Positions 1 through 64,000 of a stretch of 64,000 nucleotides of DNA are shown here, in pieces. The notes under the pieces are model-generated. The model searched no databases. It was not told where the DNA came from and saw only the letters and a list, made by a program, of their open reading frames with translations. Source of the DNA: Waddlia chondrophila WSU 86-1044 (lineage in GTDB: Bacteria > Chlamydiota > Chlamydiia > Chlamydiales > CAMCWV01); the NCBI GenBank assembly GCA_945882915.1, contig CAMCWV010000003.1:64785-128784 (forward strand), read 5' to 3'. Numbering within the stretch: the first letter of the stretch is position 1; each line of letters begins with the position of its first letter. The position numbers and the translations under genes are program-made.

Positions 1-333
1 AGCCACCTCTTGACCAGGAAAAAGTTCTTTCCAATAGGTGCTGACATACTTGTCTACTACAGCTTCATCGACTTTTGCTGCTAGATCACCCATGCGTATG
101 TGATAATAGCGGCGGCGATTCATCATGTAGAGGCTTACTGCCAGGAAAATCCCAATAGCAATAAGCGTCCCACCGCTCCAAGCGAGCAGGAGGGTCTCCT
201 CCTCAAGAAACTGAATGATTAGGTTAGAGAACTCCGGCGCCCAAGCAATAAGGATAGCAAGAACCCCTAAAGCTAAAATAAGCAGGGTAAACACCAAGCT
301 GATAATGGAAAAAAGGAGGCGGCCGGCATGCAT
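1..333 (-). CDS. Small membrane protein, partial (C-terminus lies beyond window edge); possibly an AmaP-like Asp23 anchor
   Basis: Not in the ORF track. My own minus-strand translation from ATG 333-331 stays open to nt 1: MHAGRLLFSIISLVFTLLILALGVLAILIAW...GTLIAIGIFLAVSLYMMNRRRYYHIRMG. It has two hydrophobic helices and starts 2 nt after the stop of the Asp23-like gene on the same strand. Confidence 0.5.
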   Translation of the reverse strand, partial: MHAGRLLFSIISLVFTLLILALGVLAILIAWAPEFSNLIIQFLEEETLLLAWSGGTLIAIGIFLAVSLYMMNRRRYYHIRMGDLAAKVDEAVVDKYVSTYWKELFPGQEVA

Positions 334-335
334 GA

Positions 336-815
336 TTAAAACTCATCCTCGTAATCTGCGTCTCTAAGCCCATCTTCCATTGTCACAGGAGCTCCTGAAA
401 CGAATGAGGATTGCTGAGACATCGACTTTGAAGCGTCTCCGGGAATTACATTCTTGAAGATGAGGTGAATAGTAGCAACATGAAGGCCCGTGTAACGGGT
501 CACCTCTTCAATAACTTTTTTCTGTATCTCTTCTGCCTTCTCAGGAATAGAAACCCCGTAACAGACATTCACGGCGATTTTAATTTTGATCGAATGGGTT
601 TTGTTGTCCTGTTCGATCTGGATTCCCTTTACCCGCTCGACGTTTTCCCGCCCCAAGATGGCATCTATAAAATTGCCCTCAATGAGGGCCACGCCATGAA
701 TCTTGCCAAGACAATGGAGAGCAACCGCTTGAAAAACGCGATCCTCAATGTCCCGGCTAAAAACGGTTTCTGGAAGTTCAAATTCTTTAATATCAACTTT
801 TAATGAATCAGACAC
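336..815 (-). CDS. Asp23/Gls24-family (alkaline shock protein-like) protein
   Basis: 159 aa. The pattern VFSRDIEDRVFQAVALHCLGKIHGV...KIKIAVNVCYGVSIPEKAEEIQKKVIEEV is typical of the Asp23 family. Confidence 0.85.
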   Translation of the reverse strand: MSDSLKVDIKEFELPETVFSRDIEDRVFQAVALHCLGKIHGVALIEGNFIDAILGRENVERVKGIQIEQDNKTHSIKIKIAVNVCYGVSIPEKAEEIQKKVIEEVTRYTGLHVATIHLIFKNVIPGDASKSMSQQSSFVSGAPVTMEDGLRDADYEDEF

Positions 816-950
816 GGCAGTTTACCTCTTTAAGATCTGCAGTGTAGAAAGAAAAACCTTTTTTTGGAAGTCCGAAGGTGAAAAAGCAGCAGCTCCCACT
901 AAAAGTTTAGTTTTAACTCTTGAGAGACAGGGCGCTTTTGTCAAGAAAGA

Positions 951-1057
951 TTTGGAGTGCGGCGGCGTAGGCGAGTCTTCTAAACGTTAGCAGGCAAAAG
1001 TGTGGCCGTGACAAGTCCCTGCCACAAAAAGCGGCGCCTACGCCGCCGCACTCCAAA
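951..1057. repeat. PE-C (GGAGTGC-ended) MITE-like element
   Basis: Perfect 23-bp terminal inverted repeat: TTTGGAGTGCGGCGGCGTAGGCG / CGCCTACGCCGCCGCACTCCAAA. Confidence 0.8.
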
Positions 1058-1120
1058 TTTTCGCCGACGTTATAGTCGATTAAATCTCAAATGATAGGCT
1101 CAAACAGCGCCAAAGCTCTC

Positions 1121-1185
1121 GGGATTAAACGATCGCAAGCAGGTCAATAGTAGAAATACAGGCCTGCTTGCGATCGTTTAATCCC
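1121..1185. repeat. Free-standing variant of the PE-A inner hairpin module
   Basis: Perfect 23-bp arms: GGGATTAAACGATCGCAAGCAGG ... CCTGCTTGCGATCGTTTAATCCC. Confidence 0.8.
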
Positions 1186-1704
1186 GCATTAACTATTAGT
1201 AGAAATCGAAGTCTTCACTTGTCGCACTTCGAAGTTAAAAAGGCGTTATTTAAACCGCGGCAGCGGTAATTAAGCTATCAAGCCTGTGTCCGATTAAATT
1301 CGTCTGGAGTTGGTGCAGGTTCGTGATGCCATATGGACCCTGACTGCTTGAGAAGTTACCGTGACTGCTTAAAAATTTCTTCATGCGATTGCCCTGCCAA
1401 AATACCCCTCTGTGAGCGTCAAATCTTTCTTGACAAAATCGCCCTGGTTGAAAGAGCCACTGTTATTTCTTGAATAAAAAAATATTATGAGATATTTGTT
1501 GAGAAATGGCAAGTTGGTGACTCTGATTCAAAGAAGAACATCTCCAGAACGACCCGAGAGCGGGAGCCTCGCAGGCAACTTCCATGCAATGGAAATCAAA
1601 TGGTTAAAAGCCCTTGAGGAGTCGAAAGCCCTAGTAAACTTTCATAGCAAACGGTTATCCTGAAAGCTATTTTGGATAAAGGTTTTAATTAGAGGATAGT
1701 AGAT

Positions 1705-2202
1705 ATGGATCTCAAAGTAAGTCTCATCTGTTGGCTAGTTCTAGGAAGCATCATAGGGTACGTTGCTCACAAGCGCGGAAAGAACCCCTACCTATGGTTT
1801 GGCCTTGGAATGTTCCTGGGAATTTTTGGGTTTGTCTTGTTGCTTATTCGAACCAGAAAGTCAGCTACTGCCGCAAATGAAGCGCAAGCCACTCCTGCAG
1901 CACAGCCCTCAAGCGCCACCTTACAACCAGAGGCAGCCCCAATTGAAGCCAAAAACGCCCTAAGCGCTCCTTTGCCAGACCCTCTAAAAGACCAGCTAAA
2001 AGACCCTGTAGGGTCTTCCTGGCATTATCTTGATGCCACGAACAAGCAACAAGGCCCTATTGGCTTTCGCTTTCTAAAACTTTTATGGGATGAAAAAAAC
2101 GTCACCCACTCCACATACGTGTGGACGGAAGGCATGCCAGAATGGAAAAAGATCCAGCAACTCCCGACTACCCTGACCTCTCTTTCAGACGGGGCTGTCT
2201 AG
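1705..2202 (+). CDS. Membrane protein with C-terminal GYF_2 (DUF4339)-like domain
   Basis: 165 aa with two N-terminal hydrophobic segments and a Pro/Ala-rich linker. The C-terminus WHYLD..GPIGFRFLKLLWDEKNVTHSTYVWTEGMPEWKKIQQLP resembles GYF_2. Confidence 0.6.
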   Translation: MDLKVSLICWLVLGSIIGYVAHKRGKNPYLWFGLGMFLGIFGFVLLLIRTRKSATAANEAQATPAAQPSSATLQPEAAPIEAKNALSAPLPDPLKDQLKDPVGSSWHYLDATNKQQGPIGFRFLKLLWDEKNVTHSTYVWTEGMPEWKKIQQLPTTLTSLSDGAV

Positions 2203-2209
2203 GAAATCA

Positions 2210-2256
2210 TATACTCCTCTTAGCTGAAAACGGAAATTTGGGCTAAGAGGAGCACG
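2210..2256. repeat. PE-A palindromic element, mini form
   Basis: TATACTCCTCTTAGCTGAAAACGGAAATTTGGGCTAAGAGGAGCAC. Begins 8 nt after the stop of the GYF_2 gene. Confidence 0.7.
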
Positions 2257-2332
2257 TAATGTAAAAACATACTAATGGTTGCCCGGCAGACTCAATTGGC
2301 AACTGCTTGTTTTAAAGTATTTCGATCTGTCT

Positions 2333-3076
2333 TTAGTGGGCGGCTTCGAGGTGCCAGTGTGTCGCAAGGCTTAGCGCAACAAGAGAAGCTGTGTCGGTGC
2401 GAAGAATGTTTTCATGGAGCTTAACCCCATATGCTTTGAGCTTCAGAAGCTTTGCTTCTTCTTGCTCTGTAAATCCACTTTCAGGACCCACAAAAAAGCA
2501 CATTCCCTTTGAAGGGGGATTTTGATGCCATGCTTCTGAGAAAAGAGGCGCTTTTGGCTTAATATCTCCAAAAAACGCAGCACAACTAGGTACCAAGTCA
2601 GGTTCAGTCCATTTTTCTAAAAGAGGCTTAAAGATAATCATAGGTAAGTGAAGCCTTCCACACTGTTTCATTGCTGCAATTGCCACGCTTCTTAAGCGGG
2701 CGTGTTGAGAAGCAACTAAATCCCTCTCACTCAACTTGCCAGGAAACATCCAAAGCTGGGTGATCCCAAGTTCCGTTCCCTTTTCGACAATGAAATCCAA
2801 TCGATTAAACCGAGGAACGGCCTGGGCAAGGATAACCTCAAATGAAGGCTTTGGCTCACTTTTAAGTGCATTAATTACCAGCTGCGCTTCGTGCTTTTTG
2901 ACCTGAGCAAAAACAGCCCGAGCCAGCTGCCCCTGCCCATTTACAAGCTCGATACCATCCCCTACTTTAAGGCGCATCACGCGGACTGCGTGGTGGAACT
3001 CTTGCTCCTCCAATAAAACATGGTCCCCTAAAGCAAAAAACTGGTCACAAAAAAAACGTTCAGCCGGCATGCGCAA
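2333..3076 (-). CDS. rsmE: 16S rRNA (uracil1498-N3)-methyltransferase RsmE
   Basis: 247 aa. Has the PUA-like N-terminus (EFHHAVRVMRLKVGDGIELVNGQG) and the SPOUT C-terminus FFVGPESGFTEQEE..ILRTDTA. Confidence 0.85.
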   Translation of the reverse strand: MRMPAERFFCDQFFALGDHVLLEEQEFHHAVRVMRLKVGDGIELVNGQGQLARAVFAQVKKHEAQLVINALKSEPKPSFEVILAQAVPRFNRLDFIVEKGTELGITQLWMFPGKLSERDLVASQHARLRSVAIAAMKQCGRLHLPMIIFKPLLEKWTEPDLVPSCAAFFGDIKPKAPLFSEAWHQNPPSKGMCFFVGPESGFTEQEEAKLLKLKAYGVKLHENILRTDTASLVALSLATHWHLEAAH

Positions 3077-3095
3077 CTCTCACTACTCTTCTTCT

Positions 3096-4862
3096 TTATT
3101 CTTCCTCAATAATGCCCTTAAAGACAAGTGCACGCGCAGGGTCCATCGTCACTAGCTGCGCTTCCTTAATCATCTTACAAGCAGCATCCGCACGCACAAT
3201 CAAAGACTTATAGAGCGTTTTGGCAACAGAAAGGGCCCTCTTTTCTGAATCGCTATCTTCCAGGCGGTTTTGTAGAATGATCCCCACACAGTGGCGGACA
3301 AAAGGAATGTAGGCATCATCAAAGCGAGTAGTCACCAAAATCTTTCCCTCAACTGATGCAGGATCCATTTTTTCTGGAGAGAGGACAAGCGTTACAGGGG
3401 CATGAATGCATTCTCCGTATCCTGTAAAGCCCCGCACAAGCACATCTCCAATACTTTCGACAATAATCGTATTTGTCGTGCCCGATTCACCAAAAGGAGA
3501 GCCCGCTACAAACACAACAAGGTCTCCGTAGTGAACGTATCCTCTTTTTAACGAAAATTCACTGATTCTATCGTAGGCCTCATTCATCGAATGGCATCCT
3601 TCGCAAAAGAAAGGAATCACCCCCCAAATAAGAGAGAGTTGGTGGTAAACTTTCTTGTCTGAGGTAAGTGCAATGATCGACATCTTTGGCCGCAGCCTCG
3701 CAAGAAGGGCCGCAGTGACACCGTGACTTGTGCAAGCAAAAATTGCTTTAGCATTTGAAGTGTTTGCTGTTTTAACAGCAGCCAAAGTAACCGAAGAGGC
3801 AACATCGTTATAGACGCGCTGTGAATGGCGGAAGAACAGCTCTGGGTAGTCAAGATCCTTTTCAGCTTCTGAGATGATACTTCTCATCACCTGCACCGTC
3901 TCGCAAGGGTACTTCCCTACTGCAGTTTCTGCAGAGAGCATTACAGCTGAGGTGCTGTCGTAGATCGCATTTGCAACATCCGAAGCCTCCGCACGCGTAG
4001 GACGGGGATTTTGAATCATAGATTCAAGCATCTGTGTCGCTGTCACAACCGGCTTCCCAGCAAGGCAACACTGCCGGATCATCATCTTTTGTAAGCGGGG
4101 CACCTGGCTTAAGGGAAGCTCAACGCCCAAATCCCCTCTGGCCACCATAATCCCATCTGACACCTGCAAAATAGAATCAAAATGCTCAACACCCTGCTTA
4201 TTTTCAATTTTGGCAATAATCAAGATGTCAGGTCTAGAAGCTTCGTTAATCAGCTTCTTAATAGCCAGAACATCCTCGGGACAGCGAATAAATGAAGCGG
4301 CGATAATATCAATGTCGTTATCACAGCCAAAGCGGATGTCGGCAATGTCTTGTTCAGTAAGCGCGGGCAGGTCAACAGCAACATCAGGAACGTTAACCCC
4401 TCCTTTTGATTTCAAAATCCCTTTGTTGTCGATCTCAATGACAACCCCATCAGAGACCACTTTTACGACGTGTGCAGAGACGTAACCATCATTAAAAAGG
4501 ATGACAGTCCCTTCATGAAGTTTTTCTAAAATGATTGCTGGATTGATCGAAACAGCCTTTTTGTCACCCTCAATCACTTTACTGGTAAGAAGGATCTGAT
4601 GCCCTACTTCAACCTCTACACTCCCATTTTTGACCTCACCAAGGCGAATTTCAGGGCCCTTAGTATCGAGCATGATCGCCATAGGCGTTTGAAGCTGATC
4701 ACGGGCTTTTTTGATCTTGTTAATGACGTCAATATGTTCTTCATGACTTCCGTGACTGAAGTTCAATCGAGCGATGTTCATACCTGCATTAATTAGGTCG
4801 ATAATCCCTTCATAAGAGCTAACGGCCGGGCCTATCGTGCAAATAATTTTTGTCTTTGTCAT
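3096..4862 (-). CDS. pyk: Pyruvate kinase with Bacillus-type C-terminal PEP-utilizer-like extension
   Basis: 588 aa. Motifs: TKIICTIGPA, NIARLNFSHGSHEEH, MVARGDLGVE. About 110 extra C-terminal residues resemble the mobile domain of PEP-utilizing enzymes. Confidence 0.95.
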   Translation of the reverse strand: MTKTKIICTIGPAVSSYEGIIDLINAGMNIARLNFSHGSHEEHIDVINKIKKARDQLQTPMAIMLDTKGPEIRLGEVKNGSVEVEVGHQILLTSKVIEGDKKAVSINPAIILEKLHEGTVILFNDGYVSAHVVKVVSDGVVIEIDNKGILKSKGGVNVPDVAVDLPALTEQDIADIRFGCDNDIDIIAASFIRCPEDVLAIKKLINEASRPDILIIAKIENKQGVEHFDSILQVSDGIMVARGDLGVELPLSQVPRLQKMMIRQCCLAGKPVVTATQMLESMIQNPRPTRAEASDVANAIYDSTSAVMLSAETAVGKYPCETVQVMRSIISEAEKDLDYPELFFRHSQRVYNDVASSVTLAAVKTANTSNAKAIFACTSHGVTAALLARLRPKMSIIALTSDKKVYHQLSLIWGVIPFFCEGCHSMNEAYDRISEFSLKRGYVHYGDLVVFVAGSPFGESGTTNTIIVESIGDVLVRGFTGYGECIHAPVTLVLSPEKMDPASVEGKILVTTRFDDAYIPFVRHCVGIILQNRLEDSDSEKRALSVAKTLYKSLIVRADAACKMIKEAQLVTMDPARALVFKGIIEEE

Positions 4863-4969
4863 TTAATACCACCCCTTACAGATCTATACTCCTCGTGCTT
4901 GACAGCGTTTAGCTTACCGCCCGCTTAAGGAACGAGCGTTAGCGAATTAAGGAACGAGCGGTAGCGTTG

Positions 4970-5116
4970 CTCTTTGGAGTGCTGGGACAAGTCCAACGCT
5001 TTGTTAGGACTCGACCTGTCTAGTCCACTGACCCTTAGCAAGCGAACGTGTGTGTCTGGCCCTCGACATGTCGAGGGCTGGTGAAAGCGTTGGACATATC
5101 CCTGCACTCCAAAGAG
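4970..5116. repeat. PE-C (GGAGTGC-ended) MITE-like element
   Basis: About 33-bp TIRs (CTCTTTGGAGTGCTGGGACAAGTCCAACGCTTT / AAAGCGTTGGACATATCCCTGCACTCCAAAGAG). An internal perfect hairpin GGCCCTCGACATGTCGAGGGC is present. Confidence 0.8.
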
Positions 5117-5204
5117 TTCGCTTCGCTCACTCCCTAAACCCCACTGAGTTAAACGTTATCTGCCAGCTCTATTTTTTAAAGTAAGAGTCCCAGCGCTCTA
5201 TTTA

Positions 5205-5274
5205 TATACTCCTCGTAGCTGAAAATGGGGCTTTGGCGCCGTCCAAGTTCCCATTTTCAGCTGCGAGGAATATA
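5205..5274. repeat. PE-A palindromic element, short form
   Basis: TATACTCCTCGTAGCTGAAAATGGGG...CCCATTTTCAGCTGCGAGGAATATA. Confidence 0.85.
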
Positions 5275-5407
5275 TTAACCATCACCTTAGCACTCCATAT
5301 TTTAAATAGCCAGATGACCGGATGGAAGACCGGAAAGTGGATCGCGCACGGGCACGATTTCCAACCACATTTTTTTTTACTACCCTCATCTCGTGCGTAA
5401 CAGAAAA

Positions 5408-5435
5408 TTGACAATTACAAAAACGTGTATATACT
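5408..5435 (+). promoter_or_regulatory. Candidate sigma66 promoter for cydAB: TTGACA, 16 nt, TATACT
   Basis: TTGACA at 5408-5413. TATACT at 5430-5435 is the first 6 nt of a PE-A element. The cydA ATG is at 5536. Confidence 0.35.
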
Positions 5436-5499
5436 CCTATGGGCTGAAAACGGGAATTTAGAGGGCACCAAAGCCCCGTTTTCAGCTCAGAGGAGTATA
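5430..5499. repeat. PE-A palindromic element, short form (degenerate left arm)
   Basis: TATACTCCTATGGGCTGAAAACGGGAATTT...CCCGTTTTCAGCTCAGAGGAGTATA. Lies 37 nt upstream of cydA. Confidence 0.85.
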
Positions 5500-5535
5500 T
5501 TTTAGCGCTACGGGTGACTTTAGGAGGTTTTTGAT

Positions 5536-6942
5536 ATGAACGTTGAGGTCCTGTCACGCATTCAGTTTGGGCTAACAAGTGGATTTCACTTCATCTTCCC
5601 CCCCTTGAATATAGGACTTGGCCTCTGCATGGTCATTATTGAGGCAATCTCGCTTACAACCAAAGCGCCCATTTATCAAAAAATGGCGAAGTACTGGACG
5701 CGCGTCTTTGCCCTTATTTTCTCTCTAGGTGTTGCTACAGGCCTCGTTCAACTTTTTGGATTTGGAACAAACTGGGCTAGCTATTCCCGTTACGTCGGAG
5801 ATGTCTTTGGCAGTGCCCTAGGGGCAGAAGGGATCTTTGCGTTCTTCTTAGAATCGGGGTTTCTTGCAATCTTACTTTTTGGTTGGGATCGGGTTTCTCC
5901 AAAGCTTCACTTCTTCTCAACCCTTATGGTGGCCTTAGGGGCCCACTTCAGCGCCCTTTGGATCTTAGCTGCTAACTCCTGGATGCAAACACCTATTGGC
6001 CACAAAGTTGTTGGCACTGGCGAAAATGCACGCGCCGTAGTAACCAACTTTTGGGAAATGGCCTTCAATCTTTCGACTATTGACCGGATTGCTCACACAG
6101 TCGTCGCTTGCTGGATAACAGGCGCTTTTCTTGTTGTTAGCATCAGCGCTTATTACCTTCTCAAAAAGCAGCACCTTGAATTTGCCAGAGCTTCAATGCG
6201 CATCGGCTTAATCGTTGCCGGCGTTGCCATCATTTTACAACTCATTACCGGTGACATGTCGGCTAAAGGGGTTGCAAAGAACCAACCCATTAAGCTTGCC
6301 GCCTTCGAAGGGGTTTTTAATACAACCGACAAGCCGACACCTCTATACGCATTTGGATATGTCGATACAGAAACCGAAACAGTAACAGGCCTAGCTATCC
6401 CTGCAGGACTAAGTTTCCTCGTCCATGGGAACTTCACAACTCCTGTATCTGGCCTTGACAAGGTTCCTGAAGGGTGGTCTGCAAAAGACCGGCCAAACGT
6501 AGCTGTTGTATTTCAGACCTACCACCTCATGATTGGAATGTGGGCTCTCATGTTTGTAAGCCTTTTGGTTGCAACTTTCCTCTGGAAAAGAAACACCCTA
6601 GAAACGAGTAAATGGACACTCAGAATCCTTATTCTTAGCGTGGTCTTTCCCCAAATAGCGAATCTTGCCGGATGGATGTCTGCAGAAATGGGACGTCAAC
6701 CTTGGATAGTGTACGGCCTGCTTCGGACATCTCAGGGCCTTTCAAAAAACATTGTCGCCTCCCAAGTTCTTGGGTCGCTCATCATGTTCATTATTATTTA
6801 TACGACCCTATTCGTGATGTTTCTCTATCTGCTACACAGCAAAATCAAAGAAGGGCCCGAAGCGCTTACAACTGCAGAGACAGCGCGCAACTACTTTGAC
6901 GAAAAGAAAAGAAAACATCGCAAAAGCAACACACAAAAATAA
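5536..6942 (+). CDS. cydA: Cytochrome bd ubiquinol oxidase subunit I
   Basis: 468 aa polytopic protein. Motifs: [21 protein letters not shown]-loop region, [12 protein letters not shown]. Confidence 0.95.
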
Positions 6943-6966
6943 TACCCAAAAGCAACTGGAGAGCAT

Positions 6967-7995
6967 ATGTTGGAATGGCCGCTAGAAATCATGTTCTACA
7001 TGGTAATCATCACCTGCATGATCGGCTATGCCGTACTAGACGGATTTGACCTGGGCGTGGGGATCCTCCTGCTTGTTGCTCGCAAAGACCAAGAGCGGCG
7101 GATCTTATTAAACGCAATCGGCCCTGTATGGGACGGAAATGCCGTATGGTTAATTATTGTAATAGGTTCCCTATTTGCAGGATTTCCAAACGTCTATGCA
7201 ACGGTCTTTTCAGCGTTTTATATTCCCTCCATGCTAATGCTCTGCGCGCTCATCTTCCGGGCTGTTGCAATTGAAGTGCGCAGTAAAAAGCAGATGCGCT
7301 GGTGGCGCTCTTTGTGGGATTGTGTTTTTTCCTTTTCTAGCCTAATGATTGCCCTTGGCGTAGGGATGGCTATCGGGAATTTCGTTGAAGGGATCCCCTT
7401 AGACGAGAACTTCAACTTTAATGGCGGTATATGGGACCTGCTCTCTCTCTATTCCGTTCTTATGGGGGTTGTAACTGTTGCCTTATTCACTATGCATGGC
7501 GCCATCTACCTCGTTATGAAAACTGAAGGGGATCTGCATGACCGAATTAGAAACTGGGCGCGCCGCAGCGTTATTTTCTTTCTCATGACCTATTGGGCAG
7601 CAACGATAATTACTCTTATCTACTTCCCTCACATGGTCGAGCAACTTAAAGAGCGCCCCGGCCTCTTTGTTGTTGGCTTACTTGCCATGTTCGCCATTGC
7701 CAACATTCCTAGGGAGCTTTCTCTTGGCCATGACGGCAGAGCGTTCATCTCTTCATGTGTCACGATTGCCTCCCTTTTGGCCCTCTACAGCCTGGGGTCG
7801 TTCCCTGAGCTTCTGCGCTCAAGCATTAACCCCGCCCACAACAGCCTAACTATCTACAACTCATCGTCAAGCAAACTCACTCTAACAGTCCTGGGGATCA
7901 TCGTAGCCATAGGGGTGCCTTTGGTGATTGGCTATGGCATTGTTATTTATCGGGTGTTTAGAGGAAAAGTAAGGCTCGACTCCATGAGCTACTAG
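6967..7995 (+). CDS. cydB: Cytochrome bd ubiquinol oxidase subunit II
   Basis: 342 aa. Motifs YAVLDGFDLGVGIL and GPVWDGNAVWLI. Lies 24 nt downstream of cydA. Confidence 0.9.
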   Translation: MLEWPLEIMFYMVIITCMIGYAVLDGFDLGVGILLLVARKDQERRILLNAIGPVWDGNAVWLIIVIGSLFAGFPNVYATVFSAFYIPSMLMLCALIFRAVAIEVRSKKQMRWWRSLWDCVFSFSSLMIALGVGMAIGNFVEGIPLDENFNFNGGIWDLLSLYSVLMGVVTVALFTMHGAIYLVMKTEGDLHDRIRNWARRSVIFFLMTYWAATIITLIYFPHMVEQLKERPGLFVVGLLAMFAIANIPRELSLGHDGRAFISSCVTIASLLALYSLGSFPELLRSSINPAHNSLTIYNSSSSKLTLTVLGIIVAIGVPLVIGYGIVIYRVFRGKVRLDSMSY

Positions 7996-8139
7996 AGCGC
8001 GAAGATTTTCACCCCAGATTGAGCAGTTTGCAGAAATAAAATTCTGATTTATAGTGACCCTCCATGAATTTTGCAAGAGGGAGGGGCCGGAATGCAGCAG
8101 CTCCCACAAAAAGTTTATTTTTAACCAGTGAGAGATAGA

Positions 8140-8300
8140 GCGATTTTATCAAGAAAGATTTGACGCTTATAGGGGGGTGTTTTGGCAGCCTTACGATTGA
8201 AGTGGCATTGCCCGCTTTCCTCCCTCTCTGTGCTCTCTGTGTTCTCTGTGTTTCAAAAATATTAATACCAGCTTTTTTTAACCACAGAGGCGTGAGAGAA
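8140..8300. repeat. ~160-bp mosaic repeat, copy 1 (inverted relative to 23265-23414)
   Basis: The reverse complement aligns by eye with 23265-23414 along its whole length, with few mismatches or indels. Confidence 0.85.
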
Positions 8301-8454
8301 CACAGGGAAAATACAAAAAAAGAATAGTCAGGTGATGAAAAAATCTATCGCCTAGATCTTGAACCTGCTCCAACCTATTGACAGCATAGTCTCAACGCGA
8401 ATTGCTCAATCCGGGTTTCACCACAGAGGCGTGAAAGTCTTTATTTTTTGTTGT

Positions 8455-9408
8455 TTAGGTTTTGATGGCGACGCCAGCGAGACGGAGCTCTTCACGGTGG
8501 AAGAGGTAGAGACCAGAGAACAGAACAGAAAGGGCTATCCAGGATTGCCAAGGAATGATCTCTCCGAGGAAGATCCATCCGAAAAACGCGGCAAAGATAG
8601 GCGTAGAAAAGCCCGCAAAAGACAAGAATGTTGCAGTATATTTCTTCAGTAAGAAGCCATAGAGGTTGTAGCAAGCGAAGTTAGAAATGATAATCATCGC
8701 AAGCGCTGTTGCCAAGAAAGGGCCCATATCAAAAACAGGCGACGCATCCCACTCCCCTACTACAGCTGAATGACCAAGGGTCATGATTCCCCCAGCTAAC
8801 ATACTAAAGCCGTTAACTGTGATAAAACCCATCCCCTTTGATTTGACGAGCTGACGCAAGAGGATCCATCCATAAACAGAACTAACTGCGGCTACAAGCA
8901 CAGCAATTTCTGGCCATGACAAAAAGAAGAACGTTCCGGCTGTCTCTTCAGCTTTTGTTTCGGTCAGTAGAATGGGAAGAAGACCAACACAGCCGATAAC
9001 AAGACCCACCCACTTGAGGCGTGTCATCTTCTCTGAAAGAATCCAGTAAGAAAGAAGGGCTGCTGCAAAGGGAGAAACGCTGTAAATAAAGCAGGCTTTT
9101 GAAGAAGTTAGGAACTGAAGGCCCCAGAATTCGCAGGCATTACAGACGTAAATGTTAAAAAACGCCAATAAAAAGAGCTGTTTAAAGCACGATTTGTCAA
9201 AAACAAGAGATTTACGATCTTTAAAGAATTGGTAGGCTAATAAAACAGCTCCCGCCACAGCAAAGCGCGAACCCACGATAAAGAAGGGCTGAGCGTAGTT
9301 TAGCGACATTTTTCCGAAAGTAAAAATGCTCGCAAAAAGGGCGTAAAGCAAAAAGACAAAGAACATAAATTGACAACCTGCTAAATAAAACTGCTCTATT
9401 GTCTCCAA
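8455..9408 (-). CDS. EamA/DMT-superfamily transporter
   Basis: 317 aa with about 10 hydrophobic helices arranged as a duplicated EamA-like unit. Confidence 0.8.
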   Translation of the reverse strand: METIEQFYLAGCQFMFFVFLLYALFASIFTFGKMSLNYAQPFFIVGSRFAVAGAVLLAYQFFKDRKSLVFDKSCFKQLFLLAFFNIYVCNACEFWGLQFLTSSKACFIYSVSPFAAALLSYWILSEKMTRLKWVGLVIGCVGLLPILLTETKAEETAGTFFFLSWPEIAVLVAAVSSVYGWILLRQLVKSKGMGFITVNGFSMLAGGIMTLGHSAVVGEWDASPVFDMGPFLATALAMIIISNFACYNLYGFLLKKYTATFLSFAGFSTPIFAAFFGWIFLGEIIPWQSWIALSVLFSGLYLFHREELRLAGVAIKT

Positions 9409-9455
9409 GATGGAGGCTTCCAGTCAATGATTACTTTGACAGGGAACCTAAATAA

Positions 9456-9552
9456 TATACTCCTCGTAGTTGAAAACGGGAATTTGGACTAGCGCCAAAG
9501 CCCCGGGGCTTTGGCGCCGTCCAAATTCCCATTTTCAGCTACGAGGAGTATA
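9456..9552. repeat. PE-A palindromic element, medium form
   Basis: Both TIRs plus the GCGCCAAAGCCCCGGGGCTTTGGCGC module. Ends 2 nt from the stop of the DTW-like gene. Confidence 0.9.
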
Positions 9553-9553
9553 T

Positions 9554-10018
9554 CTACCGAGCTAACTCGTTTTTTTGGAGAAACTCCTGCCCCCAATGGT
9601 ACCGATCAAAGAGTCCAGCGATGTCTCTCCCTAGAATATGATAGGCAACGAAGATCGCTTCGATAGAAGAAAGGCCCCTCTCTGGGTCAGAACACTCGGT
9701 TTGGCGCCTGGGATAAGCTGTTCGAAAGTGCGCGGGGATGCTCCGCAATTTCCAAGTAGGCTGTATAGGAGTCCGCGCCATCATTTGCTGGGCATAGCGC
9801 CAGGTGGCGTCCATAACAAAGAGCCCATAAGGAGCGTCTTCTACTGTAAGGGGCGGCGCATCTAGGCTCAAGATGATGTGGTTAGGAAGCTCAGGAACTG
9901 TTGAAGTGGGATATGTAAAGAATCGAAAGTCTTCTCGCGACTCGAGCCCTGATAGAGAGCACTTCTTAAGAGATTCTTTGCGATGACGCAAAACGACTGT
10001 TGGTGGAAAAGATTGCAT
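9554..10018 (-). CDS. DTW/Tsr3-superfamily (aminocarboxypropyl-transferase-like) protein
   Basis: 154 aa. Has KKCS near the N-terminus, a DATW motif (FVMDATWRYAQQM) and LSSIEAIFVAYHILG, matching DTW-domain/Tsr3 hallmarks from memory. Confidence 0.5.
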   Translation of the reverse strand: MQSFPPTVVLRHRKESLKKCSLSGLESREDFRFFTYPTSTVPELPNHIILSLDAPPLTVEDAPYGLFVMDATWRYAQQMMARTPIQPTWKLRSIPAHFRTAYPRRQTECSDPERGLSSIEAIFVAYHILGRDIAGLFDRYHWGQEFLQKNELAR

Positions 10019-10238
10019 ATTATTTAATTAAAAGATTTAATGTACAAAACCTCACCGCTTCGCGAACAAGCCAAAGGGCTAATCCAAAAAGCACTGTAAC
10101 GACAGAGCTTGAAATTTAATCAACTATAATGGACAGCCCCGATTTTAAGCAAAAGAGTATGCTCTTAAACAAGCGTATAGTATCCACTTAAGTGGCTCCA
10201 TAACTTTTTAAGGCATACGAAAAAGAGGATACAGAAAA

Positions 10239-11297
10239 ATGAAAAGAGGACACATCTTTATGGCTATGACGCTCCTTTTGTACTCTTGCCTACCACACGG
10301 GCAAGGGCACATCGATGCATCTGAAAAAGTTGCTGCTGCACAACCTTCTGACACTATTCAATGGCGAACCAACTTCAAAGAAACTGTCGAACTGGCAGAA
10401 GAACAAAACCTCCCCATAATCTTGAGTTTTTCTGGATCTGACTGGTGTGGATGGTGCATGAAACTCCATAAAGAAGTGCTCGATACGCCTGCATTTATCG
10501 CTGCCACCAAAGATAAATTCCTCTTTGTTGACGTTGACTTCCCTCAAAGTAAGACCCTCTCTAAAGAAATCAAAGCTCAAAACCAAGCCTTACTCCAAAA
10601 ATTTAATGTACCAGGCTTCCCAACAATCATCGTGCTTAGTCCTAATCAAAAAACAATCGCAACAAGTGGTTATCAACCTGGAGGCGGGGCGCAATACGCT
10701 GAATTCCTAATAAATCACCGCGACAAAGCAGCAATGCTTGAACAGGCACTCAATCACCTTAAATCCCCAACATTCTCCTCTACAGAGCTTGAAACGCTAT
10801 ACAAGCAAGCCAAAGAGCTCGGGCGTGACGATGACGCATCGGCTCTTCTAGAAAAAGGGCTTCAAGATACCTCTAACACTTTCTTCCTCAGAGAAAAATA
10901 CTCAGCTTTAGAAGATAGCGGCCTATGGGAAAGCCAACAAGCTAGGGACGTCCGGAAAGCACTTGTAATACTTGACCCCAACAACGAACAAGGGTCCCAA
11001 TACTTTATCGCTGTTGTCGATTTTGAACATTACTCAAAGACAGCAAAGCCCCAAACAGACTCCCAAAAAATCATCACCCCGTTTGTTAACTATCTAAGAC
11101 GCTTTGGCGCCGAAGACAAAGAAAACGCGTGGCGCATGCAGATGATCCTAGCAGGGTTTTTGAGCAGCAAAAACCGAACGAACGAAGCGTTAAAATATGC
11201 AGAGCAAGCGCATGCAAACGCTCCTTTGGAGAGGAAAGACGAAATCGCCCAGTCGGTACAAACTCTAAGAATGCGCGAAGAAATCGCCCAAAAGTAA
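10239..11297 (+). CDS. Secreted thioredoxin-fold protein (WCGWC active site) with helical C-terminal domain
   Basis: 352 aa with a signal-peptide-like N-terminus. Thioredoxin_7/DUF255-like motif LSFSGSDWCGWCMKLHKEVL. The C-terminal half is helical. Confidence 0.7.
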   Translation: MKRGHIFMAMTLLLYSCLPHGQGHIDASEKVAAAQPSDTIQWRTNFKETVELAEEQNLPIILSFSGSDWCGWCMKLHKEVLDTPAFIAATKDKFLFVDVDFPQSKTLSKEIKAQNQALLQKFNVPGFPTIIVLSPNQKTIATSGYQPGGGAQYAEFLINHRDKAAMLEQALNHLKSPTFSSTELETLYKQAKELGRDDDASALLEKGLQDTSNTFFLREKYSALEDSGLWESQQARDVRKALVILDPNNEQGSQYFIAVVDFEHYSKTAKPQTDSQKIITPFVNYLRRFGAEDKENAWRMQMILAGFLSSKNRTNEALKYAEQAHANAPLERKDEIAQSVQTLRMREEIAQK

Positions 11298-11387
11298 ATA
11301 GCCGCAAACTGGATCAAAGTCTCGCCTGAGCCGAGGGATTAAATTCGCAGGCTTTCGTGTTGTCTCAGCCTATTATTTGAGATTTAA

Positions 11388-11843
11388 TCAACTATAACTT
11401 GGCAAAAGGAGGAGCTGGAGCTCTTTAAGGATATCGGCGGTGCTGGCCAATTCTGTTGGAGATGGCGGCTTTTTAGAAGGGGGCTTGTTCTTAGCAGAAG
11501 CCCCTGCATGGGGCTTGGTCGAGCGGGGCTTAACGTTGATGTGTAATCCAGCTGGTAACAGGTGTTGACATAGGCGAAAAGCCTCTCTAACAATGCGCTT
11601 AAAGCGATTGCGCTTGATTGCCTTTCCGTAGTGGCGAGAAACAGTAATCCCAAGCTTTGCCCGAGAACCATTTCCAAAAAAAGTTTCTATAGCGATTAAA
11701 TTCCCAGCCGAGCGGCGTCCCTTAAACGAGAGTTTTTGAAAAACACCTCTTTTTAGCACGCGCGCTGACTTAGGAAACGAATATCCTGAAAGAGGCTCCT
11801 TTTGAAAGGAAGCTGCAGGTTCGCTTAGACTGTCAGTGCCCAT
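11388..11843 (-). CDS. rnpA: Ribonuclease P protein component
   Basis: 151 aa with core [27 protein letters not shown]. Has a Lys/Pro-rich C-terminal tail. Overlaps the rpmH 3' end. Confidence 0.85.
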
Positions 11844-11959
11844 CGGCCCTGTCTACGACGGCGGCTTAAAACCTTCTTTCCGTTAGTTGATTTCATGCGA
11901 TAACGGAAGCCATGTGATGTTGCACGACGACGTTTGCTTGCTTGGTATGTACGCTTCAT
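11825..11959 (-). CDS. rpmH: 50S ribosomal protein L34
   Basis: Not in the track (44 aa). My own translation is [44 protein letters not shown]. Start and stop were verified on the sequence. Confidence 0.9.
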
Positions 11960-12009
11960 AGTGAGACATCCTCTGAGAATGAGCTGTGGTTTTTGTGATA
12001 ATTCAGATA

Positions 12010-12333
12010 TATACTCCTCGTAGCTGAAAATGGGAACTTGGACGACGCCAAAGCCCCGGGGCTGAACGATCGTAAGTACCCTTTGTATTTCTAATACTAA
12101 GGCGCTTGCGATCGTTCAGCCGCGGGAGCTTTCGCGCTAGTCCAAATTCCCGTTTTCAACTAGGAGGAGTATACTCCTCGTAGCTGAAAATGGGAACTTG
12201 GACGGCGCCAAAGCCCCGGGGCTGAACGATCGTAAGTACCCTTTGTATTTCTAATACTAAGGCACTTGCGATTGTTCAGCCGCGGGAGCTTTCGCGCTAG
12301 TCCAAATTCCCGTTTTCAACTACGAGGAGTATA
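12010..12333. repeat. Head-to-tail dimer of long-form PE-A (12010-12173 and 12170-12333) sharing a TATA junction
   Basis: Two ~164-bp copies differ at a handful of positions. The junction reads GAGGAGTATACTCCTCG. Confidence 0.9.
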
Positions 12334-12842
12334 GTACCCGAGATCATCGATAATTGTAAAGGCTGACGTTAAAAGGGCCAGCAGTTCCCACTAAATATTT
12401 TTCGCGCAGATCGAGGGTGATTTTGGGCATGGAGAGAAGCATCTTCATACCGTTTTTGCCACATTGATGATGCCGGCTTTTTTGATAGATCAAGTCCAAG
12501 AAGCAGCATGTGGCCTGCCTCTCTCAGGACAGGGCGATTTTATCAAGAAAGATTTGACGCTTAGAGGGGGGGGGGCAGGGCAATCGCATGAAGAATCTTC
12601 TTGGTTATTTAAACCGCTGCCGCGGTTTTTTTTAAGCTATCAAGCCTGTGTCCGATTAAAATCGCCCTATCTTTTAGGAGTTAAAAAATAAACTTTTTGT
12701 GGGAGCTGCTGTTAAAACGGTATTAAAGAACGTTAAAACTAGAAAAATAGCCCTTAAACAGAAAAGAGCTTGAAACAAAATTCCCCGATAGGGTATGAAC
12801 AAGCTTCCTTTTTATTTAAAATACATGTAGAGGGATAGTCCC

Positions 12843-12974
12843 ATGAAAGTAAGAGCTTCTATCAAACAGATTTGCGAAGAGTGCAAGATCATTCGTCGTA
12901 TGGGTCGTATTTATGTGAGTTGCAAAAAAGAGCCCTCACACAAACAGCGCCAGAAAGGCCCTTCTCGCGATTAA
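12843..12974 (+). CDS. rpmJ: 50S ribosomal protein L36
   Basis: Not in the track (43 aa). My own translation is [43 protein letters not shown]. Confidence 0.85.
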
Positions 12975-13011
12975 TTATAAATAGTCAATAAAGTAAAAGA
13001 TAAAGAGTATT

Positions 13012-13299
13012 ATGGCTAAAACATCATCTATTCAAAAAGAAATCCACCGCGAAAAACTCGTTGCACGTACTCAAGAGAAGCGCAAATTACTAAAAGCGCA
13101 AGCCCTTGCGGGTGACGATGACGCTCGCACTGCGTTAGACAAACTTCCAAAGAACAGCTCTCCTCAGCGCCTTCGTAATCGTTGCCAATTGAGCGGCCGT
13201 GCACGTGGATTCTTGAGAAAGTTCAAGATGTCTCGTATCTGGTTCCGCGAGCTCGCTCTTATGGGCATGATCCCTGGCGTTGTAAAAGCTAGCTGGTAG
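13012..13299 (+). CDS. rpsN: 30S ribosomal protein S14
   Basis: 95 aa. Motif [43 protein letters not shown]. Confidence 0.9.
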
Positions 13300-13348
13300 A
13301 TTGCGTTCAGTAGGCAGGCCTACTGATTTCCCCACCCTTTTTAATTTC

Positions 13349-13387
13349 AATCCTCAATGGTCCATCGACCCTTGAGGATTTTTTTTG
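13349..13387 (+). terminator. Rho-independent terminator of rpmJ-rpsN
   Basis: AATCCTCAA-T-GGTC-CATC-GACC-C-TTGAGGATT followed by TTTTTTG. Confidence 0.8.
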
Positions 13388-13540
13388 CCAAAAAACCTCA
13401 ACAAACTCTGTTCTAGAGGGACATTTTAAATATCTTGCCTCTTCCTCTGTATTCTCTGTATTCCAAAAAATTTATCACTCTATTTTCATTATGACAGCCC
13501 GAGGCTGTCCCGCTTTGTTCTTTCTTATTTCTCTTTTTTT

Positions 13541-13596
13541 GTAACAGTTCACATGCACCGACAAAGGAGGGGTATGTGAACTGTTACCTTTTTTTT
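13541..13596 (+). terminator. Repeat-derived hairpin plus T-run (second terminator, or bidirectional with lpxL)
   Basis: 14-bp arms GTAACAGTTCACAT ... ATGTGAACTGTTAC followed by CTTTTTTTT. The same arms recur at 63961-64000. Confidence 0.55.
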
Positions 13597-13601
13597 AAGG
13601 G

Positions 13602-14921
13602 TTACTTGATGAGTCCGTAGAAGATGACCTGATAGACATCGGTAGTATCGATGGTGGGAAACCGTTTTTTGGCAAGCGCCCCGAGCTGCAAGAAGTTTAC
13701 CACCTCAAAAGCTCCTAATTTCAAATAGTGCTGATGGCACCCAGAAATATCTGCAAAGTCTAATACCACCTGATAGAGCCAGCTGTCTAGCAGAGCTTCT
13801 TTTGCTGTAGAATAGGTGATAATATCCCCTTCCAAGACCTTTAAGGCACCTCTGCCCTCTTGCTCGCGACTTTGTGGTACAAGGAAAGTCAAAAAACCGT
13901 ACGGGTAAAACGTCCGAAGCACATAAAGTCCCTTCATGCAGGCCTCAAAAGCCGCAAGATCCTCTGGAAGAATCACGAGAAATGCATCGTGACTAAACCG
14001 CTTGGCAACAAGCCCTTTGGGCTGCTTCCAGCGCCTGTGCTGCCAAAGCCACTGACCAAGGTTCTCTCTAATTGCTTGCTCTTGAAGAACAAGCGCCTCG
14101 TGCATTAAACGCTCGACTTCTTCTTTTGAAGGTTTTGTAAGGTCTGGCCAAATAGGATCTGAATACCCAACCAAGTAACGCCCATCAGCTTCTCTTTTAA
14201 TTGATACGACAACGATAGGACTCCCAGTTGCATAAGAAAGAAGCCCGGGAGCAGATGAGGTCCACGCCCTGACTCCAAAGAAAGGATATGAATAGGAGCT
14301 TGAAGGAAGCCCCTGATCTGCAACAAACCCAACGCTAACACCTTTTTTCAAAGCTCTTAAGCTGGCTTTAAGGGCTCCCTGCTGATCAATAATCTTTCCT
14401 CCCCACATTTCTCGAATAGAGACAATCCAGCTATAGAGCAGAGTGTTATCAATGGCCCTGCCTACTGCAATCACAGGAGATCTGTGTGAACTATCAATAA
14501 ATGAGACCTCCCAATTAGCAAGATGAGAGCCCAAAAAGATAATCCCCTTACGGTCCCCTTTCCCCTCTTTTTGAAGCGGCACTGCAGACCTTTCGTTCTT
14601 AGCATGAAGAAGTGCATCTATTTTCGTGTAGCTACGGGCAAGGCGTCCATATTCTAAACAAGTGATTGTGAGGCTCTGAAACGCCTGCTTGGCAATCGCC
14701 TTCATTTCCGTTTCTGAAAGGCCAAGCGCTGGCTGTACCAAAGCAAGATTATTCATCGTGAGCTTGCGATATTTTTTTGAAAGGTAGTAGCCAATTAAAC
14801 CAAGACCGCGTCCAAGGCGATGCAACCAGCGCGGAGGAAGCAGCGACAGCAAGAAACTGATACTACAAGCGCCGTAGAGTACCAGACGATGCTGCACATG
14901 GGTGAAAAATGGTTTTGTCAT
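13602..14921 (-). CDS. lpxL: Lipid A biosynthesis (Kdo)2-lipid IVA acyltransferase, LpxL/HtrB family, with C-terminal extension
   Basis: 439 aa with an N-terminal TM anchor. Acyltransferase core: GSHLANWE, FVADQG. About 140 extra C-terminal residues. Confidence 0.8.
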   Translation of the reverse strand: MTKPFFTHVQHRLVLYGACSISFLLSLLPPRWLHRLGRGLGLIGYYLSKKYRKLTMNNLALVQPALGLSETEMKAIAKQAFQSLTITCLEYGRLARSYTKIDALLHAKNERSAVPLQKEGKGDRKGIIFLGSHLANWEVSFIDSSHRSPVIAVGRAIDNTLLYSWIVSIREMWGGKIIDQQGALKASLRALKKGVSVGFVADQGLPSSSYSYPFFGVRAWTSSAPGLLSYATGSPIVVVSIKREADGRYLVGYSDPIWPDLTKPSKEEVERLMHEALVLQEQAIRENLGQWLWQHRRWKQPKGLVAKRFSHDAFLVILPEDLAAFEACMKGLYVLRTFYPYGFLTFLVPQSREQEGRGALKVLEGDIITYSTAKEALLDSWLYQVVLDFADISGCHQHYLKLGAFEVVNFLQLGALAKKRFPTIDTTDVYQVIFYGLIK

Positions 14922-14982
14922 ACGTAAAACTAAGGCACTTACGATCGTTCAGCCGTGGGAGCTTTCGAGCTGTCTGAGCCGA

Positions 14983-16146
14983 TCATTTGAGATTTAATCG
15001 ACTATACTTTGCAACTTTGCAGGTATCGGCGACGATTATACCGATCTGCTTAGAGAAATCCAAGTGCGCAACACTCTGCCGAATCATTTGTGAGGAAAAG
15101 GGACTTTTAGGGTGCCGCATTGCAGCTCCAAGAGCCGCCGCGATCGAATCTGCCCGGAAAAGATCTTGAATCACCACCCCCGTTGCAGGACTCAGCACCT
15201 CAGCGCCCCCATTTAATGAAGAAGAGACAACAAACAACCCCATCGCCAGAGCTTCTACCGTCACGTTTGCAAAAGGGTCGTACGTCGAAGGGATAACAAG
15301 GGCATCGGCCGTTTGATAGAACTGCCGAATATCAGAACGTTCACCAAAAAATGTGACCTGCTTGGCAAGGCCTAATCCGCTAGCAAGTTCTTTAAAGCTA
15401 GAAGAGTTCTTGTCTTTACCAACAACAGACAAGTGAAAGTTTTTATCGCGAAGACACGTGAGCCCACGCAAAAGAAGATCAAGCCCCTTTCGCTTAAAGC
15501 CATTACCTACAAACAAAAATTGATAGACACTCCTATCAAGGCAAAGCACCTGACTCAAAGAATCACGCACAGAAGGCCAAGCGTCAAAATCACCTCTCAT
15601 CTGCTCCCACTCAACACCATTGTGGACCACTTTCACCTTGTCAGGATCAACATTGTAGTGATTAAGAACCTCTTGTCTTACCATCTCTGAATTGGTAAAC
15701 AGCCTTTTTAGCCCTGGGTTTTCGTAGGCGGCCTTTTCAAGTTTCAGAATGTAATAATGCAGCGGATTTAAAGAAAAAGAGGCACATTTTAGCCAAGAGT
15801 CGGTACGCCGGCGGTGGTTGAGATAAGCCGCGTGCACCCCATTACCTGCACGGTAGTGAGTCTGGTAGGAGTTGCGGTCCATACCAAAGACAACCTCTAC
15901 AGGATTGTCCTGTAGCCATCTCTGACACCGCCTATCAAACTTAAAAAGATTGTAGAGACTAAAAGAGGAGGTCTCTCCCATTGAAACCCACTCAATTCCT
16001 GGTAGGAGATCTTTTTTGGGGGAACCTGTCGTTAAAGCAGTCACGAAGCAACCAGCCGCAACAAATGCTTTTACGAGCTCTCTGGAGTATTTTTCTGCTC
16101 CACCAAGAGACCCCAAACGACTTTTAAGGAAGGCAAGTTTAGTCAT
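14983..16146 (-). CDS. GT4 glycosyltransferase, WaaG/RfaG-like (LPS core glucosyltransferase I-like)
   Basis: 387 aa. By eye it aligns along its length with E. coli WaaG as I recall it (VGNGFKRKGLDLL, VVGKDK..FKELASGLGL, EALAMGL). Lies between lpxL and cdaR. Confidence 0.75.
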   Translation of the reverse strand: MTKLAFLKSRLGSLGGAEKYSRELVKAFVAAGCFVTALTTGSPKKDLLPGIEWVSMGETSSFSLYNLFKFDRRCQRWLQDNPVEVVFGMDRNSYQTHYRAGNGVHAAYLNHRRRTDSWLKCASFSLNPLHYYILKLEKAAYENPGLKRLFTNSEMVRQEVLNHYNVDPDKVKVVHNGVEWEQMRGDFDAWPSVRDSLSQVLCLDRSVYQFLFVGNGFKRKGLDLLLRGLTCLRDKNFHLSVVGKDKNSSSFKELASGLGLAKQVTFFGERSDIRQFYQTADALVIPSTYDPFANVTVEALAMGLFVVSSSLNGGAEVLSPATGVVIQDLFRADSIAAALGAAMRHPKSPFSSQMIRQSVAHLDFSKQIGIIVADTCKVAKYSRLNLK

Positions 16147-16148
16147 CC

Positions 16149-17402
16149 TTAATGAGTGGGAGCGTGTTGATTGAGGATGATGTTGTTGCCTTGAAGGGAA
16201 ATTGTTAGCTCTAATGGCTTTCCATCCTTTGTATAAAGGGCAAACTCTCTTAAATAATAACGGAACCGCTCACGCAAGAACTCTTCTTTGCTATTGCCTG
16301 ACATCTCCCGAAGATCAGCCTCACTTGTGCTTTGAAGAAGTGACTCGACATACTGGTCTTCAAGAGCTTGCGGGTTAATGAACTGAACGCTCCACTGCAG
16401 CTCCTTAGAATCTTCTACAGGAGTGAGCGCAACAACCAGTTGCAATTGATTGCGCAGCACTTGTAAAAACGCCCGGCTAACATCTCTGACATACAAGGGA
16501 ATCGTGAGCAGATACATCCCCTCCACCTGCTCTACAACTCCAGTAGCCTTTAAACTATAAGCTGTAGGATTAAGCGCGCTGCTATATTCGAAAGGGAAAA
16601 ATGTGCTAATCGGAATTTTCTGATCTAAAGCAATCGATGCTGTCCTTAAGAAGTCGATCCGCAAGTCTTTGGCTCGAGGGTCATTAATAGCGACAGACTC
16701 CTGGGGACCAAAAGGCATGACAATTTGCTTCCATGAATCCGGAACAACAAAAGAAACCTCGACTCCACCATCTTCTGAATTGTGCCCTGTAATACTATCG
16801 AGCATATCCTTGTTAATATCTGAAAGGTTAAAGACCCACTCGACGCCGCGATCTGTGAGGTATTTTACCTGCGCAGCAGGACCTGTAACTGTTTGCATCA
16901 GCTGCGTCGGCCAAACGCCGATGAACTGATAATCTGCAGGAGAGGCCCCATGTGGATTAGCAATATAAACAGGAACCTGCTCTGAGGCAAGAGCGCTAAG
17001 AGTCAACGTAACAGGACTTGCCGTCACAGCAAAGACCTGATGGGTTAGATCAATTGCTTTATTGATGGTCACTAGATTTCGCTTATTAATGTCAGCTGTC
17101 CAGTTATCCCCTTTCCCCTGAGCGTTAAAGACAACTTCAATATCCGTTGGTTTAAGCTCTTCAAGAATGGTATTGTTTCCAGTAATCGCTACGGTAATTC
17201 TCTTTTCCAGTAACCCATCAGGACGTATGCCAAGAAGAGTCTTCCCTTTTGGAATATTCACAACGCGAACAGCTACATCTGGAATAGTGCGAGTGGCCAC
17301 AATTGTATTGTTTACAAGGAACCAAACAATTACGGCGCCAACAATTGCCAGGCACTTTCGTTGCCAATCGTTCAAAAAAATGGAGCGTAACCAAGTTCTC
17401 AT
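16149..17402 (-). CDS. cdaR: YbbR-domain protein (CdaR, CdaA regulator)
   Basis: 417 aa with an N-terminal TM anchor and a repeated beta-rich YbbR-like region. Lies immediately downstream of cdaA. Confidence 0.75.
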   Translation of the reverse strand: MRTWLRSIFLNDWQRKCLAIVGAVIVWFLVNNTIVATRTIPDVAVRVVNIPKGKTLLGIRPDGLLEKRITVAITGNNTILEELKPTDIEVVFNAQGKGDNWTADINKRNLVTINKAIDLTHQVFAVTASPVTLTLSALASEQVPVYIANPHGASPADYQFIGVWPTQLMQTVTGPAAQVKYLTDRGVEWVFNLSDINKDMLDSITGHNSEDGGVEVSFVVPDSWKQIVMPFGPQESVAINDPRAKDLRIDFLRTASIALDQKIPISTFFPFEYSSALNPTAYSLKATGVVEQVEGMYLLTIPLYVRDVSRAFLQVLRNQLQLVVALTPVEDSKELQWSVQFINPQALEDQYVESLLQSTSEADLREMSGNSKEEFLRERFRYYLREFALYTKDGKPLELTISLQGNNIILNQHAPTH

Positions 17403-17437
17403 AAAACTATCTCATCTGAGGCTGAAACAACAAAAAA

Positions 17438-18211
17438 TTAACGTCGCGCCCACTCAAAAAAGCTAAAGGATTGCTTTACCTGTGGCGGATTAAAAATACT
17501 GCGAACAATCCCTTTAAAGCGGTCGGCCTTAACACCCCTTGTCATAATCCCTTCCCTTGCAATCGAGACCTTGCCAGACTCTTCCGAAATAACGATAGCA
17601 AGCGCGTCTGTTAACTGACTTAAACCAAGGCTTGCTCTGTGCCGCGTCCCCATCGACTTAGCCAGCTGCAAAGCATCATCTGCCAGCGGAAGAATTACCG
17701 CTGCAGCAACTATTGTCATCCCCCGAATAATCACAGCGCCATCATGCAGGGGGGTCGTTGTCATAAAGACCGACTCGAGAAGCTCTGAAGAAAACTTGGC
17801 TTGCAGAGAGACCGCCTTCTCAGCGTATTGTTCAAGCGAGTCTTGGTTCTCAAGCAAAATAATGGCCCCCACATGCTTTTCGGCCATGCGGTAGATAGAG
17901 GTCGTTATGGCTTCTAGAAAATGATCAAACTCGACAATTTCACGGTACTTCTTTCCCTTAAGAGCTAATTTGGACAAGGCAAGCCGAAGCTCTGGCTGAA
18001 AAATAATAAGCACAGCAAGCACAACGACATTGACGACGTTGACCATGATCTTTTGTAAAACAGGAAGATGGAACCAGTTAGCAATAGCAGAGATAAGTAG
18101 GAATGCCAAAAAGCCAAAGGCAAGGTCCATGGAACGGGTGTTCCAGAAGAAGGAGAGCAGGTAGTTCAAGATGATGGCGATAATCGCAATCTCGATAATG
18201 GGGACAAGCAC
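17438..18211 (-). CDS. cdaA: Diadenylate cyclase CdaA/DacA (c-di-AMP synthase)
   Basis: 257 aa with three N-terminal TM helices. DisA_N motifs: LHDGAVIIRG, GTRHRASLGLSQLTDALAIVISEESGKVS. Confidence 0.9.
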   Translation of the reverse strand: MLVPIIEIAIIAIILNYLLSFFWNTRSMDLAFGFLAFLLISAIANWFHLPVLQKIMVNVVNVVVLAVLIIFQPELRLALSKLALKGKKYREIVEFDHFLEAITTSIYRMAEKHVGAIILLENQDSLEQYAEKAVSLQAKFSSELLESVFMTTTPLHDGAVIIRGMTIVAAAVILPLADDALQLAKSMGTRHRASLGLSQLTDALAIVISEESGKVSIAREGIMTRGVKADRFKGIVRSIFNPPQVKQSFSFFEWARR

Positions 18212-18250
18212 CTAGAACCTCTATGGGGACGAACACCCGGAACCTATATA

Positions 18251-18335
18251 TATACTCCTCGTAGTTGAAAACGGGGGCTTTGGCGCCGTCCAAGTTCCCA
18301 TTTTCAGCTACGAGGAGTATATAGTCCTCTTAGCT
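18251..18335. repeat. PE-A short form plus an extra truncated TIR
   Basis: TATACTCCTCGTAGTTGAAAACGGGGG...CCCATTTTCAGCTACGAGGAGTATA followed by GTCCTCTTAGCTG. Overlaps the folP 3' end. Confidence 0.85.
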
Positions 18336-19237
18336 GTTTTTATGTAGGAAATAAAATCTATTAGCTCCCTATGCTCCTTAATGTCGTGTACTCTGATGAT
18401 ATCGACCCCTGCCATTAAGGCGAGGGTATTTACAGCAAGCGTTGCTGACAATGGGCCTGAAAGTGACTTGACGATATTGTTTTTTGCAACATTGCCTGCC
18501 ACTTCATTCAATATCTTAGCTGTAAAAGACTTACGCGAAGCACCTAAGAGCACAGGAAAACCTAAAGACTTCAACGTACGTAGATTGTGCAAAATTTCGA
18601 TATTATGAGCAACGGTTTTCCCAAAACCAATCCCCGGATCTAAAATAATGCGACTCGGGCTCACACCCTTCTCTACAAGCATTTTTACCTGCCCTTCCAG
18701 CCAGTGCATAATTGCATAGACAACCCCCTTTTCATAATGAGGTGCGCTCTGCATACTCTGAGGATCCCCTTGCATGTGCATGATGCAAAGCTCTGCCAAA
18801 GAAGTAGCGGCGACGTCTTGCATCTCAGGATCGCGAAAACCGCTAACATCGTTGAGGAGCGTAGCTCCAGCAGCAAGCGCCTGAGAAGCAACGCGGGCCT
18901 TTCTTGTGTCAATAGAAATAGGAACAACCACTCCCCTCTGCCGAAGAGCCTGAATAACTGGGATAACACGGCGCAGCTCGTCTTCTTCTGAAACAGCTGG
19001 AGCCCCTGGTCTAGTAGACTCACCGCCAATGTCGATAATGTCAGCGCCTGCTGCCACCATCTGCTCTGCCCTTAAGACAGCCCGTTCAACTTCAGCATAG
19101 CGCCCGCCATCAAAGAAGGAATCTGGCGTTACATTAAGAATGCCCATAAGGCGGTGAGATTGAGTAGACATCTGGACTCCGAGTTTCGCCTGACCAATGG
19201 ATACAGGCAACACATTCGATTGCGTTTTAGAGAACAT
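18308..19237 (-). CDS. folP: Dihydropteroate synthase
   Basis: 309 aa. Motifs: GILNVTPDSFFDGG, DIIDIGGESTRPG, ILDPGIGFGK. The true start may be an internal Met. The last codons are repeat-derived. Confidence 0.9.
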   Translation of the reverse strand: MFSKTQSNVLPVSIGQAKLGVQMSTQSHRLMGILNVTPDSFFDGGRYAEVERAVLRAEQMVAAGADIIDIGGESTRPGAPAVSEEDELRRVIPVIQALRQRGVVVPISIDTRKARVASQALAAGATLLNDVSGFRDPEMQDVAATSLAELCIMHMQGDPQSMQSAPHYEKGVVYAIMHWLEGQVKMLVEKGVSPSRIILDPGIGFGKTVAHNIEILHNLRTLKSLGFPVLLGASRKSFTAKILNEVAGNVAKNNIVKSLSGPLSATLAVNTLALMAGVDIIRVHDIKEHRELIDFISYIKTAKRTIYSS

Positions 19238-19293
19238 GCGTTAGCACATGCTCTTTGAGGTTCAGCAAGAATTAAGCAGGCGCCTCTAATTAG

Positions 19294-26868: not shown

Positions 26869-28248
26869 ATAACGGTCAACTACCTTCTTTGCCTGAATAA
26901 TGCAATCATTGACACCCACACCATAGAAGCTGTTACCAAGGAGCGTAAGCCTTGGAAAATGCTTCTTTATTTGCATCTCAATCGACTGAATGGTTGCTGT
27001 ATGCCCAACATAGTACTGCGGAATTGCCTGCTGCGCGATTCTCACAGCAATTCCTTTTGGCTTTTCTTTGATTTTGAGATGCTTGCTAACGGCCCTCAGC
27101 GCCATCTCGATACAATCTTGCTCAACATAATCAGAAAAATCCTCTATCTGATCTCCCCCGATCATCACGCTCAAACGGGTCTCTGCTGAATGGCGATTCT
27201 GCTGTGGAAAAACACAAGAATCCCAGACAACCCCCAAGACCTCTTCTTGCTCTTGCGTAGGGATAAGATGACCAAAGCCGCTTTTTGGCATAACGGCCCT
27301 ATCATACCCAAAGTTAACAACAGCTACGGATGCCGATGTGACACTTCGGAGCTGCTGAGCAATCGAAGGATGCAAAGAGCTAAACAGTGCTGCTAAAGCA
27401 TTTGAAGGAAGTGCCGAAACAACATAATCCGCACGCAAGACGCGGCCTTCATTTGCCTTGCAGACATCTACCTCGGCGCCCTCTTCTGTAAACCGAAGCG
27501 CCTGAACAGTTGTATCAAGAAGCACCTCGGCGTGGATCCTCTTTGCAAGACCTGTCACAAAAGACTCCATCCCCTCTTTAAAAGAGAAGATCCCTCCTTT
27601 TTGCAAGCGCCGGACAAATTCACTCATCCCTTCCTGAGAGCGCCCCTTCCGCTGAGCAAACGCCCCCTTCATAACAGATCCATACTCCTGCTCCCACTGG
27701 TGGATAGCAGGGAAGCAAGAGCGCATAGAAAGCTTGTGCGGATTTCCAGCAAATATCCCAAGCACGAGTGGATCTACAAATGTCTCAGCAATATGGGAAT
27801 TAAAACGGCGGCAAATGAAGTCATAAACAGTTTCGTCATCCCCTTCATATCGCTCAATAGAGCGCTCTCTAAAGAGACTCCCCATAACCCCTTTCGTCAA
27901 TGATGAGAACAAAAAAGAAAATGGCCCTGAGGGGATCTTCTGAAGCTTATCATTAACCCACAGATAGCGTTTTTTGGCATTGGCATCGGCAACAATCACC
28001 TCCCCTTCAAGACCCGCTTGTTCAATAAGCTTAAGAGTCTCTAGTCCACTTCCTTTTGAGCGGCACCCCCGAGGCCCCTGCTCAAAAAGAAAACTGTTCT
28101 GCTCAACAGTACGGATCCACCCTCCAAGACGAGAGCTTTTTTCAACGATGGTCACATGAATTGTGTCCCCAAATGTGCGCTGAAAAAACCAAGCCGTAGC
28201 AAGACCTGAGATTCCCCCGCCCAAAATGACTACGCTTTTCTGTTTCAT
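26848..28248 (-). CDS. hemY: Protoporphyrinogen oxidase (HemY type, FAD-dependent)
   Basis: 466 aa with VVILGGGISGLATAW and EKSSRLGGW. Last gene of the hemE-hemN-hemY string. Confidence 0.85.
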   Translation of the reverse strand: MKQKSVVILGGGISGLATAWFFQRTFGDTIHVTIVEKSSRLGGWIRTVEQNSFLFEQGPRGCRSKGSGLETLKLIEQAGLEGEVIVADANAKKRYLWVNDKLQKIPSGPFSFLFSSLTKGVMGSLFRERSIERYEGDDETVYDFICRRFNSHIAETFVDPLVLGIFAGNPHKLSMRSCFPAIHQWEQEYGSVMKGAFAQRKGRSQEGMSEFVRRLQKGGIFSFKEGMESFVTGLAKRIHAEVLLDTTVQALRFTEEGAEVDVCKANEGRVLRADYVVSALPSNALAALFSSLHPSIAQQLRSVTSASVAVVNFGYDRAVMPKSGFGHLIPTQEQEEVLGVVWDSCVFPQQNRHSAETRLSVMIGGDQIEDFSDYVEQDCIEMALRAVSKHLKIKEKPKGIAVRIAQQAIPQYYVGHTATIQSIEMQIKKHFPRLTLLGNSFYGVGVNDCIIQAKKVVDRYLPGFSC

Positions 28249-28271
28249 CCTGGTTATCCTGTTTTTCTTTG

Positions 28272-29675
28272 CTAAATGGCCTGGGAAAACATCCCTTGCG
28301 TCTCCTGCTTTTTAAGATAGGCATCAAAAACCATCGCAATATTGCGAATAAACAATTTTCCATAGGGCGTCGGAAGGAGCTTCTCTGGAGAGTTATTCAC
28401 TAACCCATCAGAGATGCAAATCTCTAAAGCTCTCTGATCGCCGGCAAAATATTGATCAAAATCAAGATTCCACTGCTTCTTGAAGACCTTTTTATCAAGC
28501 TCGAAATCACACATAAGTGTGTGAATGACCCACTTGCGGATCTTGTCATCAAGATTTAGGACCTTCCCACGAAAGACAGGCAATGCGCCAGCATCAAGAG
28601 CCTTGTAATACTCAGAAAGCTCCTTAAGATTCTGGAAATAGGCCTCTTGAACAAACCCAATTGAGGTCACCCCCATCGAGACAACATCTTCAGCAAGCTT
28701 TAACGAATAGCCCTGAAAATTCCTCTGCAAACGCTTCGTCAGATAGGCCTTAGCAAGCCCATCCTCTTGCAAGGCAAAGTGATCCATTCCAATTGCGACA
28801 TATCCATTTTCAAGAAAGGCCTTGCGCGCCTGAACATAAATCTTAAACTTCTCTTCTGTTGATGGGAGGGTTACCTCGTCGATTGCTTTTTGATGGGGCT
28901 TAAGCCATGGAATCTTTGCGTAAGAAAAAAGAGCCACTCGATCTGGGCGGAGGCCAATAATCTTTGTCAGGGTATCCTGAAAGGAGGTCACTGTTTGATA
29001 AGGCAATCCGTAAATAAGATCGAAGCTGATCCCTGTAAAACCAAGGCTTCTTGCTAGCTCATATGTTTCACGTGTCATTTCATACGTTTGACGCCGCTTC
29101 ACAGCTTCCTGAACTTTAGGGTCGGTATCTTGCACTCCAAAGCTCACACGGTTAAACCCGAGCCTTCGAAGCATCCGCAGCTTACTCCCACTGTCTTGAA
29201 CAACTGTGCGCGGGTCAATCTCGATTGAGAGCTCACCCGTTGGATCAATTTCAAAGACAGTCTGCAACTTCTCGTATAAACGGAGAAACAAAGCTTCGCT
29301 CAGCTTTGTTGGGGTCCCCCCTCCAAAGTGAAGCTGAACAACTTTTGGCGGAGAAGAAAAGCAAGAAGCTACGAGATCAATTTCTTTAATGAGATAATCA
29401 ATATAGCGGATCTCGTTTTCTTCTTTGCGATTAAGAATCACCGAGCAGCCACAAAACAGGCACATGCTCTCGCAAAAAGGGATATGGAAATAGAGGGATA
29501 AGGGGCGTCCAGAAGCAGCAAGCTCAAGAAGCTTTTCGCGGTAGGTAGCCACCGCACCTGCCCATGTTTCCCATTCAGGAGCTGTTGGATAGCTCGTATA
29601 GCGAGGCCCCGCCTTATTGAGCTTTATAAGCTGATGGTGGTCAACCTGATCTTGGTCGACAATCACTGTTTCCAT
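28272..29675 (-). CDS. hemN: Oxygen-independent coproporphyrinogen III oxidase (radical SAM)
   Basis: 467 aa. Motifs: PRYTSYPTA, LYFHIPFCESMCLFCGC, HFGGGTPT. Confidence 0.9.
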   Translation of the reverse strand: METVIVDQDQVDHHQLIKLNKAGPRYTSYPTAPEWETWAGAVATYREKLLELAASGRPLSLYFHIPFCESMCLFCGCSVILNRKEENEIRYIDYLIKEIDLVASCFSSPPKVVQLHFGGGTPTKLSEALFLRLYEKLQTVFEIDPTGELSIEIDPRTVVQDSGSKLRMLRRLGFNRVSFGVQDTDPKVQEAVKRRQTYEMTRETYELARSLGFTGISFDLIYGLPYQTVTSFQDTLTKIIGLRPDRVALFSYAKIPWLKPHQKAIDEVTLPSTEEKFKIYVQARKAFLENGYVAIGMDHFALQEDGLAKAYLTKRLQRNFQGYSLKLAEDVVSMGVTSIGFVQEAYFQNLKELSEYYKALDAGALPVFRGKVLNLDDKIRKWVIHTLMCDFELDKKVFKKQWNLDFDQYFAGDQRALEICISDGLVNNSPEKLLPTPYGKLFIRNIAMVFDAYLKKQETQGMFSQAI

Positions 29676-29770
29676 CCTTGTACCTCTTATTTTTGGTAAC
29701 GCACTCTAGCAAGAAGCTGATTTTTAAAAAACAAAGTTTACGAACACGCCTTTCAGCTCAAAGACGCATA

Positions 29771-30035
29771 GAAAAAAGAGAAGAGAGAGAAATACAGGAA
29801 GAGGACAGGCAGGATAGCCTTCGGCTGCAGGATAAAAAACAGGATAATGGATTTTTTGAAACACAGAGAACACAGAGAAAATGCAGAGAGAGATATAACT
29901 AAAAAAACAGAAACTAGCCCCCCTCTTTCTCTGTGTTCTCTGTGTTTCAAAAATAAAAATTATTTCAGCCTGTTTTTATCCTGCCTATCCTGTTCCTTTA
30001 TTTCTTTCTCTCTTTTTTCTCTGTGGCTCTGTGGT
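29771..30035. repeat. PE-B (CACAGAG / CAGGATA type) large imperfect palindrome between hemE and hemN
   Basis: The left arm ...GGATAGCCTTCGGCTGCAGGATAAAAAACAGGATA..TTTGAAACACAGAGAACACAGAGAAA is mirrored by TTTCTCTGTGTTCTCTGTGTTTCAAA..CCTGTTTTTATCCTGCCTATCCTG. Confidence 0.8.
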
Positions 30036-30053
30036 AAAAATCCCCACTTGTGA

Positions 30054-31106
30054 CTATGAGCTTTTGACACACTCAACAAGGAGCTTAACAGAATCAACAG
30101 GGGTGCCTGGCTGAAGGCCATGACCAAGATTGAATATGTACCCCGGATGCCCCTTCATCTGATTAAGAAGGCGGTTTGCCTCCTCGCGAATAGACTCCTG
30201 AGGACCATACAAAGCAAAGGGGTCGATGTTTCCCTGCAAAGCGAGTTTAGAATTAGGGCAATTAGAGCTGAGCTGGTTACGCAGATGAAGAAGATCCACA
30301 TTCCAATCAACACTAATAGCCGCTGGGTTTAGCTCTGCAAGCTGCGTCCCAAAAAGCAAGGAGCCCCTCGCAAACAAAATTACAGGGACGCCAGAAGGGC
30401 GTACAGCATCGACAATCTCTTTGAGCCAAGGAAGAGCGAACTTTCTAAACTGAGCTTGACTAAGCACGTAACCTGTCGACTCGAAAATCTGAAGAGCTGC
30501 AACACCTGCATCAATTTGCATCTGAAGATAATCGATGGTTACCTTTGTGACTTTTGCAAGGAGTCGATGGATAGTGGCAGCATCGGCATGCATCCACTTG
30601 CGAAAGTGGGCAAGATCAGGAGAGGACTTCCCCTCTACCATATAGCCTGCAACCGTGAACGGGCCACCGCAGAAACCGATGAGAGGCACTTTTAGGTCAG
30701 GAGTCAGAAAGTCAATCGTCTTCTTGACGTAACCCAGAGTTTCTCTGACATCAACGCTATCTGGCAGCGCTTTAACATCAACAGCTGTCCGAACTGGTCT
30801 ATCAATAACAGGCCCTTTAACCGGCCCTGGGCCTTCTACAAACTTAAGGCCAACACCCATAGCTTCTGCAACAAGAAGGATGTCTGCAAAAAGAATTGCC
30901 GCGTCAACACCAAGAATATCGATAGGCTGTTTGGTGATCTCGGCGGCAACTTCAGAGTTATGGAACATCTCTATCAGAGAGTGCTTCTTCCGGATTTCTC
31001 GATACTCAGGCAAGTACCTGCCCGCCTGTCTCATGAACCATACGGGAGGGCGAGATTTGTTCTTGCATCCCAAAGCATCTAAAAGCAATCGATTCATTAG
31101 AACCAT
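30054..31106 (-). CDS. hemE: Uroporphyrinogen decarboxylase
   Basis: 350 aa. Motifs: PPVWFMRQAGRYLPEYREI, IFESTG. Confidence 0.9.
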   Translation of the reverse strand: MVLMNRLLLDALGCKNKSRPPVWFMRQAGRYLPEYREIRKKHSLIEMFHNSEVAAEITKQPIDILGVDAAILFADILLVAEAMGVGLKFVEGPGPVKGPVIDRPVRTAVDVKALPDSVDVRETLGYVKKTIDFLTPDLKVPLIGFCGGPFTVAGYMVEGKSSPDLAHFRKWMHADAATIHRLLAKVTKVTIDYLQMQIDAGVAALQIFESTGYVLSQAQFRKFALPWLKEIVDAVRPSGVPVILFARGSLLFGTQLAELNPAAISVDWNVDLLHLRNQLSSNCPNSKLALQGNIDPFALYGPQESIREEANRLLNQMKGHPGYIFNLGHGLQPGTPVDSVKLLVECVKSS

Positions 31107-31135
31107 TATTGTTCACCATAAAGAGTTAAAGATTT

Positions 31136-31388
31136 TCACCACAGAGTCACAGAGAAAATAGAGAGGAATACAGGAACAGGATAGCCTTCGGCTGCAGGAT
31201 AAAAAACAGGATATTGAACTTTTTGAAACACAGAGAACACAGAGGAAATAGAGAAAGAGAGTGGTTCTAGTTCCGATTTTCAGCTACGAGGAGTATATTT
31301 TTCTCTGCGTTCTCTGTGTTTCAAAAACAAAAACTATTTTATCCTGTTTTTATCCTGGAGCCAAAGACTATCCTGCCCATCCTGTTCC
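31136..31388. repeat. PE-B large palindrome between the tkt stop and the hemE start
   Basis: Same arms as 29771-30035, with a PE-A fragment in the centre. Confidence 0.8.
31266..31297. repeat. PE-A right-arm fragment nested in the centre of a PE-B palindrome
   Basis: TCTAGTTCCGATTTTCAGCTACGAGGAGTATA. Confidence 0.75.
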
Positions 31389-31513
31389 TATACTCCTCTT
31401 AGCTGAAAACGGGAATTTGGACGGCGCCAAAGCCCCGGGGCTGAACGACCGCAAGTGCCCTTTGTATTTCTAATACTAAGGGCACTTACGATCGCTCAGC
31501 CGCCGGAGCTTTT
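31389..31513. repeat. PE-A long form, right arm truncated; runs into the tkt stop codon
   Basis: Left TIR, GC module and inner TGAACGACCGCAAGTGCCC...GGGCACTTACGATCGCTCA hairpin are present. The element ends in GCCGCCGGAGCTTTTG. Confidence 0.85.
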
Positions 31514-33511
31514 GCTGAGGAGGCGATCGATGATGGAGTCGATATTGAAACCAAACTCTTGAGCAAGCGCTCCTGCAGGAGCCGAAGCCCCAAAGCTCTG
31601 CATGCAAATCGCAATGCCATCTAACCCGATGTATTTGTGCCAGCCAAGCTCAACGCCCGCTTCAATGCAAACGCGCTGTCCAAGATTACCGCCGACAACG
31701 CTCTTGCGATAGTCTGCATCTTGCGCTTCAAATAGCTCCCAGCAAGGCATTGAAACAACACGTACTGCCTTTCCAAACACCCTTTTAAGCTTCTCGGCAA
31801 CATCCATCGCTAAGGTCAACTCGGATCCAGTAGCGAAAAGAGTGAAGTCTGGGGTGGAGGATTCGCTCTTTACAATATAAGCACCGCGCCCAACCCCTTT
31901 TTCAAAAGGAACTCTAGTTACAGGAAGCTCTGGAAGGGCCTGCCTTGAAAGAATAAGCGCTGTGGGGCCAGAATAACGAAGCGCCGCAATCCAGGCCATT
32001 TTAACTTCATTATTATCTGCAGGACGAATCACCTGAAGGTTAGGAATCGCACGCAAAGAAGCTATATGCTCTACAGGTTGGTGCGTAGGACCATCTTCTC
32101 CTAAAAGGATAGAATCGTGTGTAAATAGGTAGATCACCTGCACTTTAGAAAGTGCTGCAAGCCTAATAGCGTTGCGCATGTAATCAGAAAAAGTCAGAAA
32201 TGTTCCAATATAGGGAATGATCATCTGCGTTTGAGCAAGACCTGCTGCCATTGCTGCCATTCCAAATTCTCTGACGCCGTACTTAATATTTCTTCCTTTG
32301 AAGTTCTTAGCGGCTACCACTCCAAACTTATTGTGAGGCTGCATCATCGTCATATCTGAACAAGAAAGATCGGCAGAGCCGCCATATATCTGAGGAAGCA
32401 TTCCTCCCAACATGTTTAATACTTCGTTAGAGGCTGTTCTTCCCGCTAGCGCTTGCTTCATAGGGATCTGCTCAAGTTTAGCCTCGAGATCTACTGGCAG
32501 CAATTTAGTTTGCATGACCACAAAGTCCCGGCTGAGCTCAGGGTTTACTGCTTTCCAATCATCAAATCTCTTTTTCCACACCTCTTCTTGAGCGGCGTCA
32601 GCCGCTCTCTTCTTTTCAAAAAACGTGTAAACAGCATGGGGAACGTAAAAGTCCTCTTCAGAAAGTCCCAGACTTTGCTTTGATTTTAAGAGCTCTTCTG
32701 GCCCTAGCGGTGAGCCATGCGCCTTAGATGAGCCCGCTTTATTTGGAGAGCCTTTGCCAATAATTGTTCGCATCTCGATAAAAGCTGGCCGCTCCTGGTG
32801 TTTGCGGAGCTTATTAAATAACGAGTCCATCCCTTCCCAATCATATCCATCAAGCTCGTAGACTTCCCAGCCGTAGGACTTATAACGGGCTTTAGTGTCT
32901 TCTGAGCACGACTCAGAAAGGGGGCCGTCTAATGACACCTTATTAGCATCATGAACAAGAATCAAATTGTTGAGGTTTAGATGACCTGCAAGTGAAGAGA
33001 CTTCTGAAGAGATCCCTTCCATGATACACCCGTCACCTGCCAAACAAACGACTTTAGAGGTAAACAAGGCGTGCTTTTCTGTATTAAATTTAGCCGCAAG
33101 AAGCTTTAGCCCGAGCGCTTGCCCTGCAGCATTCCCAACCCCCTGTCCTAGAGGACCTGTCGTCGCCTCTACGCCTTCAGTATGGTGCAATTCTGGGTGA
33201 CCAGGTGTGCGGGAGTGGAGCTTGCGAAAGTTCTTTATTTCGTCGATTGAAAGATCAAAGCCTGAGAGGTGTAAAGCCGAATAGAGCAGCATGCACCCAT
33301 GGCCAGCTGAAAGAATAAAGCGATCGCGGTTCAGCCACTGGGAATCTTTAGGATTGTGGCGCAAAAAAGATCCGTACAAATAAGCGGCAAATTCTGCGCA
33401 GCCCATTGGCATGCCAGGATGGCCCGAGTTAGCTTTCTGTACAGCGTCGATGGAAAGGCCCCTGATGGCTCCTGCAATTTTTTCTAAACTCGTTTTTAGC
33501 TCTGGTGTCAT
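31496..33511 (-). CDS. tkt: Transketolase
   Basis: Trimmed to the ATG at 33511 (MTPELKTSLEKIAGAIRGLSIDAVQKANSGHPGMPMG). Motifs GHGCMLLY and GDGCIMEG. The upstream 29 codons of the track ORF are not conserved-looking. Confidence 0.95.
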   Translation of the reverse strand: MTPELKTSLEKIAGAIRGLSIDAVQKANSGHPGMPMGCAEFAAYLYGSFLRHNPKDSQWLNRDRFILSAGHGCMLLYSALHLSGFDLSIDEIKNFRKLHSRTPGHPELHHTEGVEATTGPLGQGVGNAAGQALGLKLLAAKFNTEKHALFTSKVVCLAGDGCIMEGISSEVSSLAGHLNLNNLILVHDANKVSLDGPLSESCSEDTKARYKSYGWEVYELDGYDWEGMDSLFNKLRKHQERPAFIEMRTIIGKGSPNKAGSSKAHGSPLGPEELLKSKQSLGLSEEDFYVPHAVYTFFEKKRAADAAQEEVWKKRFDDWKAVNPELSRDFVVMQTKLLPVDLEAKLEQIPMKQALAGRTASNEVLNMLGGMLPQIYGGSADLSCSDMTMMQPHNKFGVVAAKNFKGRNIKYGVREFGMAAMAAGLAQTQMIIPYIGTFLTFSDYMRNAIRLAALSKVQVIYLFTHDSILLGEDGPTHQPVEHIASLRAIPNLQVIRPADNNEVKMAWIAALRYSGPTALILSRQALPELPVTRVPFEKGVGRGAYIVKSESSTPDFTLFATGSELTLAMDVAEKLKRVFGKAVRVVSMPCWELFEAQDADYRKSVVGGNLGQRVCIEAGVELGWHKYIGLDGIAICMQSFGASAPAGALAQEFGFNIDSIIDRLLSKSSGG

Positions 33512-33655
33512 TAGATTCCGCACTCTATAAAAGGTTATACTCTTTTCAAAAACTTTAACGCTATCCCTCCAAATCTCACAAGAGAAAACCCTATACAAGA
33601 GAAAATCCTATAATTTAGCCTCTGTGGTGGGAAAAGGGTTCTATCTGATAGGCTC

Positions 33656-33737
33656 TATACTCCTCGTAGCTGAAAATGGGAACTTGGACGGCGCCAAAGC
33701 CCCGTCCAAGTTCCCATTTTCAGCTACGAGGAGTATA
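33656..33737. repeat. PE-A short form
   Basis: Near-perfect palindrome TATACTCCTCGTAGCTGAAAATGGGAACTTGGACGGCGCCAAAGCCCCGTCCAAGTTCCCATTTTCAGCTACGAGGAGTATA between the tkt and alaS starts. Confidence 0.9.
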
Positions 33738-33769
33738 TTTACTTTTTGTTCAACCCCCTTAATTGTTTC

Positions 33770-36412
33770 ATGTTAACACAAACTATTCGCCGCAAGTTTT
33801 TAGAATACTTTAAGAAACAGGGACACGCCGTTGTCGCCTCATCATCTGTTGTTCCCCATGATGACCCGACGCTGCTCTTTAACAACGCCGGCATGAATCA
33901 GTTCAAAGACCTCTTTCTAGGAAAGAGCCTCCGCGACTACAAGCGTGCAACCACCTCTCAAAAATGTATCCGTGCAGGCGGCAAACACAACGACCTAGAG
34001 AACGTCGGGCACACTTCTCGCCATACGACCTTCTTTGAAATGCTCGGCAACTTCTCTTTTGGAGACTACTTTAAAAAAGATGCCATCCGCTTTGCATGGG
34101 AAGTCTCTACTCTGGTGTTCGAGCTCGACTCCGAAAAAATATGGGTTACCGTCTTCGAAAAGGACGACGAAGCTGCTAAACTTTGGGAAGCGCACATCTC
34201 AACTGCACGCATCGTTAGATTTGGAGAGAAAGAAAACTTCTGGGCGATGGGCGATACTGGTCCTTGCGGCCCTTGCTCCGAGCTCCTTTATGACAGAGGC
34301 CCTCAATATGGAACAGCGACAACTCCTCTGGAAGACACCGATGGAGAGCGCTTTTTAGAGTTTTGGAACCTCGTATTCATGCAATACAACCGTCAGCCCT
34401 CGGGAGAGCTTCTTCCCCTTCCAAAGCCCTCAATTGACACAGGCGCTGGGCTCGAAAGAATCCTTTCTCTGAAGATGCACGTCCCGACAGTCTTTCAAAC
34501 AGACGTCTTCAGGAGCCTTATTGACCAGGTAGAGCAAATCTCTGGCGTTCAATACGACCCTAAAAACAGAACTCTAGCTCCCGCTTTTAATGTGATTGCC
34601 GACCACATCCGCACACTCTCGTTTGCCATTGCAGATGGAGCGCAGCCAAGCAACGTCGACAGAGGCTATGTTCTACGAAAAATCTTGCGCAGAGCTGTAC
34701 GGTACGGAAGAAGCCTCGGCATGGAAGAGCCTTTCCTTGCGAAAGTCTTGCCACGCCTCGTTGAAATCATGGGGACTGACTATCCAGAGCTTAAAAAAGC
34801 AGAAAAGCGAATCGCCGAAATCTTAACAAACGAAGAAGAAAGCTTTATTCAGACCCTTCGCAGAGGTGGGAACCTGCTTAATACAATCATTAGCAGAGCG
34901 CAGCAGCATCAACACCGCATTACAGGCGACGAGTCCTTTAAGCTTAAAGACACTTACGGCTTTCCAATTGACGAGACGCTCTTGCTTGCTAAAGACGCAG
35001 GACTTACCGTCGACATCGAACGGTACAAAACGCTTGAAAACGAAGCAAGAGAGCGCTCACGTGCGGCCCACAAGAGCGTTCAGCAAATTGCCTCTCAAAT
35101 GCTCTACGAAGACCTTTTGAAGCACAGCGGCGCTACAACAATGCTCTGCTACACACAAAAAGAGGCAGGCACTCCAGCAAACGCTACCATCACAGCGATT
35201 GTCGTCAATGGAGAGTTTGTCCAAAAGATGACAGAAGGGGAAGAAGGGATGGTCATCCTCAACCAAACACCTTTTTATCCCGAGATGGGCGGTCAGGTTG
35301 GTGATATGGGGGTCCTCACCAATGGGACTAATGCTTTTGATGTTTACGACTGCAACGCCCCTTTTACAGGGATCATTACCCACCTCGGGAAGCTCACCCA
35401 CGGAGAGCTAAATGTAGGAGCGCCGATCACAGCGACTATCGATACGCATCGGCGTCAAAGAATTGCAAATAACCACACAGCAACTCACCTTCTTCATTGG
35501 GCGCTCCATGAGGTTCTCGGAGAGCACGTCCGCCAGGCAGGGTCTGTCGTAGAACCAGAGCGTTTGCGCTTTGACTTCAGCCACCACAAAGGATTGACAC
35601 CTCAAGAAATTAAGCGCGTTGAAGACCTCGTCAACACAAAAGTCCGTGAAAACCAATTTGTCTCAGCCTATGAGCTGAAGTACGAAGATGTTCAAAAGCG
35701 CAAAGACATTAAACAGTTCTTTGGCGAAAAATATGGAAACACCGTCCGGGTCATTGACATTGACTACTGCAAAGAGCTTTGCGGGGGCACTCACACAAAA
35801 CAAGTCGGCACCATTGGCCTCTTCCGGATTGCTAAAGAAGGGAGCGTCTCTGCAGGGATGCGCCGCATCGAAGCTGTGACTGGCATTGAAGCCGAAGAAA
35901 TGGCTAGAGCAAGCGACCAGATCATTCAAAGCTTGCAAGAGCTTCTTAAAGCACAACGCCCCGACATTGGAGAAAAAATCACCAAGCTTGTTGAAGAGAA
36001 CAAGCAGCTAGAACAAGAGCTCAAAAAGGCCAAAAAAGCTGGAATGGGAGATGTGTTAACCTCTCTTCTAACAAACGTCCTTCAAATCAAAGGCATTGCT
36101 GTTCTGACTACAAAAGTAGCGGCTGACGCAGAGGAGCTCCAAGCTCTTGCTGATGGGCTCATGGAAAAAATGAAGTCCGGTGTTTTGGTCCTTGCAGCCA
36201 TTGCAGACGAGAAAAAATGCCAAGTGCTCGTAAGAGTTAGCCCAGACGTTGTTGTAAAAGGGATTAAGGCAAATGAGATCATCAAAGCAATTGCTCCGCT
36301 AATTGAAGGTGGTGGCGGCGGCAAGGCTGACTCTGCACAAGCTGGAGGCAAAGCCCCTCAACGACTGGAAGAGGCTTTCACCAAAGTACAGCAGCATGTT
36401 GCCAGCATCTAA
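33770..36412 (+). CDS. alaS: Alanine--tRNA ligase
   Basis: Trimmed to the ATG at 33770 ([19 protein letters not shown]). Motifs: [10 protein letters not shown], the HTATHLLH editing motif, and the C-terminal [14 protein letters not shown]. Confidence 0.95.
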
Positions 36413-36448
36413 AACGCCTTAAACACCCCCGGAGCAAGAATAAATACA

Positions 36449-36497
36449 TTCAACGCAAAGATGCAAAGAATAATATTTTTTGCGTCTTTGCGTTGAA
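36449..36497 (+). repeat. Hairpin built from the TTCAACGCAAAGATGCA motif, 37 nt after the alaS stop
   Basis: TTCAACGCAAAGATGCA ... TGCGTCTTTGCGTTGAA (17-bp arms, 1 mismatch). Confidence 0.7.
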
Positions 36498-36559
36498 TAA
36501 TTCCTTTTCTCATCCCTCTTATACCTCTGTGGTGAAATACTATAAAAAATTGATAAATT

Positions 36560-39500
36560 ATGAAACAGCCGGACATCCTAACTAGCGAGAAGCTCCAAGC
36601 GTTTCAAGCCGACCTCAAGCAAGGCAAATCTATCCTCATTGAAGGGCTTTGGGACACTCCCAAAGCAATCATCGCCTCTCTTGCCCAAAGAGCTACGCAA
36701 AAGCACATCCTGATTGTTACCGGAGGTGCCAGAGAAAGCCGACTATACGACGACTTCCCCTTCCTCCACGAAGGATCTGTTGTCGAGTTCCCTGCATGGG
36801 AGACGCTCCCCTCTGAACTTATCGCCCCTAGCCCTGATATCGTCGGCATTCGCTACCAAGCGCTCCACAAAATCATCACAGCCACCTCTCCGCTGATCAT
36901 CTTGTGCCCTTTGCAGGCGTGCCTTCAAAAGACAGCCCCTCCAAAGATGCTTGCATCTCTTTACCTTCCCATTCGGGTCGGGGAAAAGATCTCCTTCGAC
37001 AAGCTCCCTTCCAAGCTCACAGCCATGGGTTATGAGCGGTGCGCCGTTGCTGCCGATAAAGGAGAGTTTGCCGTTCGTGGCGGAATCATTGACATCTTCC
37101 CCGTCTCTGAAGCAGATCCCGTCCGCATCGAATTTTGGGATGATGATGTCGAGTCGATCCGTTTTTACGACCCTGTAGGGCAAAAATCAATGCGCAAGGC
37201 GGAGTCAATCACCATCACTCCGGCGCAAGAGCTCGAGCTCATCAACAAACAAGGCTCAGAAAAAGGGTCGCTTGCTACATTATGTGACTATCTAGGAAAC
37301 AATACTCTTGTTTTACTTGACGACCTCCTAGCTCTTGAAGATCGCTACATCTCTCTCCAGTCGATACCAGGGGCTATTTCTAGATCTTTTGTAAGCTTCC
37401 AAGACTTTCTTAAAGAGATAGCTCCCCTGCAAAAGATCTTCCTCTCACAATCTTCTGTCGAATCTCTTAGCGAAATTCGCCATGTCGACAAAGAGACCAT
37501 TGCATTTGAGATGTTCACCCATGTGCTCAAAGCAAAGCGTTGGCAGCACCCTTTCTTCCGCGTAACCGACTATGTACTCACCGACGAGCTGATCTCTGAA
37601 GAGGTCTCTGGAGAGACCATCTTACAAGGGCTTTCTCAATTTGAAAAGAGCCCGATTAAGCTCCGCTTTCTCTCTTCAACGGCTATTGAAGAAAAGCGTC
37701 TAAGGGATCAGCTTGCAAGCAATGGCGTTCCCCTGCCGGCAAACACCGAATTTGTTTCAGGCTACCTCTCAAGCGGCTTTGTCCTGCCAGACATCCCCCT
37801 TCTTGTCATTCCGCAGCCTGAGCTAACCCACAGACACCGGCTGCGCAGAGAAAAGATGCGGGGCACAGTCCACACACCTCCCTCTGTTCATTACGAGCTG
37901 ACCCCGGGCGATCTTGTCGTTCACTTCAATAATGGGATTGGGAAGTACCTCGGGATCGAAAACCAATTAAATGTGCATGGGATCCAATCGGAATACCTCG
38001 TTATTGAATACGCTGAGAACGGAAAGCTTTTTGTTCCACTAACGCAGTCCCATCTTGTCAGCAAATACATTGGCTCACACGACGAAACACCAAGACTGCA
38101 CACCATTGGAAACGCCCGGTGGAAACAGACCAAAGCGCGCACAGAAAAAGCGATTGCAGGATATGCTAAAGACCTTCTTAAGATGTACGCGGAAAGGGAT
38201 ATTCATGGCGGGTATATCTTTGACTCCGACAGCGAAATGCTCCAAAACTTTGAAGAGGACTTCCCCTACAGCGAAACGGAAGACCAACTCCAAGCTATCT
38301 CCTCAATTAAACAAGACATGTGCTCAAACAATGCCATGGATAGGCTTATCTGTGGAGATGTCGGCTACGGAAAGACAGAAGTGGCCATGCGCGCTGCATT
38401 CAAAGCTGTGGTTGATGGGCCCAAACAAGTAGCGGTCCTCGTACCTACAACAGTGCTTGCCATGCAGCACTACGAAACCTTTGTAGAAAGGATGAGCAAT
38501 TTTCCAGTACGCATTGGCGTCCTCTCTCGCTTTCGGACATCAAAAGAGATCAAAGAAACGCTTGAAGGAGTTGCAAACGGCTCCGTTGACATTCTGATTG
38601 GGACGCACCGGATTATTAGCGACGATGTGATCTTCCAGAATTTAGGGCTTATCATCATCGATGAAGAGCAGCGGTTTGGTGTACGTGCCAAGGAACACCT
38701 CAAAACCAGAAAAATCGGAGTCGACTGCCTGACGCTCTCGGCAACGCCTATTCCTCGGACGCTTTATATGTCGCTTATTGGCGCGCGCGACATGTCAACA
38801 ATCAGCACTCCTCCGCAGGACAGACTTCCTATTAAAACAGTCCTTTGCGAATCAAATGAGCAGGTCATTCAAAACGCTCTGCTGCGAGAGCTGTCTCGCG
38901 ATGGACAAGCTTATGTGATCCACAACAGAGTCGATTCAATCTTTGATGTCGCCTCGCGCATAAAAAAAGCCATTCCCCAAGCACGTGTTGTCGTTGGGCA
39001 TGGGCAGATGAGCTCTGATGAAATAGACTCTGTTTTCCACGCTTTTAAAAGTGGCTCTGCAAATATTCTTGTTGCGACGACGATTGTAGAAAACGGCATC
39101 GACATCCCAAATGCTAACACCATCATCATTGATAGAGCTGACCAGTTTGGCATGGCTGACCTCTACCAGCTTCGAGGACGCGTCGGCAGATGGAACCGAA
39201 GAGCTTATGCCTACTTTCTGACACCTGCCAACAAATCGCTTCCTGAGCTCACACAAAAAAGACTTGCGGCTCTTGCTCAAACAGGAGGTTACGGCGGAGG
39301 GATGAAAGTCGCCATGCGCGACTTGGAAATTCGGGGCGCTGGGGATATTTTAGGAACTGAGCAATCGGGACATGTCTCTTCAATAGGCTTCCATCTCTAC
39401 TGCAAGCTGCTTAGAAGAACTATCGAGACCCTGCAAGGCAAAACGCCCTACACCATCACTGAAACAAGAATCGACTTCCCTCAAGAAGCGCGCATTCCAG

Positions 39501-39838
39501 AAACTTATGTCAACGAAACAAGCTTGCGGATGGAGCTCTATCAGAGGCTTGGAGAGGCGCTTTCATTTGAGGATGTCGATGGCATCTTAGAAGAGATGAA
39601 GGACCGCTTTGGAAAGCCTCCGCTGCCCATTATGTGGCTCTACCACTTAACAAGGCTGCGCGTCTTCGCCTCGCAAAACCACTTCACGCTCCTAAAGCTA
39701 GACAACATCTCTCTTACTGCAGAGCAAAAAGCAGGCGAGCAAAGCATCATTAAGCGGGTCATTGTCCCCACAAAAGCCGTCCCTGCAGAGCTCGAAAAGC
39801 AGACCATCAAAGCCCTTAAAAAAGCATTCGACCTATAA
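36560..39838 (+). CDS. mfd: Transcription-repair coupling factor
   Basis: 1092 aa. Motifs: CGDVGYGKTEVA, DEEQRFGV, QLRGRVGR. Confidence 0.95.
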   Translation: MKQPDILTSEKLQAFQADLKQGKSILIEGLWDTPKAIIASLAQRATQKHILIVTGGARESRLYDDFPFLHEGSVVEFPAWETLPSELIAPSPDIVGIRYQALHKIITATSPLIILCPLQACLQKTAPPKMLASLYLPIRVGEKISFDKLPSKLTAMGYERCAVAADKGEFAVRGGIIDIFPVSEADPVRIEFWDDDVESIRFYDPVGQKSMRKAESITITPAQELELINKQGSEKGSLATLCDYLGNNTLVLLDDLLALEDRYISLQSIPGAISRSFVSFQDFLKEIAPLQKIFLSQSSVESLSEIRHVDKETIAFEMFTHVLKAKRWQHPFFRVTDYVLTDELISEEVSGETILQGLSQFEKSPIKLRFLSSTAIEEKRLRDQLASNGVPLPANTEFVSGYLSSGFVLPDIPLLVIPQPELTHRHRLRREKMRGTVHTPPSVHYELTPGDLVVHFNNGIGKYLGIENQLNVHGIQSEYLVIEYAENGKLFVPLTQSHLVSKYIGSHDETPRLHTIGNARWKQTKARTEKAIAGYAKDLLKMYAERDIHGGYIFDSDSEMLQNFEEDFPYSETEDQLQAISSIKQDMCSNNAMDRLICGDVGYGKTEVAMRAAFKAVVDGPKQVAVLVPTTVLAMQHYETFVERMSNFPVRIGVLSRFRTSKEIKETLEGVANGSVDILIGTHRIISDDVIFQNLGLIIIDEEQRFGVRAKEHLKTRKIGVDCLTLSATPIPRTLYMSLIGARDMSTISTPPQDRLPIKTVLCESNEQVIQNALLRELSRDGQAYVIHNRVDSIFDVASRIKKAIPQARVVVGHGQMSSDEIDSVFHAFKSGSANILVATTIVENGIDIPNANTIIIDRADQFGMADLYQLRGRVGRWNRRAYAYFLTPANKSLPELTQKRLAALAQTGGYGGGMKVAMRDLEIRGAGDILGTEQSGHVSSIGFHLYCKLLRRTIETLQGKTPYTITETRIDFPQEARIPETYVNETSLRMELYQRLGEALSFEDVDGILEEMKDRFGKPPLPIMWLYHLTRLRVFASQNHFTLLKLDNISLTAEQKAGEQSIIKRVIVPTKAVPAELEKQTIKALKKAFDL

Positions 39839-39850
39839 ATGCTTTGCACC

Positions 39851-39997
39851 TATACTCCGCTTAGCTGAAAACGGGAAAAATCATCCTAAACAAGCGCTTG
39901 CCCTTTCTAGAAGGTAACCCTTTAATTGCTACGGGCTTCTTCTCTTTTTCTCTTTTGTGCGCCGTCCAAATTCCCATTTTCAGCTAAGAGGAGTATA
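39851..39997. repeat. PE-A with foreign central cargo (deleted version of the 56100 cargo, inverted)
   Basis: TIRs are TATACTCCGCTTAGCTGAAAACGGGAA and TTCCCATTTTCAGCTAAGAGGAGTATA. The centre matches the reverse complement of parts of 56140-56320. Confidence 0.8.
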
Positions 39998-40009
39998 TGT
40001 CCGATTAAA

Positions 40010-40861
40010 TCAGCCTGGAGTTGTAACAGCTTCGTGCTCAAATTCTTGCGCAGCTTCCGGTTTGGTGGGGCTACCGCGGAAGGCACCCTTGCTGTGCTTT
40101 TCCTGAAGCCCGCGAAGATGCTGGAGAATCCTAATACCAGCATCTACGTGAGCATCCATATACGTCGCAAAGATCTGCTCTGAACTTGCCTTTGTCTTCG
40201 CCCCTTCACGGAAGAGCGGTAAATCTGAAATAAGGAGCAAAGCTCCAACAGGAAGCTTGTACCGGTAACTTGCCGTAAACACCGTTGCACATTCCATTTC
40301 AACCGCTTGTGCATGCGTCCGCTTCAGCTCTTCTTTGAACCTGTCGTTAAACTCCCAAAAGCGGATGTTAGTCGTATAGGTGATCCCAATGTGGTAATTA
40401 ATATGCTCTTGATCGAGAATGTTTGTTACCGCTTTTTGCACTAAAAAGTTTGCCATAGCAGGAACTTCAGGGGGCAAATAAAAATCAGAGGTCCCCTCTT
40501 TTCGGATCCCAGCAACAGGCAAGAAGTACTCGCCTACTGAATAATGCTTACGAAGCCCCCCACACATCCCGAGAAGAAGAGCCGCTTTAAATGGCGTCCG
40601 GGCGCAAAGATCTATCACAAAAGCTGCCGCTGGCGAACCAATCTTAAAATCCAAAATACTGATCCCAACAGCTGGAGCATGCGCTGCCGTAAACATCGAT
40701 CCTGTGGTCACAGGAACCCCATATTTTTCAGCAAAATAGATGACGTATTTTGGAAAGTTAGTCAGTAGTAAGTAGGGCTGAAAGTCTTCTACCTTGGAGC
40801 CGGAGTACCTGTGCAAGGCATCTTTAGCCACTTTTAATTCGCTGTATAGTTCGTTATCCAT
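40010..40861 (-). CDS. amn: AMP nucleosidase-like protein (PNP_UDP_1 catalytic domain only)
   Basis: 283 aa. YLLLTNFPKYVIYFAEKYG resembles E. coli Amn VLTNFQRYVDEF. The nucleoside phosphorylase core is GMCGGL..VGEY. The last ~10 codons lie in repeat-like DNA. Confidence 0.75.
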   Translation of the reverse strand: MDNELYSELKVAKDALHRYSGSKVEDFQPYLLLTNFPKYVIYFAEKYGVPVTTGSMFTAAHAPAVGISILDFKIGSPAAAFVIDLCARTPFKAALLLGMCGGLRKHYSVGEYFLPVAGIRKEGTSDFYLPPEVPAMANFLVQKAVTNILDQEHINYHIGITYTTNIRFWEFNDRFKEELKRTHAQAVEMECATVFTASYRYKLPVGALLLISDLPLFREGAKTKASSEQIFATYMDAHVDAGIRILQHLRGLQEKHSKGAFRGSPTKPEAAQEFEHEAVTTPG

Positions 40862-40873
40862 AAATTAACCGTG

Positions 40874-41119
40874 TTAGGAGTCGTGCTTAGATTCTGGTTT
40901 AGATTCTGGTTTAGATTCTGGTGTTTTGCCTTTTTTCTTAGAGAATCTGGAAATAAATTGCGATAGCATTCCCGGAGAATCTGAAGGATCAGGGTGATGC
41001 GCCTCTCCCCATCCTGCAATTTCATGCATCTCACAACCAACAATCCCCTTGCCAATTTCAACATGAAGATTCTTTGTCTGCGTATCCTGAGGATAGTCGC
41101 TATAGAGGTTTTGCCACAT
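40874..41119 (-). CDS. Small hypothetical protein with C-terminal (P)ESK tandem repeat
   Basis: 81 aa. Lies 12 nt upstream of amn on the same strand. Contains GCEMHEIAGWGEAHH and ends in KTPESKPESKPESKHDS. Confidence 0.45.
   Translation of the reverse strand: MWQNLYSDYPQDTQTKNLHVEIGKGIVGCEMHEIAGWGEAHHPDPSDSPGMLSQFISRFSKKKGKTPESKPESKPESKHDS
40887..40922. repeat. 3 x 12-bp perfect tandem repeat (TTAGATTCTGGT) encoding the PESK repeats
   Basis: Read directly from the sequence. Lies in-frame within the 81-aa ORF. Confidence 0.9.
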
Positions 41120-41178
41120 ACTAAATCTTTATTTACTCTGTTACTAACCTAATCCAAATAGGCACTTTAGAGTCCTTA

Positions 41179-41342
41179 TATACTCCTCGTAGCTGAAAAT
41201 GGGAACTTGAACGGCGCCAAAGCCCCGGGGCTGAACGATCGCAAGTGCCCTTTGCATTTCTAATACTAAGGCACTTACGATCGTTCAGCCGCGGGAGCTT
41301 TCGCGCTAGCCCAAATTCCCGCTTTCAACTACGAGGAGTATA
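41179..41342. repeat. PE-A long form (archetype)
   Basis: Complete three-module nested palindrome. Confidence 0.9.
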
Positions 41343-41461
41343 TGTATTTTTTTTGTAATCTTCCAGAAAAATTCGGCTAGACAGGTTTCGAAGAAAGCTC
41401 TTATACTGCCTTTTTTTACTTAATTTTTACTCATAAAGCTATTTTTTTCAGGGGTTTTCTC

Positions 41462-42046
41462 ATGGCAAAGCAAACAGACACAAGCGAAGTATGCAAAGGG
41501 TTTAAAATCCTGATTGACGGACAGCCCTATAACGTCCTAGAACGGACGCACAATAAGCCTGGTAAGGGCCGGGCAACCACTGTATTGCGCACGAAGAACC
41601 TACTCACAGGGGCCGTGATTGAGCGCACCTTTACATCAGGCGCAAAGCTCGATCTTGCCGACACCGAAGAAAAACAGATGCGACTCTCATACGTAGACAC
41701 AACTTCAACCGAAGCTGTATTTATGGATGAGAAAACCTATGAAACTCTAAACATTCACTTTGACACTGTAGGCGAGACAAAGGACTGGCTCCTAGACGAC
41801 AGAATCTACAAAGTCTTATTCTTCAACGGCAACGCTATCGCCGTCGAAGCTCCAACATTCATGGAAATGGAAATCATCCAAAGTGACCCTGGCGCTAAAG
41901 GGAACACAGCTCAAGGCAACGTAAAAAAACCAGCTACACTCGAAAGCGGTGCTGTAATACAGGTTCCTATCTTTGTTGAACAAGGAGAAAGCATTATCGT
42001 CGACACCCGTACAGGAACATTCGAAAGCCGCGCTAAAACAAAGTAA
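41462..42046 (+). CDS. efp: Elongation factor P
   Basis: 194 aa. The loop KPGKGRA carries the modifiable Lys. Confidence 0.9.
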   Translation: MAKQTDTSEVCKGFKILIDGQPYNVLERTHNKPGKGRATTVLRTKNLLTGAVIERTFTSGAKLDLADTEEKQMRLSYVDTTSTEAVFMDEKTYETLNIHFDTVGETKDWLLDDRIYKVLFFNGNAIAVEAPTFMEMEIIQSDPGAKGNTAQGNVKKPATLESGAVIQVPIFVEQGESIIVDTRTGTFESRAKTK

Positions 42047-42981
42047 TGAAACTCGCTATTCTTCGCGACCGGGCTGATATGCTCGCTAAAGCACGCCGCT
42101 TCTTCTCTGATCTCTGCGTGCTTGAAGTTGACGTCCCTCTTTTGTGCCAAGGCGCCTCTATCGACGCCCATATCGACCTGATCCCCGCTGAGCCTTGTGA
42201 TGGAAAGCGCCGCTACCTCCACTCCTCTCCTGAATATGGAATTAAACGCCTTCTTGCAGCCGGCATGGGCGACTGTTACCAGCTAGCCCACGTCTTTCGG
42301 GATGAAGAATGCGGAGAAAGACACAATCCCGAATTTATGATGGCAGAGTGGTACCGCCTCAACATCTCCTTTGAGACGATGATTAGAGAGACCGTCGACT
42401 TTGTTAAACTATTCATTGGCGACCACCCCTACAAAACCATCACCTACCGTGAGGCCTATAAGCAGTACGCTGGCGTCGACTACGTTCACGCCTCTAATGA
42501 AGAGCTTCTAAAAGCTGTTAAAGCAACAGGAACCATCCCTTACAAAAGTTTGCTCACTGATGGCAAGAATGATCTTCTAAATATGTTGATGATTTTCGCT
42601 ATCGAGCCTGCCCTAAAAAAAGAGGGACTCTGCGTCTTATCACATTACCCCGCAGGGCAAGCAGCACTAGCCCGCAAGATCCGTATTGGCGATGAAGAGG
42701 CTGCTGAACGTTTTGAGGTCTATTACAGAGGCCTTGAACTTGCCAATGGCTACCACGAGCTTTCTGATGCTAAAGAGCAGAGAATCCGTTTTGTAGAGAG
42801 CAACCAAGAGCGAACGCGCCTTGGAAAAGAGCAGCTTCCAATTGATGAGCCCTTCTTAAAAGCTTTAGACAAGCTTCCTGAGTGTTGCGGCGTTGCCGTC
42901 GGCTTTGACCGCCTGATGATGCTCCGGAGCAATTCCACGCACATTAATGACGTCATCCCCTTCGGCTGGGCCACCGCCTAA
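42046..42981 (+). CDS. epmA: EF-P--(R)-beta-lysine ligase EpmA (GenX/PoxA)
   Basis: 311 aa with a class II LysRS-like core (SSPEYGIKRLLAAG, FRDEECGERHNPEFMMAEWY). TAATG overlap with the efp stop. Confidence 0.9.
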   Translation: MKLAILRDRADMLAKARRFFSDLCVLEVDVPLLCQGASIDAHIDLIPAEPCDGKRRYLHSSPEYGIKRLLAAGMGDCYQLAHVFRDEECGERHNPEFMMAEWYRLNISFETMIRETVDFVKLFIGDHPYKTITYREAYKQYAGVDYVHASNEELLKAVKATGTIPYKSLLTDGKNDLLNMLMIFAIEPALKKEGLCVLSHYPAGQAALARKIRIGDEEAAERFEVYYRGLELANGYHELSDAKEQRIRFVESNQERTRLGKEQLPIDEPFLKALDKLPECCGVAVGFDRLMMLRSNSTHINDVIPFGWATA

Positions 42982-43121
42982 GCGGCTCCACGCAGGCTTC
43001 GCCCAAGAAAATCAATTTCAACGCAAAGATGCAAAGAAATACAAGATTTTCACTACAGAGCGGTGAGAAAAATTCTTGTATTTCTCTCACCGCTCACCCT
43101 TTAAAACACTCACTCTTCGGG

Positions 43122-44759
43122 TTAAATCCACTTTTGGACGATGGGGAAGCGCCACCCGATGGTAAACGCCTTCTCGGTAACGCGAAGGCCTGGTGGCATC
43201 TGCCGGCGCTTGTACTCGCTAAAGTGGATCTTCTTTACAATATCCTCCACAAGCTGAAGCGAATACCCATATTTTTTAGCAATCGCTTCAGGAGAACTAT
43301 GCTCTTCCACATATGCTTGAACAATGTTATCGAGAACCGCATAGTCCGGAAGGGAGTCTGAGTCCTTCTGATTCGGTCGTAGCTCGGCAGACGGGGGCTT
43401 TTGAATGGTATTTTGCGGGATCACTTCCCGCTTTCTGTTCACCCAGTTAGACAGAGCGTACACCTGCATTTTTGGGACATCGCTAATCACTGCAAGCCCC
43501 CCACACATATCGCCATACATGGTGCAATAGCCCATAGACAGCTCGCTCTTGTTCCCTGTACTCAAAACAATGTACCCATGCTTATTAGAAAATGCCATTA
43601 AGAGCATCCCGCGAATGCGCGCTTGAATATTCTCTTCAGTAATATCCGAGACCTTCCCCACAAAATGGGGCTCCAACAACTCCAAGTAACTAGAAAATGG
43701 CCCTTCAATAGGGATTTCGGCGTAGCGCATGTTAAGGTTCTTAGCCAGAGCCCGGGAGTCTTCAACGCTCCCTTCAGAAGAGTACCTAGAAGGCATAGTG
43801 ATCCCTAAAATATTGCCGCTTCCAAGAGCTTCCACCGCAATAGCCGCAACAAGCGCAGAGTCAATTCCTCCAGAGAGCCCAAGACACGCCTTTTTAAAGC
43901 CCACTTTACCGAAGTAATCTCTCACGCCCAAAACAAGTGCCTGGTAAAGATCTTCGGTGGGGTTAGGAGCAGGTAGCGGGACAAAAGAGACTTTTACAGA
44001 AGTATCCACAACCAAAAACTCCTCTTCGAATCCCTTACCACACTGGACAAGCTTCCCCTCACCATCTACATGAAGACTATGCCCATCAAAAATAAGGCTG
44101 TCATTTCCACCTACTTGATTACACAAGACTATGGGACAGTGGAGCTGCTTTGCCACCGAAAGCGCCACTTTGAGACGAAGAGCCCATTTGTTAACGCTGT
44201 ATGGAGAGGCTGAAAGATTAATAAGAAGCTCTGGTTTTTCTTTTTGAAGAATCTTTACAGGGTCGTGATGGTAGTAAGAACCAGGAAAAGCGCCTGCCCC
44301 CACCCAGATATCCTCACAAACTGTAATGCCCACGCGCTTGCCGCAAATCTCCCACACCCTAGTTTCAGACGCAGGCTCGAAGTAGCGCCTCTCATCAAAC
44401 ACATCGTAGGTTGGAAGCAAAGACTTGTCCTGAAACCCTACCACCTTGCCATTCTGGATGATTGCTGCAGTATTGAACAAAGGCTTGCCAACATGATGAG
44501 TATTCCTACGGATTGTCCCGACAATCACAGTCAACCCTTTTGAGCCCTCGGCAATTAGATCAAGCTGCGCATCGGCAGCATCAATAAACCCTGACAGATG
44601 GAGGAAGTCCTCTGGAGGATAACCACATACTGCCATTTCCGGCGTGATCACAAGCTCGCAGCTATTTTTACGCGCCTCATCCATCGCTTGCAAAATCTTC
44701 TGAGTATTGGAAGCAAAATGACCAATGGTAGGATTAAGTTGAGCAACAAGAATACGCAT
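43122..44759 (-). CDS. nadE: Glutamine-dependent NAD+ synthetase
   Basis: 545 aa. N-terminal CN-hydrolase domain (ELVITPEM, VCEDIW) plus synthetase domain (GLSGGIDSALVA). Confidence 0.9.
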   Translation of the reverse strand: MRILVAQLNPTIGHFASNTQKILQAMDEARKNSCELVITPEMAVCGYPPEDFLHLSGFIDAADAQLDLIAEGSKGLTVIVGTIRRNTHHVGKPLFNTAAIIQNGKVVGFQDKSLLPTYDVFDERRYFEPASETRVWEICGKRVGITVCEDIWVGAGAFPGSYYHHDPVKILQKEKPELLINLSASPYSVNKWALRLKVALSVAKQLHCPIVLCNQVGGNDSLIFDGHSLHVDGEGKLVQCGKGFEEEFLVVDTSVKVSFVPLPAPNPTEDLYQALVLGVRDYFGKVGFKKACLGLSGGIDSALVAAIAVEALGSGNILGITMPSRYSSEGSVEDSRALAKNLNMRYAEIPIEGPFSSYLELLEPHFVGKVSDITEENIQARIRGMLLMAFSNKHGYIVLSTGNKSELSMGYCTMYGDMCGGLAVISDVPKMQVYALSNWVNRKREVIPQNTIQKPPSAELRPNQKDSDSLPDYAVLDNIVQAYVEEHSSPEAIAKKYGYSLQLVEDIVKKIHFSEYKRRQMPPGLRVTEKAFTIGWRFPIVQKWI

Positions 44760-44863
44760 TAAATTTCCTTCAGAAAAAAGTGAGCAGATTCACTCAGTTG
44801 TAACATTTGTGCTCCCCACAGGGCAAGCCCCCTTACAAGTTCTTACGTCCATGCATGTTTAAA

Positions 44864-44955
44864 TTTTTGAAACACAGAGAACACAGAGAAATAAAATACA
44901 AGAAACTAAAAAAATAAGCCTAAATTTTTAATTTGCCTCTCTGTGTTTCAAAATT
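44864..44955. repeat. PE-B core fragment (small palindrome) upstream of htpG
   Basis: TTTTGAAACACAGAGAACACAGAGAAAT ... CTCTCTGTGTTTCAAAATT. Confidence 0.65.
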
Positions 44956-45074
44956 ACATATCAACTTGTCGAGCTGCTGATATCCATGTCCGAGCCTTGA
45001 CAATAAGCCCCTTTTCACCTAATCTTTCTGATCCATTTCAAACTATTTTTAAACTAACTCAGGTTTTAATCAAT

Positions 45075-46934
45075 ATGAGCGCAGCCACAAATACAGAGAA
45101 AAGCAAAGGCACTCTCCAAATTCACAGCGAAAACATCCTGCCCATCATCAAAAAGTGGCTCTACTCTGACAAAGACATCTTTGTGCGAGAACTCGTCTCA
45201 AACGCCTGCGATGCCCTCTACAAAATCAAGACACTCAGGGACCATGGTGACGCTACAGCCACAGACGAAGAATTCCGTGTGGAAATTAAAATTGACAAAG
45301 CAGCGCGCACCCTTTCCTTTAACGATACAGGTCTTGGAATGACCGCTGATGAAGTCGAGAAATACATCGCTCAGCTCGCTTTTTCAGGCGCCCAGGAATT
45401 TTTAGAAAAATATAAATCTAAAGAAGAAAAAGACCAAATCATTGGCCACTTTGGTCTCGGCTTTTACTCTGCATACATGGTTGCAAAAAAAGTAGAGATC
45501 CAGACCCTTTCCTACAAAGAAGGGGCAGCGCCTGCAGAATGGATCTGTGACGGTTCGGCTGAATACGAAATGGGCCAAGGAACACGCGAAACTCGCGGGA
45601 CAGAGATCACCCTTTTTCTTAATGAAGACGAAAATGAATTCCTTGAAGAAAGTCGCATAAGGACAATCCTCGACCACTATTGCAGCTTCCTCCCCTACCC
45701 GATCTATCTCAACGGAAGCCACATCAACAACCGCGAACCTCTTTGGATGAAGCCGGTAACAGAGTGCACAGACAAAGACTACCTCGATTTTTATCAGCGC
45801 CTCTACCCGATGGAAGCAGCTCCGCTTTTCTGGATACACCTCAATGTTGACTACCCCTTCCACCTCAAAGGGATCCTCTATTTTCCAAAGATTAACAGAG
45901 ACACACAACTCTCGAAGAACACCGTCAAACTGTTTTGCAACCGAGTGTTCGTTTCTGATAACTGCAAAGATGTGATGCCCCAATACCTGACGATCCTCCA
46001 AGGGGCAATCGACAGCCCAGACATCCCACTAAACGTCTCTCGCAGCTATCTGCAAATGGATAGAACCGTTCGCCAGCTAGCAACGCACATCTCCAAGAAA
46101 GTAGCTGACAAACTCTCGGCCCTTTTCCGCACCGATAAAGAGGCGTTCCTCCGCTCCTGGGAAGACATTGAGCTTATTATTAAGCTCGGAGCCCTTCAGG
46201 ACGACAAGTTTTACGAGCACGTCAAATCTCTTCTTGTTTGGAAAAACACAAAAGGTGAATGGACAACAACTGAAGAGTACCTCGAAAGAAACAGAGAAAA
46301 AACAAAGGATAAAATCTTCTATACAACAGATCCTGCTAAGGAATCGCACTTCCTAAACCTCTACACCCAACAAGGGATTGAAGTTCTCTGCAGCGGCTCT
46401 TCTATCGACATCCACTTCATGCACCTATTAGAAGAAAAGCTAAGACCTGTCTCTTTTCAGCGCATTGATGGGGGCATTGACGACGCTATCTTAGATCCTA
46501 GCAAAGAGCAGTCTGTGCTTGATGCGGAGGGAAGGACAGAAGGAGCTAGACTTGCTAACCTTATCCGCTCAAGTCTTGCGGTTGATAAGTTGGAAGTCGA
46601 AGCAAAGAGCTTGGCTAGTGATGCGCTACCTGGGTTTATTGTACTCGACGAGTCTTCTAGACGGATGCGCGACTACATGGCAATGTCTCAGCGGGGAAAT
46701 GCCTTGCCTGAAGCAATGATGGCTGTACGCAAGACGTTTGTCGTCAACACGAACAATAAGTTGATGAAGTCGATCCAAACGTTAAATGAAAAAGAGCCAG
46801 AACTTGCGAAAGAGCTGGCCTTGCAAGTGTATGAGCTGTGCCTGCTATCACAAAAGGAGATCTCGAGAGCGACGCTCGACTCCTTCATCGCCCGCAGTCA
46901 CCGCCTCCTCGAAGAGCTCGCCACCAAGCGCTAA
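45075..46934 (+). CDS. htpG: Molecular chaperone HtpG (Hsp90)
   Basis: Trimmed to the ATG at 45075 (MSAATNTEKSKGTLQIHSE). Motifs: IFVRELVSNACDAL, GHFGLGFYSAYMVA. Confidence 0.9.
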   Translation: MSAATNTEKSKGTLQIHSENILPIIKKWLYSDKDIFVRELVSNACDALYKIKTLRDHGDATATDEEFRVEIKIDKAARTLSFNDTGLGMTADEVEKYIAQLAFSGAQEFLEKYKSKEEKDQIIGHFGLGFYSAYMVAKKVEIQTLSYKEGAAPAEWICDGSAEYEMGQGTRETRGTEITLFLNEDENEFLEESRIRTILDHYCSFLPYPIYLNGSHINNREPLWMKPVTECTDKDYLDFYQRLYPMEAAPLFWIHLNVDYPFHLKGILYFPKINRDTQLSKNTVKLFCNRVFVSDNCKDVMPQYLTILQGAIDSPDIPLNVSRSYLQMDRTVRQLATHISKKVADKLSALFRTDKEAFLRSWEDIELIIKLGALQDDKFYEHVKSLLVWKNTKGEWTTTEEYLERNREKTKDKIFYTTDPAKESHFLNLYTQQGIEVLCSGSSIDIHFMHLLEEKLRPVSFQRIDGGIDDAILDPSKEQSVLDAEGRTEGARLANLIRSSLAVDKLEVEAKSLASDALPGFIVLDESSRRMRDYMAMSQRGNALPEAMMAVRKTFVVNTNNKLMKSIQTLNEKEPELAKELALQVYELCLLSQKEISRATLDSFIARSHRLLEELATKR

Positions 46935-47091
46935 GGCTCAGAAGAGGAAGAAGAAGAACAGGATAACCAGGCCGCCTAAGGCCTGGTATTCAGCCTTACG
47001 CTATTAACAAATATTTGCTTGCCAGTAAGTTAAAATCCCGGACCGGGACGGTCTGGTTACCTTCTGGAAAGGGCCTTCGCTTAATTATTCT

Positions 47092-47212
47092 TTATTATCC
47101 TGTTTTTTATCCTGCAGCCGAAGGCTATCCTGCCTATCCTGTTCTTTGTTTTTCTCTGTGTTCTCTCACGCCTCTGTATTTCAAAATTAGAAACCATCAT
47201 ATCCTGTTTTTT
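47092..47212. repeat. PE-B single arm downstream of htpG
   Basis: TTATCCTGTTTTTTATCCTGCAGCCGAAGGCTATCCTGCCTATCCTGTTC...CTCTGTGTTCTCTCACGCCTCTGTATTTCAAAATT. Confidence 0.7.
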
Positions 47213-47310
47213 TGGCTGTCTCTTTAGCAGGCGTTTTAGCAGCGCTCCTTGCGCGTTAAACAACCGCATTGTAAGGTGTTGGGTATAAGAATATTTCCAC
47301 GGAGACGCTT

Positions 47311-50300
47311 GTGCGTAAGTTGCTGTCATCATTACAGATAGGACTCTTTAGCCTTCTTTTAATGTGTGGATTGCCGGTAGTAAATGCAGATAACTCAGAC
47401 TTCTCCACCAATATTCCCACTATTCCCACTCTTCAGGTAAATGTTAAGCCAGGAGAAAATGTCACAATTGATAAACATATCGAAGTTTGTGGCGCAGGAA
47501 AACAAAAAAGCACTACCACCACAGGCACGCTCATCGTTAACTACACTACAGGAGCTAACGGCGAAAGGCTGGACAGAGTGCGCGTTAAGCTCACAAACTC
47601 TAGCGGCAAAAGCAGACTTTACTTCTCCAAAACTCAAACAGAAGATTCTCTAAAAGCGCCCACTTGCAACCTGTCAATCCCAGGTCTTGCTCCTGGACAA
47701 TATACCATAGAGTTCCTCATCCCTAATTCCGATGGCCTTTTTGCAGAAATACCTCCTCAAACCATTCAAATCAAAGCCCACACCAAAAGCGTTATTCATC
47801 AAGAGCTCGCCCGAGCATCTAACGGCTTAAAAGCAGAAAACATCTCTACTAACGCCTCTGCCAAGAACCATACTAAGAATAACACATCAACCGACATCAC
47901 TTTTCTAAACATCTCTCTGCCGCAGCAAAGTACTGCAGACTCAGGGGCAGGGGCGCCAAATACAGCAACACCTGCTGCAGTAAAACAGACGCCTGTCACA
48001 ATCACCTACGATACTGGCCCGCGCGAAGACAGGCTCGACAGAGTGCGCTTTTGGGTTATTAATGAATCAGGCAAACGGACGATGTACCCAGGATGCGCGC
48101 ACATTAATAGGGACCCTAACGCACACACCTACAGCGTCTCTATTAACGACCTCCCCTTTGGAATTTACTCATTAGAATTTGTGGTTCCTAACGAAGACGG
48201 CCTCTTTAAAGAAGTCCCCAAACAAATGTTTGCTGTAGTCCCAGGCAAGCCTGTCAGCCTTAGAGCAAGCTTCGTTCCTCTATACGGATCTATTAAAGCT
48301 TCCATAGACCTCTCTACACTAGAAATTGAAGACCAAAAAGCCCTCTCTGTCACCGTTACAGACCAGTTTGGTGCCGTTATCGCCTCATCAAAAACAGCAG
48401 AACTTTTAACTCAAGGCCTGCCTCCAGGGACCTACACCCTTTCCTTTGCTGAAATAATTGGTTATGAGAAGCCAGGGCCTGTCACCATAAAAATAAACCC
48501 TGGAGTTGCAGCAGCGCCTTTTATCGCAAAATACAAAGATACGCGCGCTGCCCTTGCGGTCAATACAAACCGTGACGATGCCACCTGGACACTTACATGC
48601 CAAGGCAAGTCCATCTACTCTGGTACACGCTCCGCTCAAAAAACGAAATTTCCTGCTGGGGAAGGCTACCAACTCCAAACAGAGCCGCTCAATGGGTACG
48701 CAGCAACTGTTTCTCCTAGCGAGACTTTTACACTTACTCAAGAAGCCCCGCTCACAGCAACCATTGCCTACACCTCTCTGCATACTTTGACAGTCAAAAC
48801 AAATAGGTCAGAAGCTCTGTTTACACTCACCGATAAAGAAGGAAAGACCCTCGGGGAAGGTCAGGGAGAAACCTTCACATTCAAAGGAGTGCCCGCCGGA
48901 GCTTACCGCCTAAACTTCTCTTCCACAGACACAGAGAATCTTAGCCCTCCAGTGCCTATCAAAGTTTCTGTTCTCGATGCAGGGGCTTCTGTTAAGGCAG
49001 ACTACATTTGTCTTGCTACGCTCATGATTAGCTCTAACGCCTCTGACTACACCATCTCCCTTAAGCCACTAAACGGAACCGCGCGCGCACCCCTCTCCTA
49101 CGCTATTCAGGGCTCAAGAAAAACCATTTCTGCGCCTGAAGGAAAGTACTTACTTTCCTTTGAACCTCTCTGCGGCGATGCCACTGTCCGCTACGTGGCG
49201 TATGCTCCAGCGCCCATCGAAGTAACTCTCCGCTCTAGCCACTCTGAAAAAGTACATGGCGTTTACGAAACAGCTCACGGCAGCTTAGCCGTAAGCTGTA
49301 ACCTTGCGCAAGCAGGCTACACAGTGACCGAGATTACAGACCAAGAAACGTTAACTATTGGTCATTTTAGAGGTAGCCAAACAATCATCCCACTCACCTT
49401 TGTCGGGACCTATCAAGTCACCTTTGATGACATCCCTCGATACAGGACACCCTCACCTGTCACCATCGAGATTAAGGCAAATGAAAGGCAAGTCGCTGGA
49501 GGCGTTTACCTCTTCGTCCAGCCTGTCGTAATGATTCCAACGGGCCCAGTGATTGTTGGAGATGTCTTTGGCGAAGGAGCTGCTGATGAAAAACCAAGTA
49601 GAGCTGTAGATCTCAACGCCTTCTCAATAGGCATCACAGCTGTCACCAATGCTGAATTTGCAGCCTGGCTTACACGGGCACATGAAGAAGGAAAAATCCA
49701 ATACCTTCAAAGACCAGAGGCAAGCAAAGGGGTTGTGATTGATAGAGATGGAAACGTGTTATTTAAAACAAAACACGCAGCTCCAGAAAGCCAAATCGAA
49801 GTATCCACTGCAGCTGGCCATCTAGCATTTAAAGTTGTTAATGGAAAAGAGGCGTTCCCTGTTATTGAAGTTTCTTGGTACGGCGCGCAGCTCTATTGCA
49901 AAGAAAATGGCGGAAGACTGCCCACCGAAGCTGAGTGGGAAAAAGCCGCTGGAATGGCCTTTACTCCCCCAAATAAACCTCTGAAGAAATACCGTTATGG
50001 CTTTGGCAGGGACTCGATTGACATCACCTGTGCAAACTACCAAGAAGAATTTAAAAAGGGGAAAACTCCCACAGTCGATACCACACCTGTAGGTTTTTAC
50101 GACGGAATAAACCTGTTAAGCTATGACCCTGGAATGGATAACAAGCTAAGGACTAACCCTTTCCTACTTCAGCAAAAGCATGGCACGTCCCTTGCAAGAA
50201 GTCCTAGTGGCGCTTACGATATGAGTGGTAATGTGCGCGAGTGGACGAATGATTGGTACGGCTCTGACTATTACAAGTTTATTGAGTCCGTAAATCCGAA

Positions 50301-50463
50301 GGGGCTTAGGTTAGGAAGTCACAAAGTGACCAAAGGGGGAAGCTATTTAAGCTATGCCTATGGCGTGCGCGTAGCAGCACGACAACCTTTAACCCCAGAA
50401 ACTACAGACGCTTTTACTGGCTTTCGCATCGTTATTGATATCACCGATGCGATCACTCCTTAA
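47311..50463 (+). CDS. Secreted multi-repeat (PEGA/Ig-like) protein with C-terminal FGE-sulfatase (SUMF1) domain
   Basis: 1050 aa with a GTG start and signal peptide (LLLMCGLPVVNA). Has two ~100-aa N-terminal repeats and then about 5 PEGA-like modules. FGE motifs are VSWYGAQLYCKENGGRLPTEAEWEKAA, GNVREWTNDWY and KGGSY. Confidence 0.8.
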   Translation: MRKLLSSLQIGLFSLLLMCGLPVVNADNSDFSTNIPTIPTLQVNVKPGENVTIDKHIEVCGAGKQKSTTTTGTLIVNYTTGANGERLDRVRVKLTNSSGKSRLYFSKTQTEDSLKAPTCNLSIPGLAPGQYTIEFLIPNSDGLFAEIPPQTIQIKAHTKSVIHQELARASNGLKAENISTNASAKNHTKNNTSTDITFLNISLPQQSTADSGAGAPNTATPAAVKQTPVTITYDTGPREDRLDRVRFWVINESGKRTMYPGCAHINRDPNAHTYSVSINDLPFGIYSLEFVVPNEDGLFKEVPKQMFAVVPGKPVSLRASFVPLYGSIKASIDLSTLEIEDQKALSVTVTDQFGAVIASSKTAELLTQGLPPGTYTLSFAEIIGYEKPGPVTIKINPGVAAAPFIAKYKDTRAALAVNTNRDDATWTLTCQGKSIYSGTRSAQKTKFPAGEGYQLQTEPLNGYAATVSPSETFTLTQEAPLTATIAYTSLHTLTVKTNRSEALFTLTDKEGKTLGEGQGETFTFKGVPAGAYRLNFSSTDTENLSPPVPIKVSVLDAGASVKADYICLATLMISSNASDYTISLKPLNGTARAPLSYAIQGSRKTISAPEGKYLLSFEPLCGDATVRYVAYAPAPIEVTLRSSHSEKVHGVYETAHGSLAVSCNLAQAGYTVTEITDQETLTIGHFRGSQTIIPLTFVGTYQVTFDDIPRYRTPSPVTIEIKANERQVAGGVYLFVQPVVMIPTGPVIVGDVFGEGAADEKPSRAVDLNAFSIGITAVTNAEFAAWLTRAHEEGKIQYLQRPEASKGVVIDRDGNVLFKTKHAAPESQIEVSTAAGHLAFKVVNGKEAFPVIEVSWYGAQLYCKENGGRLPTEAEWEKAAGMAFTPPNKPLKKYRYGFGRDSIDITCANYQEEFKKGKTPTVDTTPVGFYDGINLLSYDPGMDNKLRTNPFLLQQKHGTSLARSPSGAYDMSGNVREWTNDWYGSDYYKFIESVNPKGLRLGSHKVTKGGSYLSYAYGVRVAARQPLTPETTDAFTGFRIVIDITDAITP

Positions 50464-50500
50464 GTTGTTATCACATTTTTTTTGGGAATTTCCGTAAGAA

Positions 50501-50534
50501 CAATGCCGCTAGTCTTTTCTAGCGGCATTGTTTT
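50501..50534 (+). terminator. Rho-independent terminator after the PEGA/FGE gene
   Basis: CAATGCCGCTAG-TCTTTT-CTAGCGGCATTG followed by TTTT. Confidence 0.75.
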
Positions 50535-50620
50535 GCCAAAAAGCAACAGAGAGAAGCGCGGGTTTTAAAATAGAGATAAGGTGGAAGCTTCTGCTCACAA
50601 CTCCGTGGAAAAAAGCTGTT

Positions 50621-51127
50621 CTAGCGATGGGGGAGGCCGCTGCCCCAGCCGGCAGTGGTAAACTTTCGTTCGATCTCTCGAAGACGTCTTTGAATGCCAA
50701 TATGAGTGCTTCTGCGCATCAAAGAACAGAGCTGATCATAAACAGCCGGCAACCCTTTAACAGCCTTTGAGTACTCATCTGAAGTTTGAGGCTCTTGCCA
50801 CTGACTGTCTTGCGGAATATCTAAAATAGAATCAAGCACATCAGAAGCTTTGAGGAGTTTTTGATGATTTTTTGGTTCACCGAGAAGCTTGACAACCTCT
50901 GATAATCCTATCGTGAGTTTTTCAAGACCTTCTGGCAATGGAGGGACTAGAGAGCCTTTATTCATATGAATATTTAGGATTTCATTAATGCGATCCATCT
51001 TATGAGAAGGTCCCAAAGAACTCTTCCCTTCACCAAGGCCCCATTTTGGACTCTTAGGTTTTTGTGGTCCCGCTTGAGATGGAGCTCCACCTGCAGGACT
51101 GCCGCCACCTGACAAAACTTGTGCCAT
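50621..51127 (-). CDS. Hypothetical protein (Gly/Pro/Ser-rich N-terminus)
   Basis: 168 aa. Starts 4 nt after the pcm stop on the same strand. No recognisable family. Confidence 0.5.
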   Translation of the reverse strand: MAQVLSGGGSPAGGAPSQAGPQKPKSPKWGLGEGKSSLGPSHKMDRINEILNIHMNKGSLVPPLPEGLEKLTIGLSEVVKLLGEPKNHQKLLKASDVLDSILDIPQDSQWQEPQTSDEYSKAVKGLPAVYDQLCSLMRRSTHIGIQRRLREIERKFTTAGWGSGLPHR

Positions 51128-51131
51128 AGAA

Positions 51132-51815
51132 TTATCCCCTTAATCGACTATACCATCCTTCACTGCCAATAAGCGGGACAAACCTCACCAATTCAATAAC
51201 ATCTCTGGTGTAACATCCCTCACTTACTTTAGTCATACACACTAACTCTTGAAACCCCGCATCGCCCACTGGGATCAGAAGTGTTCCCCCTACAGCCAGT
51301 TGTTGCTGCAAGGATAAGGGCACATCGGGAGCGCCGGCAGCGACAATAATCGCATCAAACGGCGCCATTTCTGCTAGCCCCAAAGAACCATCGCCCACAC
51401 TGACATGAACATTATGGTATCCAAGGAACTGCAGCCGAGCTGACGCCTGTTCGGCAAGAACAGGAATCCTCTCGATGGTATAAACTTTTGCAACAATCCG
51501 AGAAAGCACTGCTGCGACATATCCTGAGCCAGTCCCCACTTCTAACACGCAAGCATTAGGTCGAAGTCTGGCTGCCTGTATCATTAAGGCCACATAATAG
51601 GGCCGGCTTATCGTTTGTCCCTCTCCGATAGGCAGGGCGCAATCTTCATAAGCGTAAGTCTCTGGCAAGTTGTTTCCATAACTTCTGGCCCCCTGAGATC
51701 TAGGGACAAAAAGGTGTCTTGGAACCTCTCGCATCGCATTAAGAGTTGCAAAGTCAATGATGCCACGAGCAAGCAATTGCTGCTCCACCATAAGCTCTCG
51801 CTCCCTTGCAAACAT
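51132..51815 (-). CDS. pcm: Protein-L-isoaspartate O-methyltransferase
   Basis: 227 aa. Motifs: REVPRHLFVP, GQTISRPYYVA, VLEVGTGSGY. Confidence 0.85.
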   Translation of the reverse strand: MFARERELMVEQQLLARGIIDFATLNAMREVPRHLFVPRSQGARSYGNNLPETYAYEDCALPIGEGQTISRPYYVALMIQAARLRPNACVLEVGTGSGYVAAVLSRIVAKVYTIERIPVLAEQASARLQFLGYHNVHVSVGDGSLGLAEMAPFDAIIVAAGAPDVPLSLQQQLAVGGTLLIPVGDAGFQELVCMTKVSEGCYTRDVIELVRFVPLIGSEGWYSRLRG

Positions 51816-51821
51816 CTCGTC

Positions 51822-51985
51822 TATACTCCTCTTAGTTGAAAACGGGAATTTGGGCTAGCGCGAAAGCTCCCGCAGCTGAACGATCGCAAGCGCCTTAGTA
51901 TTAGAACCACAAAGGGCACTTCCGATCGTTCAGCCCCGGGGCTTTGGCGTCGTCCAAAGTCCCATTTTCAGCTAAGAGGAGTATA
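51822..51985. repeat. PE-A long form, opposite orientation of the asymmetric modules
   Basis: Lies between the pcm start and the yajC stop. The GCGCGAAAGCTCCCGC module is on the left and GCCCCGGGGCTTTGGCG on the right. Confidence 0.9.
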
Positions 51986-51995
51986 TCATCGCTAC

Positions 51996-52415
51996 TTAGC
52001 GCTTAGTTGAGCACTCGTTCGCATCTTCTTTGTCTACTTTCTCTAGATCTTCTGGAGTCCCAGCCTGTACATCAGAGACCGCTGCTTTCAGGACTTCAAT
52101 CTTTGATCCATCGTACATTTTAAGAACAACTGTGTCGTCTAAAAGGCGTGCTACAGTACCAACGATACCAACAGCTGTGACGCGGTCCCCTTTTTTGAGG
52201 CTATTGCGGCGAAGCTCAGCAAGCTTACGACGCTTTTGCTCTGGGCGCCATAGGATGAAGTAGAAGAACACCAAGGCAATCCCGATCATGATCATCGTTT
52301 GCGTAAGGCTACCATCTCTGGTAGGAACGGCTTCAATAGCATCCTGAGCGTAAACGCCTGCATTCATCAGGAATGCTTGCGCGGCCACAAGGCCACAAGT
52401 TAATTTTTTTAGCAT
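51996..52415 (-). CDS. yajC: Preprotein translocase subunit YajC
   Basis: Trimmed to the ATG at 52415 (MLKKLTCG...). Motif FYFILWRPEQKRRK..LKKGDRVTAVGIVGTV. The 39 upstream codons in the track ORF are PE-A repeat sequence. Confidence 0.85.
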   Translation of the reverse strand: MLKKLTCGLVAAQAFLMNAGVYAQDAIEAVPTRDGSLTQTMIMIGIALVFFYFILWRPEQKRRKLAELRRNSLKKGDRVTAVGIVGTVARLLDDTVVLKMYDGSKIEVLKAAVSDVQAGTPEDLEKVDKEDANECSTKR

Positions 52416-52434
52416 AGATTTCCTCTGGTTGTTA

Positions 52435-52598
52435 TATAATCCTCTTAGCTGAAAACGGGAATTTGGGCTAGCGCGAAAGCTGCCGAATTTCCACGATCGT
52501 AAGTGCCTTATTATTACAAATACAAAGAGCACTTGCGATCGTTCAGCCCCGGGGCTTTGGCGCCGTCCAAATTCCCATTTTCAGCTGAGCGGAGTATA
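52435..52598. repeat. PE-A long form, opposite orientation, variant inner loop
   Basis: Lies between the yajC start and the tgt stop. The left TIR is TATAATCCTCTTAGCTG. Confidence 0.9.
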
Positions 52599-52601
52599 TA
52601 A

Positions 52602-53714
<1,113 letters not shown>

Positions 53715-55196
53715 TTACAAGCCCGCCTCGTTTGAAATTGCCCGAGTTAGAATTGCGATGTTTTCGACGTGGACTGTCTGAGGGAACTGATCAACAGGCT
53801 GCACGTCTGTCAGCCTATATCCTCTAGAAAGCAGAACTCGGAGGTTTTGCGCCTGCGATATCGGGTTACATGAAATATAAACAATGGTCTTTGGCGCAAT
53901 TGACAGGATCTCTTCAATAGCCCGGTCATCCAGCCCTGGGCGTGGAGGGTCAACAACTACGATATCTGGGCGTGGCAGCGAAGCTGTAGTCCCGAGTTCT
54001 TGCAATATAATCCCCGTGTCACCAGCAAAGAAGGTTGCATTCGTAAGCCCATTCTTCTTGGCATTACTTTGAGCATCTTTGACAGCGTCGGCATTCAGTT
54101 CTATACCTACAACCGCTTTGGCAACCGTCGCAGCAAAGAGCGAGAAGGTCCCTGTTCCACAATAAAGATCGTAGACCACATCTTCTTTCGAGATCTTGCC
54201 AAGTCTTAAAGCAGCTGCATACAGATGCTCTGCCTGCTTCGTATTCGGCTGAAAAAATGCCGAGGGGCTAATATTAAAAGTAATATCCTTTTTTTCTGTG
54301 GCAATATCTTTAGCGATCAATAGCTGCTCACGAATATACCCAGGTCCATACAAGATCTTCTCGATAAACTCGGTAGGTCTTCCTTTGACAGCCATATGCA
54401 ATCGCAAACAAACTGTCAGTGGCTTGTCTTTTAACTCAATGCGGCGGCGAAGGATCTCGACAAGAGAGTCGAGCTGATTTGAAGAAACTGGAGAATTAGG
54501 ATTACCCGATATCGCCAAGACAACCATTCGATCGCCGGTGCGAATCCCTTCCCGCACAGTAAGCGTTCTAAGGCTCCCCTTATCGCGAGGCATATTGTAG
54601 GCCTCTAATTTGCTATTGCTCCACCACTGCCGAACTGCCCCAAGAGCTTTTGTAAACCAAGAAGAGGTCAAGTGACATTCTTCTAAATTGACAACTCTCC
54701 CCTTTCCGCATGATTTTACTAGCCCCAAAAATTGGTCGCCAGAAGCGTTTTCCGAAAAGGAAAACTCCATCTTATTGCGATACTGCCAAGGATTTTCTGC
54801 TGGGAGAATAGGGTGAAAAACGGCAGCTGCAGCAAGATCTGGAAAGTCCCGAATAAGTGATGCGAACTGCTTCTTTACGAAATCGTCCTTCCTTGAGAGC
54901 TGGTGAGAATACGAAAGATGTTGCCAACGGCACCCCCCACAATCCCCAAAATGGCTGCATGGAGCCTTTACTCTATCGGGCGCTGGCTTGATGATTTCTC
55001 TGAGGAATGACCCATGAACACCGGCGCTCTTGCTTAAGAGTGCCACTCTGACATGGTCACCTGGCATTGTGCCAAACACTTCGACAGAAACAATCTGTCC
55101 GCTAGAAAGAGCACCTCTAGCAAGTCCGAGCCCTTTTTCTGTAAATGAGGTAACCTCACAGTCGATCTCAGTAAAAGCTTTTGAGGAACGGCTCAT
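53715..55196 (-). CDS. RNA (uracil-C5)-methyltransferase, RlmD/RumA family (TRAM + 4Fe-4S + SAM MTase)
   Basis: 493 aa with Cys cluster CSHFGDCGGCRWQH and motifs DLYCGTGTF, VVVDPPRPG and ISCNP. Confidence 0.85.
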   Translation of the reverse strand: MSRSSKAFTEIDCEVTSFTEKGLGLARGALSSGQIVSVEVFGTMPGDHVRVALLSKSAGVHGSFLREIIKPAPDRVKAPCSHFGDCGGCRWQHLSYSHQLSRKDDFVKKQFASLIRDFPDLAAAAVFHPILPAENPWQYRNKMEFSFSENASGDQFLGLVKSCGKGRVVNLEECHLTSSWFTKALGAVRQWWSNSKLEAYNMPRDKGSLRTLTVREGIRTGDRMVVLAISGNPNSPVSSNQLDSLVEILRRRIELKDKPLTVCLRLHMAVKGRPTEFIEKILYGPGYIREQLLIAKDIATEKKDITFNISPSAFFQPNTKQAEHLYAAALRLGKISKEDVVYDLYCGTGTFSLFAATVAKAVVGIELNADAVKDAQSNAKKNGLTNATFFAGDTGIILQELGTTASLPRPDIVVVDPPRPGLDDRAIEEILSIAPKTIVYISCNPISQAQNLRVLLSRGYRLTDVQPVDQFPQTVHVENIAILTRAISNEAGL

Positions 55197-55388
55197 CTTA
55201 AGGAAGTCCTTAATGGGAATTTTTAGAAAATTAGGCAGCTAATATAGCCTAAATTGCCTTAAATCCCCAATAAGGAATTTTTAAAATTTTAAAGCGCGCT
55301 TCGCGCTACTAATGGACGGAGTGGACAGCCGGGCTACGCACCGGCCGTCCACTTCGTCGACGTCTTACCCTGCTCAACCTAATTTTCA

Positions 55389-55420
55389 CAAAAAAAAGGG
55401 AGACATTTTTTGTCTCCCCC
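55389..55420 (-). terminator. Rho-independent terminator of hctA
   Basis: Minus strand reads GGGAGACA-AAAAA-TGTCTCCC followed by TTTTTTTT. Confidence 0.8.
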
Positions 55421-55457
55421 TCAACCTGCAAACTAATGACACAAGCTCAAAGAGAGC

Positions 55458-55844
55458 CTATTTCAATTGTCCTGGTTTGTGACTCGCTGTTGCGCGTCTA
55501 GGTGGAGCTTTTCCGCTAGAACCACGAGCTACTGCCTTTTTTGGAGCTGCCTTTTTTGGAGCTGCCTTTTTTGGAGCTGCTACTTTAGCTTTCATTTTTG
55601 GCTTTGCTTTTGACTTGCCAGTTTTTTTTGTCCCTTTTTCAGCTGCAATGGACACCTTGCGATAAACCTTAGAAGCTTTTTCGAACAAAATCGTGTTTAC
55701 ACGTACGCGCTGAGAAGCTGCTTTGTTCCCTTTTTCAAAAGCACTTGACAAATCATTTTTAGTCACATCCAAAAGTGCATGCATAGTTTTCACAATTGCG
55801 GCTAAATCCATTTTTTTTGGATGAGACCCCTTTTTCACTGCCAT
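55458..55844 (-). CDS. hctA: Histone H1-like nucleoid protein Hc1
   Basis: 128 aa. EKGNKAASQRVRVNTILFEKASKVYRKVSIAAEK closely parallels chlamydial Hc1 (EKGNKAAAQRVR...KVYRKESI). The tail is Lys/Ala/Pro-rich. Confidence 0.9.
   Translation of the reverse strand: MAVKKGSHPKKMDLAAIVKTMHALLDVTKNDLSSAFEKGNKAASQRVRVNTILFEKASKVYRKVSIAAEKGTKKTGKSKAKPKMKAKVAAPKKAAPKKAAPKKAVARGSSGKAPPRRATASHKPGQLK
55532..55576. repeat. 3 x 15-bp perfect tandem repeat (CTGCCTTTTTTGGAG) encoding AAPKK repeats of the Hc1 tail
   Basis: Read directly from the sequence. Lies in-frame within hctA. Confidence 0.9.
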
Positions 55845-55883
55845 AACAACCTCCTATAAATTTAAAGTTACGTAACAACTTCT

Positions 55884-55913
55884 TCCATATTTGCTTCGCA
55901 GATATTTGTGCAA
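55884..55913 (-). promoter_or_regulatory. Candidate hctA promoter: TTGCAC, 18 nt, TATGGA (minus strand)
   Basis: The hexamers are read on the minus strand about 40 nt upstream of the ATG at 55844. TAGGAGG lies just upstream of the start codon. Confidence 0.3.

Positions 55914-64000: not shown

Follow-up and report, generated by a model that had tools for sequence, protein, structure and literature searches.

Sequence comparison supports the conclusion that, in five genes of the 64,000-nt stretch analysed here (the window), the stop codon and the last 2–29 codons are encoded by repeat DNA and not by ancestral coding sequence. The window comes from a MAG of an uncultured environmental Chlamydiota and has the gene content of a housekeeping region. 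It had been predicted that at least six genes, folP, tkt, higA, a glycosyltransferase gene (GT), rnpA and amn, have ends given by repeats. All six gene identities agree with Pfam, and the predicted origin of the gene end held for the first five and was lost for amn.

Bacterial MITEs are recognized by terminal inverted repeats (TIRs) of ∼15–30 bp, a length below ∼300 bp, the lack of coding capacity, many copies, a target-site duplication, presence/absence differences between strains and a parent IS. The PE-A family is MITE-like: it is small, non-coding and present in many copies (∼18 loci in the 64 kb), the copies found ranging from 36 to 275 nt. The element as such (70–275 nt) is a whole-length palindrome that carries the same terminus (at least 21 nt) inverted at both ends and whose reading frames are all stop-broken or shorter than 55 codons. 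The terminus, TATACTCCTCNTAGYTGAAAA, has 28 matches in the 64 kb, against 0.03 expected by chance. Predicted RNA hairpins span the whole element, with z-scores of −8.6 to −19. The reference copies are two full-length elements in tandem at 12010–12334 (164–165 nt; hairpin −115.9 kcal/mol), with a TATA common to both; further full-length copies lie at 41179–41342 (intergenic), at 51822–51985, 10 nt from the stop of yajC and 6 nt from the start of pcm, and at 52435–52598, with the tgt stop at 3 nt on one side and yajC on the other. A 97-nt copy (9456–9552) has the stop of a DTW-domain gene 1 nt outside it, and a 275-nt variant (56100–56374) differs in its core.

In every complete PE-A copy both ends are TATA, the flanks are T/A-rich and no further direct repeat is present, a pattern suggestive of TA or TATA as the target; a possible TA/TATA duplication is inseparable from the terminus itself, and the flanks at folP in strain L003 and at mfd in strain L005 have diverged. 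Two copies, one beside folP and one upstream of mfd, vary by strain. The latter, of 275 nt, is present in L005 and absent from the window, these strains being ∼99.6% identical. Neither polymorphism is a clean filled/empty pair, because the flanks also differ, and both could owe something to allelic recombination or to artefacts of metagenome assembly at the hairpins. We infer that PE-A is mobile by transposition. A search of all ORFs of the window found no transposase domain, and hence neither a parent IS nor a transposase matching the ends of the element; the window also has no tRNA as a possible integration site.

The PE-A terminus, searched in degenerate form and then as an exact 27-mer, gave no locus in a genome contig collection that does not include this MAG, and a PE-A 21-mer and a PE-B 22-mer gave none in a metagenome contig collection. 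No Rfam family matched any element or the window, and the tkt region had no match in a plasmid collection. A protein search with the concatenated PE-A-encoded peptides, which are too short for significance there, returned nothing at E ≤ 0.001, and a literature search for MITEs in Chlamydiales found no description. REP/REPIN sequences are imperfect palindromes of 20–40 bp with a GTAG or CGTC head and a RAYT gene. PE-A has GTAG at terminus positions 11–14, but TTAG in about one-third of copies; given whole-length palindromes of 70–275 nt and no Y1/RAYT domain in the window, this assignment was rejected.

A second terminus, PE-B (TATAGTCGATTAAATCTCAAAT), has four matches in the window against 0 expected, at the very sites first proposed (1071–1100, 11367–11396, 14983–15006 and 23498–23527). 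Two of the copies are non-coding (1071–1186, plus strand; 23436–23527, minus strand). All four are one-ended, with no inverted partner, and PE-B may for that reason be an immobile relic. Its terminus brings a stop in all three frames within 0–7 codons; on entry into PE-A, two frames out of three meet one within 4–5 codons (xYSS or YTPRS, then a stop).

Correia elements (CREEs) are defined by a 26-bp inverted repeat at both ends around 50–150 bp. Aligned from the very end, the PE-B terminus equals the Correia terminus (TATAGTGGATTAAATTTAAAT; PMC5039591) at 19 of 22 positions, a match reached in 2 of 20,000 shuffles, a significance that is overstated because the match was spotted post hoc. Like the Neisseria CREE/NEMIS, PE-B is an orphan MITE-like repeat that has ends of the TA type and is found beside genes; unlike them, it is single-ended in every copy, its likeness stops after 22 nt and its host belongs to another phylum. 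Since only one end resembles Correia and has no inverted partner, membership of PE-B in that family was rejected.

In folP (dihydropteroate synthase; 18308–19237, minus strand), the Pterin_bind domain reaches to residue 284 of the 309-residue protein, and the tail and stop consist, as predicted, of PE-A sequence. A 71-nt PE-A copy (18251–18321), a perfect hairpin with an RNA fold of −43.9 kcal/mol (z −8.6), overlaps the coding sequence by 14 nt, its TIR giving (I)YSS and the TAG. Adjoining it, with a TA common to both, is a solo right-TIR remnant, CAGCTAAGAGGACTATA (18320–18336, minus strand), which matches the TIR at 16 of 17 positions, has a 19-nt match to the TIR at 52433–52451 and provides the codons T-A-K-R-T-I. 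Strain L003, which is 97% identical, has no 71-nt element, and its folP ends ...YIKTAPEEYTVDTV instead of ...YIKTAKRTIYSS; its tail departs exactly where the repeat-like sequence starts, and the solo TIR remnant occurs there in more diverged form. In strain L004 the sequence of the folP-side element is interrupted by a run of Ns.

The tkt gene (transketolase; 31496–33511, minus strand) ends in a cut-down PE-A at 31389–31515, covering model positions 1–126 of 164 (nhmmer E 3e-39), in which the inner palindrome is whole and the gene-side outer arm is absent. This element supplies (S)KSSGG and the TGA, that is, the last 6 codons and the stop. In its hairpin (−77.7 kcal/mol, z −10.2) the codons of the tail are base-paired to the other arm, and thus belong to the palindrome, confirming the truncated element that had been proposed as the source of this tail. 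Solved transketolases stop at the position of ...DRLLSK, and public assemblies call the 671-aa form, which begins MTPELK.

Both remaining short tails involve PE-B. The GT gene (GT4 family, WaaG-like; 14983–16146, minus strand) takes YSRLNLK and its TGA from a PE-B terminus joined to a PE-A-type internal module (14929–15006, minus strand), as anticipated, and this composite occupies the entire 61-nt spacer to the lipid A acyltransferase gene. Eleven GT orthologues are shorter by 4–11 residues. In rnpA (RNase P protein; 11388–11843, minus strand) the stop does lie within a PE-B copy (11339–11396, minus strand), although the case is trivial, only the first 9 nt, Y-S-TGA, being inside the gene. 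This stop differs from the other three PE-B copies by a C-to-T change (CGA to TGA).

The higA-like antitoxin ORF (125 aa; 22611–22988, minus strand) reads through a PE-A half element (22642–22698; E 1.8e-15) and out via its TIR, in line with the read-through originally described: residues 97–116 are PE-A, and 9 codons of flanking sequence follow. Homology with HigA/XRE proteins of solved structure extends no further than residue 89, and public collections do not call this exact 125-aa ORF. Next to it lies a higB-like toxin remnant (22999–23175, minus strand; 58 aa) that is N-terminally truncated, covering HigB profile positions 35–79 of 91; judged by this truncation, the higBA module is decaying.

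For amn, the original prediction that the last ∼10 codons derive from a repeat was not sustained. A 147-nt PE-A variant (39851–39997) lies between the convergent mfd and amn genes, 12–13 nt from both stops and overlapping neither, so that the amn stop (40010–40012) is 13 nt outside it. The end of amn (40000–40036) matches 1289–1325 at 29 of 37 positions (E ∼0.02), a weak similarity with two copies only that a systematic scan of gene ends did not recover and that is not established as a repeat. The long tail of amn is variable among orthologues anyway.

The placement of the repeats relative to genes was then considered. Overlap between coding sequence and repeats amounts to 212 nt, at gene ends only, with no copy inside a gene; beyond the window, another four loci were examined, and all of them are intergenic. 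PE copies adjoin both 3′ and 5′ gene ends, often 1–13 nt from stops, and also occur in divergent spacers. The five overlaps with the last 10 codons of a gene correspond to a binomial P of 0.08–0.12 (45 genes, ∼20 repeat loci and spacers that total 8,735 nt outside the repeats), and placement at gene ends is not clearly above chance.

We favour, with a probability of about 0.8, a neutral by-product model, in which MITE-like elements in short spacers supply the stops and tails of neighbouring genes. Non-autonomous PE-A elements, with the related PE-B terminus, would have colonised nearly all intergenic spacers. Insertions inside genes would have been lost, and because of this loss and the shortness of the spacers the surviving copies would crowd against stop and start codons. 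Where a copy landed in the last few codons, or where a later deletion or point mutation joined a gene to a copy, translation would enter the element and, because the termini carry stops, end soon after. The expected outcome is a short C-terminal tail, as on folP, tkt, GT and rnpA, with a longer read-through in the decaying higA. Insertion just inside the 3′ end, as first suggested, does not suffice as the sole mechanism: the tkt and higA cases need a later deletion, since the outer arm is missing in the former and the latter is a half element in a decaying module. The tails themselves are probably neutral. The idea that they are a steady source of novelty fared no better, their frequency being about that of dense insertion in short spacers and the tails being identical in strains whose proteins are ∼99% identical or more. 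For the same reason, the clusters of close strains assembled for the tkt, GT, rnpA and amn products, in which all members are at this level of identity and have the same tails, are uninformative on ancestry.

The hairpins allow a different interpretation, that the elements are intercistronic or 3′-end modules under selection, acting at the RNA level as terminators, mRNA stabilisers or RNase III sites. Their entry side would bring a stop and their exit side a Shine-Dalgarno-like GAGGAG, and the overlap with stops would be functional design. Very stable hairpins do lie exactly at gene ends, the tkt and folP stop codons are inside the stem, and on its exit side the TIR has the sequence GAGGAGTATA, with starts 1–8 nt further on for uvrC, pcm and alaS; a passage in PMC3733652 states that MITEs can alter mRNA stability. 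We nevertheless consider this unlikely, as nearly identical strains differ in the copies they have, as divergent spacers also contain copies and lengths range so widely, as the spacing is compatible with a ribosome-binding site on just 3 of ∼11 exit sides, and as no T run follows the hairpins (folP-side and tkt elements inspected).

A broader proposal, to which we give somewhat less credence still, is that PE-A and PE-B form one TA-targeting family akin to Neisseria Correia, with a common transposase type and a preference for stop codons, acting as an intercistronic cassette. Such a cassette would combine entry stops, a long hairpin body and an exit GAGGAG spaced like a ribosome-binding site ahead of the next start, and gene ends and translation starts would have been systematically rewritten in a reduced genome. 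An IS with ends TATACTCCTC... or TATAGTCGATTAAAT..., if present in the genome, would show to which family the elements belong and put the kinship with Correia to the test.

It is very improbable that the elements prefer the TA of TAA or TAG stops, so that stop capture results directly from target choice. All copies end in TATA, many lie 1–13 nt from stops, and in both PE-B cases the leading TA falls on codon positions 1–2 (GT, AAG TAT AGT CGA...; rnpA, AGT TAT AGT TGA), but these are two cases only, whose common frame has a chance of ∼1 in 9. The folP junction, when the element end is defined in the same way, falls in a different frame; most copies are outside stops, and the number of overlaps does not exceed random expectation. 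Least credible is a reversed direction or coincidence, with ancestral coding tails, repeats derived from gene ends or chance likeness, since, for all that the amn likeness is weak enough for chance, rnpA involves just 9 nt and orthologue C-terminal lengths vary anyway, it is already contradicted for five genes by tail DNA that matches 4 to 28 non-coding copies (E 1e-8 to 1e-39), by the complementary palindrome arm in the tkt tail, by the altered folP tail of the element-free strain, by Tkt and HigA homology that ends before the repeat-encoded parts and by the absence of the tail residues from FolP, Tkt and GT orthologues, a comparison that the original prediction had itself proposed.

Repeat-captured gene ends are thus a real feature, and this kind of side effect is already known from similar repeats of other bacteria. 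In Coxiella burnetii, the MITEs QMITE1 and QMITE2 overlap the 3′ ends of functional genes (ubiB, pntAA, mutT, nagZ, kdgK, ogt, recN and ruvB) by 1–50 bp, enhC of one strain has a C-terminal extension and stop given by or beside a MITE, and the problem of a hairpin at the stop is discussed (Wachter et al. 2018; PMC5896051). The overlap with 3′ gene ends is common to both systems, and the QMITE host is an obligate intracellular bacterium, whereas sequence family, termini and host phylum differ, and PE-A is much denser (28 termini in 64 kb) and palindromic over its whole length. For enterobacterial RU-1/RU-2 (ERIC/IRU-type), 3′ fusion to a conserved enzyme gene removes the normal stop and adds repeat-encoded residues past the conserved domain, orthologues being uniformly shorter (Delihas 2007; PMC2759123). 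As with RU-1, PE overlap supplies both residues and stop; RU elements, however, have long open frames and add 13–35 residues, whereas PE tails are mostly 2–10, because the termini carry stops. Gene-end overlap by small repeats is therefore already known from Coxiella and enterobacteria, and the present cases add nothing on how repeats affect genes.

RPEs insert in frame into ORFs, which then carry on past the element. The elements here had been called RPE-like, but none of ∼24 PE loci is an in-frame insertion within an ORF that resumes beyond the element, and compared by insertion mode they are not RPE-like, because none interrupts a gene in frame. What they have in common with Rickettsia RPEs, as a passage in PMC3733652 describes these, is palindromic repeats of an intracellular bacterium within annotated coding sequence.

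For annotation, public NCBI/ENA-derived entries carry the repeat-encoded tails verbatim (671-aa Tkt, 387-aa GT, 309-aa FolP and 151-aa RnpA), and alignments and domain boundaries should take these into account. For the lineage, the finding points to an uncultured Chlamydiota with a very dense, small and presumably mobile repeat that varies between strains 97–99.6% identical. Independent metagenome assemblies diverge at PE elements, which therefore mark likely points of recombination or misassembly in the MAGs of this lineage.

Repeat elements supply the gene end in five of the six genes in question, and the interpretation is partly supported: the capture is unlike that by RPEs, it cannot in every case be a simple insertion, and its count is, as far as shown, no higher than random expectation. 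The gene identities were correct: folP, tkt, a higA-like HTH protein, a GT4 (WaaG-like) glycosyltransferase (GT), rnpA and an AMP-nucleosidase-like phosphorylase (amn). PE-A elements are palindromic end to end and bounded by the 21-nt terminus TATACTCCTCNTAGYTGAAAA, which has 28 matches in the 64 kb against 0.03 expected. Five copies are 164–165 nt long (12010-12173, 12170-12334, 41179-41342, 51822-51985 and 52435-52598), the first two being a tandem pair with TATA common to both, and a full copy is predicted to fold as a single hairpin (−115.9 kcal/mol, z −19). There are short forms of 70–97 nt (5205-5274, 5430-5499, 9456-9552, 18251-18321 and 33656-33737), variants with different cores (39851-39997 and 56100-56374) and truncated or solo pieces (2210-2245, 22642-22698, 31269-31297 and 31389-31515). 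PE-B aligns collinearly with PE-A's left half and has an internal module in common with it; each of the four PE-B copies has one end only. The PE-B terminus, TATAGTCGATTAAATCTCAAAT, is found four times in the window against 0 expected (1071-1092, 11375-11396, 14985-15006 and 23506-23527), exactly where the motif had been placed. Together the repeats make up 2170 nt (3.4% of the window). Only 212 nt overlap coding sequence, every bit at gene ends, so the comparison with Rickettsia palindromic elements (RPEs) fails: in-frame internal insertion, the defining RPE feature, was tested for in the window repeats and is absent.

The tkt tail is part of a PE-A copy that matches model positions 1-126 (E = 3e-39), reaches 31515 and covers (S)KSSGG and the TGA. 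In the predicted RNA fold (−77.7 kcal/mol, z −10.2) the tail codons are base-paired to the opposite arm of the inner palindrome, direct evidence that they are part of the element; solved transketolase structures align as far as ...DRLLS(K), and one terminates exactly there. The predicted read-through in higA was likewise found, residues 97-116 being a PE-A half element (E = 1.8e-15) followed by nine more codons from flanking DNA, and solved structures align only up to residue 89. The last eight codons of GT, TAT AGT CGA TTA AAT CTC AAA TGA, are the PE-B terminus, and the element takes up all 61 nt of the spacer between GT and the start of the lipid A acyltransferase gene. YSRLNLK is absent from the 11 GT orthologues compared, which end 4–11 residues sooner than the window protein. 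In rnpA, TAT AGT TGA is this same terminus in the same frame, a C-to-T change creating the stop five codons earlier than in GT. RnpA homology stops at residue 108; the 43 residues beyond it are lineage-specific, the final two alone being repeat-encoded. These 43 residues (11391-11520, the 3' third of rnpA) are proline/lysine-rich, without homology to solved RNase P proteins, and the region carries a four-residue insertion (AKPS) in one strain variant.

For folP, a 71-nt PE-A (18251-18321) overlaps the coding sequence by 14 nt, and its terminus provides the final codons, ATA TAC TCC TCG TAG. Those just before (ACA GCT AAG AGG ACT ATA) match the opposite PE-A terminus at 16 of 17 positions, thus a solo terminus abuts a complete element. 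The closest named FolP relatives, from Parachlamydiaceae and other Chlamydiota, have only about 55–57% identity and end 0–8 residues past the last conserved block; the identical protein is also encoded on contigs of the uncultured MAG GCA_947446165.1 and several ENA metagenome assemblies. A 97%-identical allele (P0002, on contig L003 of a related strain) has the tail ...YIKTAPEEYTVDTV and lacks the 71-nt element. Divergence between the window and L003 begins exactly at repeat-like DNA, and the two rejoin 5 nt past the element. A simple pre-insertion folP sequence, when reconstructed, gives a reading frame without a nearby stop, so the history of this locus is compound as well.

The repeat origin proposed for the amn tail was not substantiated, since the adjoining PE-A ends 13 nt short of the stop. 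The similarity to 1289-1325 (29/37, E about 0.02, one occurrence) was rejected; when the final 90 nt of each of the 45 genes were scanned systematically, it did not turn up again. The amn tail (40013-40060) is about 10–20 residues longer than in most orthologues, and of the 2–4 amino-acid differences among 283-aa strain variants, two (E to G and H to Y) are within its final 15 residues, which suggests relaxed constraint, though not a repeat origin.

If the tails were ancestral coding sequence, orthologues would carry the same C-terminal residues; the comparisons for folP, tkt, GT and higA went against this. The tails of tkt, GT, rnpA and amn are the same in strains whose proteins are at least about 99% identical, thus the tkt, GT and rnpA fusions are not very recent. 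Translation that runs into PE-A meets xYSS* or YTPRS* in two of the frames and 12–28 open codons in the third; on running into PE-B it meets TAG at once, IVD* or YSRLNLK*, by frame. Since the termini carry stops, a gene reading into an element is usually terminated within a few codons. Of the proposal that elements insert at 3' ends, stop capture by repeats is real, but simple insertion is impossible for two of the five captures, because the tkt copy lacks its gene-side outer arm and only half an element is present at higA, where the partner higB is truncated to profile positions 35-79 of 91. Other repeats surround higA/higB: 99-nt direct repeats (22288-22386 and 23916-24014; 98% identical, 1628 nt apart) flank the decayed higBA module and a PE-B copy, and inverted pairs (8173-8243/23312-23382 and 8356-8417/24012-24073) tie the region to 8134-8417.

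All complete PE-A copies have TATA at both ends and T/A-rich flanks, with no further duplication. The folP junction (GGAC-TA-TA-TA-CTCC) and the tandem-pair junction (GGAG-TATA-CTCC) are compatible with a candidate TA-type target. In L005, a contig of an about 99.6%-identical strain, the mfd start codon is preceded at 16 nt by a 275-nt PE-A that is absent from the window; this presence/absence and the folP polymorphism are evidence for mobility, as judged from sequence comparison. The window has at that place a small palindrome, one copy of a short repeat family with core AACGCAAAGAYGCAAAGAA (36437-36492, 43005-43060 and 56962-57017). In independent metagenome assemblies of near-identical strains, neighbouring genes switch inside or beside PE-A copies (contig L022 versus L023 at 6142; L015 at 1659, window 12170; L014 at about 1988, window 12503), reflecting either recombination at repeats or misassembly.

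Where they do not overlap a gene end, elements lie 1, 3, 7, 10, 12 and 12 nt from stops. Elements also lie 5–18 nt from the starts of pcm, the acyltransferase gene, alaS and a SIS gene, and, a little beyond the window, 1 nt from that of uvrC; they all but fill the spacers. If the permissive space is taken as the 8735 nt of spacer free of repeats together with the final ten codons of each of the 45 genes, gene ends are clipped at five loci against about 2.7 of 20 expected (P 0.08–0.12). A further 16 kb beyond the window adds four loci, all of them intergenic. The repeat identity of the tails is far beyond chance; the frequency of capture is not. The exit side of PE-A reads GAGGAGTATA, which is Shine-Dalgarno-like, with start codons following at 6 nt (pcm, 51815-51822), 8 nt (alaS, TTG, 33737-33746) and 1 nt (uvrC, L023 6279-6281), and PE-A may therefore provide ribosome-binding sites besides stops. 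The longest yajC ORF (178 aa) begins within PE-A 52435-52598 (yajC 5' end, 52413-52532), whereas the plausible start is the ATG at 52415 (MLKKLTCGLV...), 19 nt past PE-A; annotation based on ORFs would thus add about 39 repeat-encoded N-terminal residues.

The window encodes the chlamydial histone-like Hc1, and the remaining tested ORFs are housekeeping genes (pyk, cydAB, rpsN, hemN, hemE, alaS, mfd, efp, tgt, yajC, pcm and cdaA). No transposase was found among the tested ORFs, and the window has no tRNA and no Rfam match. The stretch 24001-26000, which holds a SOUL haem-binding gene and the beginning of an NmrA/DUF2867 gene, has a G+C of 0.37 versus about 0.46 elsewhere and may be a horizontal acquisition. 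A third palindromic family, TTTTGAAACACAGAGAACACAGAGA ... TCTCTGTGTTCTCTGTGTTTCAAAA, is found at 8226-8289, 23258-23330, 29830-29983, 31197-31357, 44841-44953 and 47160-47217, and at L005 6011-6039. Its copy upstream of htpG lies within a 143-nt segment replaced by 27 nt in the about 99.6%-identical strain, and the predicted HtpG start shifts with the replacement (663 versus 655 aa).

Aligned from the very end of both elements, the PE-B terminus TATAGTCGATTAAATCTCAAAT and the terminus of the Correia repeat of Neisseria, TATAGTGGATTAAATTTAAAT, agree at 19 of 22 positions; only two of 20 000 shuffles scored as well, in a comparison made after the fact. A literature search linking Chlamydiales and MITEs found no paper, one unrelated survey aside. 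In Coxiella, QMITE1/2 overlap the 3' ends of ubiB, pntAA, mutT, nagZ, kdgK, ogt, recN and ruvB by 1–50 bp, and a QMITE gives a strain-specific EnhC extension (PMC5896051). As far as can be told, the PE-A/PE-B family is new, but the phenomenon of stop capture is documented. Its frequency here is, as far as shown, not above random expectation, but the capture of stop codons by repeats is real.
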